From contig CAWIKF010000002.1 in the NCBI GenBank assembly GCA_963836755.1, positions 1,696,001 to 1,760,000 on the forward strand: DNA of 64,000 nucleotides, read 5' to 3'. The notes below the pieces were generated by a model, which was not told where the DNA came from, ran no database searches, and worked only from the letters and a program-made list of their open reading frames with translations. A program made the position numbers and the translations under genes. Positions 1 to 64,000 of this stretch are shown here, in pieces. Origin of the DNA: an uncultured Verrucomicrobiae bacterium (lineage in GTDB: Bacteria; Verrucomicrobiota; Verrucomicrobiia; Chthoniobacterales; Chthoniobacteraceae). Numbering within the stretch: the stretch's first letter is position 1; each line of letters begins with the position of its first letter.

Positions 1-1
1 C

Positions 2-133
2 ACCGACCCGACGCACATCCCGATCCTCGCCGACAAGCAGGGCTTCCACCTTTACGCCGACAACAAGGTGAACATCCTCTACGCCGACGGACACGCCACA
101 CGCGACATCACGTTTTTCACTGGCGGCCAATGA
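2..133 (+). CDS. 3' end of a prepilin-type/H-X9-DG-like domain protein (partial, runs off the window start)
   Basis: Hand translation of frame 2 gives ...DKQGFHLYADNKVNILYADGHATRDITFFTGGQ*. The H...N-x-L-Y-x-DGH ending resembles the C-terminal motif of PVC-superphylum pseudopilin-like proteins. The stop overlaps the next ATG (ATGA 130-133). Confidence 0.6.
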   Translation, partial: TDPTHIPILADKQGFHLYADNKVNILYADGHATRDITFFTGGQ

Positions 134-1047
134 TCCGGCTCGCCGCGCTCTCGAAAAAATTTAACGGAAAGCCGGCGCTCGCGGACCTCACGCTCGAGAT
201 TCCGCGCGGCGAAATCTTCGGCCTGCTCGGCCACAACGGCGCGGGCAAAAGCACGACGTTCGGCTTGATCCTCGGCCAGATTTATCCCGATGCCGGCGAG
301 GCTTTCATCCGCGATGTCTCGGTGCAAAAAAGTCGCGCGACGGCGTTGGCGCGCGTCGGCGCGATCTTCGAGGCGCCCGCGTTTTACGAATACCTCAGCG
401 GCTGGCGCAACCTCGAGATTTTCACCAGCTACTCGGGCCGCGTCACGCGCGATGAGATGCGCGAAGTCATCCAGCTCGTCGGCCTCGAGGCGCGCATCGG
501 CGACGCCGTGCGAGTTTACAGCCACGGGATGCGGCAGCGGCTAGCGCTCGCGCAGGCGCTTTTGCCCGCGCCGGAAGTCGTCCTGCTCGACGAGCCGACC
601 GAGGGGCTCGATCCCGAGGGCATTCACGAAATGCGGCACTTGATTCAAAAGCTCAACCGCGACCGCGGTCTCACCGTGCTCCTCTCCTCGCATCTGCTCT
701 CGGAAGTCGAGGTGCTTTGCGACCGCGTGGCAATCCTCAACCGCGGCCAGCTCGTTTTCAACGGCAGCTGGACGCAGCTCGAAGTAAAACAAACGCAGTT
801 CCGCATCGCTGTGGACGATTGGGAAAAAGCCGCGCCGATCGCCATCGCATGTGGGGCAACTTTGCTCGAGCCCGGCCTCATCGCGTTGGAAACCGACATC
901 GCCGATCTCGTCGAGAAGCTCGTCTTCAGCGGCTTTCGCGTCCGCGCGGTCGAGCCGGTGAAGCGGACGCTCGAGCAAATCTATCTCGACACCATCTCCA
1001 CCGCGTCCAGCCTTCGCGACGGCGCACCCGCCGCCAAAACCCCGTGA
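130..1047 (+). CDS. ABC transporter ATP-binding protein (ABC-2 type)
   Basis: Walker A GHNGAGKST, signature YSHGMRQR, Walker B LLDEP, H-loop SSH. Confidence 0.95.
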   Translation: MIRLAALSKKFNGKPALADLTLEIPRGEIFGLLGHNGAGKSTTFGLILGQIYPDAGEAFIRDVSVQKSRATALARVGAIFEAPAFYEYLSGWRNLEIFTSYSGRVTRDEMREVIQLVGLEARIGDAVRVYSHGMRQRLALAQALLPAPEVVLLDEPTEGLDPEGIHEMRHLIQKLNRDRGLTVLLSSHLLSEVEVLCDRVAILNRGQLVFNGSWTQLEVKQTQFRIAVDDWEKAAPIAIACGATLLEPGLIALETDIADLVEKLVFSGFRVRAVEPVKRTLEQIYLDTISTASSLRDGAPAAKTP

Positions 1048-1889
1048 GCCTTTTCCTCCTCCAGTTCCGCCACGAGCTGACGAAACTTTTCGCGCGCAAG
1101 CGCACCTACATCGGCTTCGGCGCGTTCGTCGGAGTCGAGGGACTTGTCCTTTTCATGCTCCAGTTGCCGCGGCCGCAGCAACATTTCCGGCGCTTGATCG
1201 AGGACAGCGGCTACGGTTTCGAGCGCTACTTTTCCGGCACCACGCTCGCGTTGCTCATCGTGATGTGGACCACGTTCCTGCTCGGCGCGCTTTACCTCGC
1301 GCTCATCGCGGGCGACGTCGTCGCGAAGGAAATCGAGGACGGCACCATGCGCATGACCCTTTGCCGCCCGATCTCCCGCACGCGCCTCATCCTCCTGAAA
1401 TACCTCGCGTGCGTCGTTTACACGTTCGTGCTCGTCGCCTTCATCGGCGCGACCGCGCTCCTCGCCGGCCTCGCGTATCGCGGCGTCGGCGGCCTCTTCG
1501 CCTATGCGCCGCAGGACAAACTTTTCGAGCTTTACGACACCGGCCCGGGCTTCGTGCGCTATGCCGGCGCGCTGCCGATGCTCGCCCTCGGGCTGCTCAG
1601 CATCACCAGCCTCGGCTTCATGTTTTCCTGTTTTAAAATGAAACCCGCGGCCGCGACGATCATCACACTCTCGCTCCTTTTTCTCGACTCGATCTTTCGG
1701 AACATCCCGTATTTTGAAAGCCTGCGCCCGTGGTTCATCACCGCGCGCATGGCCACGTGGCTGAACATTTTCCACCAGCACATCCCGTGGCCGCAAATCA
1801 TCGAGGACAGCACCGGCCTCCTCGCGCTCGACGCCACATTTCTGCTCATCGGCCTCGCGAGCTTCCACCAGCGCGACTTCAAGTCGTAG
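1044..1889 (+). CDS. ABC-2 type transporter permease
   Basis: Hydrophobic part of ORF 717..1889. Probable GTG start at 1044 overlaps the upstream stop. The E-x-EDGTMR...PISR...KY motif is typical of ABC-2 permeases. Confidence 0.88.
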   Translation: MSLFLLQFRHELTKLFARKRTYIGFGAFVGVEGLVLFMLQLPRPQQHFRRLIEDSGYGFERYFSGTTLALLIVMWTTFLLGALYLALIAGDVVAKEIEDGTMRMTLCRPISRTRLILLKYLACVVYTFVLVAFIGATALLAGLAYRGVGGLFAYAPQDKLFELYDTGPGFVRYAGALPMLALGLLSITSLGFMFSCFKMKPAAATIITLSLLFLDSIFRNIPYFESLRPWFITARMATWLNIFHQHIPWPQIIEDSTGLLALDATFLLIGLASFHQRDFKS

Positions 1890-2061
1890 CTCTAGCGAGT
1901 AGCCTATGCCCGCCCTTGTAAGTCCAGTGACCCCGCGCAACCTTCCTTCCTTCCCTACTATCTTCATGACTATAACTTCCACCGCCCTCACTCCGCTTTA
2001 AACTCTCTGCCTCCTTCCTCCAGACTCCCCAAAACTGCGGACAACCTGTCGAGGATCAACA

Positions 2062-2736
2062 GCTAGGCGACGGTTGAATTCGGAAAGCCGAGATTAGTTG
2101 GAGTGCATTCATCGAGGAGAAGTTGATTGCGAGTGCGGAGAGCGATACCGGAAATAGAATCCAGCAGATAACTGCGATTGTCGAGAAGGCGTGCTAGGTC
2201 GAGGGCGCGGTAATGCAGACCTTGCTGCCACTGAAACGTCTTCGGCTGCTCTGAAAGGCTATTGAAGCTCTTGCGCGCTGCCGCAGAATCGCCGTTCAAT
2301 GCTGCAATAACAGCCGCGTAGTAATAATCCCAATGTCCTCGGCGTGCAGTCGTCTGGTAATACTGATGAGCGCTCGCGACGTTCGGAAAGCGGCTGCGGT
2401 AGTCCTCGACGGACCTACGAGCATGTTCGGTTACGCGAGATAGCACATCTGAAAACTGCGACTCATCACGCGCTGCCGAAAACGGTTGCTCTCTATGACC
2501 AACGTCGAATGTCCAATGCGCCTTTTCATAAAGATGCCAACATACGCCGACGTTGAGGTAGGTGCCGCGCGACCAAGAACTCGGCTGGAACTCGACGACA
2601 ATGCTCCACCAGCCGTGGTCGTCATACCATGTCCTTGACTTGCCTTGTTGCTTGAGGCCGAGCGGCGCGAGCGCATCCTTTGCGGCTGAGGCAATGAGCT
2701 TATTGTGATCCATGTGAAAGCGCGTAGTCGCCTAAC
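2062..2736 (-). mobile_element. Possible orphan integron-type gene cassette (core and inverse-core-like ends, no complete attC seen)
   Basis: Minus-strand GTTAGGCGAC lies just upstream of the ATG (plus 2727-2736) and GTCGCCTAGC spans the stop (plus 2062-2071). Together they form a 9/10 inverted repeat containing GTTRRRY. Confidence 0.4.
2063..2713 (-). CDS. Hypothetical protein, DUF4304-like N-terminus; cassette-like gene
   Basis: 216-aa ORF starting LAPLGLKQQGKSRTWY...VEFQPSSWS...YLNVGV. Codons are visibly more A/T-rich than in neighbouring genes. Confidence 0.65.
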   Translation of the reverse strand: MDHNKLIASAAKDALAPLGLKQQGKSRTWYDDHGWWSIVVEFQPSSWSRGTYLNVGVCWHLYEKAHWTFDVGHREQPFSAARDESQFSDVLSRVTEHARRSVEDYRSRFPNVASAHQYYQTTARRGHWDYYYAAVIAALNGDSAAARKSFNSLSEQPKTFQWQQGLHYRALDLARLLDNRSYLLDSISGIALRTRNQLLLDECTPTNLGFPNSTVA

Positions 2737-2815
2737 GAGAATTAGGCCACAAAAATGCGTAATATGGTGCGCATTGATTGAATCTCATCCAAAATGCCCG
2801 CTTCCTTTCCCCGCC

Positions 2816-3586
2816 TTAGCTCATGCTCTTATCCGGCGGCAGGCCGAGGCGGGTGCGTAGCGAAGCATTGGCGGAGTCGGAGTAGGGGCGCTCGGCGTCC
2901 ACCGCGAGCTGGAGTTTGCGGCGGCGGCGGCTGATTTGATCGCAGGCATCCGCGAAGGTTTGGCGGTTTTGGCTCGCTTTGCTTTGCGCGCCGCTTTGCG
3001 TGGTCTGGATGCCGGCGTAGCTGCCGAGATCGGTCTCCAGTTGCTCGATTTTCGGCTGATCGAAGCCGGGGAGGGTATCCTGCGGGGTGATGACGTTCCC
3101 CGCATCGTCGCGGGTGCGCAGGAGGGTAAAGACGGCGGTGCCGGCGGCGGTGATCTGGACGCGGGAGCCGAGGGGCTGGCCGACGTAATAGGCGGCGAGC
3201 CGTGCGGAATCGGTCTCCTCGTATTTTTCCTTCGCGCGGGCCTGGACGCTGCGAATGGCGGCGATGGCGGTGGCCTGGTCGCCGCCTTCCGTGCCGGTGA
3301 CCGTGTGAAAAGTGGCGGTGGCGCTGGTGGCGTTCGCGGCGAGGTGCCCGGCGTCGGTGGCCTGCACGGAGAGTGCCTGGAGGCTGGCGAGGGTGATGGG
3401 GACGGTGTTGTCGCGGTCGATGAAATGGGTGGCGAGCTCGGCGGCGAGGGCGGTATCGGTGCCGATTTCATCGACGGCAGAGCTGATGATTTCCGTGTCG
3501 GTCTCAAGCTGCTGGAGAAGCCGGCCATCGATGGGGCCACGGGGTTTGCGAGTTTTCGGGGTGGGAGCGGGTGTTGGATCAGCCAT
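2816..3586 (-). CDS. Uncharacterised helical protein of repeat-array module 1 (256 aa)
   Basis: Clean ORF with a Pro/Thr-rich N-terminus (MADPTPAPTPKTRKPRGPID) and Ala-rich amphipathic segments. No recognisable catalytic motif. Confidence 0.8.
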   Translation of the reverse strand: MADPTPAPTPKTRKPRGPIDGRLLQQLETDTEIISSAVDEIGTDTALAAELATHFIDRDNTVPITLASLQALSVQATDAGHLAANATSATATFHTVTGTEGGDQATAIAAIRSVQARAKEKYEETDSARLAAYYVGQPLGSRVQITAAGTAVFTLLRTRDDAGNVITPQDTLPGFDQPKIEQLETDLGSYAGIQTTQSGAQSKASQNRQTFADACDQISRRRRKLQLAVDAERPYSDSANASLRTRLGLPPDKSMS

Positions 3587-3592
3587 GCGGCG

Positions 3593-3621
3593 AGAGTAAA
3601 CAGGAAGGCGAGTGCCGGAAA
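3593..3621 (-). promoter_or_regulatory. Putative sigma-70 promoter for the module-1 gene (probably leaderless)
   Basis: Minus strand reads TTTCCG-N17-TACTCT-N6-ATG. Confidence 0.4.
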
Positions 3622-3653
3622 GCTTTTTAAACCCGACTCATTCCAGCCCGAAT

Positions 3654-3880
3654 CCGATGTGAATATTTAGCGATCCGAGGCCGATACTTAGCGATCCGAG
3701 GTGAAGTTTTAGACTTTCGAGGTGAAGTTTTAACGATCCGAAGTGGATGTTTAAGGTTCCGAGGTGAATCGCCAGGCTCCAGAGGTGAAGTTTTAGCGAT
3801 CAAAGGTCGATCCTTAAGCCCGCGAGCTGGAGTTTTAGACTTTCGGGCTGCTGTCTTATCCTTCCGAGCTGAATCCTTAA
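3654..3880. repeat. Degenerate tandem array, 11 x 21 bp, consensus about CCGAGGTGAAGTTTTAGCGAT
   Basis: Units start at 3654, 3675, 3696, 3717, 3738, 3759, 3780, 3801, 3822, 3843 and 3864 with no indels. The last unit overlaps the hrpB stop codon. Confidence 0.92.
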
Positions 3881-6417
3881 CGCCACTCGTGCTTCGGGTA
3901 TTTGCGCTGAAGCTCGATTTTCAACTTCGGGTAGCTCTCGCGCCAGAAGGTGCTGAGGTTTTGCGTGACTTGAATGGGGCGATGGTTCGGGGCGAGGACC
4001 TGGATGACCAATTCGACGCGGCCGGAGGCGATGGTGAGCGCGCCTTCGACGCCGTAAAGTTCCTGGATGCGCGCGGCGACGGTCGGCGCGGCTTTGGCGT
4101 CGTAGAGGATTTTCCACTTTTTGCCGTTCGGCAATGCGATGCGCTCGGGCGCGAACTTTTCCACGAGCTGCTGCTGCGCGGGCGAGAGCCAGCTTTTCAC
4201 GATCGGCAGGACGGGGCGGTCTTTGATCTCCTTGTAAATCATCGCGCCGTGGCAGATGTGCTCGATGACGGCGCGGCGCTCGTCGTCGCCGAATGCGGGG
4301 AGGGCGAGCTCGGGCATCCATTCGCGGAGGCGGTTGACGCGCGTGATCCATTGCTCGACGGCGGCGTCCCATTGCGTGAGGACGCAGGCGCCGTCGAGGA
4401 CGGCTTCGGCGAGGACGCGCGCTGCGGCGTCGGCGGGAACTTTTTCGGTGATTTGCGTGCCGAGGACGAGGTCGCGAAAGGCGGTGTGAGTGCGGGCGAT
4501 GACGCGGCGCTGGATGGGATCGTAGGCGACGTGGGTCTCGGTGCGGAAGGCGTCGGGGTAAAGTTCGCGCAGCCAGCTTTCGTCGATTGCGGTGGCCGTG
4601 TTGAGCAGCGTGGTGAGCTCGCCTTTGATCTCAATCTCGCGCACATCGCTGGCGACGAGGAGCGTGGCGTGCTGCACCACGCTTTCGCGCGCGAGCACGC
4701 CGCGCCGCGCATGGACGAGGTCGCAACGGAGCGTGCCGGCATCGATGCGCTTCGCCACTTGATCGGCGAAGCCGGCGAGGACGCAGCGCTGGATCGCCTC
4801 GTCGTTCGGTTCGCCGCGCTCGAGGTTGAGTTTTTCGGTGCGGGCGATTTTTAGAAACTGCTCGGCGATCTGCGCGGCCTCGCGCGCGGCGGGGCCGTTG
4901 ATGCCGAGCCGGCGGCAGCGTTGCGGGTTGTAATTGCTCTGCTCCGCGTAGCGAAAGGCGCGCATGAGGATGAAAAAATCCGACACTTCCTTCTCGCCGA
5001 GCACATCGGCGCGGTCCTGCGCCATTTGTTTGCCGTCGCTGCGGCGCATCAGGTTTCGCCCTTGTGAAAGCGCGGCGATGAGCGCGATGGCGCGCACGCA
5101 GCCTTGCGTGTCGGCCTCGATGAGCATGCGCGCGTAACGCGGATGCACCGGGAACGCGAGCATCCGGCGGCCGAGCGGCGTGATCGCGCGCGCTTTTTCA
5201 TCGAGCGCGCCAAGGTCTTTCAACAAAGTCTCCGCGCGTTCCAATGCGCGCGCATCGGGCGGCTCGAGCCAGCGGAAATTCGCGATGTCCTCGACGCCGC
5301 TCGCTTTCAAAGTCAGCACGACTTCCGACAAATCGAGCCGCTTCACCTCCGGCAATTCCTGCGCGAAACGCTCCAGATGTTCGCGCTCCGTCCATAGCCG
5401 CAGGCAATGTCCCGGCGCAGTCCGGCCGGCGCGGCCCGCACGCTGATCGGCACTGGCGCGCGAGATTTTTTCGACGAGCAACGTGTTGATCCCGCGATGC
5501 GGATCGAACCGCGCGATGCGCGCGAGGCCACTGTCTATCACGGTTCGCACGCCCTCGATCGTCAGCGAAGTCTCCGCAACGTTGGTCGAGACGATGACTT
5601 TTCTTTTTTCGTAAAACGCGAGCGCGGCGTCCTGCTCGGCCACCGGCAATTCGCCGTGCAGCGGCAGCACGACAAACTCATCGCCGACGCGCGACGCGCG
5701 GATCGACTGGATCGTGCGGCTGATTTCGTAAGCGCCCGGCATGAAGACCAGCACGTCGCCATCGGTCTCGCCGGCGATCCGCTCCAGCTCGTCGGCGGCG
5801 ACGTCCCAGACCGAATATTCGTCGGGGCGAAACGGCTTTGAGATGTGCTCGATCTCGACGGGAAACATCCGCCCGCTCGATTGCAGCATCGCGCACGGCG
5901 CGAGAAATTTCTCGAGCTGCCCGGCGTCGAGCGTCGCGGACATGACGATGATTTTCAGATCGGGCCGCCGCGTTTGCTGGAGATCGAGCGCGCGCGCCAG
6001 CGTGATGTCGCCATACAAATGCCGCTCGTGAAACTCGTCGAAAATGATCGCGCTCACGCCGGGCAAAAGCGGTTCCTGCACGAGTTGTCGCAGCAAAACT
6101 CCCTCCGTCACGAACCGAATCCGCGTCTCCTCCGACACGACGCGGTCGAACCGAATCTGATAGCCGACCTCACCGCCGAGCCGCACGCCGCGCTCCTCCG
6201 CGACCCGCGCCGCGAGCATCCGCGTCGCGAGACGGCGCGGCTGCAAAATCACGATCTCGCCATTGTTTAACAACCCGTGATCGAGCAGCATCTGCGGCAC
6301 CTGCGTCGATTTTCCAGAGCCGGTCGGTGCCTGCAAAATGAGCCGCGGATTTTGCGCGAGCGCATCGATGATCGCGCGCTCGAGTTCAAAGATCGGGAGG
6401 TCGCGCGGCGTAATCAT
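3877..6417 (-). CDS. hrpB: ATP-dependent helicase HrpB
   Basis: APTGSGKST, QPRRLA, DEFHER, MSAT, TNVAETSLT and QRAGRAGR motifs, plus the HrpB C-terminus FW..SY....ELQRKYPKH.W. Confidence 0.95.
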   Translation of the reverse strand: MITPRDLPIFELERAIIDALAQNPRLILQAPTGSGKSTQVPQMLLDHGLLNNGEIVILQPRRLATRMLAARVAEERGVRLGGEVGYQIRFDRVVSEETRIRFVTEGVLLRQLVQEPLLPGVSAIIFDEFHERHLYGDITLARALDLQQTRRPDLKIIVMSATLDAGQLEKFLAPCAMLQSSGRMFPVEIEHISKPFRPDEYSVWDVAADELERIAGETDGDVLVFMPGAYEISRTIQSIRASRVGDEFVVLPLHGELPVAEQDAALAFYEKRKVIVSTNVAETSLTIEGVRTVIDSGLARIARFDPHRGINTLLVEKISRASADQRAGRAGRTAPGHCLRLWTEREHLERFAQELPEVKRLDLSEVVLTLKASGVEDIANFRWLEPPDARALERAETLLKDLGALDEKARAITPLGRRMLAFPVHPRYARMLIEADTQGCVRAIALIAALSQGRNLMRRSDGKQMAQDRADVLGEKEVSDFFILMRAFRYAEQSNYNPQRCRRLGINGPAAREAAQIAEQFLKIARTEKLNLERGEPNDEAIQRCVLAGFADQVAKRIDAGTLRCDLVHARRGVLARESVVQHATLLVASDVREIEIKGELTTLLNTATAIDESWLRELYPDAFRTETHVAYDPIQRRVIARTHTAFRDLVLGTQITEKVPADAAARVLAEAVLDGACVLTQWDAAVEQWITRVNRLREWMPELALPAFGDDERRAVIEHICHGAMIYKEIKDRPVLPIVKSWLSPAQQQLVEKFAPERIALPNGKKWKILYDAKAAPTVAARIQELYGVEGALTIASGRVELVIQVLAPNHRPIQVTQNLSTFWRESYPKLKIELQRKYPKHEWR

Positions 6418-6510
6418 GGGCGGTCATCTTCACGCGCCGCCGCGCATTTGTCATCCTGAGCTTCGCGCGGGTGCGCAGACTTTTTCGCGATAAGTCAGAG
6501 CGCGATGGCG

Positions 6511-7506
6511 TCAATCTTCTTCCGGCCGCGGCTCGCGCGCAAGCAGCTCGATCATCGCATCGCGTGGCGGCTTGTTTTCAAAAATAATCGCGTGCACCTG
6601 CTCGATGATCGGCGCGCTCACGCCGAGACGCCGCGCGCATTCCAGCGCACTCTTCGCCGTCGGCACGCCCTCGGCAACCATCGCCATCGTCGCGCTGATT
6701 TGCTCGGGCTTTTCGCCGCGTCCGAGCCGTTCGCCTACTCCGCGATTGCGACTGTGCCGCGAAAAGCAGGTGACCATCAAATCGCCCACGCCGCTCAGGC
6801 CTTGAAAAGTTTCACGCCGTCCGCCGAGCGCTACGCCGAGCCGCATCAGCTCTGCGAGCGAGCGCGTGACGAGCGCCGCCTTCGAATTGTCGCCAAAGCC
6901 CAGTCCGTCGCTCAAGCCGGCGGCGATCGCGAACACATTTTTCAGCGCGCCGCCGAGCTCGATGCCGGCAATGTCGTCGCTCGTGTAAGCGCGAAAAGTT
7001 CCGCTCGAAAAAACCTGCTGCAGATTCTCACAGATGAAATGATCGCGCGCGCCGAGCACGACGGCGGTCGGCATTTTGCGCGCGACTTCTTCCGCGTGGC
7101 TCGGTCCGGAGAGCGCGACGATTGGGTTGCGCGGGAAAAACTCCGCGATGATTTCGCTCATCCGCAAGCCGCTCCGCTGCTCGATCCCTTTCGTGCAGGT
7201 CATCAAAATCACATCCGGTGAAACTTTTTCGCGCGCAAAAGTTTCCACGACCGACCGCATCGCCTTTGACGGCGGCACGAACAAAATCAAATCCGCCCCC
7301 GCAATTTCCGCGAGCGAATCGGTCGGTAAAATGTTTTCCGGCAAAGTCACGCCCGGCAAATACGGCTCGTTCGCGCGCGTCGTTTTCAGCCTTTCGACAT
7401 GAGCCGGATCGTAACCCCAGAGCGAGATCTCGCCGCCGCGCCGCGCGAGCAAAATGGCCAGCGCCGTGCCCCAGCCGCCAGCGCCGATGACAGCGACTTT
7501 GTTCAT
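6511..7506 (-). CDS. gpsA: NAD(P)H-dependent glycerol-3-phosphate dehydrogenase
   Basis: GAGGWGTALA, KGIE, SGPSHA, GALKNV and GDLMVTCFS.HSRNR motifs. Start taken at MNKVAV, overlapping the plsY stop. Confidence 0.95.
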   Translation of the reverse strand: MNKVAVIGAGGWGTALAILLARRGGEISLWGYDPAHVERLKTTRANEPYLPGVTLPENILPTDSLAEIAGADLILFVPPSKAMRSVVETFAREKVSPDVILMTCTKGIEQRSGLRMSEIIAEFFPRNPIVALSGPSHAEEVARKMPTAVVLGARDHFICENLQQVFSSGTFRAYTSDDIAGIELGGALKNVFAIAAGLSDGLGFGDNSKAALVTRSLAELMRLGVALGGRRETFQGLSGVGDLMVTCFSRHSRNRGVGERLGRGEKPEQISATMAMVAEGVPTAKSALECARRLGVSAPIIEQVHAIIFENKPPRDAMIELLAREPRPEED

Positions 7507-8129
7507 TTCTTCACAAAGCGCGGCTCCGTGCCCTTGAGCAGGCGTCCGATGTTTGAGCGATGCCGCCAAACCGCGAGCAGCGAGACGACGAGCGCGAAAT
7601 AAAAGAACGGCCAGCCGCCGCTTTTCCAGACGAAGATCAACTCGCCAAGCACGATCAACGGCAGCGCCAGCGCGGCGCAGATCGAGGCGAGCGAAACGTA
7701 GCGCGTGGTGAAAAAGACCGCGCTCCAGACCAGCGCGATCCCGAGAGCTGCGACTGGCAGAAATCCGATGAGCACGCCGGCGGAAGTCGCGATTCCTTTG
7801 CCGCCCTTGAAGCCGAGCCAGATCGGAAAACTATGCCCGAGCAGACAGCAAATCCCCGCCATGATTCCCGCGGCGGCGAGCGGAATCTGCTGTCCTTGCG
7901 CTGCGAGATCGATCGCTAAACGGACGGCGATGAGGCCTTTCAAAGCATCGCCGATGAAGACGGGAATCCCGAACTTTTTACCGAGCACGCGCAGCACATT
8001 TGTCGCGCCGATGTTGCCGCTTCCATGCTCGCGGATGTCGATGCCGCGGGCTTTCCCGACCAGAAAGCCGAACGGAATCGAGCCGAGGAGATAACTCAAG
8101 AAGCAGATTTTTCCGCCAGCGAAAAACAT
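7503..8129 (-). CDS. plsY: Glycerol-3-phosphate acyltransferase PlsY
   Basis: YLLGSIPFG, DIREHGSGNIGATN, GH.FPI...FKGGKG and RHRSNI.RL motifs. Confidence 0.95.
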   Translation of the reverse strand: MFFAGGKICFLSYLLGSIPFGFLVGKARGIDIREHGSGNIGATNVLRVLGKKFGIPVFIGDALKGLIAVRLAIDLAAQGQQIPLAAAGIMAGICCLLGHSFPIWLGFKGGKGIATSAGVLIGFLPVAALGIALVWSAVFFTTRYVSLASICAALALPLIVLGELIFVWKSGGWPFFYFALVVSLLAVWRHRSNIGRLLKGTEPRFVKK

Positions 8130-8175
8130 CGCGCCGATCCTGCTGCAACTCCGCCCGACGCGCGAACGAAAAACG

Positions 8176-9921
8176 CTACCGCTTTGCGTGCAGCGCCCGC
8201 TCGACTTTCGCGAGCGGGAGGCAATTGATCACATCCTCGCGGGTGAGCCAGCCCTTGCGCGCTGCCGCGACGCCAAACCACAAATGCTGCAGCCGCGCGA
8301 TGTCGTGCGCGTCGGGATTGATCGCGCATTTCACGCCCTTCGATTTCGCCAGCGGCCACCAGCGCCAATCCATGTCGAGCCGCTTCGGATTCGCGTTGAG
8401 TTCGATGATCGTGCGCGTCGCCGCGGCGGCCTCGATCACCGCGGGAATGTCGACGGCGTAAGGCTCACGGCTCAAAAGCAACCGGCCGGTCACGTGGCCG
8501 AGCATTGTCACGTGCGGATGCGAAATCGCGCGGATGATCCGCTTCGTCATCTCCGCTTCGGGCAGATTGAAAACGGCGTGGACGGAGACGACGACGTAAT
8601 CCATCTGCGCCAGAATCTCGTCGGGAAAATCGAGCGAGCCGTCCTTCAAGATGTCGCACTCGACGCCGGCGAAGAGTCGGAAGCCGTCAAAACTTTTGTT
8701 TAACGCATCGATGTCGCGGCGTTGTTTTAACAATTGTTCCGCAGTCAACCCGTGCGCCTGGATCGAGCTTTTGGAATGATCCGCGATGCCGAGATATTCG
8801 AGCCCGAGATCCATCGCGCCGGCGGCCATCTGCTCGAGGGTGCAGCGGCCGTCGCTCGCGACCGTGTGGTTGTGAAAAGTGCCGCGCAGGTTTTCGAGCT
8901 TCACCAACTCCGGCAGCGCGTGCTTCTCCGCGGCGGCGAACTCGCCGAGATTTTCGCGCAGCTCCGGCTCGATGTATTCGAGCCCAAACGCCGCGTAGAG
9001 ATCGCGCTCCTCGCGGATCTTCGGCAGAGGTCGTGGATTTTTGACTTTCGATTTCGGGTTCTCGACCGGCTCCGCCCGGTATTCGTTGAGCGTCCAGCCA
9101 TTCTTTAATGCGCGACTGCGCATCTCGATGTTGTGCTCTTTGCTGCCGGTGAAATAGTTCAGCGCGAAGGGAAACTGCTCGTCGGTGACGACCCGCAGAT
9201 CAGCTTGCACGCCGGTTTTGAGGCGGACGCTGGTTTTTGTCGGGCCTTGCACGATCACGTTTTCGACGGCGTCGTGCGCGATGAAATACTGCGTGACGTC
9301 GGCCGGATTTTTCGTCGAGACGATGAAGTCAAGGTCGTGGACGATTTCCTTGCGGCGGCGGAAACTTCCGGCGGCGCTGACTTGAATGACGTCGGGCTGC
9401 GCGCGCAAGTCGGCGACAATTTGCTCCGCGAGCGCTGCGACATCGCCGAGGCGGAAACTGCCGGCGTGGCTCGCGCGCGCGGCGATGGCTGCGGAAATGT
9501 TGCGCGCGGTTTTCTCGCCGAAGCCCGCGAGCTTCGCGATGCGGCCGTCGTCGCACGCGGCTTGCAACTCGGCGATCGACGAGATGCCGAGCTTCTCGTG
9601 CAGCGTCTTAATTTTCTTCGCGCCGACGCCTTGCAGGTCGAACAGCTCGAACAGCGTCGCGGGAAACTCCGCTTTCAGTTCCTCATAAAACGGGAGCGAG
9701 CCGGTGTTCACGAGCGTGGAAACTTTGACGGCAATCGCTTTGCCGATGCCGGGAATTTCCTCGAGCCGCGACTCGCGTGCCATTTGCATGAGATCGCCCG
9801 GGAACGTTTCCACGGCGCGCGCGCCATTCGTGTAGGCGCGGATTTTGAAAGGATTCTCGCCCTTGAGCTCGAGCAATTGCGCGATCGATTCGAGCACGTC
9901 GGCGATGTCGTCTTTGGTCAC
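8176..9921 (-). CDS. polX: DNA polymerase X / PHP exonuclease
   Basis: ENPFKIRAY, GSFRR...HDLD, DLR, FTGSKEHN and PHP motifs HNHT, DHS, NPDAH. GTG start inferred. Confidence 0.93.
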   Translation of the reverse strand: MTKDDIADVLESIAQLLELKGENPFKIRAYTNGARAVETFPGDLMQMARESRLEEIPGIGKAIAVKVSTLVNTGSLPFYEELKAEFPATLFELFDLQGVGAKKIKTLHEKLGISSIAELQAACDDGRIAKLAGFGEKTARNISAAIAARASHAGSFRLGDVAALAEQIVADLRAQPDVIQVSAAGSFRRRKEIVHDLDFIVSTKNPADVTQYFIAHDAVENVIVQGPTKTSVRLKTGVQADLRVVTDEQFPFALNYFTGSKEHNIEMRSRALKNGWTLNEYRAEPVENPKSKVKNPRPLPKIREERDLYAAFGLEYIEPELRENLGEFAAAEKHALPELVKLENLRGTFHNHTVASDGRCTLEQMAAGAMDLGLEYLGIADHSKSSIQAHGLTAEQLLKQRRDIDALNKSFDGFRLFAGVECDILKDGSLDFPDEILAQMDYVVVSVHAVFNLPEAEMTKRIIRAISHPHVTMLGHVTGRLLLSREPYAVDIPAVIEAAAATRTIIELNANPKRLDMDWRWWPLAKSKGVKCAINPDAHDIARLQHLWFGVAAARKGWLTREDVINCLPLAKVERALHAKR

Positions 9922-9966
9922 GCGCACACCTTTACGGCGCGCGCTCGCGTGCTGCAACCTTTCCGG

Positions 9967-11559
9967 CTAATGCCGCTGATCGACCTTCGCCGGCGGCGGC
10001 TGTTCCGGCGGCAGCGATGCCGCAAAAGTCTTCCAAGGCTGCGACTCGACTTTGAAAGCGTAGGCCATTTTGCACGGGCGCTTGCTTTCGTCCTGCAACT
10101 CCGCGGGCATCTCGATCGAAACTTTGTCGCCATCCTGATGCCATTGCAGATCGTGGTCGTAGCCGAGCATGCGGATCGCCGAGCCGGGCGCGGGCCGCAC
10201 CAGCGCGGTCTCCAATTTCTCCCCCGGCCATTTCATGCTGAGGATGTAGACAAACTTCTTGTCCTTCGAGCGGGTGAAGCGGAGATCGTCGCCGTCGTGA
10301 TACCGCAGATAAGCGCGCGTCGCGTAGATGCTTTCGCCGTTGACCTTCAGCCAATCGCCCGCGGTCTTGAGTTGCTCGACCGCCGTCGGCGAAAACTTCC
10401 CGTTGCCGTCGGGCCCGACCGCGACCATGAACGCGCCACCCTTCGCGACTGAATCGATGAGATTGCGCACGATCCATTCGCCGCCTTTGTAGTCCTTTGG
10501 ATCCGGATCAAAAGCGAACGACGTCGCCAGCGGATAGATCACGAACCACGGCATGTCCGTATTCTGCGTATCGCCGGGAACGAAACGCTCGGGAGTAAAG
10601 TAGTCGCCATAGTTCCCGATGCCGCGCGCGCGCAGCATCACATCCGGCTGAAGCTTCCGCAGCGCGAACAGCGTCGAGCGCAGCTCCGGCCAGACCTCTT
10701 TGCCCAGCCACATATCGAGGCAGAGCATGTCGATCTTCCCATACTTCGTCAGCAGCTCGGTCAATTGCGCCCGATGCCGCGCCATCATCCGCGCCCGCTC
10801 CTCCGCGGTGGGCGCGGGGGCATTCTCCATGATGAGACCTTTCGGATCGATGGTGCTCGCGCCCTCGACCGGACTTTTCGCCACATGCGCCGGATGATCC
10901 ACATAAGGGCGGAAGTCGGCGTCATACCAATCGGGATGGGAAAAGTAGAGATCAATGGCCAGCCCATACTTGCGGCCCGCGTCGCAGAGCTCCTTCACGA
11001 TATCGCGGTGAAACGGCGTCTCCATGATGCTGTAGGCCAGGTCGCAATCCTCCAGTTGCGGCCCGCCCGGCGCCGCCCAGTTCACCCGCTTCTTCACCCG
11101 CGTCGCAGTGTCAAACATCGAGAAACCCTCATGATGCTTCGCCGTGAATGCGAACATCTTCATCCCATCCTCGCGGAACATCTTCATCCAGTCATCCGCG
11201 TTGAAGCCGACCGGATTCCACGTTTTATACAGCTCATTATAAGCCGCCTTCTTCGCATACGGCATCTTCAGGAAAGGCCACGACGTATCCGTGATCTCCC
11301 AGATCGAATAAATCCCCCAGTGAATCCGCACCCCATACTTGAGGTCGCGGAACGCCTCGTAAGCCGCCGGCGACGCGTGGTGATAACCGCCGATCGGCAC
11401 CTCCTCCACATAACTCTTTGTCGACTTATACTGCGAATCGTCCTTTGGCAGCGTGATGTTCGGCGTCGGCAGCCCCGGCTCATGCCGCGCAGGCCCGGGT
11501 GAAGTCGCGACGAGAGAGAGCGACAGAGCCACCAGGAAAAACAGGGGTATATGCTTCAT
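9967..11559 (-). CDS. Alpha-L-fucosidase (GH29), signal peptide
   Basis: IHWGIY, KHHEGF, LYFSHPDW and LIDSVAKGG motifs. Hydrophobic N-terminus from MKHIPL. Confidence 0.88.
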   Translation of the reverse strand: MKHIPLFFLVALSLSLVATSPGPARHEPGLPTPNITLPKDDSQYKSTKSYVEEVPIGGYHHASPAAYEAFRDLKYGVRIHWGIYSIWEITDTSWPFLKMPYAKKAAYNELYKTWNPVGFNADDWMKMFREDGMKMFAFTAKHHEGFSMFDTATRVKKRVNWAAPGGPQLEDCDLAYSIMETPFHRDIVKELCDAGRKYGLAIDLYFSHPDWYDADFRPYVDHPAHVAKSPVEGASTIDPKGLIMENAPAPTAEERARMMARHRAQLTELLTKYGKIDMLCLDMWLGKEVWPELRSTLFALRKLQPDVMLRARGIGNYGDYFTPERFVPGDTQNTDMPWFVIYPLATSFAFDPDPKDYKGGEWIVRNLIDSVAKGGAFMVAVGPDGNGKFSPTAVEQLKTAGDWLKVNGESIYATRAYLRYHDGDDLRFTRSKDKKFVYILSMKWPGEKLETALVRPAPGSAIRMLGYDHDLQWHQDGDKVSIEMPAELQDESKRPCKMAYAFKVESQPWKTFAASLPPEQPPPAKVDQRH

Positions 11560-11709
11560 GGGGAGAGCAGGGAAACGAGCGGCGGGCATCCAAAACCATT
11601 CCGCATCCGCGCATCAAGAATTTTTTTTAACACAGCCAATCGGACCCAAGCTCGCGGATCAAAGTCCGGCCCCCACGCGCCGGCCTCCCGCGCACATGCC
11701 CGGCGAGCG

Positions 11710-11930
11710 CGAAAAGCCGCGCCGCCGCGAGATGCGTTGCGCGTCAAAGTTGAGCCGGTCTTGCCGCCGCCAGATCGCCTCCGCGCCAAATCTGAGCCGA
11801 TCTCACCGCCGCGAGATGCACTCCGCGTCAAAACTGAGCCGATCTCGCCGCCGCAAGATGCACTCCGCGCCAAAAATTAGCCGATCTCGCCGCCGCGAGA
11901 TGCATTCAACTGGCAGATTGAGCCGATTCC
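11710..11930. repeat. Tandem array, about 5 x 42 bp, consensus about GAGCCGATCTCGCCGCCGCGAGATGCACTCCGCGYCAAAWYT
   Basis: The (G/A)CCGCCGC anchor occurs at 11721, 11763, 11805, 11847 and 11889, an exact 42-bp spacing. Confidence 0.93.
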
Positions 11931-12005
11931 TCCCCGGTTTTTGGACATTCCGCCGGGCGCGGAGACCATAAAATGTCGCATTTTGGACAAAAGCCCGGTT
12001 TGCGC

Positions 12006-12034
12006 TTGTCATCGACCCGCGCTGCCCCTAGCAT
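12006..12034 (+). promoter_or_regulatory. Putative sigma-70 promoter for the module-2 gene
   Basis: TTGTCA-N17-TAGCAT, 30 bp upstream of ATG 12065, followed by an A/C-rich leader. Confidence 0.6.
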
Positions 12035-12064
12035 CGCGGCTCAATTCCAAACCCATCTAATAAC

Positions 12065-12790
12065 ATGCCCAAATACCAAGCACCCACCTCAGACGCCAGC
12101 CGCCTGAGCTTCCTCCAAACCGCCGTCAAAACCGCCACCGGCGCGGACGCGGGTAAAAATTACGTCACGGCCGCCACCATCACGGCGGTGCAGGCGTTCG
12201 TGCCGCAGTTCGCGCCCGCCGCGACGGGCATCGCGGGCCTGCTCGCCCACCGCGTGCAGGATGTGGCCCAGCGGGAAGCGGCGCGCGCAACGCTCGACAC
12301 CTGCCTCTCGGATTTCTGGGAAGTGCTCAAGCGCCGCGTCCATCGCAAGGGCGAACCCGCCGCCGTGCTCGCCTTTTATAAGCTGCCGGCCGATGGCTCG
12401 GTGCCCGCTGTGAACACCTTTGCCGACCTGACCACCATGGCCGCCGAAGTGATCGCCGGCGATGCGCAAGCCGTTGCCGCCGGTCATCCCGCGATGGCCA
12501 ATCCCGACGCCGCCGAGCTGCAAGCCGCGCTCACCGCCGCGAATGCCGTGGCCGGCAACGTGCCGACGAGCGACCGCGCCTATGACGACGCGCAAAAGGC
12601 GATCGCCGCGTTGCGCCCGCGCGCGGATGAATTGATCGGCGACGTGATGGACGATCTGCGCAATTCGCTGCGCAAGACCGATTACCCGAGCCAGCGCCGC
12701 GTGATGCGCACCTACGGCGCAACCTTTACTCCACTCCCCGGCGAACCCGCCGACCCGACGCCCGCGCCGGTGACACCGCCGTCGCCTTAA
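12065..12790 (+). CDS. Uncharacterised helical protein of repeat-array module 2 (241 aa)
   Basis: Clean ORF with Ala-rich helices, ending RRVMRTYGATF plus a Pro-rich tail PGEPADPTPAPVTPPSP. Confidence 0.85.
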   Translation: MPKYQAPTSDASRLSFLQTAVKTATGADAGKNYVTAATITAVQAFVPQFAPAATGIAGLLAHRVQDVAQREAARATLDTCLSDFWEVLKRRVHRKGEPAAVLAFYKLPADGSVPAVNTFADLTTMAAEVIAGDAQAVAAGHPAMANPDAAELQAALTAANAVAGNVPTSDRAYDDAQKAIAALRPRADELIGDVMDDLRNSLRKTDYPSQRRVMRTYGATFTPLPGEPADPTPAPVTPPSP

Positions 12791-12822
12791 AGCCACGACG
12801 CAAGCTGTTCCCCGCTTTTTCC

Positions 12823-14610
12823 ATGCGATGTTTTCCCGGCGTGATGGTGGCGGTTCTGCTCGTGGGGTGGCGTGCGACGGTGTCTTGGGGGCAGGTGGCT
12901 GCGGAGCGGCCGGCTTTGCTGGTGTCGCCTGTCGCGCCGGTGCGTTTTGAAACGCGCGGGGGCGTTTATTTTGCGGACTTCGGCTCGGATGCTTTCGGGA
13001 ATTTGCAGGTGACTTTTCCAGGCGATGTCCGCGCGGCGAAGGTGACGATCCGGCTGGGGGAAAAGTTGGGCGCGGATGGGCGGATCGACCGGAAGCCGCC
13101 GGGGAGCGTGAATTACTGCGAGGTGGTTTTGATGGCGCAGCCGGGGCTCTGTCGGACGCGCATCCCGCTGAAGAAGGGGGCGCAGAGCGGGCCGAACGCG
13201 GTGAAGGAGGCGGCGGGGATCGGGAATGTGACGCCGTTTCGCTACGCGGAGATCGAGGGGAGTCCGGTGGCGCTGGATGCGGGCGTGGTCCGGCAGTTGT
13301 GCGTGCATACGGCGTTCGATGACGGCGCGAGTGCGTTTACCAGCTCGGATCCGACGCTGAATGCGGTGTGGCTTTTGTGCAAGCATACGATGAAGGCGAC
13401 GACGGCATTCGGTGTGTATATCGACGGGGAGCGGGAGCGGCGTCCCTACGAGGCGGATGCTTATATCAATTTCCTCTCGCACATGGCGTGCGATTTTAAT
13501 CCCGAGGTGGGGCGTTACACGATCGAGTATTTGCTGGCGCACCCGACGTGGCCGACGGAGTGGAGTTTGCACATGCCGATGCTGGTGGCGGCGGAGTATG
13601 AGGCGACGGGGGACGCGGCGCTGGCGTCGCGCAATTATGATGCGCTGAAGGGAAAGCTGATGATGGAAAAAGCGCGGGAGGATGGGCTGCTGCGGGCATC
13701 GGCGATCGTGGATTGGCCGGCTGGCGAGCGGGATGGATACAATGGCGGGGTGGCCGATCCGGAGCAGAAGCAGGAAGTCGGGCCGATGATCAACACGGTG
13801 GCGAATGCGTTTTATTTCCGTGCCTTGAAGGAGATGGCGGTGCTCGCGCGCGCTTTGCGCAAGGAGGAGGATGCGCGGACTTTTGACGCGAAGGCGGCGC
13901 AGGTTTGCGAGCGGGTCAATGCGATCCTTTTCGACACGAAGCGCGGGCTTTACATCGATGGCGAAGGCTCGGGGCACTCATCGCTGCACGCGAATATGTT
14001 TCCGCTCGCGTTCGGCATGGTGCCGGCGGCGCGGGAAAAGCGAGTCACGGATTTCGTGCAATCGCGCGGGATGGCGTGTAGCGTCTATGGCGCGCAATAT
14101 CTGCTGGAAGCTCTCTACAAGGCGGGACGGGATGATGCCGCGCTGCAGTTGCTCACGTCGCGCGGGGAGCGGAGCTGGTGGAACATGATCGCGGCCGGCT
14201 CGACGATGACGATGGAGGCGTGGGACATGAAGTTGAAGCCGAACGCGACGTGGAACCACTCGTGGGGGGCGGCACCGGCGAATATCATCGCGCGCTATCT
14301 GGTGGGCGTGCGGCCATTGACGCCGGGCTACGGGAAAATCCTCATTGCGCCGCGGCCGGGGACATTGGAGTCATTCGAGGGGAAAGTGCCGACAGCGCGC
14401 GGGCCGGTGAACGTGGATTTCCAGAAGGCGAGGGGCCGTTATGAGATCGGGGTGCCGGAGGCAATTGCGGCGCGTGTGTCACTGCCGCGGGCAACTTTCA
14501 CCGGCAGGCAGGTTTTGATGGACAAGAAGATGGCAGCGTCCAGTGAGGATGGCGATGAATTGACCTTCGAGGACGTTGGGCCGGGGCGGCACGTGTTTAG
14601 GCAGGAGTAG
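12823..14610 (+). CDS. Alpha-L-rhamnosidase-like glycoside hydrolase (GH78)
   Basis: FRYAE, IDGE.RERRPYEAD, IVDWP, TMTMEAW and NHSWG motifs. N-terminal signal-like segment. Confidence 0.85.
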   Translation: MRCFPGVMVAVLLVGWRATVSWGQVAAERPALLVSPVAPVRFETRGGVYFADFGSDAFGNLQVTFPGDVRAAKVTIRLGEKLGADGRIDRKPPGSVNYCEVVLMAQPGLCRTRIPLKKGAQSGPNAVKEAAGIGNVTPFRYAEIEGSPVALDAGVVRQLCVHTAFDDGASAFTSSDPTLNAVWLLCKHTMKATTAFGVYIDGERERRPYEADAYINFLSHMACDFNPEVGRYTIEYLLAHPTWPTEWSLHMPMLVAAEYEATGDAALASRNYDALKGKLMMEKAREDGLLRASAIVDWPAGERDGYNGGVADPEQKQEVGPMINTVANAFYFRALKEMAVLARALRKEEDARTFDAKAAQVCERVNAILFDTKRGLYIDGEGSGHSSLHANMFPLAFGMVPAAREKRVTDFVQSRGMACSVYGAQYLLEALYKAGRDDAALQLLTSRGERSWWNMIAAGSTMTMEAWDMKLKPNATWNHSWGAAPANIIARYLVGVRPLTPGYGKILIAPRPGTLESFEGKVPTARGPVNVDFQKARGRYEIGVPEAIAARVSLPRATFTGRQVLMDKKMAASSEDGDELTFEDVGPGRHVFRQE

Positions 14611-14625
14611 CTGGCGTGTTTGCGG

Positions 14626-17271
14626 CTAAGCCGAGGGCGAGGGTTTGGGCGTTGGTATTTGCGTTGGTAGAATCGTTGGCAGCTCAATGCCGGGCGTGAT
14701 GAACTCTCTCACGCTTCTGACCGTCAACTGGCCATGGAGATCGTCGATGGAACGGTCGCGGCTGCATTCGATGTCGATCGTCACCGGCACGCCGGGCTCG
14801 AGATGCACGAAGTTGTCCGAGTAGCGCGCGTCCGGTTCTTTCGGGAGGTTGATCCAGGTCCAGAGCGCGGGCTTGGCGCTCGTTAGCGTGACGCTGAAGT
14901 TTTTTCCCTTGCCCGACGTTTTCGCCTCAATCGTCGGCTCCGGCAGCGTGAGCTGCCCGGGCAGTGCGAAGAGCGAGAGATTGGTCTCCGCCGGGCCGCC
15001 TTCGGGAGTCACCGTCATCCACAGCAGCAGGTTCGCGAGGCCCGCTGCCTTTTCCGTGTCACTCAGAACGACCGATTCCGCGAGCATCGTGCCGTTGGCG
15101 GGGAGTTGGATGGCCGTTTCCTTGTGCCGCAATACTTTCCCGCCCGTTGTGGCCAGTCGCCAGGACAGCGATGCCTTCCCACCCGTGAGCCGATCATTGA
15201 TGACGTGAATGTCGACCTTTCCCAACTCGGAGTCCACGTCACCCGAGACCAGCACCGGCGCAAACATGTGCCTCGCGTGATATTGCGACGCCTTCCACCG
15301 GTGATAGTAGTCGATCATCGACCAGGATTGCCCCGGCCAGGAATCGTTGTATTGCCAGACCAGCGCTGCGGTGGAATGCGGCCGGTCCCGCCGCCAATGC
15401 TCGACGGCGAAGCGCAGTCCGAAGGCTTGAACGATCTGGCTCAGCCAGAAAACGTCGTCGATCTTTTCCGGAACTTTGCCGAAGTAACGGAACACCTGCT
15501 TCAGGATCTCGTCTTGAGCAGAAAGTTCGTGGTGTTGGAGGATCGGCGAGCCAACCCCGGCGGCCAGGTCGGCATCGGTGGCGAACCTCCGCGTCGAGGC
15601 CGGCTCGAGATAGGATTGGACTCCGAACTCCGCGATGAAGCCATGATTTTGGGCGTAACGGGAGAAGGGATTGCTCCCGTGCCCGAGTCCCCAATCGTGG
15701 TAGTCCGGGGCGCCGCCGCCGCCGCTGGATTCCTGGTATGGCTGCCCCGGCGCCAGCTTGCGCACAGCTCCGCCGATCACCTGGTCGAAAAGCTCCGCGT
15801 AGCCCACATAACCCCTGATCTCGTTGTTGCCGCTATAAATGGCGATCGAGGGATGATGCCGGACCCGCAGGATCTGGTCCTCGAGTTCCGCCTTCACGTT
15901 GGCGATAAACTTCTCGTCGAAACTGGGGTAGGACGTGTTGGCAAACTTGAACTCGAACATCAGCGCGATGCCCAGCTCATCGCAGGCATCGAAGAGCGCG
16001 TCATCCTCGTAAAAACCGCCGCCCCAGAGCCGGATGAAGTTGAAGTTGCACGCCGCCGCGTCCTGCATATACGAGCGCAGCACCTCGGGCGTGATCCGCG
16101 CCAGCAGATTGTCGGGGGGGATCATATCCGCTCCCTTGGCGAAAAACGGCTGCCCGTTGACCTTCAGCGTATAAGCCGCCTCCCGCGTCTTCGGGACCGT
16201 CTCGAATTGCCGCAGCCCGATCCGTTTTCGCATCGTATCGAGCACCGTCCCGCCGGCGTCCAGCAACTGCACCTCCACGGTGTAGAGGTTCTGCTCGCCC
16301 AGCCCGTTTGGCCACCAGAGCTTCGGCTGCGGGACGGTCAGCGTGAGCGCCGCCGCCAGATTCGCGACCGATTGCTTAACCGGTCCGCCTTCTTCCAGCA
16401 GGCGCGCGCTCACCGCACAGCCCGCGGGAGGCAGGCCAGCCAGGTCCGCCGCCACATCGAGCCGCACGGAACCATCGGAAGCGTGGTGCTGGATGATGGC
16501 CAGCTTCGCCAGCCGAGAATCATAGGCGCGCAGTTCGATGCCCTTCCAGATGCCCATCGTCATGATCGGACGGCACCAGTCCCAACCCCATTGATACGGC
16601 GCTTTGCGGATCCAGCCCCAGCTCCGGTTGTGCATGGAAGCGCGCACGCTTGATTGTTGTTTGACGTCGTCAGGCAGAACGTTCGGGTGCTCTTTGAGGT
16701 AAGCCTCCGTCAAGGCGTTCGTTTCCGCGTGATCGGGGACCGGTTGAAATTGGATTTCGAGCTCGTTCGAGCCCGGCTTGAGGGCTTGCTTCACGTCGAA
16801 GATCCAAGTCCGAAACATGTTATTGGTGGAGCCAAGAACCACGCCATTCAGCGTCACCGTGGCCAACGTATCCAGTCCATGACAGACCAATTCCACCGTT
16901 TTCGCCGCGAATTGCTTCGTCGTGGCCTCGAACGTCCTCCGATAAATCCACCCGGTTAGCGCGGCCTCGTCCTTGATGTCGTTCCCCATCCTGTCCTTGT
17001 TATTATCCCGGTAATAGGGATCGGGTATTTTCCCAGCGCGCAGCAAGTCGCTGTAATTGTCGCCCGGCACCTGCGCAGGCAGCTTCGCGCTCTTCCCAAC
17101 CTGCTGAAGCGTCCACGCCATTCCGCCAAGATCCATCGTCAGCACCTGGGTCGGGAGAGGTATTGCGGCCGATGCTGTTGTGACTTGCGCGGCTCGCGCG
17201 AATCTCCAAGGGCTAAGAGCCAATCCAGTCACTCCCATTCCGCAGACTTTGCTAAACGTGCGTCGATTCAT
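14626..17271 (-). CDS. Beta-mannosidase-like glycoside hydrolase (GH2), Tat signal
   Basis: IRKAPYQWGWDW, RLWGGG.YE, GNNE, AEFG and WQYND.WP motifs. Starts MNRRTF (twin-arginine). Confidence 0.9.
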   Translation of the reverse strand: MNRRTFSKVCGMGVTGLALSPWRFARAAQVTTASAAIPLPTQVLTMDLGGMAWTLQQVGKSAKLPAQVPGDNYSDLLRAGKIPDPYYRDNNKDRMGNDIKDEAALTGWIYRRTFEATTKQFAAKTVELVCHGLDTLATVTLNGVVLGSTNNMFRTWIFDVKQALKPGSNELEIQFQPVPDHAETNALTEAYLKEHPNVLPDDVKQQSSVRASMHNRSWGWIRKAPYQWGWDWCRPIMTMGIWKGIELRAYDSRLAKLAIIQHHASDGSVRLDVAADLAGLPPAGCAVSARLLEEGGPVKQSVANLAAALTLTVPQPKLWWPNGLGEQNLYTVEVQLLDAGGTVLDTMRKRIGLRQFETVPKTREAAYTLKVNGQPFFAKGADMIPPDNLLARITPEVLRSYMQDAAACNFNFIRLWGGGFYEDDALFDACDELGIALMFEFKFANTSYPSFDEKFIANVKAELEDQILRVRHHPSIAIYSGNNEIRGYVGYAELFDQVIGGAVRKLAPGQPYQESSGGGGAPDYHDWGLGHGSNPFSRYAQNHGFIAEFGVQSYLEPASTRRFATDADLAAGVGSPILQHHELSAQDEILKQVFRYFGKVPEKIDDVFWLSQIVQAFGLRFAVEHWRRDRPHSTAALVWQYNDSWPGQSWSMIDYYHRWKASQYHARHMFAPVLVSGDVDSELGKVDIHVINDRLTGGKASLSWRLATTGGKVLRHKETAIQLPANGTMLAESVVLSDTEKAAGLANLLLWMTVTPEGGPAETNLSLFALPGQLTLPEPTIEAKTSGKGKNFSVTLTSAKPALWTWINLPKEPDARYSDNFVHLEPGVPVTIDIECSRDRSIDDLHGQLTVRSVREFITPGIELPTILPTQIPTPKPSPSA

Positions 17272-17387
17272 TTTCCAATGGTGTGTCGGCGTGGCTGGAA
17301 ATGCAAAGGCGTTCTGCAATTTCGATGTCCTATTAACTCATCAAAATTCACCCGCACATCTGATCGTGTGATACATGTTCAACACCA

Positions 17388-19592
17388 ATGAAAACACTCC
17401 CCAAGTGGTTGTCAGTGCTGGTCAGCCTTTGCGCGCATTCTGTTTATGCTCAGGTTTCCCCGCCGTCCCCAAACGTAACCCAATACGTGAACCCGATGAT
17501 CGGGGTTTCGAACGGGCCCGGCGAATACCCCGGCGCTCAGGTTCCCTTCGGTTTGCTTGCATGGAATCCCGTAAACACGGTGAAGGCCTGGAGTGTTTAC
17601 ACCGGCGGCAGTATTAATTGGTTTGCACTTTCCACGGTGCAAGGAATCGGCGCCGGCGCGATGGCGGATGTTCCCCACATGGTCACCGTCAATGCTTGCA
17701 CCAGCGCGCCCGGTCGCTCGAATGTTTATGGAACGACCATTAGCGACGAGGTTACTTCCCCCGGTTACTACAAAGTTCATTTGGTAAAGCCGAACGTCGA
17801 TGTGGAAATGGCCGCTGCCGTTCATTCTGGCATCGCGAAATACACGTTCCCGGCTTCGACGGATTCATGCGTGATTTTTGATCCGCTCGCGCTCACCGGC
17901 CCATCGGGCGCCATCACGATCGATCGCGACAAACACATCGTCACGGGCAGTGCCGTGGCCACCGACTTTGGTAGAAACATCCATACGACCTACTACGCGG
18001 CGGTTTTTGATCGACCCTTTTCCGCAGTGGGAACGTGGGAAAACGGACAAGGCTTCGTGAAGTTCGACACCAGGTCTGATCCAACCGTCCGGATGAAAAT
18101 TTCCCTCTCTTACGTCAGCGCCGCGAATGCGCTGAATAATCTGAACACGGAAATTCCCGACTGGGATCTGGAGAAGGTAAAATCGGACGCGAATAACGCC
18201 TGGAATACCTTGCTGAGTTCGATCGAATACAAGTCGGGCGCGACGACCGACCGGTTGCAGATGTTTTACACCGCCGTTTATCGCGCCTGTCAGGATCCCA
18301 AAGTCTTTAGCGATACCGATGGGAGATACATTGGCTTTGATGACCAAGTCCACACCATCGTTCCGGGACATCCGTTTTACGCCGGCTTCTCGGGGTGGGA
18401 TGTCTATCGGACCCAGGCCCAACTCCTGGCGATCATTGCTCCAAAAGTCGCCTCCGACTACGTCCGCTCGCTCGTGATCTCCGGGCAGCAAAATAAAGGA
18501 AAGATGCCAAAATGGACGTGGGGAAACAAAGAAACCAACTGCATGTCGGGAGGTCCTGCGTGCGCTTACATCGGTAGCGCCTACGCCTTTGGGGCCACAG
18601 ATATCGATCTCGCCGCAACGAAGGATGCGTTGATCAAATACGGCACGACCCCGTCGCTAGGATGGAGTTCATTGGCAGACCATATGGCAGGCGGAAATAA
18701 CAAGAGCCAAGCCGAAGAGATGGAATCAGCGGCTGCGGATATGGGCGTCGCGACGATTTGCAAGGCCGCCGGCGATCAAGCCAACACCATCTATTTCAGA
18801 AACCGGGCGCAGACGATTTTCAATCTTTGGGACCCGGCGAGGGTAGATAGCGTGGGGGAAACGGGGAACTTCAAAGGCGCCGGGCGCGAAACCTTCATCG
18901 AGGAGCAAATCTGGTGCGCCCCTTTCAACTACGGAAAGCTGATCTCGCTGATGGGCGGAGCTTCCAAAGCCATTGCCCGACTGGATAAACACACTTCTCA
19001 AATGGTTCCTTACAACGACCAGCCTTACTACAATCCCGCCAACGAACCAGGAATCGCGATTCCCTATGTTTACAACTGGTTGCAGGTGCCTTGGAAAGCG
19101 CAGCACTTGATTCGCCGGATCATGACCGAATCGTTCGTCAATAGCCGCTTATGGATTGGCGGTCTCCCCAAGTTGCCGAAGCCGCCTTGCGTTTGGTGCC
19201 CGAACGATGACACGGGCACGATGTCTTCCTGGTATGCGTATATGACGCTGGGACTTTATCCCGCCATCCCCGGCATTGGCGGATTCACGATTACGTCGCC
19301 GCTTTTTTCATACACGATTCACCTCAAAAACGGGAAAGACATCAGCGTCACCGCCAAGAACGCCTCCATCACTAATGAATACATCCAAAGCATGACGATC
19401 GACGGAGTTCCCAACCAGAAGCTCTGGATTTCATGGGATCGATTGAAAAACGGCGCCAGCTTGGTCTTCGTCTTGGGCGACAAACCTAACCCCAGCTGGG
19501 GAGCAGCTCCGGACGATGCCCCGCCATCTTTCGGGCCCGTGGATGAAGACAAGAAATCGAAGACGCCGGTGCAGGCGATGCTCCATCGGTAG
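17388..19592 (+). CDS. Alpha-1,2-mannosidase-like glycoside hydrolase (GH92)
   Basis: VNPMIG, PGAQVPFG, SGWDVYR, ANEP and NDDTGTMSSWY...LGLYP motifs. Signal peptide. Confidence 0.9.
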   Translation: MKTLPKWLSVLVSLCAHSVYAQVSPPSPNVTQYVNPMIGVSNGPGEYPGAQVPFGLLAWNPVNTVKAWSVYTGGSINWFALSTVQGIGAGAMADVPHMVTVNACTSAPGRSNVYGTTISDEVTSPGYYKVHLVKPNVDVEMAAAVHSGIAKYTFPASTDSCVIFDPLALTGPSGAITIDRDKHIVTGSAVATDFGRNIHTTYYAAVFDRPFSAVGTWENGQGFVKFDTRSDPTVRMKISLSYVSAANALNNLNTEIPDWDLEKVKSDANNAWNTLLSSIEYKSGATTDRLQMFYTAVYRACQDPKVFSDTDGRYIGFDDQVHTIVPGHPFYAGFSGWDVYRTQAQLLAIIAPKVASDYVRSLVISGQQNKGKMPKWTWGNKETNCMSGGPACAYIGSAYAFGATDIDLAATKDALIKYGTTPSLGWSSLADHMAGGNNKSQAEEMESAAADMGVATICKAAGDQANTIYFRNRAQTIFNLWDPARVDSVGETGNFKGAGRETFIEEQIWCAPFNYGKLISLMGGASKAIARLDKHTSQMVPYNDQPYYNPANEPGIAIPYVYNWLQVPWKAQHLIRRIMTESFVNSRLWIGGLPKLPKPPCVWCPNDDTGTMSSWYAYMTLGLYPAIPGIGGFTITSPLFSYTIHLKNGKDISVTAKNASITNEYIQSMTIDGVPNQKLWISWDRLKNGASLVFVLGDKPNPSWGAAPDDAPPSFGPVDEDKKSKTPVQAMLHR

Positions 19593-19635
19593 CTGACTTG
19601 CCCGCGGCTGAAAAGCGTCGCTCCGAGGAGAGACG

Positions 19636-21261
19636 CTATTCCGCGGCGATGTGCGCGCCTTTCTCGGCGACCGAGCGTTTCATGAAAAATACCAGCGGGA
19701 CCAGCGCGAGCGAGACTGCCGCGAAGACGACGAAGCTGTCAAAGTAGGCGAGCGACGACGCCTGGATCTCGCGCAGGTTTTCCAGCGCAGCGAGCCCGAG
19801 CTGTTTCGCCGCGGCGGGATCGCCGTTGTTGTGCAGGAAGCCCGATTGCGCCTGCGCGAGAAAGTCGGTGACGGCGCGGTTGAGCGTGTCGAGATTTTCG
19901 CCGAGGCGGAGCGTGTGGAATTGCTCGCGCCGCTCGTGGATGGTCTGCGCGACCGAGGTGCCGACGCTGCCGCCTTCGTTTCGTAACAGCGCGAGCAGGC
20001 CGACAGCGGCGCCGCGCATCTGCGGCGGGATTCGGAGAAATGCGGCGACATTCACCGGCGCAAAAGTCATCGACAGCCCGGCGATGATGACCACGCGCGG
20101 CCAGACGACCTGCCACGGGCTGATGTCGAGCGTGAGGCGCGACATCCAGAAAGTCCCCGCCGCCATGGTGAAAAGTCCGCACCCGATGATCCACCGCGCA
20201 TCGGTGCCGCGCCCGAGCAGCGTGCCGACGATGACGAGCATCATCACCGCGAAAATTCCCGCCGGCGAAAGGACGAGGCCGGACGTCGTCGCATCGTAGC
20301 CGAAGAGCGTTTGCAGCAGCGAGGGGAGCGCCGTGGTGTTCGCGTAAAGCGAGGCAAAAGTGCAGAAGATGATGATGCAGCACCATCGGAAATTCGTATC
20401 GGCGAGCGTGCGGAAATTGATCAGCGGATTCGCAATCCGCATTTCGCGCCAGACCAGCGCGCCGAGACTTACGACAAAGAGCGCCGACAAAACCTGCACG
20501 CGCCAGAACGGGTCACCAAACCAATCCCACTCCTGCCCTTTGCTCAGCGCGATTTCCCAGCAGACCATCGTGAGACTCAGCAGGCAGAGGCCGATGGTAT
20601 CGAATGGCGCGTGCCTTTTGCGCATCGCGGCCTGCTCGGCCTGCAAATAAGCGGGATCGCGGACGACGAGATTGCAAACCCAGAGCGCGAAAAGTCCGAC
20701 GGGGAGATTGAGGTAAAAGATCCAGCGCCAGCCGTAGTTGTCCGTGATGAAGCCGCCCAGCGTCGGCCCGACCACCGGCGCGAGCAGCGCGGCAATTCCA
20801 AAGAGCGCCTGCGCCGCGCCCTGCTTCTCCTTTGGAAAAGCATCGAGCAACACCCCCTGGCTCGACGGTTGCAAGCCGCCGCCGGCAAACCCCTGCAACA
20901 CACGCGCCCCGATCAGCATGCCGAGACTCGTCGCCATTCCGCACAGCACCGAGGCGAGCGTGAACACGCCGATCGAGAGCAAAAAGTAATTGCGCCGCCC
21001 GAGCCGCAGCGCGAGCCAGCCCGAGATCGGCAGCACGATGGCATTCGCCGCGAGGTAACTCGTGATAACCCATTCGCTATCGGTGACCGGCGCCGAAAGC
21101 CCGCCCGCCATGTAACGCAGCGCCACGTTCGCGATCGTGGTGTCGAGCACCTCCATGAACGTCGGAATCACCACCGCCAGCGCGACGATCCAGGGATTGA
21201 AGATGCGCGGCTGTGCAGCAGCGACAGGCATCGCAACTGCCGATGTGGAAATAGTCTTCAC
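19636..21261 (-). CDS. emrB: DHA2 family MFS efflux permease (EmrB-like)
   Basis: FMEVLDTTIANVAL, WVITSYL, LGRRNY, APVVGPTLGG and WRWIFYLNLPVG motifs; many transmembrane segments. Confidence 0.92.
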   Translation of the reverse strand: MKTISTSAVAMPVAAAQPRIFNPWIVALAVVIPTFMEVLDTTIANVALRYMAGGLSAPVTDSEWVITSYLAANAIVLPISGWLALRLGRRNYFLLSIGVFTLASVLCGMATSLGMLIGARVLQGFAGGGLQPSSQGVLLDAFPKEKQGAAQALFGIAALLAPVVGPTLGGFITDNYGWRWIFYLNLPVGLFALWVCNLVVRDPAYLQAEQAAMRKRHAPFDTIGLCLLSLTMVCWEIALSKGQEWDWFGDPFWRVQVLSALFVVSLGALVWREMRIANPLINFRTLADTNFRWCCIIIFCTFASLYANTTALPSLLQTLFGYDATTSGLVLSPAGIFAVMMLVIVGTLLGRGTDARWIIGCGLFTMAAGTFWMSRLTLDISPWQVVWPRVVIIAGLSMTFAPVNVAAFLRIPPQMRGAAVGLLALLRNEGGSVGTSVAQTIHERREQFHTLRLGENLDTLNRAVTDFLAQAQSGFLHNNGDPAAAKQLGLAALENLREIQASSLAYFDSFVVFAAVSLALVPLVFFMKRSVAEKGAHIAAE

Positions 21262-21384
21262 AGCTTCATGCTCGCGCTTGATTCTTGCCGTGCCTGACGA
21301 ACACGGCTTTCCAACTCAGCAATCCTTTTGGGTAAATCCAACCGGTCAGGAATCTGTGTCATGTGCAGGACTAAACGTCGCGCA

Positions 21385-21528
21385 AATCCGACTTGGTCTT
21401 TCAAAGGTCTCGCGCAGATGCGCGAAGGATCGGGAGCTGCCGCTCTTCATCAACCGATACCAATGCTCCAACGCACTTCGCGGATGTTCTGCGGCGAAGT
21501 CGTTCAGCCGCTTGCGCATGATGTGCAT
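21385..21528 (-). pseudogene. higB: Truncated, frameshifted HigB-family toxin remnant
   Basis: MHIMRKRLNDFAAEHPRSALEHWYRLMK...SFAHLRETF resembles HigB N-termini. DQVG follows in a shifted frame. The C-terminal half and an antitoxin are absent. Confidence 0.7.
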
Positions 21529-21561
21529 TCGATGGATTCGAAGTCACACGGCTCAGCCCGA

Positions 21562-22263
21562 CTATGGTTTTGGTGGCGTGGTCGGCGGCTCGGGCTTCTT
21601 GCGCTGCGGGGCGCGCTCGATGTGGCTGGCGCTTTGCCACGCGCGGAGTTTGTCGGCGTTGCGCGCGTATTTGTTGTGGATGATGGCGTCGAGGTAGTTG
21701 ACTTCTTTCATCCCGGCTTTGATGAGGCGGCCGATTGCGGCGGTGCTTTCGACCCCTTCGCTGTCATCGCTCTCGTTGGCGTTCTGTTCGTTGCCGATGG
21801 CCTGGCGGTCGTCGGCGAGGTGGGTGACGAAATCGGCGGGAAGTTCGTGCGCTACGAATTTGGCGACGAGCGCGACCTTGGCGGCTTTTTGCGTGGCGGT
21901 GTCATTGTCGCCGGGTTGAAACTGAAGAAGATAAGCGTCGGCGGTGGTGAGGATACTTTCATGGCTCGGGCTCTCCGGCGGGCGGAAGTTGTCTGCGAAA
22001 CCGGGCTCGTCCTGCGCGATGGCGCGGGCGGTGCGGCCGATGTTTTGCAGGTCGAGGCGGAGGGAGTCGAAGAGGACTTCGAGGGCGGTGTTGCCGCCGC
22101 CTAGCTGCTTCGCTTTTTCGATGGCGAGGTCTTTGTGGATTTGGGCGACATTGGCAAAGCGTTTTTGCGCCTCGCCGCCGGCGGCAAAGTCCCCGGTGTT
22201 GTCGGTGCCAAAGGTTTCGACGCGGCCAAACATGTCATAACGGCGGGTTTCACGATCATTCAT
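21562..22263 (-). CDS. Uncharacterised helical protein of repeat-array module 3 (233 aa)
   Basis: Probable start MNDRETRRYDMF at 22263. Ends KLRAWQSASHIERAPQRKKPEPPTTPPKP. Confidence 0.85.
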   Translation of the reverse strand: MNDRETRRYDMFGRVETFGTDNTGDFAAGGEAQKRFANVAQIHKDLAIEKAKQLGGGNTALEVLFDSLRLDLQNIGRTARAIAQDEPGFADNFRPPESPSHESILTTADAYLLQFQPGDNDTATQKAAKVALVAKFVAHELPADFVTHLADDRQAIGNEQNANESDDSEGVESTAAIGRLIKAGMKEVNYLDAIIHNKYARNADKLRAWQSASHIERAPQRKKPEPPTTPPKP

Positions 22264-22399
22264 AAAGGCGATAGCTCGGTTGTTTTGTAAGGGTGAGACT
22301 GCCCGCAGAGCCTGTGAGCCCATGAAACAAACGTCGAGCGAAAAACAACACCTTTTTTACAGAACGTTGAGTTTTTCTTTGAGTGCGACGTGGCCAGGC

Positions 22400-22655
22400 G
22401 TGAATCGACACGCAAGTGCATCATTTACACGCCCGAAGGCTGGATTTACACGCTCCAAGGCTCAGCTCGCACGCTCCAAGGCTCGATTTACACGCGCGAA
22501 GATCTCAGCTCGCACGGGCTGCGACGAGGCTGACACAGCCCTGGCCCGGCATGCAAAGGTCTGAACTAAGCGCGCACACGCTTGGGATGATCTCGCACAC
22601 GAATACGGGGCGCTCGCAAGCGGCTGGAGGCATCGCGCAGGAGGCGGGAGTTCGG
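22400..22655. repeat. Degenerate tandem array, about 12 x 21 bp (core CACGCTCCAAGGCTCRRYTYR)
   Basis: CAC/CAA/CAG anchors at 22409, 22428, 22449, 22470, 22491, 22513, 22534, 22554, 22575, 22596, 22617 and 22638, mostly 21 bp apart. The array ends at the emrA stop codon. Confidence 0.8.
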
Positions 22656-24140
22656 TTACGGCTTCGGCGTGGCCGCCGCTGCGGGCTGGATGGTTTCCTG
22701 CAAAAATCTTCCGGCATTCGGGCCGGTCGGCTCGCTTTTGATATCGACGACCGGCTCGACGGAGAGGCCGACGAAAAGCGGACGCCGAATCGGATCGTAA
22801 TTCACCAGATCGATCCGCACCGGCAGGCGCTGCACGACTTTGACGAAGTTGCCGGTCGCGTTCTGCGCCGGGAGCAGCGCGAGCGTGGAGCCGGTGCCAA
22901 AGGTGAAGCCGGAGATGCGGCCCTCGAACTTTTGCCGGCTGCCATACATGTCGGTTTTTAACTCCACGCGCTGGCCGATGCGCAGGTCGCGGAGTTGCGT
23001 TTCCTTGAAATTCGCGTCAACCCAGATGTCGCGCAGTGAGCGGATCGCCATGAGGCTCTGGCCGATCTGGACGTTGTCGCCGGGGTTGACGTTGCGCCGC
23101 GTGATGACGCCATCGATCTCGGCGACGATTTTGCAATAGCGCAGGTCGAGTTGCGCCTGGTCGAGCGCGCGCTGCGCTTTCTCCACGCCGGCTTCGGCTT
23201 GTTTGAGCGCGGGCGCTTTTTTGATGATGCCGGCGTAAATTTTGTCGATGTCGCCGCCGGGATCGCGTTTGTAAAATTCCTGCACGACGGCTTTCGGCGT
23301 CAAATTGTAAGAGGAGGAAACGACGCCGAGCTGCGCCGCACTTTGCATCAACTCGCCGAGCGCCTCGCGAACTGCGGAAAAGTTCTGGTCGAGATCGGCG
23401 GGCACGTCGGTGAGGCTCTGGCCGGGCGCCGGCTCGGCTGGCAGGCCGAGTGAGACGCGCGCCTGGGCGACGCTTTCCAGCGCCTGGTTGACCTGCGCTT
23501 TCGCGACGTTGAGCGCCTCACTTTTTTGATCGAATTCCTCGGCGCTCGTCACTTTCGTCGCGAGCAACTTTTTCGCGCGATCAAACTCCGATTGCGCGAG
23601 CGCGAGCGTCGCCTTCGCCTGTTCCAAAGTAGCCGCACGCGCCCGCAGTAGCGCGACCTGGTTGTCCACATCCTCGATCGCGTGCTCGAGTTTAAAGCGC
23701 AGGCCGCGCGTCTGCCCGATCTGCGCGTGGACGTTGGCCTCGGCGACAACGAGGTCGGCATTCGCGGCATCGACCGCCGATTGCTGAATCGCGACCTGCA
23801 CGCGATACGGCTCGGGATCAAGCTCCACGAGCACATCGCCTTTTTTGACGCGATTGTTATCCTCGACCAAAACGCGCGCGACCTGCCCCGCGACGCGCGG
23901 CGCGACGAAGGTGACGTAGCTGTTTACATAAGCGTCGTCGGTCGAAACCGTGTGCAGCGAATGAATGACGCGCGGGACGGCGACGATCAGAATCAATATC
24001 GCCGCGACGATGAAAATGACGCGACGCCACGGATGCGTGGCTTTCGGTTGTTTTAGATCCGCTTGCGGCGTCGCGGCAGCGGGCGCGGGCGCATCCGGCG
24101 CGGTTTTACCGGTTTCGTCCGCTGGTTTCTCGGAGGCCAT
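22656..24140 (-). CDS. emrA: HlyD/EmrA family efflux periplasmic adaptor
   Basis: STDDAYV, V.DNNRVKKGDVL.ELD, ANFKETQL and LLPAQNATGNFVKVVQRLPVRI motifs. Confidence 0.92.
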   Translation of the reverse strand: MASEKPADETGKTAPDAPAPAAATPQADLKQPKATHPWRRVIFIVAAILILIVAVPRVIHSLHTVSTDDAYVNSYVTFVAPRVAGQVARVLVEDNNRVKKGDVLVELDPEPYRVQVAIQQSAVDAANADLVVAEANVHAQIGQTRGLRFKLEHAIEDVDNQVALLRARAATLEQAKATLALAQSEFDRAKKLLATKVTSAEEFDQKSEALNVAKAQVNQALESVAQARVSLGLPAEPAPGQSLTDVPADLDQNFSAVREALGELMQSAAQLGVVSSSYNLTPKAVVQEFYKRDPGGDIDKIYAGIIKKAPALKQAEAGVEKAQRALDQAQLDLRYCKIVAEIDGVITRRNVNPGDNVQIGQSLMAIRSLRDIWVDANFKETQLRDLRIGQRVELKTDMYGSRQKFEGRISGFTFGTGSTLALLPAQNATGNFVKVVQRLPVRIDLVNYDPIRRPLFVGLSVEPVVDIKSEPTGPNAGRFLQETIQPAAAATPKP

Positions 24141-24155
24141 GCTTGTGATCTTTCG

Positions 24156-26381
24156 TTAACCGGCCATGCAGCGTGCGATGGATTGATGCCACGCGCGATG
24201 CAATTCCTCCACCGACCAGCTCAGTTGAGTGCTGCCGGCGTAGATCTGCAAATTTTTGCCGCCAACCGAACCGAGACGTCGCGCGGGAACGCCGCGCCAT
24301 TCGCAAAGTGCGGCCAATGCGCTGGCGTTTGTTTTCGCCGCGGAAACGATGATGCGCGATTGCGATTCGTTGAATAAAAGTTGCTCGATGCGCAAATCCG
24401 TTTCGCCCAAATCGATCTCCGCGCCGAAGAGTTTTCCGCCGGAAATGCAGCACTCCGCGAGCGCGACGGCGATGCCGCCTTCGCTGCAATCATGCGCGCT
24501 TGCGATGAGTCCGCACTTGATCATCGCCCGCAAAGCCTGATGCAGAGCCAGCTCGCGGTCAAAGTCGAGCCGCGGTGGCCGGCCATTCTTGCGACCGTGG
24601 ATCACTTTTAAGTAATGGCTCGCGCCCATTTCATCGCCGATGCCGCCGAGCAGGATGATCGCGTCACCCTCGTTTTTAAACGACTGCGTGGTGATCTGTT
24701 TCTCGTTCTCGATGAGCCCGACCATGCCGACCGTCGGCGTCGGATCGATCGCACCGCCGGGATTTTCATTGTAAAGGCTGACATTTCCCCCCGTGACCGG
24801 AGTGTTAAACACCCGACACGCCTCCGCGAGTCCCTCCACGCACTCGCGCAACTGCCAGAAATTCTCCGGCTTGTGCGGATTGCCGAAGTTCAAGTTATCC
24901 GTGACCGCGAGCGGCGTCGCGCCGCTGCAAGCAAGATTCCGTGCGGCTTCCGCAACCGCGATCTTCGCGCCCTCGCGCGGATCGAGCGCGCAGTAGAGCG
25001 CGTTGCAATCGCTCGTCGCGGCTAGAATTTTACCCGCTTCGCGCACGAGAAAAACAGCGGCGTCCGACCCGGGCAGCACGCACGTCCCAGCGCGCACCAT
25101 GTGATCGTATTGGCGATAAACCCAGTTTTTCGACGCGATGCTCGGGTGCGCAAGAAGCGCAAGCAGCGCCGCGTGCGGATCCGTCTCCGGCCAATCGCGA
25201 AGCGGCTCCGAGGGCGGACGCACTTTTGCCTCGCGCTCATAAATCGGTGCATCGTCGGCAAGTTTGCGCGCAGGGATTTCCGCAACTGTTGCGCCATTGT
25301 TCAACACGCGCATCATGCCGTCGTCCTTCACCACGCCAACTTCGGCGAATGGCAAATCCCACTTTTCAAAAATGTCGCGCACCGTTTGCTCGTGGCCCTT
25401 TTTCACGATGATCAGCATTCGCTCCTGCGATTCGCTGAGCATGATTTCATACGGCGTCATCCCGCTCTCGCGCTTCGGCACTTTTGCGAGATCGATCTCC
25501 ACGCCAGTGCCGCCGCGGCTCGCTGTTTCACATGTTGAACAAGTGAGGCCAGCGGCGCCCATGTCTTGAATGCCGGCGACGGCGTCGGTCGCGAGTAATT
25601 CCAGACACGCTTCGAGTAAAAGTTTCTCCTTGAAAGGATCGCCGACCTGCACGGCGGGACGGTCCTGTTTCGATTCCTCGGTCAGTTCGCGCGATGCGAA
25701 AGCCGCGCCCGCGAGTCCGTCGCGACCGGTTTCCGCGCCGACGTAAAAAACGGGATTGCCGATGCCGACGGCGCCGCCGCGCGCGATCTGCTCGTGCCGC
25801 AAGATGCCAAGGCAAAAGACATTGACGAGCGGATTGCCGTCATAACTTTCGTCGAAATAAATCTCACCGCCGATGGTTGGAATGCCGATGCAATTTCCGT
25901 AGTGCGAGATGCCGGAGACGACGCCGCTGAAGAGGCGCCGGTTCGTTTTGACGTTTTCGCCTTCGCCGGAAATCGGGCCGAAGCGCAGCGAATTCAGCGA
26001 AAAAACGGGCCGCGCGCCCATCGTGAAAATGTCGCGGATGATGCCGCCGACGCCGGTCGCCGCGCCCTGGAATGGCTCAATCGCACTCGGATGATTGTGC
26101 GATTCCATCTTGAATGCGATCGCCCAGCCGTCGCCGATATCGATGACGCCCGCGTTTTCCTCGCCCGCTTTCACGAGCACATTTGGGCCGGTCGTCGGGA
26201 ATTTTCGCAGCTCCGGCTTCGAGTTTTTATACGAGCAATGCTCGCTCCACATCACGGAGAAAATGCCCAGCTCCGTAAAGTTTGGATCGCGGCCGAGGAT
26301 GCTCTGGATGCGTTGAAATTCGTCGGCGGTGATGCCGTGCTTGGCGACGAGTTCGGGCGTGACGGCTGGGTCGTTCGGCAT
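24156..26381 (-). CDS. purL: Phosphoribosylformylglycinamidine synthase subunit PurL
   Basis: [41 protein letters not shown] and HDCSEGG motifs. Confidence 0.97.
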
Positions 26382-26511
26382 GGAAAACGAGGAGCGAGCA
26401 TGAGCGATTCATCGCGGCTGACAAGGGCAAATCGCGCGCGCAATCACGCAGCCGTGCCGAGCCGCCACGCGGTTTTGCTTTTCGCGCGGGAATCTGGTTT
26501 GCTGCGGGCGC

Positions 26512-29160
26512 ATGTTACCGCGACCGGCCGGGACGATCACATTTTTGTTCACCGATATCGAAGGCAGCTCGCAGCTTTGGGAGCAGCAAATGGAAGCGAT
26601 GCGCCTCGCGCTGGCGAAGCACGATACGATTTTGCGCGAGGCTTTTGAATCGCAGCACGGCTTTGTTTTCAAAACCGTCGGCGATGCTTTTTGCGTGGCG
26701 TTCGACACGGCGCACGATGCCTGCGCGGCGGCGCTCGCCGCGCAACGGATGTTATACGGAGAAACGTGGGATGTTGTCGGTGCGATCAAAGTCCGTATGG
26801 CGCTGCACACCGGCCCGGCCGAGCAGCGCGACGGCGATTATTTTGGACCTGCGCTCAATCGCGTGAGCCGGCTGCTCGCGGCCGCGCACGGCGGGCAGAC
26901 ACTGCTTTCGCTGCCGACCGCGGAGCTTGTGCGCGACCATCTCGCGGGCGGCACGCGGCTGCGCGATCTTGGCGAGCGGCGGCTGCGCGACCTGACGCGG
27001 CCCGAGCATGTTTTTCAACTCGTGACGAACGATCTGCCGTCGGAATTTCCGCCGCTGCGTTCGCTGGAAAGTGTGCCGAATAACTTGCCGACGCAGCTGA
27101 CCAGTTTCGTCGGGCGCGAGCGCGAAATGGCGGAGGTCAAGCGCCTGCTCGACAGCACGCATCTGCTCACGCTCACCGGCACGGGCGGCACCGGAAAGAC
27201 GCGACTTTCGCTGCAAGTCGCGGCGGACAGTTTGGAGAAATTTCAGGACGGCGTCTGGCTCGTGGAGTTCGCAACGATCGACGACTCTGGGCTCGTGCCG
27301 GAGACCGTCGCTGCGGCGCTGAACGTTCGCCAGGAAACGGATCGGCCGCTCGTTGCGACGCTCACCAATTATCTCCGCGCCAAAAATCTGCTGCTCATTT
27401 TTGACAACTGCGAGCACGTGGTCGCGGCATGCGCGCGTCTCGCGGAGGCGCTGCTGCGCGCCTGCCCGCAGCTCCGCATCCTCGCGAGCAGCCGGGAGCC
27501 GCTCGGCATCGCGGGCGAAACGGCGTGGCCGCTGCCGCCGATGTCGCTGCCGGAACATTGGCGTGAGCTGAGCGGCGGGGCGAATGCGGCGGAGCGATTG
27601 CTCGAATACGAAGCCGTGCGGCTCTTCGCGGAGCGCGCGGCGCAGGCGCGGGCGACTTTTCAGTTGACTGACGAAAATGCTACAACCGTTGCGCAGATTT
27701 GCTGGCGGCTTGACGGCATTCCGCTGGCGATTGAACTCGCAGCGGCGCGGATCAAAGTTCTCACGCTCGCGCAGATCGCCGAGCGGCTCGATGACCGGTT
27801 TCATCTGCTCACCGGCGGCAGCCGCACGGCGCTTCCGCGACAGCAAACGCTGCGCGCGCTGGTCGATTGGAGCTACGATTTGCTGACTGAGCCCGAGCGG
27901 ATGCTGCTGCGGCGGCTCTCGGTTTTTGCCCGAGGCCGCACGCTCGAAGCAGTCGAGGCCGTCTGCGCCGGCGATGGGCTCGACGCGTATGAAATCATCG
28001 ACCTGCTCACGCAGCTCGTGGACAAATCGCTCGTGACCGTGGAGAAGAAAACCGAGCTCGGCGGGCGCTATTTCATGATCGAATCGATCTGGGATTACAG
28101 CCACGAAAAGCTCGCCGAGGCCGGCGAGACCGATGTCGTGCAAGGCCGTCATCTCGATTATTTTTTAAAATTTGCCGAGGAGCTCGAGCCGGTGATTCTC
28201 GGCCACGGACAGCGGCAGGGACTCGCGCGCATTGAGGAGGAATCGATGAACATTCGCTTCGCAGTCGAGGCGAGTCTGCGGCTGCCAGGGCAGGTGCAGA
28301 AAGGGTTGCGGCTCGCGTCGGCCGTGCAGCGCTCCATCGAAGTGCGCGGATTATTTAAAGAAACGCGCGATGATATTGCGCAGTTGATCGCGCATCCGGA
28401 CGGCGCGGTGCGCAATGCCGTGCGCGCAAAAGCTCTCGCGGCTGCGGCACGTCTCGCGTGGGTTTCCGATGACGTCGCGGTCGGGTTAAAACTCGAGACG
28501 GAAGCGCTCGAACTTTTTCGCGAGCTCGGCGATCCGCGCGGCATCGCAAGGTCGCTCGTGAACCTCGCGTTTTACGCGTTGGATGAGCGCGACCTCCGGC
28601 GCGCGCACGCGCTGCTCGCCGAGTCGCGGGCGAATGCGCCGGCGCCCGATGACGCGCGAGTTTGCGCCGACATTTTGCGCATGGAAGCAATCCTCGCATC
28701 GGTGGAAGGCGATTACCCGAAAGCCTTCGCCGCCCTGCACGAAACTTTCGCGCGCTACGAAGAAATTGGCGACGAATGGATGGCGAATATCGTGCGATGG
28801 GGACTCGGCGCGAGCGCGCTGATGCTCAGCCGCTTCGACGAAGCGCGCGCGCATTTCAGGGCGAATCTCCAGAACATGTGGGATATCGGAAATCGCTGGG
28901 GCGTGCCGTATCCGCTGGAAGCATTCGCGGCGCTGGCGATTGCTGAGAAAAAGTTTGAGCGCGCGGCGCGGCTGCTCGGCGCGGCGGAAGCGTTGCGGAC
29001 AAAGGCCGGGCTCGCGCCTGACCCGGTCGATCATCCGGGCGTGCGCGAAATCCTCGCATCGGCCGCGCAATTTTTTGACAAAAAAGAAGTTTCCGATGCG
29101 CGGCGCGAGGGAAGGGGAATGGCGGTGGATGAAGCGGTGAAGCTCGCGCTCAGCGAGTAG
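26512..29160 (+). CDS. Class III adenylate/guanylate cyclase domain fused to a STAND NTPase, winged-helix and TPR-like region
   Basis: TFLFTDIEGS, KTVGDAF, DYFGPALNR, NNLP.QLTSFVGRE, GTGGTGKT, FDNCEH, LDGIPLAIELAA and DWSYDLL motifs. Confidence 0.92.
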   Translation: MLPRPAGTITFLFTDIEGSSQLWEQQMEAMRLALAKHDTILREAFESQHGFVFKTVGDAFCVAFDTAHDACAAALAAQRMLYGETWDVVGAIKVRMALHTGPAEQRDGDYFGPALNRVSRLLAAAHGGQTLLSLPTAELVRDHLAGGTRLRDLGERRLRDLTRPEHVFQLVTNDLPSEFPPLRSLESVPNNLPTQLTSFVGREREMAEVKRLLDSTHLLTLTGTGGTGKTRLSLQVAADSLEKFQDGVWLVEFATIDDSGLVPETVAAALNVRQETDRPLVATLTNYLRAKNLLLIFDNCEHVVAACARLAEALLRACPQLRILASSREPLGIAGETAWPLPPMSLPEHWRELSGGANAAERLLEYEAVRLFAERAAQARATFQLTDENATTVAQICWRLDGIPLAIELAAARIKVLTLAQIAERLDDRFHLLTGGSRTALPRQQTLRALVDWSYDLLTEPERMLLRRLSVFARGRTLEAVEAVCAGDGLDAYEIIDLLTQLVDKSLVTVEKKTELGGRYFMIESIWDYSHEKLAEAGETDVVQGRHLDYFLKFAEELEPVILGHGQRQGLARIEEESMNIRFAVEASLRLPGQVQKGLRLASAVQRSIEVRGLFKETRDDIAQLIAHPDGAVRNAVRAKALAAAARLAWVSDDVAVGLKLETEALELFRELGDPRGIARSLVNLAFYALDERDLRRAHALLAESRANAPAPDDARVCADILRMEAILASVEGDYPKAFAALHETFARYEEIGDEWMANIVRWGLGASALMLSRFDEARAHFRANLQNMWDIGNRWGVPYPLEAFAALAIAEKKFERAARLLGAAEALRTKAGLAPDPVDHPGVREILASAAQFFDKKEVSDARREGRGMAVDEAVKLALSE

Positions 29161-29182
29161 CCGTGGGGGCTTCGCGGCAAAG

Positions 29183-29884
29183 TTACGCCGCTTTCTGCGC
29201 GGCGACTGCGGCGAGGATCGATTCGAAAATAATCCCGCCGTCCGTGCTGCCGAGCCGTGCATCGCAGGCGCGCTCCGGATGCGGCATCATGCCGAAAACA
29301 TTGCGCCCGCGATTGCAGATGCCGGCAATGTTTTCCACCGACCCATTCGGACATGCCGCGGGAGTGGCCGCGCCGTGGTCATCGACGTAGCGGAGCAAAA
29401 TCTGCCGGTGCAAAGTCAGGTCGCGCAAAGTCTCGTCGCTCGCGACGTAACACCCTTCGCCATGTGCGACCGGAATGTTTAACGTTGTTCCTGTCCATGT
29501 CGCGTTCGTGAATGGCGTGTCGATATTCTCCACGCGCACGCGGCGATGTTCGCAGATGAAGTGGAGTGATTGGTTTCGAATGAGCGCGCCAGGCAGCAGC
29601 CGCGCCTCGCACAAAATCTGGAATCCGTTGCAAATCCCGAGCACGAGTGCGCCCGCGTCCGCCGCTTCGCAAACACTTTTCATCACCGGCGAAAAGCGGG
29701 CGATTGCTCCGCAGCGCAGATAATCGCCATACGAAAATCCGCCCGGCAGCACGATCAGATCATAGCCCGCGACGGACGTCTCCTTGTGCCAGACATATTC
29801 CGTTTCGATGCCGTAAAAGTTCAGCGCCGCGAAGCAATCTTGATCGCAGTTCGAGCCGGGGAATCGGACGACGGCCGCTTTCAT
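29183..29884 (-). CDS. purQ: FGAM synthase glutaminase subunit PurQ
   Basis: FPGSNCD, PGGFSYGDYLR, GICNGFQ, AHGEG and MMPHPER motifs. Confidence 0.97.
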   Translation of the reverse strand: MKAAVVRFPGSNCDQDCFAALNFYGIETEYVWHKETSVAGYDLIVLPGGFSYGDYLRCGAIARFSPVMKSVCEAADAGALVLGICNGFQILCEARLLPGALIRNQSLHFICEHRRVRVENIDTPFTNATWTGTTLNIPVAHGEGCYVASDETLRDLTLHRQILLRYVDDHGAATPAACPNGSVENIAGICNRGRNVFGMMPHPERACDARLGSTDGGIIFESILAAVAAQKAA

Positions 29885-30066
29885 CGCAGGTCGCGCATCC
29901 GCTGGTCCGCGTGATAATCATTCACGACGCAGATCGCGTGGACGACGCCCGGCACCCAGCCGAGCGCAGTCAGGAACAAGCTCAGGATGAAACTCGACAT
30001 CCGGCCGGTGAGCAGCACCGCGAGCGGCGGCATGACGATGCAGAAAAAGTAGCGAAGCGCTTTCAC
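29881..30066 (-). CDS. YqaE/Pmp3 family small membrane protein
   Basis: 61 aa; PPLAVLL...LTALGWVPGVVHA motif. Confidence 0.88.
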   Translation of the reverse strand: MKALRYFFCIVMPPLAVLLTGRMSSFILSLFLTALGWVPGVVHAICVVNDYHADQRMRDLR

Positions 30067-30073
30067 GGAACTT

Positions 30074-30304
30074 TTACTTTTGAATCTCCAGCCGGTAGTC
30101 CTCGATCACCGGGTTTGAAAGCAGGTCGCGGCAAACCTCGTGCAGCTTTTCCTCGTCCGCGCCTTCCATTTCGATGTCGATGAATTTGCCGACGCGGACG
30201 CTTTTCACTCCCGGCAATCCGTGGTGATGGATCGCGTCGCGCACCGCGATTCCCTGCGGGTCGAGCACAGTTTTTTTCGGCATCACGATCACGTTTGCTT
30301 TCAT
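30074..30304 (-). CDS. purS: FGAM synthase subunit PurS
   Basis: MKANVIVMPKKTVLDPQG...VRVGK...LLSNPVIEDY; 76 aa from ATG 30304. Confidence 0.95.
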   Translation of the reverse strand: MKANVIVMPKKTVLDPQGIAVRDAIHHHGLPGVKSVRVGKFIDIEMEGADEEKLHEVCRDLLSNPVIEDYRLEIQK

Positions 30305-30392
30305 GCTGGATAAACTGGAAGGCGTGGCGGCAAACTGCAACCGCATTCGCATTTGTGCTGCGCGCCGCGTCCGCGGGACATAAACTCCAGGC

Positions 30393-31679
30393 ATGAACCA
30401 CACCCGTTCCCACGCCGCATTCGAGCGGGCGAGCAGGCGCATCCCCGGCGGCGTGAATTCCCCCGTGCGCGCCTTTCGCGGCGTCGGCGGCGAACCGTTC
30501 TTCATCGAGCGCGCGAGCGGCGCCCACATCTGGGACATCGACGGCAACGAATACATCGACTACGTCGGCACATGGGGCCCGGCCATTCTCGGCCACGCGC
30601 CCGCCGTCGTGCTCGATGCCATCAAGCAAACCGCCGACCGCGGCACCAGCTTCGGCATTCCGAACCCACTCGAGCTCGAAATGGCCGAGCTCATCTGCGA
30701 TTGGATGCCGTCCGTGGAAAAAGTTCGCATGGTCAATAGCGGCACCGAGGCCACCATGTCGTGCATCCGCCTCGCGCGCGGCTTCACCGGGCGCGACAAG
30801 ATCATCAAATTCGAAGGCTGCTACCACGGCCACGTCGACTCGCTTTTGGTCAAAGCCGGCAGCGGCGCGCTCACACACGGCGAGCCCGACAGCGCCGGAG
30901 TCCCCGCCGCGCTCGCTGATCTCACCATCACCCTCCCATTCAATGACGCGCAGGCGCTGCGCTCCGTCTTTCGGCACGAGGGGAGCAAAATCGCCGCCGT
31001 CATCCTCGAGCCGATCCCTGCCAATGCCGGGCTTTACTTCCCGCGCGACGGCTTCCTCGAGCTCCTCTGCCAGCTCTGCGCCGAGCACGACGCGCTGCTG
31101 ATTTTCGACGAAGTCATGACCGGCTTTCGCGTCGCACGCGGCGGCGCGCAATCGCTCTACGGCATCGTCCCCGACCTCACCGCGCTCGGGAAAATCATCG
31201 GCGGCGGCCTTCCCGTCGGCGCATTCGGCGGCCGCGCCGACATCATGGACCAGCTCTCGCCCGACGGCCCCGTCTATCAAGCGGGCACCCTCTCCGGCAA
31301 CCCGCTCGCCCTGGCCGCCGGCCTCGCGCAGCTCCGCGAGCTCGACCGCCTCGATGGCTGGAAAAAACTCGACGCCCTCGGCGAGACGCTCGAGTCCGCG
31401 ACGCGCGACGCTTTGAAAAAAGCGAGCCGCGACTACGTCTTCCACCGCATCGGCTCCATGTTTTGCCTCTTCTTCACCGACGGCCCCGTGCGCAACCTCC
31501 TCGACGCGCAGCGGAGCGACCGCGCAGCCTTTGCGATCTTTTTCCACGCCTGCCTCGAGCGCGGCATCTACTTTGCCCCGTCGCAATTCGAGACCGGCTT
31601 CCTCTCCCTCGCGCACAGCGGCGAAGACATCGCCCGCACCGCCAGGATCGTCGCCGAATCGCTCATCGCCCGCAGTTAA
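30393..31679 (+). CDS. hemL: Glutamate-1-semialdehyde 2,1-aminomutase
   Basis: PGGVNSPVRAF, VNSGTEA, GCYHGH, FDEVMTGFR, GKIIGGGLP and YQAGTLSGNP motifs. Confidence 0.97.
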   Translation: MNHTRSHAAFERASRRIPGGVNSPVRAFRGVGGEPFFIERASGAHIWDIDGNEYIDYVGTWGPAILGHAPAVVLDAIKQTADRGTSFGIPNPLELEMAELICDWMPSVEKVRMVNSGTEATMSCIRLARGFTGRDKIIKFEGCYHGHVDSLLVKAGSGALTHGEPDSAGVPAALADLTITLPFNDAQALRSVFRHEGSKIAAVILEPIPANAGLYFPRDGFLELLCQLCAEHDALLIFDEVMTGFRVARGGAQSLYGIVPDLTALGKIIGGGLPVGAFGGRADIMDQLSPDGPVYQAGTLSGNPLALAAGLAQLRELDRLDGWKKLDALGETLESATRDALKKASRDYVFHRIGSMFCLFFTDGPVRNLLDAQRSDRAAFAIFFHACLERGIYFAPSQFETGFLSLAHSGEDIARTARIVAESLIARS

Positions 31680-31929
31680 AAGTCGCGCGAAGCAAGCTCG
31701 ATCATCCTTGACGATGGCTTGCTGGAGGAATCACGAATAGCACAGCCTCACCTTCCGGATAACGCCTCTGGTAGCGTTCGGCGATGCCATCAAATCGGAT
31801 GGTGGTGTAGCCATTGGTGCCCGCGGTGGAGTCAACTTCGAAGCCGGTCGCGTGTGCAATCGCCCGAAGTAAATACCGAAAAGTGCATTGCCTTGGTCGC
31901 GGGCGATAACTGGCGATCCCGACCTTCCG

Positions 31930-32061
31930 TTAAGTTTTATGCAGGATTAATGGGAATTGGACGGTGGTGATTTCGGCAAGGTATTTTTTGTTGATGTCGC
32001 CGGGGGCCTGCCGCGTTTTGGCGGGGGTTTGGGCCGGAGTGGGTGCGGGTGTATCGGTCAT
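31930..32061 (-). pseudogene. Truncated paralog of the module-1 protein (module 4)
   Basis: MTDTPAPTPAQTPAKTRQAPGDINKKYLAEITT aligns by eye with MADPTPAPTP---KTRKPRGPIDGRLLQQLET. The ORF stops after 43 aa. Confidence 0.65.
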
Positions 32062-32119
32062 GGTAGGTTTGGCTGGGGTTGGCTGATTTCTTTGATTTTT
32101 GCTAATTTGCTGTCTGTTT

Positions 32120-32329
32120 TCTGCGGGCGTCAGGATCCTCGCTTCGGGTCGCGCGGTCTGGGCTTCCGGCTGCGATGTCTGCGCTTCCGGTCGCGAGGTT
32201 CGGGCTTTGCGTCGCGAGGTTCGCTCTTCGGGCTCCGAGGTTCGCGCTTCCGGCGGCGATGTTTGAAATGCGAGCGACGCCGTTCGCGCTTGCGGTGTTT
32301 GGCTTCGCGTCTTGGCCAGCGGGTGCCCG
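32120..32329. repeat. Degenerate tandem array, about 10 x 21 bp, consensus about GCTTCCGGTCGCGAGGTTCGC
   Basis: Units at 32120, 32141, 32162, 32183, 32204, 32225, 32246, 32267, 32288 and 32309. The minus strand reads as EARTSRP-like heptads. Confidence 0.88.
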
Positions 32330-32554
32330 TCCGGCAATCTCTCCGCTCATGAACACCATCGATTTTTCACCGCCCATGAACATCACATGCATCTCCGCCG
32401 GCGATGTGATGAGCCCGCGCGCTTTCTGTCAAACATTTTTTAGCAAAGAGTTAGCGCGAAAACTTTGACTACGATCTCTGCGAGGCGCTCCCTTGCTAGC
32501 CCGGCGGCACCGATTTTATGCGGAAACAGATTGAGGTGGAATGGATGGAAGCCA

Positions 32555-33346
32555 ATGCCTAACTTTGACGCCATGCCGCTCCTCGTGATCTTCCTGTTCA
32601 TCGGTTTCATCATCCTGCTCACGGGACTGCGCGTGGCGCAGGAATATCAGCGCGGAGTGGTGTTTCGGCTCGGGCGTTTCGTTGGGACGCGTGGGCCGGG
32701 GTTGTATTGGATCGTGCCTCTGGGTATTGAGCGGGCGGTGACGATCGATATCCGCACGACGACGGTCTCCGCGGAGCAGCAGGAGACGATCACGCGCGAT
32801 AGCGTGACGATCAAAGTCAACGCCGTGCTTTGGTATAAAATCCACGACGCCGCGAAGTCGGTGATCGCGGTGAATAATGCGAGCGCGGCCGTCTATCAAT
32901 TGGCGCTGACGAGTTTGCGCAACATCATCGGCCAGCACGATCTCGACGAAGTGCTGCAGGCGCGGGACAAGATCAATATGCTGCTGCGCGACGGCATCGC
33001 GCCTTCGACCGAAGCGTGGGGACTCGAGGTGGAGCGCTTCGAGATGAAGGACGTCGAGCTGCCGGAGGCGATGCAGCAGGTGATGGCGATGCAGGCCGAG
33101 GCGATACGCGAAAAGCGCGCGCGCATCATCAAGGCCGAGGCGGAGCTGGAGGCGTCGCAAAAACTGGCGCAGGCGAGTGAGCAGATGGCGGGAAATCCCG
33201 CGGCGCTGGAGTTGCGCCGGATGCAGATGCTCTCGGAGATCGGCGCGGAGAATAATTCGACGACCGTGCTCATGATCCCGTCAGATTTCGTGACGCTGGC
33301 GAAATCACTCAGCGAATATCTGCTGGAGCATCGGCCGAAACTTTGA
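32555..33346 (+). CDS. SPFH/stomatin (slipin) family protein
   Basis: N-terminal TM followed by EYQRGVVFRLGR...GPGL, LRNIIG and QAEA.REKRA motifs. Start inferred. Confidence 0.92.
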   Translation: MPNFDAMPLLVIFLFIGFIILLTGLRVAQEYQRGVVFRLGRFVGTRGPGLYWIVPLGIERAVTIDIRTTTVSAEQQETITRDSVTIKVNAVLWYKIHDAAKSVIAVNNASAAVYQLALTSLRNIIGQHDLDEVLQARDKINMLLRDGIAPSTEAWGLEVERFEMKDVELPEAMQQVMAMQAEAIREKRARIIKAEAELEASQKLAQASEQMAGNPAALELRRMQMLSEIGAENNSTTVLMIPSDFVTLAKSLSEYLLEHRPKL

Positions 33347-33447
33347 AGCGCGACCGATGGCGCGCCGATGCGCGAAGGGAAGATGGAGCAAAAGTTTCCC
33401 CTAACATTCCGCGCCAATCTGCGTAATCTGCCGACTCTTTTTCCACG

Positions 33448-36030
33448 ATGCCTGCCGTCCTCGAATCCACTGCCAGCACCGCCCGCGAGCTCGAGCCGAT
33501 CCGCGTGCGTGCAAAGTTTTTCTTTGAGGGCGACCGGAAGTTTTTTCTAAAAGGCGTCACCTACGGGCCGTTCACGCCGAACGCCGACGGCGACTTTTTC
33601 CCGCCGCTCGAGCGCGTCCGCACCGACCTCGCGCTGATGAATGAGCTCGGCGTGAACCTCGTGCGAATTTATTACGCACCGCCCGCGTGGTTCCTCGATG
33701 AATGCCGCGCCGCCGGCATCCGCGTGCTGATCTCAATCCCGTGGGCGGAGCACGTCGAGTTTTTAAACAACAGTCGCATGCGCCGCCAGATCGTGCGGAC
33801 GATCCGCGACGCCGTGCGGAAGAATCGCGGGCACGAGGCGATCTTCGCCTACCTCGTCGGCAACGAAATCCCGACGACGATGGTGCGTTGGCTCGGCGCG
33901 AAACGCGTGACCTACTTTGTTGAACATCTGATCACGATCGCGCGCGACATCGATCCGCGCCCGCTCTACAGCTACGCGAGCTATCCGCCCACGGAATATC
34001 TGCTGCCGCAGAACGTCGATTTCTACAGCTTCAACGTTTACCTCGAGCGCCGCATCGACTTTGAGCGCTACCTCGCGCGCCTGCAAAATCTCGCGGACGA
34101 CAAGCCGCTCATCATGGGCGAATTCGGCCTCGACACGATTCGCAAAGGCGAGGAGCAGCAAGCGGAGGTGCTCGACTGGCATCTCGATGTCGTCGTGAAA
34201 GGCGGCGCGGCCGGGACGATTTTTTTCTCGTGGACGGACGAGTGGTTCACCGGCGGCGCGGAGATCACGGACTGGGCATTCGGGCTGGTCACACGCGATC
34301 GCACGCCGAAAAAGGCTTTCGCCGTTTTGCAGAAAAAGTTGCGCGGGCTCGACTCGATCACGCAGCGCGTCGCGCTGGAAAAATATCCACGCGTCTCGAT
34401 CATCGTCTGCAGCTACAACGGCGCGAAGACGCTGGGCGACTGCTTCGAGTCACTCGATGCGCTGAATTATCCCGACTACGAAATTGTGTTCGTCGATGAC
34501 GGGTCAAAGGACGACACACAGCAAATCGTCGCCGCTTTTTTAAACAAGCGAGATCCGGGGAAAAAGCTCGCCGAATTTCAAAATATCCGGCAGCCGAACA
34601 TGGGCCTGAGCTACGCGCGCAATGCGGGAGCGCACGCGGCGACCGGCGACATTTTTGCCTACACCGATTCCGACTGCATGCCTGATCCGGATTGGCTTTA
34701 TTACCTCATTGGCACGCTCACGAGCGGCGATTACGCAGGCGTCGGCGGGCCGAATATTCCGCCGCCGGCGGTGAATTGGATTCAAGCCGCGGTCGCCGCG
34801 GCGCCCGGCGGTCCGTCGCACGTGTTGCTCTCGGATGTAGTCGCAGAGCACATTCCCGGCTGCAACATGGCCTTTCACCGCTGGGCTTTCGAGCAGGTCG
34901 GCGGCTTCGACACGGAATATCGTAAGGCGGGCGACGACGTCGATTTTTGCTGGCGCTTGCAGACGAGCGGGCAGGTGATCGCATTCAGCCCGGCGGCGAT
35001 CGTCTGGCATTACCGGCGTTTCACACTGAAAGCATTTCGTAAACAACAAGAAGGATATGGCGAGGCCGAATCGATGCTTCGTTTCAAGCATCTCATCTTT
35101 TTCGGCCCGACCGGCACGATCAAATGGAAGGGCAATATCTACGGCGCGCCACGCTTCACATGGCTCATCAACAAGCCGGTGATTTACCACGGCGTCTTCG
35201 GCCAGGGCTTGTTCCAATCAATTTACCCGACGCCGCAATCGGACATCGCCGCGTATCTTTCCAGCATCGAATGGCTCGGTTTGACAGCGTTTATCTTTGT
35301 GTTGGCGATACCGTTTCCGAGCCTGCGCATCGTGCCGTATCTGATGTTCGGCGGAACGTTCGCCGTGGCGCTCAGTTACATGATGCACGCGCGGATCGAG
35401 CGAAAGTTTGACACAATCGCCGCGCGCTTGCTCGTCACTTTTCTCGCGCTGATGCAGCCGTGGGGCCGCGGTTGGGCGCGCTACTTTACATGGCTTAAAT
35501 ACAAGCACACGCCGACGACCGTCATCGCCGCGCGCGAGGCCGGCGTCGACATGCGCGGCAGTATTTCGCACATCAATCTGTGGAATGAAGCAGGCGTCGG
35601 TCGCGAAAAATTGCTTGAGGAAATTTTTGCGCTGCTCGAGACCGAGGGATGGAATTATTCCGCCGACACCGGTTGGAAAAATTGGGACGCGCAGATTTAC
35701 GGGAACTTCTGGTGGATCATCAAGCTTGCTACCGTTACCGAATATCACGGTGGCCCGAAATGCCTCACGCGCGTCCGGCTTTCGTATAAACCGGTCGTGA
35801 CCTTCGTGCTGGTGAATGCGATCGCGCTCGCCGTGGTGCTCTACCGGTCGATCGCCACGACGAATGCGGACATCATCCTCCGCGGCGCATACGTGCTCTT
35901 TCTGCTCGTCGTCCTGTATCGCGCGTGGCGCTTGAAATATCGCGTGGCGGAGCTGGTGCTCGCCGCCGCCGGGCGCGCCGGACTGCAGCGCGTTTTCGGG
36001 AAACAAAGCAAACCCGCGCCGAAATCGTGA
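33448..36030 (+). CDS. Clan GH-A-like TIM-barrel domain fused to a GT2 glycosyltransferase with C-terminal TM segments
   Basis: N-terminal KGVTYGPF, VGNEIP and GEFG; GT2 motifs VDDGS, ARNAG, TDSDC, GCNMAF and GDDVD. Confidence 0.85.
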   Translation: MPAVLESTASTARELEPIRVRAKFFFEGDRKFFLKGVTYGPFTPNADGDFFPPLERVRTDLALMNELGVNLVRIYYAPPAWFLDECRAAGIRVLISIPWAEHVEFLNNSRMRRQIVRTIRDAVRKNRGHEAIFAYLVGNEIPTTMVRWLGAKRVTYFVEHLITIARDIDPRPLYSYASYPPTEYLLPQNVDFYSFNVYLERRIDFERYLARLQNLADDKPLIMGEFGLDTIRKGEEQQAEVLDWHLDVVVKGGAAGTIFFSWTDEWFTGGAEITDWAFGLVTRDRTPKKAFAVLQKKLRGLDSITQRVALEKYPRVSIIVCSYNGAKTLGDCFESLDALNYPDYEIVFVDDGSKDDTQQIVAAFLNKRDPGKKLAEFQNIRQPNMGLSYARNAGAHAATGDIFAYTDSDCMPDPDWLYYLIGTLTSGDYAGVGGPNIPPPAVNWIQAAVAAAPGGPSHVLLSDVVAEHIPGCNMAFHRWAFEQVGGFDTEYRKAGDDVDFCWRLQTSGQVIAFSPAAIVWHYRRFTLKAFRKQQEGYGEAESMLRFKHLIFFGPTGTIKWKGNIYGAPRFTWLINKPVIYHGVFGQGLFQSIYPTPQSDIAAYLSSIEWLGLTAFIFVLAIPFPSLRIVPYLMFGGTFAVALSYMMHARIERKFDTIAARLLVTFLALMQPWGRGWARYFTWLKYKHTPTTVIAAREAGVDMRGSISHINLWNEAGVGREKLLEEIFALLETEGWNYSADTGWKNWDAQIYGNFWWIIKLATVTEYHGGPKCLTRVRLSYKPVVTFVLVNAIALAVVLYRSIATTNADIILRGAYVLFLLVVLYRAWRLKYRVAELVLAAAGRAGLQRVFGKQSKPAPKS

Positions 36031-36040
36031 CGCGGTCGCA

Positions 36041-37021
36041 ATGAGTTTTTTCGCGCGCGATTACGATTACGCGCTACCGCCGGAATTGATCGCGCAGCGT
36101 CCGCTGCCGGAGCGCGCAGCCTCGCGCATGATGCTGCTGCATCGCGCGGAACAGCGGATCGAGCACGCCGCGTTTGCGGACTTTCCGAGCTTCATCCGCG
36201 CCGGAGATTTGGTGGTTTTAAACGACACCAAAGTTGTGCCCGCGCGTGCCTTCACAGACGACGGCAAAAACGAATTGCTCTTCCTCGAAGCCGCCGGCGT
36301 GAACGCGTGGCGCTGCATGGTGAAACCGGGACGTCGGATGCGCGTGGGCAACATTTTCACGCTCGGCCAGATCGAGGGGCGCGTGCTCGAAACTACGCCG
36401 GCCGGCGAGCGTATCATTGAGTTTGCGCAGCCGCTCGACCTCGAGAAAATCGGCCGGATGCCGATCCCGCCTTACCTCGCGCGGGAGAGCGACGCCGGCG
36501 ATGCAGAGCGTTATCAAACTGTTTACGCGCGCGCCGCGGGTGCGGTGGCCGCTCCGACTGCGGGCTTGCATTTCACGCCGGAAATTCTGGCGCGCGTGCC
36601 GCATGAATTCATCACGCTGCACGTTGGCACGGGAACTTTTCGCTCAGTGAAAACAGACGACATCCGCGAACACGAGATGCACTCCGAACGCTTCGCCATC
36701 ACCGCCGCCGCCGCCGCGCGTATCAATGCGGCAACGCGTGCCGTCGCGATCGGCACGACCACCACGCGCGTGCTCGAAAGCTGCGTGCGGAGCGATGGCG
36801 AAGTGCGCGAGCAGGAAGGAGCGACCGACATTTTCATCCATCCGCCGTTCGAGTTTCGCCGCGTCGGCGCGCTGCTGACAAATTTCCATCTGCCGAAATC
36901 GACGCTGCTGATGCTGGTCTGCGCGATGGCCGGACGAGACTTCATCATGGAGGCTTATGCGGCGGCCATCCGCGAGCGCTATCGCTTTTTTAGCTACGGC
37001 GATTGCATGCTCATCTTGTAG
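36041..37021 (+). CDS. queA: S-adenosylmethionine:tRNA ribosyltransferase-isomerase
   Basis: LPPELIAQRP, YQTVYA, AAPTAGLHFT, LHVG.GTF, TNFHLPKSTL and YRFFSYGD motifs. Confidence 0.97.
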   Translation: MSFFARDYDYALPPELIAQRPLPERAASRMMLLHRAEQRIEHAAFADFPSFIRAGDLVVLNDTKVVPARAFTDDGKNELLFLEAAGVNAWRCMVKPGRRMRVGNIFTLGQIEGRVLETTPAGERIIEFAQPLDLEKIGRMPIPPYLARESDAGDAERYQTVYARAAGAVAAPTAGLHFTPEILARVPHEFITLHVGTGTFRSVKTDDIREHEMHSERFAITAAAAARINAATRAVAIGTTTTRVLESCVRSDGEVREQEGATDIFIHPPFEFRRVGALLTNFHLPKSTLLMLVCAMAGRDFIMEAYAAAIRERYRFFSYGDCMLIL

Positions 37022-37072
37022 CGCTCGCTCGACTTTTCCGCTTTTCCCGCTATCTTCCCGCTCGCTTTTTCC

Positions 37073-38198
37073 ATGAGCACTTTTACCAAACCGCGCGTCG
37101 TCCTCGGCATGAGCGGCGGCGTCGATTCGTCCGTCGCCGCATGGCTTCTCAAGGAGCAAGGCTACGACGTCATCGGCGTGACGATGAAAGTTTGGCCGCA
37201 GGATTGCATCTCTCGCGCCGAGGACAAATGCTGCGGCCCGAGCGCGATCGCCGATGCGCGCGGCGTCGCCCACACCCTCGGCATTCCGCATTACGTCATC
37301 GACGAAGCCGACTCATTCGAGCGCACCGTCATCGGCTACTTTGCCAGCGAATATCAGGCCGGCCGCACGCCGAATCCGTGCGTGATGTGCAATGAAAAAC
37401 TAAAGTTCGGCAGCCTTTGGGACAAAGCTCGCGGGCTCGGCGCCGAATACATTGCGACCGGCCATTACGCCATCATCGAGCACTCCGTGAACTTTGACGG
37501 CACGCCGCGAGCCGTGTTGCGCAAAGGCCGCGACCCTCGCAAAGACCAGTCGTATTTTCTCTTCAGCCTGCGGCAAAAACAACTGCAGCGCGCGCTTTGC
37601 CCGCTCGGCGAAATGTCGAAGCCAGAGATTCGCGACATCGCGCGGAAGCTTGGTTTGAAGAGTCGCTGACAAAGCCGACAGCCAGGAAATTTGTTTCGTG
37701 CCCGGCAACGATTACAAAGCTTTTTTAAAAGCGCATCTCGGCGAAAACGAATTTCATCCCGGCGGCATTTACGACAAACATGGCGCTTTTCTCGCGCCTC
37801 ACGACGGCATCGAAATGTTCACGATCGGCCAGCGCAAAGGATTGCCGGGCGGTTCGCCGCGGCCGATTTATGTCATCGATCTCGATCCCGCGACCAGCCG
37901 CGTCATCGTCGGCGAGGCCGAAGATTTGGTGTGCGACGAGTTTGAAGTCGATCACGTGAACTGGCTCGGCGACGAGATATTTTCCGAGCCGCGCGAGATC
38001 GGCGTCAAAATTCGCTACGCTCATGCCGGCGCGTCCGCAACTCTTTTTCCGGGCGAGAATGGAGTCGCGCGCATTCGGCTGCACGAGCCTCAACGCGCTG
38101 TCACGCCGGGACAAGCCGCCGTTTTCTACGACGGCGACCGCGTGCTCGGCGGCGGCTGGATATGCCGGCAACAGGCCGCAGTCGCAGCGGCGAGCTGA
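37073..38198 (+). CDS. mnmA: tRNA-specific 2-thiouridylase MnmA, split by one extra base near 37660-37661
   Basis: SGGVDS, TPNPC, ATGHY and KDQSYFL lie in ORF 37073..37669. DSQEICF, TIGQRKG and TPGQAAV lie in a shifted frame. Removing one base restores LGLKVADKADSQEICFVP. Confidence 0.93.
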
Positions 38199-38255
38199 AT
38201 TGCAAGCGCGGAGAATTTTCGCGCATCGGCCGTCGCGCGCCGCTAAATTATTGGC

Positions 38256-39167
38256 GTGAAACTTTTGCTCGTTGACGGTCACTACTATGTTTACCGATCA
38301 TTTTTCGCGATCCGGAATCTAAGCAATTCGCACGGCGAACCGACGAACGCGATTTACGGCTTCATCAAAACTTTGCGTCGCATGGTCAAGGATCTGAGGC
38401 CGGAACTGGGCGCGATCATTTGGGACGAAGGGCTGCCGACGCGCCGCACGGAACTGCAGCCGGCCTACAAGGAAACGCGCGCAGAGATGCCGGAGGAGAT
38501 GCGCCCGCAGCTTGCGTTCATTCAAAAACTCGCGCCGCTGCTCGGGTTCGCGTCGCTCAGTTTGCCCGACACGGAGGCTGACGATCTGATGGCGTCGTAT
38601 GCGTGCGCGGCTTTGCAGAAAAAATTCGAAGTGGTGCTCGCGACGAACGACAAGGACCTGTTTCAGCTCGTCGCGGATGGCGTGAAAGTTTACACGACAA
38701 ACAAGGTCGATCTCGCGACACCGAAAGACACTTTCGCGCTGCTCGACATCGCATGTGTCGAAAAAAAATGGGGCGTGCGGCCAGAGCAAATCGGTGAGGT
38801 GCTGTGCCTCATCGGCGACTCGGTCGATAACATTCCTGGCGTCGCTGGGCTCGGGCCCAAGAATGCGGTGGGACTTTTACGCGAGCATGGAGGTCTCGAC
38901 GCATTGCTCGCGAATCTCGACGCGGTAAAAAATGAGCGGATTCGTGAAAAGCTGAAAGCCGCGCGCGCGCAAATTTTGCAGAACCGTGAGATGGTGAAAC
39001 TCGATTCCGATTTGCCGCTGCCGATGCCGGTGGAGGATTTGCGCATTCGCCCGCGCTACGACGAGCTGATCGCGCGACTCGAGCGTTGTGAATTTAAATC
39101 GCTGATGCAGGAACTCCGTGACGATGCGACGGGCTCTGAGGCAACGCCGCAGGCTGAGCTGTTCTAA
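38256..39167 (+). CDS. Standalone 5'-3' exonuclease/flap endonuclease (Pol I N-terminal domain only)
   Basis: LVDG, YK.TR, EADD, DKDL.QL and GDSVDNIPGV.GLGPK motifs. Ends at 303 aa without a polymerase domain. Confidence 0.92.
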   Translation: MKLLLVDGHYYVYRSFFAIRNLSNSHGEPTNAIYGFIKTLRRMVKDLRPELGAIIWDEGLPTRRTELQPAYKETRAEMPEEMRPQLAFIQKLAPLLGFASLSLPDTEADDLMASYACAALQKKFEVVLATNDKDLFQLVADGVKVYTTNKVDLATPKDTFALLDIACVEKKWGVRPEQIGEVLCLIGDSVDNIPGVAGLGPKNAVGLLREHGGLDALLANLDAVKNERIREKLKAARAQILQNREMVKLDSDLPLPMPVEDLRIRPRYDELIARLERCEFKSLMQELRDDATGSEATPQAELF

Positions 39168-39183
39168 GGCACGTCAAAAGGCC

Positions 39184-39200
39184 TTGGCACGCGGGCTGCT
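39184..39200 (+). promoter_or_regulatory. Putative sigma-54 (-24/-12) promoter
   Basis: TTGGCACGCGGGCTGCT has TGGCAC and correct GG-N10-GC spacing. Confidence 0.6.
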
Positions 39201-39212
39201 AATTCAGTTTGC

Positions 39213-39338
39213 ATGAAAGCCCAAACTTCTATCCGCGCTCGCCGCACCACACGACTTCCTTCCCCGAAATGCAGCCTCCCGAGGCTGGCGTTGTTCATGG
39301 AATTGTTCGTCGCGCCGGCGAACCGCTTCGCGAAATAA
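39213..39338 (+). CDS. Putative 41-aa small protein
   Basis: Hand translation MKAQTSIRARRTTRLPSPKCSLPRLALFMELFVAPANRFAK*. It fills the intergenic gap directly after the sigma-54-like motif. Confidence 0.4.
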   Translation: MKAQTSIRARRTTRLPSPKCSLPRLALFMELFVAPANRFAK

Positions 39339-39346
39339 CGGCCGCG

Positions 39347-40000
39347 CTATTTCAAACCCGGCGACGCTGACGCCGCCGGATGCGCTGGAAAAAAATTGCT
39401 CCAGTCATTCTTTTGCGGAGCGGCAGCATTCACTGACCAGGCGCCGAGGTGATCGCTCTTTGCCTTTGCCTCGAGCGTCTTCAAGTGCGCGTCAAATGCC
39501 TTCGCGCTCATGCCATTCGGCATCACCGCAGGCATTCCAAAGACTCGCCCGAGCCCGTTCGCAACCAGCAGTTCGCCGAGCGTTTTGTCGTCCACCATCA
39601 CGTGCGCGTAGTAGCGCGGGAGACGGCTTTCGCCGCGCGCGTCCTGCCAGCGCGTGTAGACGGTGAAAGGCTTCGCGAGCTTTGAGCGTGTAAAATCTTC
39701 GGCGACTTTGCCGATCCTCACGGCTTCCTTCGCACTGATGCCGAAATATTTTGCCTGTTCATCCACGCGCTCGGGAAACTCGAGGCTCGTCTCGGGCGCA
39801 TCGACGAAATAGATGCGAAAAATGAATTCCTTGCCGTCTGCCTTGACATGGAAACTGTCACCATCGTTCGACGCGTTTGGCATCAAACGACAATCCTCGA
39901 GCTTGTCATAGCCGTGCTCCGCCGCTTCCACGGAGGCGGGAAAAAATAATGCGAGAAGGCAGGCGGCGAACAGCGACGGGGAGAAACGCAGGCGGATCAT
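39347..40000 (-). CDS. Thermonuclease (SNase-like) family secreted protein
   Basis: Signal peptide MIRLRF..., then NDGDSF, RIYFVDAPE, RYYA, LVANGL and AK....GAW. ATGA overlap with the upstream gene. Confidence 0.85.
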   Translation of the reverse strand: MIRLRFSPSLFAACLLALFFPASVEAAEHGYDKLEDCRLMPNASNDGDSFHVKADGKEFIFRIYFVDAPETSLEFPERVDEQAKYFGISAKEAVRIGKVAEDFTRSKLAKPFTVYTRWQDARGESRLPRYYAHVMVDDKTLGELLVANGLGRVFGMPAVMPNGMSAKAFDAHLKTLEAKAKSDHLGAWSVNAAAPQKNDWSNFFPAHPAASASPGLK

Positions 40001-40698
40001 TTGTTCAAAGTTTCGTTTTCGCGCACGCGATATTTGAGCTGACGCGAAAGCAGCCATCGCACGCCGAACATGTCCACCGTCGCCTTGATCGCGCGATTGC
40101 CAAGTCCGTATTTGCTCACGCCGAATGTGCGCGGACGGTGATTCACCGGCACTTCCTTCAGCTTGAAGCCGGCGCCTTTGACGAGCGCGGGGATGAAGCG
40201 GTGCATGCCATAAAATGGGACGAGCGCGTTGCGGCATTCGCGGCGCATTGCTTTCAACGTGCAGCCGGTGTCGCGGACGCCATCGCGCGTGAAACGACTG
40301 CGGACAAAGTTCGCGACGCGGCTCGTAATTTTTTTCGTGAGCGTGTCCTTGCGCTTCGCGCGATAGCCGCAAACGAGGTCCGCGCCGTTTTCAATTTGCG
40401 CGAGAAGTTCTAAAATATCCGCGGGATCGTTTTGCAAATCGCCGTCGAGCAGCACGATGATTTCTCCGCGCGCGGCGTGGACACCGGCATACATCGCCGC
40501 GCTTTGTCCCGCATTTTTTTCAAATTCCAGCACCCGCACTTCCGGCGTGCGGCGGATGCGCGCGAGCGTCGCGTCCTTTGACCCATCGTCGACGAAAACA
40601 ATTTCGTGATCGATTTGCCCAAGCGCCGCATCGAGCTCGCGCTGCAAATTTTCGACGTTGTCCTGTTCGTTATAAAGCGGAATGACGACGGAAATCAT
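39997..40698 (-). CDS. GT2 glycosyltransferase (polyprenol-phosphate sugar synthase-like)
   Basis: SVVIPLYNE, VDDGSKD, N.GQS.A, DGDLQNDP, DTGC.LK and HRFIP motifs. Confidence 0.92.
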   Translation of the reverse strand: MISVVIPLYNEQDNVENLQRELDAALGQIDHEIVFVDDGSKDATLARIRRTPEVRVLEFEKNAGQSAAMYAGVHAARGEIIVLLDGDLQNDPADILELLAQIENGADLVCGYRAKRKDTLTKKITSRVANFVRSRFTRDGVRDTGCTLKAMRRECRNALVPFYGMHRFIPALVKGAGFKLKEVPVNHRPRTFGVSKYGLGNRAIKATVDMFGVRWLLSRQLKYRVRENETLNK

Positions 40699-42269
40699 AA
40701 GGGGAGGCTGCGATATTTGTAGCACGCGAAGATGCGCAATTCGCGGAGCGGCAGCGAGCGGCGCGTGATCTGCAGCAGCGCGATCATCTCAACACGCTCA
40801 AAGCCGTTTTTGATCGCGGTCGGCGGTCGACCCTCGGCGCGATCCGTGATGTAGAGCGCGTCGCGGCCGATGAAGGGATTCACGCCCTGCTCCTCGGTGT
40901 AGTAGGAATCGACCGGCTGCGCGTTCGGCGTCGAGACAAATTCGTCGTAGCGCGGCCAGAACGAAAACTCGCTCTCGATGTTTTGCGACTCCGGCGTGTA
41001 AACCGGCGGGTGGCCCGTCCCTTCGGCGCGTTTGTCCGTGAGGTAAAACGAAACGCTTGCGGCTGTTTGATATTTGTTACCGATGAGAAAAGCGGGCTGC
41101 GCGGTCTCTTTTTCAAACTTTTGCCGCATTTCCTGCACCGATTCCGCGCCCGTGCGCCATCCGCGCAGGCGCGCCCCGGGATCGATATTGTAAGAAAGCG
41201 GAATGCCGCATGCGCGCAGTAGATCGAGGTTGATGATGAGCACGCTCATGACGAGGCCAAGCGCGAGCGCAGCGAAAACGAAGCGCGCTTTGGCGCGACT
41301 GCTCATGGCCGATTCATGCCAAAGCGCGACCGAAAAAATCCCCAGGCTGATAAAGGCTGGTGCCGTCCAATTTGGCTCTCCGACTTTTTTCAGCGCGAGA
41401 ATCAAATACATGACGAGCAAAGGGAGCGCGAAAAGAATCAGAAAGCGCGGCTTGAATTTCATCTGCGCAATTATGCACCCGTGCCAGAGCGCAATCATCA
41501 TCGCGATGAATATCAGCGGCGAATAAACACCAAAATGCGCGCCAAAAAATGCGAGGGTTTCGCTGGGATGGATCGCAAACGGCTCATTCAAGCCGCCGCG
41601 AGCGCGCAAGTGATCGAGTGTGATCCATGCGTGTTGTTGGTTCCAGAGAATGGGCGGCAGCGTGCAAATCGCGAACGCCGCCAGCATCAGGTAAAAACCA
41701 GGCCGCGCGAATTCGCGGCGAAACTTTTTCGTAGTCGCTAGCACGAGCACGACCGAGAGCAATTGCATCGCGTTCGTATATTTTGCGAGGAAGCCAAGCC
41801 CGATGAGCAAACCCGTGAAAGGCCACCACCACGAGATCGCCGGACTTTTGTCCAGCGCCAGCCAGAAGGTGTAAAGTGCCGCGGTCCAAAAGAAAACCGA
41901 GAGAGGATCGATCGTCATCACAAGGCTGCCGACGTTTAAAATCGGAATGCAATTGATCGCGAGCACGGTCCAGATCGCGACGCTTTCGCCATAAAGACGA
42001 AGCGCGAAAAAAAACAAAACCAGGCTCGTGCCGAGCGCGAGGAGCGGCGAAAAAAAGCGGACGCCAAATTCATTCGCGCCGAAAATTGCGGTGCTCGCGT
42101 TGATGGTCATGGCAACGCCCGGACCTTTGCTGAAATAGCTGAGCGCAGGATGCTGCGCCCACAAATAGTAATACGATTCGTCGGGCGAGAGCTCGAAATG
42201 CCCGATCATGAGCAGACGCAGCAGCGTGAGTGCGCCGAGAAAAACGAAGAGCCAGCGGCGCGGTGTCAT
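40695..42269 (-). CDS. ArnT/PMT-like membrane glycosyltransferase (GT-C fold)
   Basis: DESYY..WA, GVRF and GLGFLAKY motifs; many TM segments. Translationally coupled to its neighbours. Confidence 0.88.
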   Translation of the reverse strand: MTPRRWLFVFLGALTLLRLLMIGHFELSPDESYYYLWAQHPALSYFSKGPGVAMTINASTAIFGANEFGVRFFSPLLALGTSLVLFFFALRLYGESVAIWTVLAINCIPILNVGSLVMTIDPLSVFFWTAALYTFWLALDKSPAISWWWPFTGLLIGLGFLAKYTNAMQLLSVVLVLATTKKFRREFARPGFYLMLAAFAICTLPPILWNQQHAWITLDHLRARGGLNEPFAIHPSETLAFFGAHFGVYSPLIFIAMMIALWHGCIIAQMKFKPRFLILFALPLLVMYLILALKKVGEPNWTAPAFISLGIFSVALWHESAMSSRAKARFVFAALALGLVMSVLIINLDLLRACGIPLSYNIDPGARLRGWRTGAESVQEMRQKFEKETAQPAFLIGNKYQTAASVSFYLTDKRAEGTGHPPVYTPESQNIESEFSFWPRYDEFVSTPNAQPVDSYYTEEQGVNPFIGRDALYITDRAEGRPPTAIKNGFERVEMIALLQITRRSLPLRELRIFACYKYRSLPL

Positions 42270-42916
42270 GCGGTTTTCCTCAAGCTGGGATGCAGCGCGA
42301 AGAGCGGCGGCAGCAGGCGCGGCGCGAGCATTCGCCAGATCCATTCCGCGAACACGATGAGCAGCAATGCGCTGCCGCATGCGAGGATGATTGAAATGGC
42401 GACGTCGCTAGGCCAATGCGCGCCGACGTAAATCCGCGAATACGCCACGAGCGCCGCGACGAAAAAGTAGAGCGCTCCCTTTCGTCCATAAAAATAAGTC
42501 AGCACGATCGCTGCGCAGAAATTATTCATTGTGTGCGAAGAGGGAAAGGAGCGGCCGGCAGTCACACCGGGATTCGGCCGGGAAAAGATGACCCTCGCTT
42601 GTTTAAACAACACTTTCCAGCGGGGCTTCTCCTTTTGCAGATCGACACGGCGGACATTGCCGAGCACTTCGTGCGGACGCGGGCGGGCAACGATTTTTTT
42701 CAACGAATCCGAAATCCCGCCGTCTGAGACACCGATGACAAAGCCGAGCACGAGCACCATCGCGCGCGCGCGAAAGCCGCCAAAAATCAGCACGAGCAGA
42801 ATGGTGACCACGAGCGGCGCGAGCCACAAATCGAATGACGAAATCGCCGCCATGAAACGATCAAGCGATGGGCTGGTCCACTCGCGATTGATGAGAAAAA
42901 GAAGCTTTTGCTCCAT
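42266..42916 (-). CDS. PAP2 family phosphatase
   Basis: K..VARPRP, SFPSSH and YSRIYVGAHWPSDV motifs. Confidence 0.92.
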   Translation of the reverse strand: MEQKLLFLINREWTSPSLDRFMAAISSFDLWLAPLVVTILLVLIFGGFRARAMVLVLGFVIGVSDGGISDSLKKIVARPRPHEVLGNVRRVDLQKEKPRWKVLFKQARVIFSRPNPGVTAGRSFPSSHTMNNFCAAIVLTYFYGRKGALYFFVAALVAYSRIYVGAHWPSDVAISIILACGSALLLIVFAEWIWRMLAPRLLPPLFALHPSLRKTA

Positions 42917-42934
42917 GACGGAACCCACGAAATT

Positions 42935-43636
42935 ATGGCGATGCAAAGACAAGTAAAGGCGGGATTTGTCGCGCTGGCCGCGCTCGTGCTCGCGATGCGG
43001 GCGTTCGCGCAAAGCGAGCCGGCGGCGCAGGAAATTTTGCGATCCGCGCGGCTGAACCAGAGCACTCAGCATCGCGTGCTCGAAGGGCAATTGCGCACGG
43101 AGGATGTCGTGACGCCGTTTCGCCTCACTTTGAATGGCGGAGAGATTCGCTACGATTTTTCAAATCCGCCGCAGTCGATCGTGCTGAAGCTGAGCGAAAA
43201 TGGTTCGCAGCTTTTCGAGCAAACACAGAGCTCGATGCAAAAAGTGACCCCCGCAAAGTTCGACCAAAAAGTGCGCGGCACGGACATCACCTACGAGGAC
43301 CTGGCGCTGAAGTTCTTGTATTGGCCGAAAGCGAAAATTGACGGCGAAGAAATGAAACTCACGCGCCGCTGCTGGAAGTTGCACCTCGAGCCGGGCGCGC
43401 GCGGCGAGTCGCAATACGCCGTCGTGCTGCTCTGGGTCGAGAAGCAGAGCGGTGCGTTTTTGGAGGCGGAAGGCTACGGTGCCGATGGAAAAATCTCAAA
43501 ACGTTTCAAAGTGATCTCCGGCCAGCGCACCGACACGGGCTGGATTTTGAAGCAGATGCGCATCGAGCAGTTAAGCGGGATGAACTCGCGCGACAAGTCG
43601 CCGACGTATTTCGAAATCAACGGCCTCGAAAAGTGA
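42935..43636 (+). CDS. Outer-membrane lipoprotein-sorting (LolA-like) periplasmic protein
   Basis: Signal peptide, then a GTDITYEDL motif and Y..V.LWV.K, as in LolA-like sorting proteins. Confidence 0.7.
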   Translation: MAMQRQVKAGFVALAALVLAMRAFAQSEPAAQEILRSARLNQSTQHRVLEGQLRTEDVVTPFRLTLNGGEIRYDFSNPPQSIVLKLSENGSQLFEQTQSSMQKVTPAKFDQKVRGTDITYEDLALKFLYWPKAKIDGEEMKLTRRCWKLHLEPGARGESQYAVVLLWVEKQSGAFLEAEGYGADGKISKRFKVISGQRTDTGWILKQMRIEQLSGMNSRDKSPTYFEINGLEK

Positions 43637-44752
43637 TCAGGCGAGCGCGGCGGCAGGGCCGCTCGTCTTTTCCAGCCACTCACGATAAATCACCGGCGAT
43701 ATTTCCGACGGCTTGATCTCGCTGCGACCGCCCCAGAAAACATTTGTATAAATTACAGGAATGCCGCATGCCGCAAGATGCGCGTCGATCGCGTTTTTGT
43801 GAGCGAGCAGCCGTTCTTTTTCAGTGCCGTGCGCGACGGCCATGATGTTGACGTTGCGAAATTCCGGACCGGCCTCGCGCCAGTAACAGTGGGTCAAAAT
43901 GTCGTGGCGGCCGACCTCCGAGCCGGCTTCAAATTCACGTCCGGGCTGCACCGCCCAGTGAAACAAGGCGTTAAACCGCGTCACACGAACGCCAGCGGTC
44001 GATGGTTTGACGTGCTCAAGGAATGTGGAGAATCGGCCAATAATTTTTCGCCGCGAAAGAGCTTCAGCGATTTCGAAAAAAGTTTCCAGCGCGACGCCTG
44101 CTTCATCCGCGCGCGCGCGCCAAGGATTGCGGCCAATCTCATCCGCCGCGAACTCTCGCTTGAGCGCGAGCAACACCTGCCACTCGAGATCGCTCACTTC
44201 GACAACGCCTGTTTTAAGCATCTGCGCGGGCTCATCGGATTTGCTGCCGGGCTCGATCGTTTTGCGCCGCACGTGTCCGACGCCCAGCGTAAAGATTCCA
44301 TGCGCGGGCATGAGGCGGAAATGTTCCGCGCCGACGACTTGTGCGAGGCTTTCGGCGTGCTGCTGCAGCGAAAATCCAGCGGGAACTTTGATCGTGGTCC
44401 AAAGGCGATATTCACTACCGGCCGTGACGCCGTCAGTCGAGCGAACCACGACGTGACCCGAGAACGGATCGCGTTGAAACATGAAATCGAACGCGGCGTT
44501 GAGTTTTTCCTCCGGCACTTTCCATGCGGCGAGCGCGCCTTGCGCGAGATTCGTGGCGACAAGTGTCTGGCGCACACGGCGGATCGTGCCGGCGGCGAGC
44601 ATGGCGCGAATGCGCTCGCACACGATCTCGAACGCGACGCCGGAGCGCTCGGCGATCTCAAGAAATGGCTCGCGCACAAAGCCGGAAATCTTGTCCTCGG
44701 AAATCGCGAGGATCTGCGCGTTGATCGGATCGGTGTGTTCGACGGGCGTCAT
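43637..44752 (-). CDS. Fused siroheme decarboxylase-like protein (AhbAB/NirDL; Lrp/AsnC-like duplication)
   Basis: Two Lrp-like halves, with PF.EIAE..G, GTIRR, HVVVR in the first and IIGRF, THCYWR, N...VAHG in the second. Confidence 0.75.
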   Translation of the reverse strand: MTPVEHTDPINAQILAISEDKISGFVREPFLEIAERSGVAFEIVCERIRAMLAAGTIRRVRQTLVATNLAQGALAAWKVPEEKLNAAFDFMFQRDPFSGHVVVRSTDGVTAGSEYRLWTTIKVPAGFSLQQHAESLAQVVGAEHFRLMPAHGIFTLGVGHVRRKTIEPGSKSDEPAQMLKTGVVEVSDLEWQVLLALKREFAADEIGRNPWRARADEAGVALETFFEIAEALSRRKIIGRFSTFLEHVKPSTAGVRVTRFNALFHWAVQPGREFEAGSEVGRHDILTHCYWREAGPEFRNVNIMAVAHGTEKERLLAHKNAIDAHLAACGIPVIYTNVFWGGRSEIKPSEISPVIYREWLEKTSGPAAALA

Positions 44753-44786
44753 CGGAAAAGCCGGGCACGGTAGCACGGGGTGGTCA

Positions 44787-46106
44787 TCATTGGAACTCTG
44801 CTTTGATCCAGGTGAGCGCTTCGTCGCGCGATGTGAGCGCGCCCTCGAGTTGCCGCGTTTGCACAGCCTCGAGGATCTCGCCCATTTTCGGGCCCGGTTT
44901 CCAGCCGAGCGCGATGAGGTCGTGGCCGGTGACGAGCGGCGGCGGGATCAATTGCTCGTTTGCAAACTCTTCGCGCTTGTTTAAAAGAAAATCGTAGTTG
45001 CTGATGTCGCCGTGGCTGCTCGCGCAATCGACGCGATGGAGTTCCATTTCTTCGCCGAAGTGCGGACGCGACATGAACCGTTTTAATTTCGCGACGCGCA
45101 TTTTTTGCACGTCTTTGAAAACCATGTGCTGATCGACCGCCTCCACCACCGCATCGATTTCGTCGCGTGAAAAACGGAGGCGCTCCATCAGCTCGCGCGT
45201 CATCTGCGCACCGACTTTGTCGTGACCGCTGAAGCGAATTCGCTGGTCGCGCTCGTCCCAGGAAAAAGTTTTCGGCTTGCCGATATCGTGAAACAAAACG
45301 GCAAAGACGAGGTGCAGGGGAACATGCTCTGGCAGCATCTCGAGCATACGGCGGGTGTGCGTGAAGACATCGCCTTCGGGGTGAAATTGCGGCGGCTGCT
45401 CGCATCCTTTGAGCGCGGCGATCTCCGGCAAAATTTCCTGCATGAGCCCGCTCTCGTGAAGCAAATCAAAACCACGCACACGCGCGGGCGAAAGAAAAAT
45501 TCGCACGAGTTCCTCGCGAATTCGCTCGGCGCTAACGACGGAAATTTGACGCGCATTTTCGCGCAAAGCATTCCACGTTTCCGTTTCCATTTCGTAGCCG
45601 AGCGTCGCCGCGAAACGGACGGCGCGCAGCATCCGGAGCCGATCTTCGCAAAATCGATCAGCAGGATTCCCGATCGCGCGCAAAATTTTCGCGTCCAGAT
45701 CCGCACGGCCGTTGACGAAATCGATGACCTCGTTTTTCAGCGGATCAAAGAACATTCCGTTGACGGTAAAGTCGCGGCGTTTGGCATCCTGCTGCGGCGA
45801 GGAATATGTGACGGCGGTTGGATGACGCCCGTCAATGTATGCGCCGTCGGAGCGAAACGTGGCGACCTGAAATTCCGCGCCGCGCTCGATCACGCAGATG
45901 ACGCCGAACTGCGCGCCGACCGCAACGGTGCGGGAAAAATGCGCGCGCACTTCGTCGGGCTGCGCGCTGGTGGCGATGTCAAAATCTGCCGGCGCGACGC
46001 CTCGCAATGCGTCACGCACGCAACCGCCGGCGTAAAGCGCGATGAACCCAGCGCCTTGCAGCTTCGCGACGATGTCGCGTGCGATGGGCTCGAGCGGGAC
46101 TGACAT
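44787..46106 (-). CDS. cca: CCA tRNA nucleotidyltransferase with HD domain
   Basis: GGCVRD, DFDIAT, RRDFTVN, EDRLRMLRA.RF, HPEGDV..H and HDIGKP motifs. Confidence 0.93.
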   Translation of the reverse strand: MSVPLEPIARDIVAKLQGAGFIALYAGGCVRDALRGVAPADFDIATSAQPDEVRAHFSRTVAVGAQFGVICVIERGAEFQVATFRSDGAYIDGRHPTAVTYSSPQQDAKRRDFTVNGMFFDPLKNEVIDFVNGRADLDAKILRAIGNPADRFCEDRLRMLRAVRFAATLGYEMETETWNALRENARQISVVSAERIREELVRIFLSPARVRGFDLLHESGLMQEILPEIAALKGCEQPPQFHPEGDVFTHTRRMLEMLPEHVPLHLVFAVLFHDIGKPKTFSWDERDQRIRFSGHDKVGAQMTRELMERLRFSRDEIDAVVEAVDQHMVFKDVQKMRVAKLKRFMSRPHFGEEMELHRVDCASSHGDISNYDFLLNKREEFANEQLIPPPLVTGHDLIALGWKPGPKMGEILEAVQTRQLEGALTSRDEALTWIKAEFQ

Positions 46107-46143
46107 TCAGGACTTTTGCGCCATCACGAAACGCATTCCACAA

Positions 46144-46190
46144 CAAAAGAAACTGCCGCTGACCTTCGCGAATAGGAAGATCAGCGGCAG
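46144..46190 (-). terminator. Rho-independent terminator after the two small membrane protein genes
   Basis: CTGCCGCTGA...TCAGCGGCAG inverted repeat (46153-46190), followed on the minus strand by TTTCTTTTGTTG. Confidence 0.75.
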
Positions 46191-46210
46191 CGACGGTTGG
46201 TTGTTAAACT

Positions 46211-46597
46211 TTACGGAGAAACTGCCGGAGAAGCCGCGGCTGCAGCGCCGGGCGCGGGAGCTTGCTGCTGGATTTTATATTTGTCCACGATGGCTTTTGC
46301 ATCGGCATCGCCGGAATGAGCGAGCGCGAGAAGATCGGTGACGAGCGCTTGAAGTTTGCCTTGCACCGCGCGGGATTGCGCGAGGAGTTGCTCGTTTTGC
46401 GGTGCACTTTGCGTGAAGGCGTTTTCCATTCGCTCGCGGTTTTGTTTCACGTTGGAGCGCTGCTCGATGATGTTTGTGAGCTGCCAGATCAGCACGATGG
46501 CAAAGCTGATGGAAAGGATCGCAAGCGGCCAGAAGGCGCTGTTGACGGCGACGGCGACGTATTCGGCGCTGGGGGTGGAATCGTATTCTTCGTTCAT
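46211..46597 (-). CDS. Hypothetical single-TM coiled-coil protein
   Basis: 128 aa: TM, Gln-rich helix, Ala/Pro tail. Confidence 0.75.
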   Translation of the reverse strand: MNEEYDSTPSAEYVAVAVNSAFWPLAILSISFAIVLIWQLTNIIEQRSNVKQNRERMENAFTQSAPQNEQLLAQSRAVQGKLQALVTDLLALAHSGDADAKAIVDKYKIQQQAPAPGAAAAASPAVSP

Positions 46598-46926
46598 GGG
46601 TTGGCTGGGGAAGCTGAAGACGAGGTGGATGGGCTCGGCGCGGCCTGGACGTTGTAACCGTTTTTGGTGAGCACGTCTTTGATCTTTGAATTTTTGGTGG
46701 AAGCTGCGGCCATGTCTTGCAAAATGGCGCCGCCGACGCGGTCGCTGAGAGAGCCTTTTTGCACTTCGGCCTGTTGCTTCTGGAGATCGATTTGGATTTC
46801 ACTCTGCCGTTTTTGAAAATCGAGCAGGGTCTGTTGGCTGGATTGTCCCAGCACCACGGCGCAGATGCTTAGGATCAAGCAAAGCGCGGTGAGTGCGGTG
46901 ACAATGTAGTATTGGGTGGACTTCAT
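46594..46926 (-). CDS. Hypothetical single-TM coiled-coil protein (likely paralog of the downstream gene)
   Basis: 110 aa with the same layout; ATGA-coupled to the next gene. Confidence 0.75.
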   Translation of the reverse strand: MKSTQYYIVTALTALCLILSICAVVLGQSSQQTLLDFQKRQSEIQIDLQKQQAEVQKGSLSDRVGGAILQDMAAASTKNSKIKDVLTKNGYNVQAAPSPSTSSSASPANP

Positions 46927-46960
46927 TCAGCGGACATTTGCGGAGAGGCGCGAACGTCCG

Positions 46961-48133
46961 TCAAGCTTGAATCAGCGTCGCCGCTTCCGCGCGCGATTGC
47001 GGCGCGGCGCATGACTGCCGCTCGACGAGTCGGACGGGCAGCACGATTTTTTTTGCGTGCAGCAAGCCTTCTTCCTTCGCCAGAACGCGTCGCTCGATTT
47101 CGGCCACTGCCGCGGCGCCGATTTCCTCCGCAGGCACGTGGATCGTCGTCAGCGGCGGAAAAACGTAGTTTGCAAATGCATCATCGGAGCAGCCGAGGAC
47201 GCTGATTTCCTCCGGCACTTTGAGCCCTCTGCTTTGCAAAAGCGCGAGCGCGCCGGTGGCCGCGTTGTCATTGAGGCAAAGGATTGCGGTCGGAACCGGC
47301 GTCCGTTTCAGCAGAACTTCCGCGGCGCGAAATCCATTCTGAAAAGTGAGATCTCCGTAGATGATGTTTTGCGCCTCGATCGGGATCTGCGCCGCATCAT
47401 ATGCGGTGCGGACACCGCGGTTGAGCTCGATGATTTCCTGATCGATCGAGCCAAATGGCCCGGACAAAATCGCGATGTGCTCGTGCCCGAGTTTGAACAA
47501 ATATTCCACCGCGAGCCGCGAGGCCTCAGCGCTGTCCGGCAAGATGCTGCTCACGCCGTCGAGCACGACATCGTGCCCGACCGAAATCACCGGAAAACCG
47601 CGCCGGAGAATGGTGTGGAAAAGTGAAAGATTCGGTTTGCCGAGGCAGATAAACTTTGACGCCGTGCCAGCGCGCACCGGCAAAGGCGCTTTGTCGGGAA
47701 GCTCCATGTAATCAGCCTTCGCATCGAATCGCGCGACGACGACCGCGTGCGAAGGATCCTCCGTCGCCGCCATCACGCCATTGAGCAGACGCGCAAAAAC
47801 AGGGTCGTTCAGACCGTCGCCGATTTCGTTCGAAGCGAGCACGACCGTCTCGCCCCGCTCGGGATACATGCGCACGACCGCGCGCAAATCATTCGGGATG
47901 TATCCGAGTTCGCGGCAGGCTTTGAAGACGCGGTCGCGTGTCTTTTCACTCACACGAATGCCGTAATCGCGATCATTCAACAGCGACGAAATCGCTCCTT
48001 GCGAAACGCCCGCCAGCTTCGCGATGTCCGCCATCGTGATCGTCTTGTGATAATCGTGCCGCGCCGGATTTTTTTCTAGTTCCGCATCGCCCTGCGGCAT
48101 CCCTGAAAAGCCGCCACCGTTATTCGGATTCAT
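46961..48133 (-). CDS. LacI family transcriptional regulator
   Basis: TMADIAKLAGVSQGAISSLLN HTH, LGY.PN, VPEEISVLG and PPLTTI motifs. Confidence 0.93.
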   Translation of the reverse strand: MNPNNGGGFSGMPQGDAELEKNPARHDYHKTITMADIAKLAGVSQGAISSLLNDRDYGIRVSEKTRDRVFKACRELGYIPNDLRAVVRMYPERGETVVLASNEIGDGLNDPVFARLLNGVMAATEDPSHAVVVARFDAKADYMELPDKAPLPVRAGTASKFICLGKPNLSLFHTILRRGFPVISVGHDVVLDGVSSILPDSAEASRLAVEYLFKLGHEHIAILSGPFGSIDQEIIELNRGVRTAYDAAQIPIEAQNIIYGDLTFQNGFRAAEVLLKRTPVPTAILCLNDNAATGALALLQSRGLKVPEEISVLGCSDDAFANYVFPPLTTIHVPAEEIGAAAVAEIERRVLAKEEGLLHAKKIVLPVRLVERQSCAAPQSRAEAATLIQA

Positions 48134-48272
48134 TCGAGGGATTAACTACTGGATGAAAAAGATTGCGCAAGCGAAAAGCCCGCGTCTCGCAGGGGATTGC
48201 CAGCAGCGTGCGGCTCGTCCATTTTGGGGGCATGACGCGCTGCCGCCATTCCACGTTTCTTGCGGTGCAAAG

Positions 48273-49154
48273 ATGAAAGGCGAGCTGCTCGGCGCACACA
48301 TGTCCACGGCCGGCGGCTTTGACAAAGCCATTGACCGCGCCCTCTCCATCGGCTGCACCGCTACGCAATTTTTCGTCAAAAATAACATGCAGTGGTTTGC
48401 CGCCCCGCTCGCCGAAAAAGATTCCGGCGCATTCCGCGATCATCCGCGTCGCGCCGAGCTTGCGGCCGTTTTCGGCCACGCCGGCTACATGATCAATCTC
48501 GCGGCGACCAATCCCGACTTTCACGCAAAATCTCTTCGCGCGCTCCGCGAGGAACTCGTCCGCGCCGATCAGCTCGGGCTGCCATTCCTCGTGATGCATC
48601 CCGGCGCGCACATGGGCGCGGGCGTCGATGCCGGCCTCGAAAAAGTCGTCGCGAGCATCGACGAAGTTTATCGCGCGCTGCCGAAAAACCGCACCCGCAT
48701 CGCGCTTGAAATCACGGCGGGGCAGGGGACCTCGCTCGGTCACACGTTTGAGCATCTCGCATTCATCATCGCCCACGCGAGCGAGCCGGAGCGCCTCTGC
48801 GTCTGCCTCGACACCGCGCATCTTTTTGCCGCCGGCTACGATATTTCCACCGCCATAGGCATGGAGAAAACTTTCGCGCAATTCGACAAAATCATCGGCC
48901 GCGAACGCCTCGCCGCCTTTCACCTCAATGATTCAAAGACCGCGCTCAACTCGCGCGTCGACCGGCACGATCAAATCGGCGCCGGCAAAATTGGGCTCGA
49001 GCCATTTCGCTTCATCATGAATCAGCCGCGGTTTCGCAAAATCCCGAAAGTGCTCGAGACGCCGAAGGGGAAAGAAATGCGGGAGGACGTGGAAAATCTC
49101 GCGACGCTGCGCGGCCTCGTCACAGCGGCTCGATCGAGTCCAGCCCGGTCGTAA
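48273..49154 (+). CDS. nfo: Endonuclease IV
   Basis: GAHMS.AGG, HAGYMINLA, HPG, EITAGQG, CLDTAH, HLNDSK, DRH and LETP motifs. Confidence 0.96.
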   Translation: MKGELLGAHMSTAGGFDKAIDRALSIGCTATQFFVKNNMQWFAAPLAEKDSGAFRDHPRRAELAAVFGHAGYMINLAATNPDFHAKSLRALREELVRADQLGLPFLVMHPGAHMGAGVDAGLEKVVASIDEVYRALPKNRTRIALEITAGQGTSLGHTFEHLAFIIAHASEPERLCVCLDTAHLFAAGYDISTAIGMEKTFAQFDKIIGRERLAAFHLNDSKTALNSRVDRHDQIGAGKIGLEPFRFIMNQPRFRKIPKVLETPKGKEMREDVENLATLRGLVTAARSSPARS

Positions 49155-50424
49155 TCGTCCACGCATCCGCGAGCGGCAACCGCTTTTGCTCGTGGCCATA
49201 ACCCCACGAATCGGAGTAAATAATTTCGTCCGTCTTCGCATTGTAGCCGATGATCAGGCGCATGTGCCCGCCCTTCGCCTGCGGCGCTTTTTCCTCCGGC
49301 ACGATGCCAAGCTGGACCGACCAGAGCAGCGGCAATCCTTCATCGATGTGCGCCTGCACTTCGCGTAAAAAGCGGTCCGATTCTGATTTATTCCGGGTGC
49401 GCACCTCGCGCAAAATATCCGGCTCCATTTGCGCGTAGATCGCCGGCACATCGAGCATGTGGCTCGACGTGTCGATTTCCGTCGCGCGTTTCCCGCGCTT
49501 CGCCGCGCGGTTGTATTCCGCGATGAGCGCGAGGAAATGCCTCACGTCAAAAGTCTCGATCGTGCGGATTTTTACCCGCAGCCGATTGCTCAATTTTTTC
49601 AGCGCATCGAACATCGCCTCATTGCTGGTGCCGCCGTGCGCGCTGGAGTTCGCGATCTCCGCCAGCTCATGTTCGTCCACCTGCGCGCCGTAATAACGCA
49701 TCACGCGCTCCGCGCTCGCGACCACGCAATATCCTTTTTGTCCTTGGTCCACCATCGGCACGCCGGTGAGCACGACATCGCCCGAAGCATCGCGCTTGAT
49801 GTGCTCCATCCCGTTGAACTTTTGCGGCTTGCTCGTCGCTAGGGCTGATGCCAGCAGGCTTTGCGCCCTTTCTGCCGGCGAAATCTCGAGCCGCATAAAC
49901 TCCGCGCGATACGGAATATTCCGCGTCTTCACTTCGCGCGTGAAGGAATATTCGAGCAAAAATTTCGACGCGCTGCTTTGCCAGATTACGCCGTCGGCCC
50001 TCACCGCGTTGGTCGCGTCTTTGCCCCGCACCGTCGGCTGCGCACCGCTGGCAGCCGTCAACTTTTCCACACAACTTTTCAGCAGCGCCTCAAATTTTTC
50101 GCGCGGCATTTCGCCCGCGTCGCCGCGATTGAAAAGCGAAACGGTAATTTCCTGTAGCTTCCCTTTTTCAAAATGCGCGAGCGTTTGATACACCGGATTT
50201 CCGAAAAGCGTCAGCCCAGCCCGCGTCGTCTGCGCCGTGTCATTGGCCACCGAAACCCATTGAAAACCGAGGTCGCGTGTCTGCTCCGCAAAATCCGACG
50301 GCGTCATTTGCCAAAGGTCCGCGCGACTGATCAACGGGTCGAGCGGATCCGCCTGCGCGACGCGCGCGAGCAAGAAAACGGCGAGCGCCGCTACGCAACG
50401 GACGGCTGCTGTTGTGTTAAACAA
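49120..50424 (-). CDS. Secreted protein with C-terminal C39-like cysteine peptidase domain
   Basis: VPMVDQGQKGYC, GHMRLIIGY and DSWG (Q-C-H-D). Signal-like N-terminus; start uncertain. Confidence 0.75.
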   Translation of the reverse strand: MFNTTAAVRCVAALAVFLLARVAQADPLDPLISRADLWQMTPSDFAEQTRDLGFQWVSVANDTAQTTRAGLTLFGNPVYQTLAHFEKGKLQEITVSLFNRGDAGEMPREKFEALLKSCVEKLTAASGAQPTVRGKDATNAVRADGVIWQSSASKFLLEYSFTREVKTRNIPYRAEFMRLEISPAERAQSLLASALATSKPQKFNGMEHIKRDASGDVVLTGVPMVDQGQKGYCVVASAERVMRYYGAQVDEHELAEIANSSAHGGTSNEAMFDALKKLSNRLRVKIRTIETFDVRHFLALIAEYNRAAKRGKRATEIDTSSHMLDVPAIYAQMEPDILREVRTRNKSESDRFLREVQAHIDEGLPLLWSVQLGIVPEEKAPQAKGGHMRLIIGYNAKTDEIIYSDSWGYGHEQKRLPLADAWTITTGLDSIEPL

Positions 50425-51455
50425 TGGAAAGCGCCAAGTCCCCAGATCAATTCGCGGCAGTCGATGGAAATGACGCGCCGTTTCGGGAAAGCGGTTTGCA
50501 GAACGGAAGCGGCGCATGCGTCGGACGTATCGCCGAAAACGGGCAGCAGAACAACTTTGTTTCCGATGTAAAAATTCGCGTAGCTCGCCGGCAGCCGCTG
50601 TCCGTCGCGCACGATCTTTTCAGGCATTGGCAGCGTGAGCACTTCCAGCGGCGCGCCATCGGCCGTGGTCATTTCGCGCAGCCGCGCGAGGTTTTCGCGC
50701 AATGGCTCGTAGTTCGCATCGTCCGAGTTTTCTTCGACTGCCGTCACAACTTTGTTCGGCGCGACGAAGCGCGTGAGATCGTCGATGTGACCATCGGTGT
50801 CATCACCCTCGATGCCGTCGCCGAGCCAAAGGATCTTTTGCACGCCGAGAAAATCGCAGAGCATCTTTTTGATCTCTTCCTGCGTCAAAGTTGGGTTGCG
50901 ATTGGGATTCAACAGACATGAACGCGTCGTTAACAAAGTGCCGCAGCCGTTGACCTCGATCGAACCACCTTCCAAAATCATCTCCGACCGGAAAAGCGGC
51001 AGCCCAAGCCGCTTCGCGATCTCCGTCGGCACTTTGTCGTCGTCATTGAATGGCGGATATTTGCCGCCCCACGCATTGTAACCCCAGTCGATGATGGCCA
51101 CTCGCGGCCCGGCTTCGCGCGTCAAAAAAATCGGCCCGTGATCGCGGCACCATGGCTCATTCGTCGCGATGTGAAAAAATTCCACGTGCGCGATGCGTGC
51201 GGAGTTTTTTTCCAACTGCGCGCGCACCAATGCTTCTTCATCTGCGTCGCGAACATTGATGCAAACGCGCTCCGAATCGGCGAGCGCATCGACCATCTTC
51301 GCGAGCACCGGCGTCACGGCATCATAGGAATCCGGAAAAGAAATTCCGGAGCGGCGCGGCCAGGAAAGCCATGTCGCAGCGTGCGGCTCCCATTCGGCAG
51401 GCATGCGATAGCCAAGCTCCGCGGGCGTTGGCATCGTTCTTTCCGCGTCCGGCAT
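50391..51455 (-). CDS. aguA: Agmatine deiminase
   Basis: MPAEWEPH, WCRDHGP, EGGSIE, DDTDGHID, SYANFY and GAFHCLTQQQP motifs. Confidence 0.96.
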   Translation of the reverse strand: MPDAERTMPTPAELGYRMPAEWEPHAATWLSWPRRSGISFPDSYDAVTPVLAKMVDALADSERVCINVRDADEEALVRAQLEKNSARIAHVEFFHIATNEPWCRDHGPIFLTREAGPRVAIIDWGYNAWGGKYPPFNDDDKVPTEIAKRLGLPLFRSEMILEGGSIEVNGCGTLLTTRSCLLNPNRNPTLTQEEIKKMLCDFLGVQKILWLGDGIEGDDTDGHIDDLTRFVAPNKVVTAVEENSDDANYEPLRENLARLREMTTADGAPLEVLTLPMPEKIVRDGQRLPASYANFYIGNKVVLLPVFGDTSDACAASVLQTAFPKRRVISIDCRELIWGLGAFHCLTQQQPSVA

Positions 51456-51461
51456 TTGCTC

Positions 51462-52349
51462 TTAATCGATGAAACGCTTGCCGAGATCTGCGTAGGCATC
51501 GATGCGCCTGTCGCGGAAAAATGGCCAATGCGTGCGCTGCATGTCGAGCTGCGCGAGATCGATTTCGGCGAGCACGATTTCCTCGGTCGCGACGCCCGCT
51601 TTTGCCAGCACCTCTCCGCTCGGCGCAACAATGAAACTTTGACCCCAGAACTCGATGCCCGGGCCGCCATTCGGAGCTTCGTGGCCAATGCGATTCGGCA
51701 CGGCGACGTAACAGCCGTTCGCGATCGCGTGACTGCGCTGGATCGTTTCCCACGCGTCGTGCTGCTGACGGCCGAATTGCTCCTTCTCGCCCGGATGCCA
51801 GCCGATCGCCGTCGGGTAAAATAAAATCTCCGCGCCGTTCAGCGCCGTGAGCCGCGCGGCCTCGGGATACCATTGATCCCAGCAAACACAGACGCCGATG
51901 CGCGCGTGCTTCGTCTCCCACGCGCGAAAGCCGAGATCGCCGGGCGTAAAGTAAAACTTTTCGTAGTAAAGCGGGTCGTCAGGAATGTGCATCTTGCGAT
52001 ATTTCCCTAGGAATTCGCCGCCGGCGTCGATGATCGCCGCGGTGTTGTGATAAAGGCCGGCACCGCGTTTTTCAAAAAGCGACGCGACGATGACGATGTT
52101 TAACTCGCGTGCAACTTCCGTCAGCACCTGCGTGGACGGGCCGGGGATTTCCTCCGCGAGCTGGAAATAATCGTGATCCTCGACCTGACAGAAATATTGC
52201 GAGCGAAAAAGTTCCGGCAGACAGACAATCTGCGCGCCGCGCGCGGCGGCGTCGCGAACATGCGCGATCGCGCGCGCGAGATTTTCCGCGGGCTCGGCGG
52301 TGCAATGCATTTGCACGAGACCCAGCGTAATTTTTTGGCTGCTGCGCAT
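51462..52349 (-). CDS. aguB: N-carbamoylputrescine amidase (carbon-nitrogen hydrolase)
   Basis: LPELF, YRKMHIPDDP.YYEKFYF and CWDQWYPE.AR motifs; adjacent to aguA. Confidence 0.92.
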   Translation of the reverse strand: MRSSQKITLGLVQMHCTAEPAENLARAIAHVRDAAARGAQIVCLPELFRSQYFCQVEDHDYFQLAEEIPGPSTQVLTEVARELNIVIVASLFEKRGAGLYHNTAAIIDAGGEFLGKYRKMHIPDDPLYYEKFYFTPGDLGFRAWETKHARIGVCVCWDQWYPEAARLTALNGAEILFYPTAIGWHPGEKEQFGRQQHDAWETIQRSHAIANGCYVAVPNRIGHEAPNGGPGIEFWGQSFIVAPSGEVLAKAGVATEEIVLAEIDLAQLDMQRTHWPFFRDRRIDAYADLGKRFID

Positions 52350-52436
52350 GACGTGAAAATTCTACGCGCCGCGCGTGACGAACAGCAAAAAACTTTTTGT
52401 AAAAGCTGCGCCGAAAATTTTGGAATTTCGTCCGCT

Positions 52437-53030
52437 TTATTTCAGCGAATCGGCAGGAACGATCTTGATGCTTTCGACTCCGATGCGCTTGGTCGGCTTA
52501 CTTTTTTCGCCGCCGCTGCCATCCGTCGTCGGCGTGTCGCCGATTTTTCCGAGCACGTCGTCGCCTTTGATCACTTTGCCGAACGCGGTGTATTTGCGAT
52601 CGAGAAAACTCGCGTCGCCGAGGCAGATGAAAAACTGGCTGCCGGCTGAGTCGGGATCGTTGCTGCGCGCCATCGATAGAACGCCGCGCTGGTGCGATTT
52701 GTCGTTGAATTCCGCCTTGATTTTGTAGCCCGGATCGCCGGTGCCCCAGCGCGATTCCTTGCTCGGATCCTTCGTCAGCGGGTCGCCGCCCTGGATCATG
52801 AAACCTTTCACGATGCGATGAAACGCCGTGGCGTCGTAGAAGCCTTCGCGCGCGAGTTTCTTAAAATTTTCCACAGTCTTCGGCGCGACGTCCGGCCAGA
52901 ATTCGACGACCATTTCGCCCTCGGTGGTTTTGATGACAGCTACTTCGTTTGACATAGGTTTTTGATCCTGACTTTGCACCGTCATCAACAGCACGGACAA
53001 CAGCGTCACGCAGGACAACAGTAATTTCAT
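52437..53030 (-). CDS. Cyclophilin-type peptidyl-prolyl isomerase
   Basis: APKTVENF, FHRIVKGFMIQGGDP and LSMAR...PDSAGSQFFI motifs. Confidence 0.96.
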   Translation of the reverse strand: MKLLLSCVTLLSVLLMTVQSQDQKPMSNEVAVIKTTEGEMVVEFWPDVAPKTVENFKKLAREGFYDATAFHRIVKGFMIQGGDPLTKDPSKESRWGTGDPGYKIKAEFNDKSHQRGVLSMARSNDPDSAGSQFFICLGDASFLDRKYTAFGKVIKGDDVLGKIGDTPTTDGSGGEKSKPTKRIGVESIKIVPADSLK

Positions 53031-53122
53031 AGGCGCGCAAACTTCCATGAAACCGCGCGGCTGTCACGCGCAGTTTTGCTGCTCGCGCAAAAGTCCGCGG
53101 CGGCGCATGCTTGCGGCTCCGC

Positions 53123-53647
53123 ATGAAAAACAAACACCGATTTTTTTTGATGACCGCCATGAGCCTGCTCGCATTTTTTGGATTCACTTCCGGCCACGCA
53201 GTTGAGATCGGCGATCCCGCGCCGGCGATCACCGCGATCGACCAGGATGGGAAGCCGCTCGACTTTTCCGCCATATATAAAAGCGGCATCACACTGGTTT
53301 ATTTTTACCCAAAGGCGGACACGCCCGGATGCACGGCCGAGGCGTGCAGCCTGCGCGACAATTATGACGATCTCCGCGCGAAAGGCCTGCAGATCATCGG
53401 CGTGAGCGAGGACAAAACTGGCGCGCAAAAAAAGTTCCAGGAAAAATACAAACTCCCGTTTCCGCTCGTCGCCGATAGCGATGGCGCGGTCGCCAAAGCC
53501 TTTGGCGTGCCGACGCTGAAAGGCTTCGCGCGCCGCCAGTCGTTTCTGATCAAAGACGGAAAAATTGCATGGCGCGATCTCAGCGCCTCCACGGCGAAGC
53601 AGGCGGACGACGTTCGCGCGGCGATGGAAAAACTTTCCGCGCAATAG
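53123..53647 (+). CDS. Peroxiredoxin, Bcp/PrxQ type, with N-terminal signal
   Basis: YFYPKADTPGCTAEAC motif. Confidence 0.93.
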   Translation: MKNKHRFFLMTAMSLLAFFGFTSGHAVEIGDPAPAITAIDQDGKPLDFSAIYKSGITLVYFYPKADTPGCTAEACSLRDNYDDLRAKGLQIIGVSEDKTGAQKKFQEKYKLPFPLVADSDGAVAKAFGVPTLKGFARRQSFLIKDGKIAWRDLSASTAKQADDVRAAMEKLSAQ

Positions 53648-53761
53648 AAGGGCGCGCCATTTTTCGCAGCTTTGCGAAACAAGGCTGACTAATAACGCTC
53701 GTCGTAAATCCGCGCACGGGGCGCAATTTTCGGCGCGATGCGATTTTGATTGAGACGCGTC

Positions 53762-54946
53762 ATGATCGAGCTGCTTGTTTTTGCCGTCGCGCTTTTCGTT
53801 GCCGTGCTCATTTCCGAGCTGGCCGACCGCAGCGTGCTCTCGACCGCTGTGCTTTTTCTCGTCGCCGGATTTGTCGCGGGGCATGGCCTGCTGAATCTGA
53901 TTCCGCTGAATCCGGAGGACGCGATTGTGCAACAAATCTCGCAGCTCGCGCTCTTCAGCGTGTTATTTACCGATGGCATGCGCGTGAGTTTGCACGACTT
54001 GATCTCGGCGTGGAAATTGCCGGGACGCGCGCTGATTTTCGGACTGCCGCTCACCGCGCTCGGCACTGCGTTGCTCATGCATTATCTCGCGGGGCTCGCG
54101 TGGCTGGAGGCGTTGCTCATCGGCGCGATTCTCAGCCCGACGGATCCGGTTTTTGCGGCGGCAATCATCGGGCGCAAAGAAATTCCGTATCGGCTGCGGC
54201 ATCTGCTCAATGTCGAGAGCGGCGTGAATGACGGCCTCGCGCTGCCGCTCGTGATCGTGCTCATCGCGCTGCTGACGGGCCGCGCGCCGGAGCTGCCGCT
54301 GATGGCCGGCGAACTCGCCGCCGGCGTGGCGCTCGGCATTGCATTGCCGTTGGTAGCGTGCCAGATCGAGCAGAGCCGGTATTTTAGAATCGCGAAAACG
54401 CACGAGCCGCTTTTTGCAGTCGCGGTCGGGTTGCTCGTGCTCACGATTGCCTCGCTCACGCATGTGAATCTTTTTCTCGCCGCGTTCTCTGCCGGCATCA
54501 CGCTGGCGACCCTCCGGCCCGCGCTACGGGATGAATTCCGGCACTTCGGCGAGCTCGTCACCGAGTTGCTGAAGCTCGCGGCGCTGCTGCTTTTCGGCGC
54601 GCTGATGTCGCCGAAATTTCTCAGCGAAGTGCCCTTGAGCGGCTACGTCGCGGCGGTGCTTATTTTGTTGCTCGTGCGGCCGGCGGCGATTGAAATTTCA
54701 CTCATCGGCAGTGGCCTCACATGGCAGGAGCGGCTCACCGCCGGCTGGTTCGGGCCGAAAGGTTTTGCGTCGGCGATTTATGGGCTGCTGCTCTTCACTT
54801 TTCACGTGCCAAATGGCGAGCCGCTTTTTCATCTCGTCGCAATTGTCATCGCGGCTTCGATCCTCGCGCATTCGTCTAGCGACGTGCCGCTCGCGCGCTG
54901 GTTTCACCGATGCGAGGAAAAGGACGCCGCAAAAAATCGCGCTTAA
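53762..54946 (+). CDS. Cation:proton antiporter (CPA1/NhaP-like)
   Basis: LSPTDPV, ESGVNDG, LVRP and GWFGPKG motifs. Confidence 0.92.
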   Translation: MIELLVFAVALFVAVLISELADRSVLSTAVLFLVAGFVAGHGLLNLIPLNPEDAIVQQISQLALFSVLFTDGMRVSLHDLISAWKLPGRALIFGLPLTALGTALLMHYLAGLAWLEALLIGAILSPTDPVFAAAIIGRKEIPYRLRHLLNVESGVNDGLALPLVIVLIALLTGRAPELPLMAGELAAGVALGIALPLVACQIEQSRYFRIAKTHEPLFAVAVGLLVLTIASLTHVNLFLAAFSAGITLATLRPALRDEFRHFGELVTELLKLAALLLFGALMSPKFLSEVPLSGYVAAVLILLLVRPAAIEISLIGSGLTWQERLTAGWFGPKGFASAIYGLLLFTFHVPNGEPLFHLVAIVIAASILAHSSSDVPLARWFHRCEEKDAAKNRA

Positions 54947-56281
54947 TTTTTCGCGCCGCGGCTCATGGAAAGCGCGGCAACTTTTTCGCCCGCGCCAAGC
55001 GCAGTGCGCAGCGCGTCGAGTTCGCGATTGAACCGCGCGCGATCGTAAGGCGCGGGGATGGAAACATCCGCCAGCTCCGTAATGACGCGCGCGTGCTCGA
55101 GCAGCACCAGCTTGCGCCGCGCGTCATCGGTGGCCTGCGCGACTCGCGTGAGCAGGCCGATCATGCGCAGAAAAATCGTCACGTTGTTCGCAGCGCAGAG
55201 CCGGATTTCATCGAGCGCTCTCGCGACAAACTCCGCAAACGACGGCGCCGGCGCGATGATGCGCAGATGGCCGTTGTCTTTGCGATATGGCGATGCGATG
55301 CGCCGCTGCGCGAGCCGCACAAGAATCGCGCTGAGATAATCGAGGCACGAAACCGCAGTCGTCGTGTCATTCACGCCCGGCGAAAGCGCTTTTAACGCAA
55401 TGTCAACAATCTGCCGGATCCCAAAACCCGCGTCCTGATCGACTGTGCGAAAATTTCCGATGGCAAAAAGTGCGCCGAGATCTTTCGCAGCCTCGTCATC
55501 AACTTCGCGCGTGCTGGAAAAAATCGGCCGGCCTTCCATGACGAAATCGCCGACTTCGCAATCGAGCCGCAACACAGTTTTCTCCCGCTCGGCAAAACTC
55601 CAGAGCGCCTCGGAATCGATAGATTGAAGATACCCAGTTTCCGCCGCCGCGATTGGATGCCACGTTTGTTTTTCCACCGTTTCCGCCGCCGCGGATTCGT
55701 CTCCCACGGGCGCGCCGAGATCCTGCGGAAAAAGATTTTCAATCGCCGTGAAAGTCTCCGCAGTAATCGCGTCGAGAATGGACGAAGCCTGGATGGAAGC
55801 CGCGGTGTGATGGATGAAAAAAATCAAAAATCCGATGCCAATCAACGCGAGCAGGACGGCAAAAAATACCGCAGATCAACGGCACGAACCCGGCGCCGCC
55901 ACCGCCAATCGTCCGCAGCACGATCAGGCAATACGTGTAGATACCGACGAAGACGCCGAGCACTGATTGATTCGCGCGATCGCGCATGAAATTGCGCAGA
56001 ATGCGCGGCGTGTATTGCGTCGAGGCGAGCGAGAGCGTGACGATGGTGACGGAGAATGCGACACCAGCGACTGTGATCATCGAGCTCGCGATGGCCGTGA
56101 GCATGCCGCGCGCGCCGTCCGCGCCGGCATTGAGAAACGGCATCCAGCCGAGCGGTTTGATTTGGCCGACAAAAATGACGTCCAGTTTCACGAAACCGAG
56201 CGCGCAGCAGATCGCCGTGAGCACAAGAGCGGACGGCAAAAACCAAAGACTGGAGCGGATTTCGATCCAAAATTTTCGCAT
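54943..56281 (-). pseudogene. DUF2254-like membrane protein, frameshifted near 55873
   Basis: The N-half (SSLWFLP, LASTQYTPRILRNF) and C-half (DIALKALSPGVNDTTTA) are in different frames. Removing one base restores FVPLIAVFFAVLLALIGIG. Confidence 0.8.
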
Positions 56282-56393
56282 GGAGATTTTCCAAAGTGCC
56301 CGACGAATTTTGAAAATGCCAGCCCTCAGCCTGTCGCCGCGGTAGTAAACGATTATTAAAAATCGAAGATGTCCGCGCTTTTCTTCGGCGGCG

Positions 56394-56561
56394 TTACATC
56401 GGCCGGTTGTTGAGCAACCGGCACGTGGGGCACACGCTGTAGATCGGCTTCCCATGGGACCCGCGCCGCGAAGGCACGAAGCGAAATGTCCGCAGACAAA
56501 ACGCGCAGACGATGGGTGAACCGTTGGGGATTATTGGCCCGTATTTTTCTATCCGTCGCAT
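56394..56561 (-). CDS. Putative 55-aa zinc-ribbon microprotein
   Basis: Hand translation MRRIEKYGPIIPNGSPIVCAFCLRTFRFVPSRRGSHGKPIYSVCPTCRLLNNRPM*, with two CxxC pairs. Shorter than any ORF in the supplied track. Confidence 0.5.
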   Translation of the reverse strand: MRRIEKYGPIIPNGSPIVCAFCLRTFRFVPSRRGSHGKPIYSVCPTCRLLNNRPM

Positions 56562-56639
56562 CGGTTAATCAGACGGAGAAAGCGCGGGCTTTGTTCAAAA
56601 GTAGCTCGTGCCGCATGAAAAAATCGCGTCATGAATTCG

Positions 56640-57521
56640 TCAGGCAGCGGGACTTTTTTCAATGAGTTCCGCGGCAAGATTGATCGCGGCAATCATGCTT
56701 TCGGGCTGCGCCAGACCGCGTCCGGCAATTTCAAAAGCGGTGCCGTGGTCTGGACTCGTGCGGATGAAAGGAAGGCCGAGCGTGACGTTCACGCCGGTTT
56801 CAAAAGCGTGCAATTTCAGAGGGATCAAACCTTGATCGTGATACATGCAAAGCACGCCGTCCCATTCGCCTAGCACCGCGCGGCGGAAAAGCGTGTCGGG
56901 AGAAATCGGGCCGTCGAAATGCGCATCGCTTCGCTGTTTCAGCAGTGCGACTGCGGGCGCGATGATGTCGATTTCTTCGCTGCCGAGCGCTCCGGATTCG
57001 CCCGCATGCGGATTCAATCCGGCAACGGCGATGCGCGGCTTTTCGGGATTTCGCGTGCGCAAAAAATCAGCGAGTAAAAGTCCCACGCGAACAATTTCCG
57101 CTGCGGAAAGCATCTCCGGAACCAGCCGCAGCGGCACGTGCGCAGTGACGAGCGCGACCGTCATTGCGCCGCCCGTGAGCAGCATGGCAAAATTTTTGAC
57201 GCCACATCGCGTGGCGAAAAATTCGGTTTGGCCGGGAAACGCGAAGCCGGCCTGCTGCATGCGCGCCTTGTGGATCGGGCCGGTCACAACGCCGTCAATC
57301 TCTCCGGCGAGAGCGAGTCGCGCGGCCTCTTCCAATGCACGGTGCGCGGCTTGCGCCGTAGCGATCGTCGGCTCGCCTGGCTGGCAGGAAACCGTCTCGC
57401 CGATGAATCGATATTGAAAATCGGGCGAGATTTTTCCGGAGTCCATCGCAGCCCGTGCGATCTCCGGACCGATGCCGGCGGCATCGCCGAGCGTGATGCC
57501 GATGATGCCGGAGCGTTTCAT
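56640..57521 (-). CDS. pdxA: 4-hydroxythreonine-4-phosphate dehydrogenase
   Basis: GD.AGIGPE, GLNPHAGE, MYHDQGLIP and RTSPDHGTA motifs. Confidence 0.96.
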   Translation of the reverse strand: MKRSGIIGITLGDAAGIGPEIARAAMDSGKISPDFQYRFIGETVSCQPGEPTIATAQAAHRALEEAARLALAGEIDGVVTGPIHKARMQQAGFAFPGQTEFFATRCGVKNFAMLLTGGAMTVALVTAHVPLRLVPEMLSAAEIVRVGLLLADFLRTRNPEKPRIAVAGLNPHAGESGALGSEEIDIIAPAVALLKQRSDAHFDGPISPDTLFRRAVLGEWDGVLCMYHDQGLIPLKLHAFETGVNVTLGLPFIRTSPDHGTAFEIAGRGLAQPESMIAAINLAAELIEKSPAA

Positions 57522-57555
57522 ATCAAAGCCGAAGCGCCGCCGTCGCCGCGGCCGC

Positions 57556-58515
57556 TTAGAACATTTTGATATAAGCTTTCTGCCGCAGGCTCGCGATCCA
57601 CTTTTCCATTCGATTTTGCCGCTCGATTTGAAGGAGTTTATTTTCGATGTCGTCGTGCACCTCGGCTAATGATTTTGTGACCCCGTTTTTTTTCGATTCC
57701 ACGTAAAGGATGTAATAATTCCCGCCGAGCTCGACGACTTGGCTGACTTGACCGGGCTTCAGGCTGAAAGCAATCTTGCTCAGCGTCTCGTTCAAAGTTT
57801 TCCGATCGATCCAGCCCCAGTCGCCGCCGGCGTCCTTCGTCCCGTCCTCGGAATACATCTGCGCGAGATTTTCAAATGAGCCACCGGCCACGGCTTTCTG
57901 ACGGATTTCCTTCGCCATCTGCAAACCGTTTTCGCCATTTTTTTTCACGACGATCATGCGCAGTTTCACCTGATCGGGCGTCGAATATTCGACGACGTTT
58001 TTTCGGTAAAAATCCTCGATTTGCTGCGGCGGAATCATGATGTCGCTTTTGATCTGCTTCGAGCGCATGGCCTGCACGATGATCTTGTCCGTCTCGATCT
58101 GCTTGAACCGCTCCAGCGTGTATCCCTGCGCCTCGAGCGTGCGGACAAACGCGTTGCGGTCGCCGCCGAACTGCTCGCGAATGAGCGATTGGATGTGATC
58201 GTCGATCACGTAATCGGGAATCGAAAATTTGTTCTTTTTGAATTCCTGGATGATGAGCTGTTGGTCGACAAGTTCTTTCACCGCCGCGAGCCGCAGCTGC
58301 TTGATTTTTTCCACCAGCTCCTGGCCTTTGAATTGATCGTGCAATGCTTTTTCACGCGAGCCGACCATGTCGCGGATCTGGGAAAAAGTGATGACGTCAC
58401 CGTTGACGACCGCGGCGATTCCGTCGAGCACTTCCTCCTCAGCGCCCGCGCCCCGCGGAATGGCGCAGAGGGTGGAAATTGAAAGCAAACAGCAAATAAG
58501 AACGGAGCGAACCAT
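57556..58515 (-). CDS. surA: SurA-like chaperone / parvulin PPIase
   Basis: DGIAAVVNGDVIT and F..LA..YSED...GGD.GW motifs; located upstream of pdxA. Confidence 0.85.
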   Translation of the reverse strand: MVRSVLICCLLSISTLCAIPRGAGAEEEVLDGIAAVVNGDVITFSQIRDMVGSREKALHDQFKGQELVEKIKQLRLAAVKELVDQQLIIQEFKKNKFSIPDYVIDDHIQSLIREQFGGDRNAFVRTLEAQGYTLERFKQIETDKIIVQAMRSKQIKSDIMIPPQQIEDFYRKNVVEYSTPDQVKLRMIVVKKNGENGLQMAKEIRQKAVAGGSFENLAQMYSEDGTKDAGGDWGWIDRKTLNETLSKIAFSLKPGQVSQVVELGGNYYILYVESKKNGVTKSLAEVHDDIENKLLQIERQNRMEKWIASLRQKAYIKMF

Positions 58516-58610
58516 GGGTGGTCGGAGCAAAGAGGCGCAAATGTATGGAAGTCGATTTTGAAGTCAAGCGGCGATGCCGCGAGGAATTGGTGGTGCGGGC
58601 GTCGAAAAGT

Positions 58611-61600
58611 TTAGATCGAACGCACGAGCGCCAGCGTCTCCTGCAAACGTCCCACGGCATCGGGCGCGGTGAGCCGCGGAAACTTTCCCCCGATCAAAAT
58701 AAAGTCGCCGCCGCGCGTCAGCATCAACTTTGTCTCGCGCACTTCGACGCGCGAAATCCTCCGCGAAGCCGCCGCGAGCTTGATGGCGCTCAACGTGACC
58801 AAATTTTCTGCAGCCGCCGGCAGCAAACCGAAACGGTCGCGCCACGTCTTGCGCAGAGCGTCGAGTTGTTCCTGAGACGCGACCTCGGCGAGCTGGCGAT
58901 AAGCCTGGATGCGGATCTGCGGCTCCTGGATGAAATTTGTTGGCAAAAACGCCGGCGCTTCCAGCGATTCTTCATGACGACTTTTTGCCGCGAAAAAGTC
59001 CGCTTCATTCGTTGCCGCGCAATCGATCCGAAGGACGACTTCGACGCGTGGACGAACTTTTTCGCCTTTCAACTTGGCGACCGCTTGTTTCAACAACTGA
59101 CAATAGAGGTCGAACCCAATGGCGACGATATGTCCGCTCTGCGCGGTGCCGAGAATGTTTCCCGCGCCGCGAATTTCCAGGTCTCGCATCGCAATTTTAA
59201 AACCCGCGCCGAGCGAGGAATATTGCTTGATCGCGTTGATCCGCTTCCGCGCGGCGCCCACCGTCATCAGCTCGCGCGGCAGCATGAGATAAGCGTAGGC
59301 CTTGTGCATCGCGCGGCCGACGCGCCCGCGGAGTTGATATAAATCGGCGAGCCCAAAGCGATCCGCGCGATCAATGATGATCGTGTTCGCGTTTGGAATA
59401 TCGAGGCCGCTTTCGATAATCGTCGTCGAGACGAGCACGTCGCTTTCGGCATTTACAAACCGCTGCATCACCTGCTCGAGCTCGTCTTCCTCCATTTGCC
59501 CGTGGCCGATCTCAATCCGTGCCGATGGGCATAGATCCTTGATTCGCGCGGCGATCCGCTCGATCGATTGAACGCGGTTGTGTAAAAAATAAATTTGCCC
59601 CTGCCGTGAAAGTTCACGATTGATTGCGTCGCGAATGACGCGCTCGTCGTAACCGCAAATGATCGTTTCTGTCGGGATGCGGTTGGCCGGCGGTGTCTCG
59701 ATGATCGACATGTCTTTGGCGCCCATGAGCGAGAGATAAAGTGTGCGCGGAATCGGTGTGGCGCTGAGCGTGAGCACATCCACGAGCTGAAACATTTGTT
59801 TGAAACCTTCCTTGTGCGCGACACCGAAGCGCTGCTCCTCATCGACCACGACCAAGCCGAGATGTTTAAATTCCACATCCCTCGAGATGAGGCGGTGCGT
59901 TCCGATCACGATGTCGACGCCGCCCTCGCGCAATCTCGCCAGGACTTTGCGCTGCTCCGCGGCCGTGCGGAACCTGCTCAGCATCTCGATTTGAATCGGA
60001 TAATCGGACATCCGCTCTCGAAAATTTTGGCAATGCTGTTGCGCGAGCACTGTTGTCGGAACCAAGATGGCCACTTGTTTCCCGGCCATCACCGCCTTGA
60101 ATGCCGCGCGAATCGCCACTTCCGTTTTTCCAAAGCCGACGTCGCCGCAAATCAATCGATCCATCGGACGGTCGGATTCCATGTCGGCCTTCGTCGCGGC
60201 GATGGCCGAGAGCTGGTCTGGCGTTTCCTTGAAAACAAACGATTGTTCGAATTCGTGCTGCCACTTGTTGTCAGGCGGAAAAGCGAAGCCGACGCTGGTT
60301 TCGCGTTCCGCATGCACTGCCAGCAGCCGCGCCGCGTAATCGTAAATCGCCGTCTGCGCGGAGCTTTTCGCGCGCTCCCAGCGGCTGTCGGCAAGCGAGG
60401 AGAGCTGCGGCGTTTTTTTCCCAACGCCCACGTAGCGCGAGATGAGAAATGATTGCTCAAGCGGCACGTAAAGTTTCGCCTCGTCCGCAAATTCGAGCAC
60501 AAGCACCTCCTCGCTTTTGTCGCCCGTGGTAAAAGTTTGGAGCCCAAGATATCTGCCAATCCCGTGCTCGAAATGGACCACGTAATCGTCCTCATTCAGC
60601 TCGCTGAAATCGATCTGTGTGCGGTTCGCCTGCTCGCGCGCGCGGCGCAGCGAAAGCCGTCGCGCGCGGGTCGAGCGATAACGGCCAAACAGCTCGGCGT
60701 CAGTCAGGACAGCGGCTTTCGCTGCGGGGAACGTGAAGCCGCGGGCCAGGACGCCGATTGCCAGCGTGACGTGATTCTGCTCTTCCTCGGGAATCAATTC
60801 CTGCAGCCGTTCAACCTCGCCCTCATTGTTGCAGAAAATGAAAGTGCACCAATCCTCTGAACGCCATTCGCGCAGTTGTTTAAAAAAAAGCTGCCGCTTC
60901 GTTTGATCGACGACAAAGTCGCCCGCTTCGAACTCGCCGAGACCGTGATCAAAAAATGCAGCTGAGAAATCTTCTGAAGAGTCGCTCTCCAGCGCGGTCT
61001 CGATGATTCTTACGTCCGCGGCGTCATCGTTTTCTCCGAGGGCGACCAGCAAATCCTGCGCGAGCCGATAATCGCGCAGCGAACCTTCTGAACCGGTTGT
61101 CTGCGCGAGCAAAAAAGTGCACCCATCGAGCTGCGAGATCGACGTCTGCGCATCGAGGTCGAATTGGCGTAGCGATTCGATTTCATCATCGAAAAACTCG
61201 ACGCGCACGGGGCTCGAGTGTTGCCAGGAAAAAATGTCAAGAATGCCGCCACGCACGGCGAACTGACCACGTGAAGAAACCTGCGCAACCGGCTCGTAGC
61301 CTGCATCCGCGAGCTGCGCAATGAGTTTTTCTCGATCGATGCGCATCGAACGCTTCAGCTTCACCGCGAGATCTTTCAAGCCGGCAGGCGAGGGAACTTT
61401 GTCGTCAAGACTCGCACGCGTGAGCACGAGAATTTTTGACGCGCTTGAGCCATTCAACGTTTGCAAAACGTGCAGGCGCTCCGCAGAAATTTCTGGATCG
61501 GCAATCGCATTTTCACCGAGTGCGATTTCCATTTCCGGCAGGAAAAGCGCGTCAGGAAACCAGTTGAGCAACTCGTTATGCACCAGCTCCTGCTCGCGCA

Positions 61601-61793
61601 CATTTTCGCAGATCACCCACACGCGTCGCTTTGTCTTGTGTGCGATGACCGCCGCGAGAAAAGCGCGTGCCGGCGCGGTGACGTGTTCGAAAACTACTGG
61701 CCCGTTACTGCCAATTTTTACGAGTTGACGCGTAATGGGATCAGTCGTCGCGGCGCGGTCCAGCAGCTCGAACAAAGGCTTTGAACGACTCAT
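58611..61793 (-). CDS. mfd: Transcription-repair coupling factor
   Basis: [44 protein letters not shown] and QLRGRVGR motifs. Confidence 0.97.
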
Positions 61794-61833
61794 GCAAAAT
61801 GGCGTGCGCGGAAGCATTCATCGGCATGCGCGC

Positions 61834-62619
61834 TCATTTGAAGAAAGTTTCTTCGTAATCCGATCGCAACGCGAAAGCGACGCCGCCCAAATTCAGTTTC
61901 CGCTCTTCGAGAGTCGACGCGGGCATGATTCCAATCCAGCTGCTCGTCAAAAAAATCTCATGCGCTGCCTCAAGATCGTCACGAGAAATTTCGCATTCCG
62001 TGACATCGCGCTGCTGCAAGACCCATTCGCGCACGACGCCCGCGCGCGCCGCAGTTTTCAAAGATGGCGTCAAAATTCTTCCGTCACGAATGACAAATAC
62101 ATTTGCCATGCACGCTGAAATCAATTCGCCGGCCGCATTAAAAAGCAGCGTCTCATTTTTCTTCCGCTCGAGTCCCTCGCTCAATGCCGCGATGTTCGCC
62201 CAGTAATTTGCCGTTTTCAGCCCGTTAAACAAAGGCAGGTGCGGCGTTTCGAGAATTCCGAGAGCGTAACCATTTTGATAGTTTTCGGCGACGAGCGGAG
62301 GGCGCGGTTCGTGCAGAAGAAAGATCCGGCAATCGCTCGCGAAATCAACTGTGGAGCCATTTCCAGCGGTCACGTAGATGCGCGCAAACCCGTCATTTCG
62401 CAGCAGTGGCGCGCAGTTTTCCAGCGCCTCCTCATCCAGCCCGAAGCGCCGTTGCGCGCACGCAGAACGCAGTCGCGATAGGTGCTCTCGCAAAAAATGA
62501 GGCCTTCCGTTACGCACGAGAATGCTTTCAAAAATGGACATTCCGTAGCGAAATCCGCGGTCGCTGAGCGGCAGGGCATCGCACGAGGCGAACCCGTCTT
62601 TGGTCCAAGCCCAGTTCAC
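61834..62619 (-). CDS. Aminotransferase class IV (PabC/IlvE-like)
   Basis: DRGFRYG..FE, HL.RL, LKT.NY, NVF, GVVR and IFLTSS motifs. Confidence 0.88.
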   Translation of the reverse strand: MNWAWTKDGFASCDALPLSDRGFRYGMSIFESILVRNGRPHFLREHLSRLRSACAQRRFGLDEEALENCAPLLRNDGFARIYVTAGNGSTVDFASDCRIFLLHEPRPPLVAENYQNGYALGILETPHLPLFNGLKTANYWANIAALSEGLERKKNETLLFNAAGELISACMANVFVIRDGRILTPSLKTAARAGVVREWVLQQRDVTECEISRDDLEAAHEIFLTSSWIGIMPASTLEERKLNLGGVAFALRSDYEETFFK

Positions 62620-64000
62620 TTACTGGATGCTGAGCTCTTTGGTGATGCCGTAACGCTCCACGCGCTTCCGCAGTGTCGCCCGAGTGATGCCGAGCAACTT
62701 CGCGGCGCGGACCTGATTGCCGCGCGTCGTCTTCATCGCGTGCAGAGTGAATTCGCGCTCGAGCCACGGTAACAGTTCCACATTTGGATTAGCCTGCGCA
62801 GCACGCAACAGCACGGCGATCGCCGCATCGCTGCTTGACTCACCGCTCAGCGCACCGTCCGAATCCGTGGTTCCGCCCGCAGGTTCCGCAGACACATCGG
62901 AGTGGCCGAGCGGGATGTCTTTTGGGAGCAAAAGATCCGTGGTCGCGAGCACCGAGGCGCGCTGGATCGTGTTTTCGAGTTCACGCACATTTCCGGGCCA
63001 AAGGTAATTTTCGAGCACGCGGATGCCCTCCTCCGAAATTTTTACGCGCGGCAGATGTTTGCGCGTCGCGGTTTTCTGCAAAAAATATTCCGCGAGCAAG
63101 CGGATGTCCTCCACGCGCTGGCGGAGCGGTGGGAGCTGGATGCGGACGACATTCAGCCGGTAAAACAAATCTTCGCGGAACCGTTTCGCTGCGACTTCGG
63201 TTTCGAGATTTTTGTTTGTGGCAGCGATAATTCGCACATCCGACCGAAGCGATGCGTTGGCACCGATGCGCGAAAATTCACCCTCCTGCAAAACGCGCAA
63301 AATCTTGCCCTGAACAACCAACGGCATGTCGCCAATTTCGTCGAGGAAAAGCGTGCCGCCGTCGCTTTGCTCGAAGCGTCCGACGCGTTGCGCGATCGCG
63401 CCGGTGAAGGCACCTTTTTCATGACCAAAGAGCTCACTTTCGAGTAATTGATCAGGGATCGCAGCGCAATTAATAGCAACAAAGTTTTTACTGCTTCGCT
63501 GTGAATAATGATGGATGGCGCTGGCGACAAGCTCCTTGCCGGTTCCGCTTTCCCCCGTAATCATGACGGGGGCATCGGAATGTGAGACGCGTCCGATCAT
63601 TTTGAAAACCTGCTGCATCGCAAGCGATTTTCCGACGATGCTGTCCTTGTGTTCCTCGACAGTGAGCTGCGGTTTGAAGGTCGTCGCCGCCCGCATTTCC
63701 TCCTGCGCCTTGAGCGCGGCATCGACGACCAATTTCAGATTAAATGGCAGCGATTCCTTCCGCAAAAAATCGAACGCGCCGAGTTTCATCGACTCGATGA
63801 CGTGCTGCGTCGTCCCCCACGCGCTGATGAGAATGACCATCGCATTTGGATCGCGCTGGCGAGCCTTTACAAGAAGCTCCATCCCGCTGAAGGGCTGGAG
63901 ATGCGTCTCGGTAATGAGCAGGTCGGGATTTTCGCCCGTAAAAATCCGCAGGCCGGCTTCGGCATTGGTGGCCGTGAGGACGCGCGTGGAGGGCGTCTCG
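62620..64000 (-). CDS. Sigma-54-dependent response regulator (NtrC family; 5' end outside the window)
   Basis: Receiver domain, GESGTGKE, GAFTGA, LFLDEIG, FREDLFYRL, WPGNVREL and a Fis-type HTH. The frame stays open to the window edge. Confidence 0.95.
   Translation of the reverse strand, partial: ETPSTRVLTATNAEAGLRIFTGENPDLLITETHLQPFSGMELLVKARQRDPNAMVILISAWGTTQHVIESMKLGAFDFLRKESLPFNLKLVVDAALKAQEEMRAATTFKPQLTVEEHKDSIVGKSLAMQQVFKMIGRVSHSDAPVMITGESGTGKELVASAIHHYSQRSSKNFVAINCAAIPDQLLESELFGHEKGAFTGAIAQRVGRFEQSDGGTLFLDEIGDMPLVVQGKILRVLQEGEFSRIGANASLRSDVRIIAATNKNLETEVAAKRFREDLFYRLNVVRIQLPPLRQRVEDIRLLAEYFLQKTATRKHLPRVKISEEGIRVLENYLWPGNVRELENTIQRASVLATTDLLLPKDIPLGHSDVSAEPAGGTTDSDGALSGESSSDAAIAVLLRAAQANPNVELLPWLEREFTLHAMKTTRGNQVRAAKLLGITRATLRKRVERYGITKELSIQ

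Follow-up and report, generated by a model that had tools for sequence, protein, structure and literature searches.

Tandem repeat arrays of 21- or 42-bp period upstream of genes for helical proteins: candidates for an array-coating module

Four loci in the window, which is the whole 64,000-nt stretch of DNA analyzed here and the reference for all coordinates, carry a tandem repeat array upstream of a protein gene or, in the fourth case, of a gene remnant. A preliminary description of this DNA had listed four arrays and no others, and TRF recovered all of them with slightly refined limits and gave none of comparable score elsewhere in the window. The gene coordinates assigned earlier (256, 241, and 233 aa plus a 43-aa stub) were correct. 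The source genome is called G000, and two congeners are called G001 and G002. The features are as follows.

2816..3586, minus strand: gene 1 (P0001, 256 aa), uncharacterized, Ala-rich
3653..3886, minus strand: array 1, degenerate, with ~11 units of 21 bp, without a palindrome (z 0.8)
11721..11937, plus strand: array 2, ~5 repeats whose period is truly 42 bp, with an imperfect palindrome inside the unit (z 3.5)
12006..12034, plus strand: sigma-70-like promoter match (TTGTCA, 17 nt, TAGCAT), a consensus match only
12065..12790, plus strand: gene 2 (P0002, 241 aa), predicted nearly all-helical, with invariant Arg residues
21262..22655, minus strand: insertion of about 1.4 kb, comprising array 3, gene 3, and a further ~300 bp
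21562..22263, minus strand: gene 3 (P0003, 233 aa), predicted all-helical with a two-unit layout
22408..22650, minus strand: array 3, degenerate, with ~11-12 units of 21 bp, without a palindrome (z 1.6), with the core GTG[CT]AA
31930..32061, minus strand: gene stub of 43 codons, N-terminus only, gene-1 family
~32121..32330, minus strand: array 4, degenerate, with ~8-10 units of 21 bp, without a palindrome (z 0.9)

The spacers between array and gene measure 67, 128, 145, and ~59 bp at loci 1 to 4. Unit sequences are as divergent as had been described, with BLAST similarity in 0 of 6 array pairs. The period had been given as 21 or twice 21 bp, which holds for arrays 1, 3, and 4 but not for array 2, where the autocorrelation is 0.29 at 21 and 0.78 at 42 and no 21-bp sub-period is present.

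Two of the loci can be read against the corresponding sites in congeners. The helicase gene hrpB lies upstream of array 1, whose first in-register unit starts on the hrpB stop codon, and the ~850 bp directly after hrpB in G001 and G002 contain no array. An emrA-like gene ends with its stop codon 6 bp before array 3, and the ~1.4-kb insertion interrupts an emrA-emrB-like pair that in G002 is directly joined, stop codon to start codon. At the fourth locus, the stub aligns with the N-terminal part of gene-1-family proteins at 21.8 bits, partly through Pro/Thr low complexity, and array 4 has a weak relative in a solo array at G000:C2:356031. A near-identical DNA contig spans 22120-22700 and may derive from the source sample; comparison of DNA contigs over 2800-22700 gave no informative joint.

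Certain local features of these loci did not generalize. The sigma-70-like match lies between array 2 and gene 2 (1 found, 0.1 expected), but 128 spacers yielded 24 sense and 21 antisense matches. An edge motif, TTACTCTG, is doubtful as a -10 box, because wherever a -35-like hexamer is present the spacing is 14-15 nt compared with 16-17 nt genome-wide. Likewise, array 1 shares 16/16 nt and array 2 18/20 nt with its own gene, but over 122 loci the mean percentile of such similarity was 0.57 compared with 0.54-0.55 for flanking DNA.

CRISPR loci are defined by unique spacers and cas genes, and type III toxin-antitoxin and TIGR-Tas systems by a ToxN-like or a Nop-domain protein. The module resembles all of these in having a repeat array adjoining a protein gene. 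Unlike CRISPR, its units are degenerate and run head to tail without unique spacers, the window has no Rfam match, and no cas gene was found among the 23 window proteins scanned. Unlike the other two systems, P0001 to P0003 have no Pfam, NCBIfam, or PADLOC match to ToxN, CptN, TenpN, or Nop-domain proteins. A test for insertion sequences or MITEs gave no transposase match and no recurring neighbor, with junctions compared at only ~70-88% congener identity. The earlier exclusion of CRISPR and type III toxin-antitoxin loci is upheld, and an insertion sequence, likewise excluded earlier, seems improbable.

The pairing of array and gene extends well beyond the window. Among homologue loci from six protein families (P0001, P0002, P0003, FN3a, FN3b, and a two-unit-plus-FN3 family), an upstream array was found at 133 of 202, compared with 18 of 600 random genes, and a downstream array at 12 of 195. 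The P0001 family has upstream arrays at 17/22 loci, the P0002 family at 9/16 (period 42 or 43 in all), and the P0003 family, which comprises 2435 clusters at 50% identity, at 43/76. Excluded from these counts were L261 (unpublished genome G443), L198, L213, and L331 (off-target or duplicate), L201, L211, and L215 (no tblastn match), and loci with <400 bp of flank. The upstream enrichment and the empty sites in congeners bear out the proposal of a dispersed two-part module, which also varies between lineages.

G000 as a whole contains 65 arrays, after manual removal of 5 of 70 calls, two of them CheR coiled coils, that were judged to be coding sequence or repeats of another kind. Of these arrays, 21 lie by an intact uncharacterized gene, 9 by a broken gene, and 31 are solo, and 4 occur as in-frame segments of ispG, alaS, a ribonucleotide reductase (RNR) gene, and an RND gene. 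An autocorrelation scan of the genome at a match fraction of 0.55 gave 62 calls at lags 21/42, whereas other triplet lag pairs gave 5-8 and non-triplet control lags 0. A strict pairing of one protein with one array, as first envisaged, is unsupported because 35 of the 65 arrays lack a neighboring cognate gene and because one array, 88% identical at its two sites, lies beside both a gene-1-family member (C1:616393) and an FN3a fragment. There is also a full-length FN3a gene without an array (C1:551569).

These gene-free copies raise the possibility that the protein itself makes or spreads arrays, serving as a ruler or recombination scaffold by which a seed is expanded to ~250 bp and copies are seeded in trans. 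Such new mobility chemistry would accommodate the finding that 19 of the 35 arrays lying alone or inside a gene are related to some gene-linked array, with homology mostly confined to the array, and also the in-frame arrays, which are absent from ispG of G001 and G002 and from the RNR gene of G002. Array length is also nearly constant (quartiles 221-290 bp), and the surroundings of 80 P0003-family loci show no recurrent transposase or integrase, other neighbors occurring at ≤3/80. However, no catalytic fold or motif was found, no target-site duplication is visible at the ~70-88% identity of the congeners, and solo arrays are only marginally more homogeneous (0.72 vs. 0.64, p 0.057). Ordinary slippage and gene conversion could suffice, and an array-making protein seems rather improbable.

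In 128 arrays, the only periods are 21-22 or 41-43 bp and their multiples, and the period class tracks the protein clade, with nearest-neighbor agreement of 37/41 compared with a mean of 20 and a maximum of 32 in shuffles. After redundant arrays were removed, and with arrays of <100 bp or containing N omitted from symmetry tests, palindromes and 20-22 sub-periods were counted for each family:

FN3a: palindromic 12/19, sub-period 17/19
FN3b: palindromic 15/17, sub-period 17/17
P0001: palindromic 2/13, sub-period 13/13
P0003: palindromic 1/22, sub-period 20/22
P0002: palindromic 6/8, sub-period 1/8
Two-unit-plus-FN3: palindromic 11/15, sub-period 0/15

Each family retains its own period and symmetry even though unit sequences are unrelated. 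A rule can be drawn from these counts in which proteins with one helical unit and FN3 have palindromic 21-mers, and those with two units have either asymmetric 21-22-mers or palindromic 41/42-mers. This rule fits ~10.5 bp per helical unit. It covers six families and is post hoc, since an initial prediction that one-unit proteins have palindromic arrays and two-unit proteins do not failed for P0002 and for the two-unit FN3 family and was saved by the doubled period. G000 also holds exceptions, namely an FN3a gene (C2:1250097) with a 42-bp array (z 0.5) and an FN3-like gene (C2:2229027) whose array has z 0.8. Arrays lie in one constant orientation to their gene, and A/T tracts exceed the shuffled level in 48 of 60. 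The GTG[CT]AA core occurs on the gene strand in 16/41 P0003-family arrays, on the antisense strand in 0/41, and in 0/26 arrays of the other two families. Common motifs and periods can, of course, be inherited without any recognition.

Arrays might instead be functionless by-products, such as slippage scars or satellites that hitchhike on mobile genes. Fast sequence turnover, the many solo and broken copies, and the 69 of 202 family loci without a detected upstream array would all be expected of such debris, but a period and symmetry specific to each family across unrelated unit sequences would not, and neither would a period that doubles along with a duplicated protein unit. We regard this explanation as quite unlikely.

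That duplication is seen in the two-unit-plus-FN3 family, whose halves match each other at 94% probability (E 9e-8). Its unit is homologous to the single unit of FN3a (85%, E 7e-6; 85-98% over helical-unit comparisons between the two families), and its array period is doubled. The signal of helical-unit homology is weak for the window proteins (best 25%, E 8e-4, with reversed controls down to 0.017), and the profile comparison of the three proteins proposed earlier returned probabilities of only 0.3%, 4%, and 18%. By the same type of comparison, no internal duplication was found in P0001, P0002, or P0003. AlphaFold2 predicts that P0003 and P0002 share one two-unit arrangement of helices, which in P0002 would be two tandem units, each formed by a short helix, a helix of 53-60 residues, and another short helix. 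P0001 is taken to have two helical units as well, judging from its length and pattern.

Confident models of P0003 and P0002 are long-helix bundles in which no ribbon-helix-helix or winged-helix element is present, and neither element gave a Pfam match. Foldseek returned 0 matches at E 0.001 for both models against the PDB and for P0002 against viral models. The best VIA Z values of 9.7 and 8.4 for the two models are in the range of generic helical bundles. These model-based searches speak neither for a new fold nor for unrelated folds. Invariant positions of the families include several Arg/Lys residues, with an invariant Arg cluster close to the C-terminus of P0001, and net charge is slightly acidic (family medians -1 to -6). 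Pfam, NCBIfam, PADLOC, and PHROG gave no family match apart from FN3-like ones; a single weak member match to the NCBIfam PQLLE family fell under the cut-off and was rejected. DUF6261 (PF19775), a family of helical proteins similar in size to the window proteins, is among the nearest named Atlas clusters of P0002 (0.87) and P0003 (0.89), where it is annotated on 32% and 10% of members, respectively, and serves as a lead only. It has no match at the Pfam gathering score anywhere in G000, and papers with the term are, by their listings, unrelated. No relative of P0003 was found in viral contigs among 177 pattern matches.

The reading we prefer, with a rough probability of 0.55, is that the protein coats its own array as duplex DNA, much as ParR does parC but without a motor, and that the module spreads selfishly. 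Each gene would encode a rod-like helical protein that binds the array upstream of it, with each helical unit of ~105 residues spanning roughly one turn of the DNA (10.3-11 bp). As a homodimer, a one-unit protein would occupy a palindromic 21-mer, and a two-unit protein would act either as a monomer on an asymmetric 21-22-mer or as a homodimer on a palindromic 41-42-mer. Copies would align along one face of the helix, coating 220-300 bp, and the coating would probably control the gene's own promoter. The module appears to enter intergenic sites, often right behind a stop codon, and to decay readily, and its arrays may also spread without the gene. Points against this reading are the net acidic charge of the proteins, the lack of a database family match beyond FN3-like ones, the post hoc character of the rule, which has exceptions, and the 69 of 202 loci without an upstream array. 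Phased DNA sites, a repeat RNA, and a heptad-peptide template had been offered as roles for the arrays, and the first of these fits best.

If arrays were pure DNA sites, the slight excess of stop-free frames on the sense strand (1.13 vs. 0.85 antisense, p 0.0015) would not be predicted, and it counts against such a role. This excess, which comes mainly from the FN3b and P0001 families, would suit arrays that are translated as heptad peptides or upstream open reading frames and that pair with or regulate a coiled-coil protein, and four arrays are indeed translated in frame within host proteins. However, the heptad-template idea is disfavored because 31 of the 128 periods are not multiples of 3. 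Furthermore, 33 of 128 arrays lack an open reading frame on the sense strand, and palindromy is meaningless at the peptide level. Translation is a highly improbable function for the arrays.

Another candidate is the transcribed array, whose repeat RNA would be the protein's partner as a scaffold, guide, antitoxin, or mobility intermediate, with the period reflecting a footprint on RNA or an RNA duplex. Fixed array orientation would agree with this, as would in-frame insertions of arrays alone, which suit an RNA intermediate. A host 3' end is also found no more than 60 bp from the array edge in 20/49 cases compared with 9/73 for 5' ends, a count biased by the spacers of cognate genes, and this proximity makes read-through transcription plausible. 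Set against these points, folding of the four arrays in the window is not better than that of controls with permuted columns (z -0.5 to 2.0), the window has no Rfam match, array 2 lies upstream of its promoter-like site, two families lack palindromy, and periods center on two and four DNA turns. Overall, a repeat-RNA partner is unlikely.

Several known systems offer parallels. REP/REPIN elements with RAYT, BOX elements, and Rickettsia palindromic elements are dispersed non-autonomous repeats. The module shares with them solo copies by gene ends and in-frame insertion in housekeeping proteins, but it differs in being tandem, with a fixed helical period, many unrelated sequence families, and a partner that is not a transposase. 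In ParR/parC and TubR/tubC, repeats upstream of the gene are bound by repeated dimers that form a filament or superhelix and repress the promoter (PMC5016525). The module likewise has tandem repeats directly upstream of its gene, as seen at the 133 loci, and by analogy most likely works in a similar manner. Unlike these plasmid systems, it is chromosomal with dozens of diverged copies, has no ribbon-helix-helix or winged-helix fold, and has no recurring motor gene. No motor NTPase (ParM, ParA, or TubZ) was found as a neighbor, the window neighbors are housekeeping genes, and at P0003-family loci no neighbor recurs above 3/80.

Constant-length repeats of 20-21 nt (also 40-41) in bacteria, forming sequence-unrelated families within a genome and mostly non-coding, were described as an enigma by Subirana and Messeguer (PMC8161180), who noted their match to two DNA turns and postulated a polymerizing protein that needs a constant repeat size. 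That work concerns Bacillus and, in the portion available, names neither a protein nor an adjacent gene family. Arrays in G000 share the features described there, with several families, a fixed unit, variable sequence, and mostly non-coding positions. A full-text literature search that covered few subscription papers returned none on gene-array pairing and none naming the postulated protein. The modules supply concrete candidates for this protein, and they carry the testable prediction that period and symmetry follow from unit count and oligomeric state, with ~20 intact gene-array pairs in a single genome.

A broader possibility, which we hold only tentatively, is that DNA-coating proteins of this modular helical type form a class that is widespread and undescribed, with one unit per turn, a palindrome for each dimer, and an operator array of their own, whose array-only copies are driven in trans, also into essential genes, without a transposase. 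Such a class would explain the constant-length 21-nt repeats and would supply orthogonal protein-DNA pairs. If true, it would represent a new mode of reading DNA without a recognized fold and possibly a new type of selfish element, as well as a source of the repeat insertions in housekeeping enzymes.

The four tandem arrays and four open reading frames of the window lie where a preliminary description had placed them, and no further substantial arrays occur in this stretch. The arrays are mutually unrelated in sequence when compared with one another. A period of 21 bp holds for three of them, but array 2, given as 21 or 2 x 21 bp, proves to be a true 42-mer:

3653-3886: array 1, period 21 bp, paired with gene 1 (protein P0001, 256 aa)
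11721-11937: array 2, period 42 bp, paired with gene 2 (P0002, 241 aa)
22408-22650: array 3, period 21 bp, paired with gene 3 (P0003, 233 aa)
about 32121-32330: array 4, period 21 bp, paired with a stub
31930-32061: the stub, which resembles the start of the gene-1 family in a profile search
21262-21560, minus strand: about 300 bp at the end of the insert that separates the emrA- and emrB-like genes, by eye resembling a broken HigB-type toxin-antitoxin remnant

Array 1 has an exact 16-mer in common with the coding strand of gene 1, and array 2 has an 18/20 match to that of gene 2; such sharing between an array and its own gene is not general across the families. The nearest named homologues belong to Chthoniobacterales and other Verrucomicrobia, with remoter ones in Pyrinomonadaceae and Accumulibacter.

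The pairing of gene and array recurs across homologues. When about 750 bp upstream of each locus was scored with a single threshold, own-genome loci included, the 21/42-bp arrays expected from the preliminary description were found at 133/202 loci versus 18/600 random genes of the window's own genome (G000), and a downstream control gave 12/195 loci. Upstream arrays accompany 17/22 loci of the P0001 family, 9/16 of P0002, and 43/76 of P0003, as well as 22/30, 24/31, and 18/27 loci of three FN3-bearing families of G000 (FN3a, FN3b, and the two-unit duplicated-FN3). These families are patchy (P0001 in 9/301 and P0002 in 5/301 genomes sampled from the class) and often multicopy, and the P0003 profile extends to 2435 clusters at 50% identity. 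In a 159-aa family (L242, L243; G000 C2:1046063-1046542 and C1:161195-161731) the array lies 3' of the gene, as it does at P0003 homologues L022, L031 (Accumulibacter), and L042. The arrays at C1:273670 and C1:615852 are 88% identical and have a spacer of about 300 bp in common, and the genes next to them belong to different families, which suggests gene-array swapping.

Throughout G000 (3.18 Mb), 21/42-bp periodicity is in large excess over control lags. Manual inspection of 70 array calls removed 5, which were coding repeats or repeats of other kinds, and the remaining 65 were classed by hand from our own gene calls and profile searches. An intact uncharacterised gene adjoins 21/65 (20 arrays upstream, 1 downstream) and a broken gene 9/65; 31/65 are solo, and 4/65 lie in frame within genes that we take, from their translated sequences, to be ispG, alaS, a gene for ribonucleotide reductase, and one for an RND efflux protein. 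The middle half of array lengths spans 221-290 bp (n = 60). Sequence relationship to some gene-linked array was seen for 19/35 solo or in-gene arrays, the best relatives being 87-92% identical, with homology that mostly ends with the array. No array accompanies certain family members, among them a full-length FN3a gene. That the arrays are a by-product is considered quite improbable. In 121 arrays drawn from all families, homogeneity is slightly higher in the half nearer the gene (0.68) than in the far half (0.66; p 0.004).

Searches of Pfam, NCBIfam, PADLOC, and PHROGs found no match to P0001, P0002, or P0003. In the AlphaFold2 predictions for P0003 and P0002 (mean pLDDT 90; pTM 0.52 and 0.71, respectively), a layout of short helix, 53-60-residue helix, and short helix occurs twice, the long helix being interrupted mid-way in P0003; fold searches with both models gave no informative match. 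Profile comparison of the three window proteins, proposed earlier as a check, did not establish common homology (best unit pair 25%). In the 330-346-aa family, the helical unit (about 105 residues) present once in FN3a is internally duplicated and followed by the same FN3 domain (profile comparison: 94%, 85%, 98%). Several invariant residues are Arg and Lys, frequently near helix ends, and the net charge of the proteins is slightly negative.

Array geometry follows protein architecture in a small set of six families, with exceptions in G000. Mean autocorrelation at lags 21/42 is 0.58/0.55 for P0001, 0.29/0.69 for P0002, 0.59/0.65 for FN3a, and 0.60/0.59 for FN3b; for duplicated-FN3 it is 0.26 at lag 21 versus 0.53-0.56 at 41-42. 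Periods in the P0003 family are 21 or 21.5-22, tracking protein clade (37/41 versus <=32 in shuffles). With redundant arrays removed, and with column-permuted versions of every array as the baseline for palindromy, palindromic arrays number 12/19 in FN3a, 15/17 in FN3b, 6/8 in P0002, and 11/15 in duplicated-FN3, and are few in P0001 (2/13) and P0003 (1/22). All six families fit a period of about 10.5 bp multiplied by the helical units per chain, and by two if palindromic, a rule fitted partly post hoc and with the unit counts we infer for P0001 and FN3b. Palindromes for one-unit proteins only were predicted beforehand, and the doubled-period cases were fitted afterwards. Asymmetric 21-mers at two P0003-like genes and one 317-aa gene in G000 agree with the rule.

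We assign a probability of roughly 0.55 to a mechanism in which the protein would coat its cognate array on duplex DNA, each helical unit covering one turn, and would regulate its own gene; module and arrays would, on this reading, propagate as a selfish element. Duplex DNA is favoured by periods of 20.5-22 bp with no regard to codon length (31/128 are not multiples of 3), by two-fold symmetry tied to architecture, and by A/T tracts. Against such coating stand the acidity of the proteins, the lack of a recognised binding fold, and open frames that are slightly more frequent on the sense than on the antisense strand. Function as a repeat RNA is unlikely; the four window arrays fold no better than column-permuted controls. 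A heptad peptide specified by the arrays is very improbable.

Empty sites, which the preliminary description had proposed to seek in close relatives, were found in congeneric genomes G001 and G002, which are too diverged to show the exact insertion junctions. The emrA-/emrB-like genes are contiguous in G002 and parted in the window by 1.4 kb with array 3 and gene 3. In G002 the RNR loop is likewise empty, as is an ABC operon junction; both congeners lack an array in the ispG loop and after hrpB (upstream of array 1 in the window) or hemL; and there is an empty site for a 5.4-kb insert bearing an FN3b module. The nearest G001 homologue of gene 1 has an array of its own and lies on a different contig. 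Overall, 20/49 array edges fall <=60 bp from a host stop codon, and no recurring mobility gene adjoins the module at 80 P0003-family loci. Genes usually regarded as essential carry some arrays in frame, which argues that an array, or a seed of one, can arrive unaccompanied by the gene. Synthesis or spread of arrays driven by the protein, which is compatible with binding, is a doubtful alternative to array coating.

Other elements occur near some arrays. The alaS gene (C1:58953-62516, L093) holds an in-frame 21-bp array, short palindromic inserts, and an in-frame domain that may resemble an IS200/RAYT-type transposase; the corresponding loop has a different heptad-like insert in G002 and an unrelated insert in G001. 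A gene at C2:765050-766000, which we take to resemble an integron integrase, stops 32 bp from a 41-bp array at C2:764656. A dispersed repeat of about 60 bp, possibly attC, lies near several arrays (C1:618000, C1:704000, C2:767000, C2:1267000-1283000, C2:1475000-1478000, and others).

Many G000 arrays (e.g., C1:29995, C1:699276, C2:751975; also L178-L190) have at their edge the motif (A)CAGAGTAA, which is absent from the four window arrays and resembles an IHF site. Array edges hold 13 distinct of 15 ACAGAGTAA sites in G000 (14 entries, with one site entered twice) and 11/15 examined edge-motif sites (of 16) in G001 and G002. The motif is present in just 5/133 upstream regions of all families, and abuts tmRNA or tRNA genes at L136, L147, and L149. 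Another genome, G008 (L151-L170, L129), has 49 copies of ACAGAGTAAA versus 2 of the control; about half of the examined sites lie within a distinct short element of 10-11-bp AATTGG-type repeats, and none of the examined sites adjoins a 21-bp array.

Constant-length repeats of 20-21 nt with variable sequence are described from many bacteria in the available portion of PMC8161180, where two DNA turns are noted and a polymerising protein is postulated, with none named. The available portion of PMC6749651 holds nothing on gene-array pairing, and a full-text literature search found no paper on it. The best functional analogues are ParR/parC and TubR/tubC (PMC5016525, in part), from which the module differs in fold and in motor gene, placing it outside these systems on both counts. 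The claim of a dispersed, possibly mobile two-part system is supported in part, its underlying observation being confirmed. The sequences point to a previously undescribed module of gene and array, whose geometric code lends itself to testing and whose biochemistry is putative.
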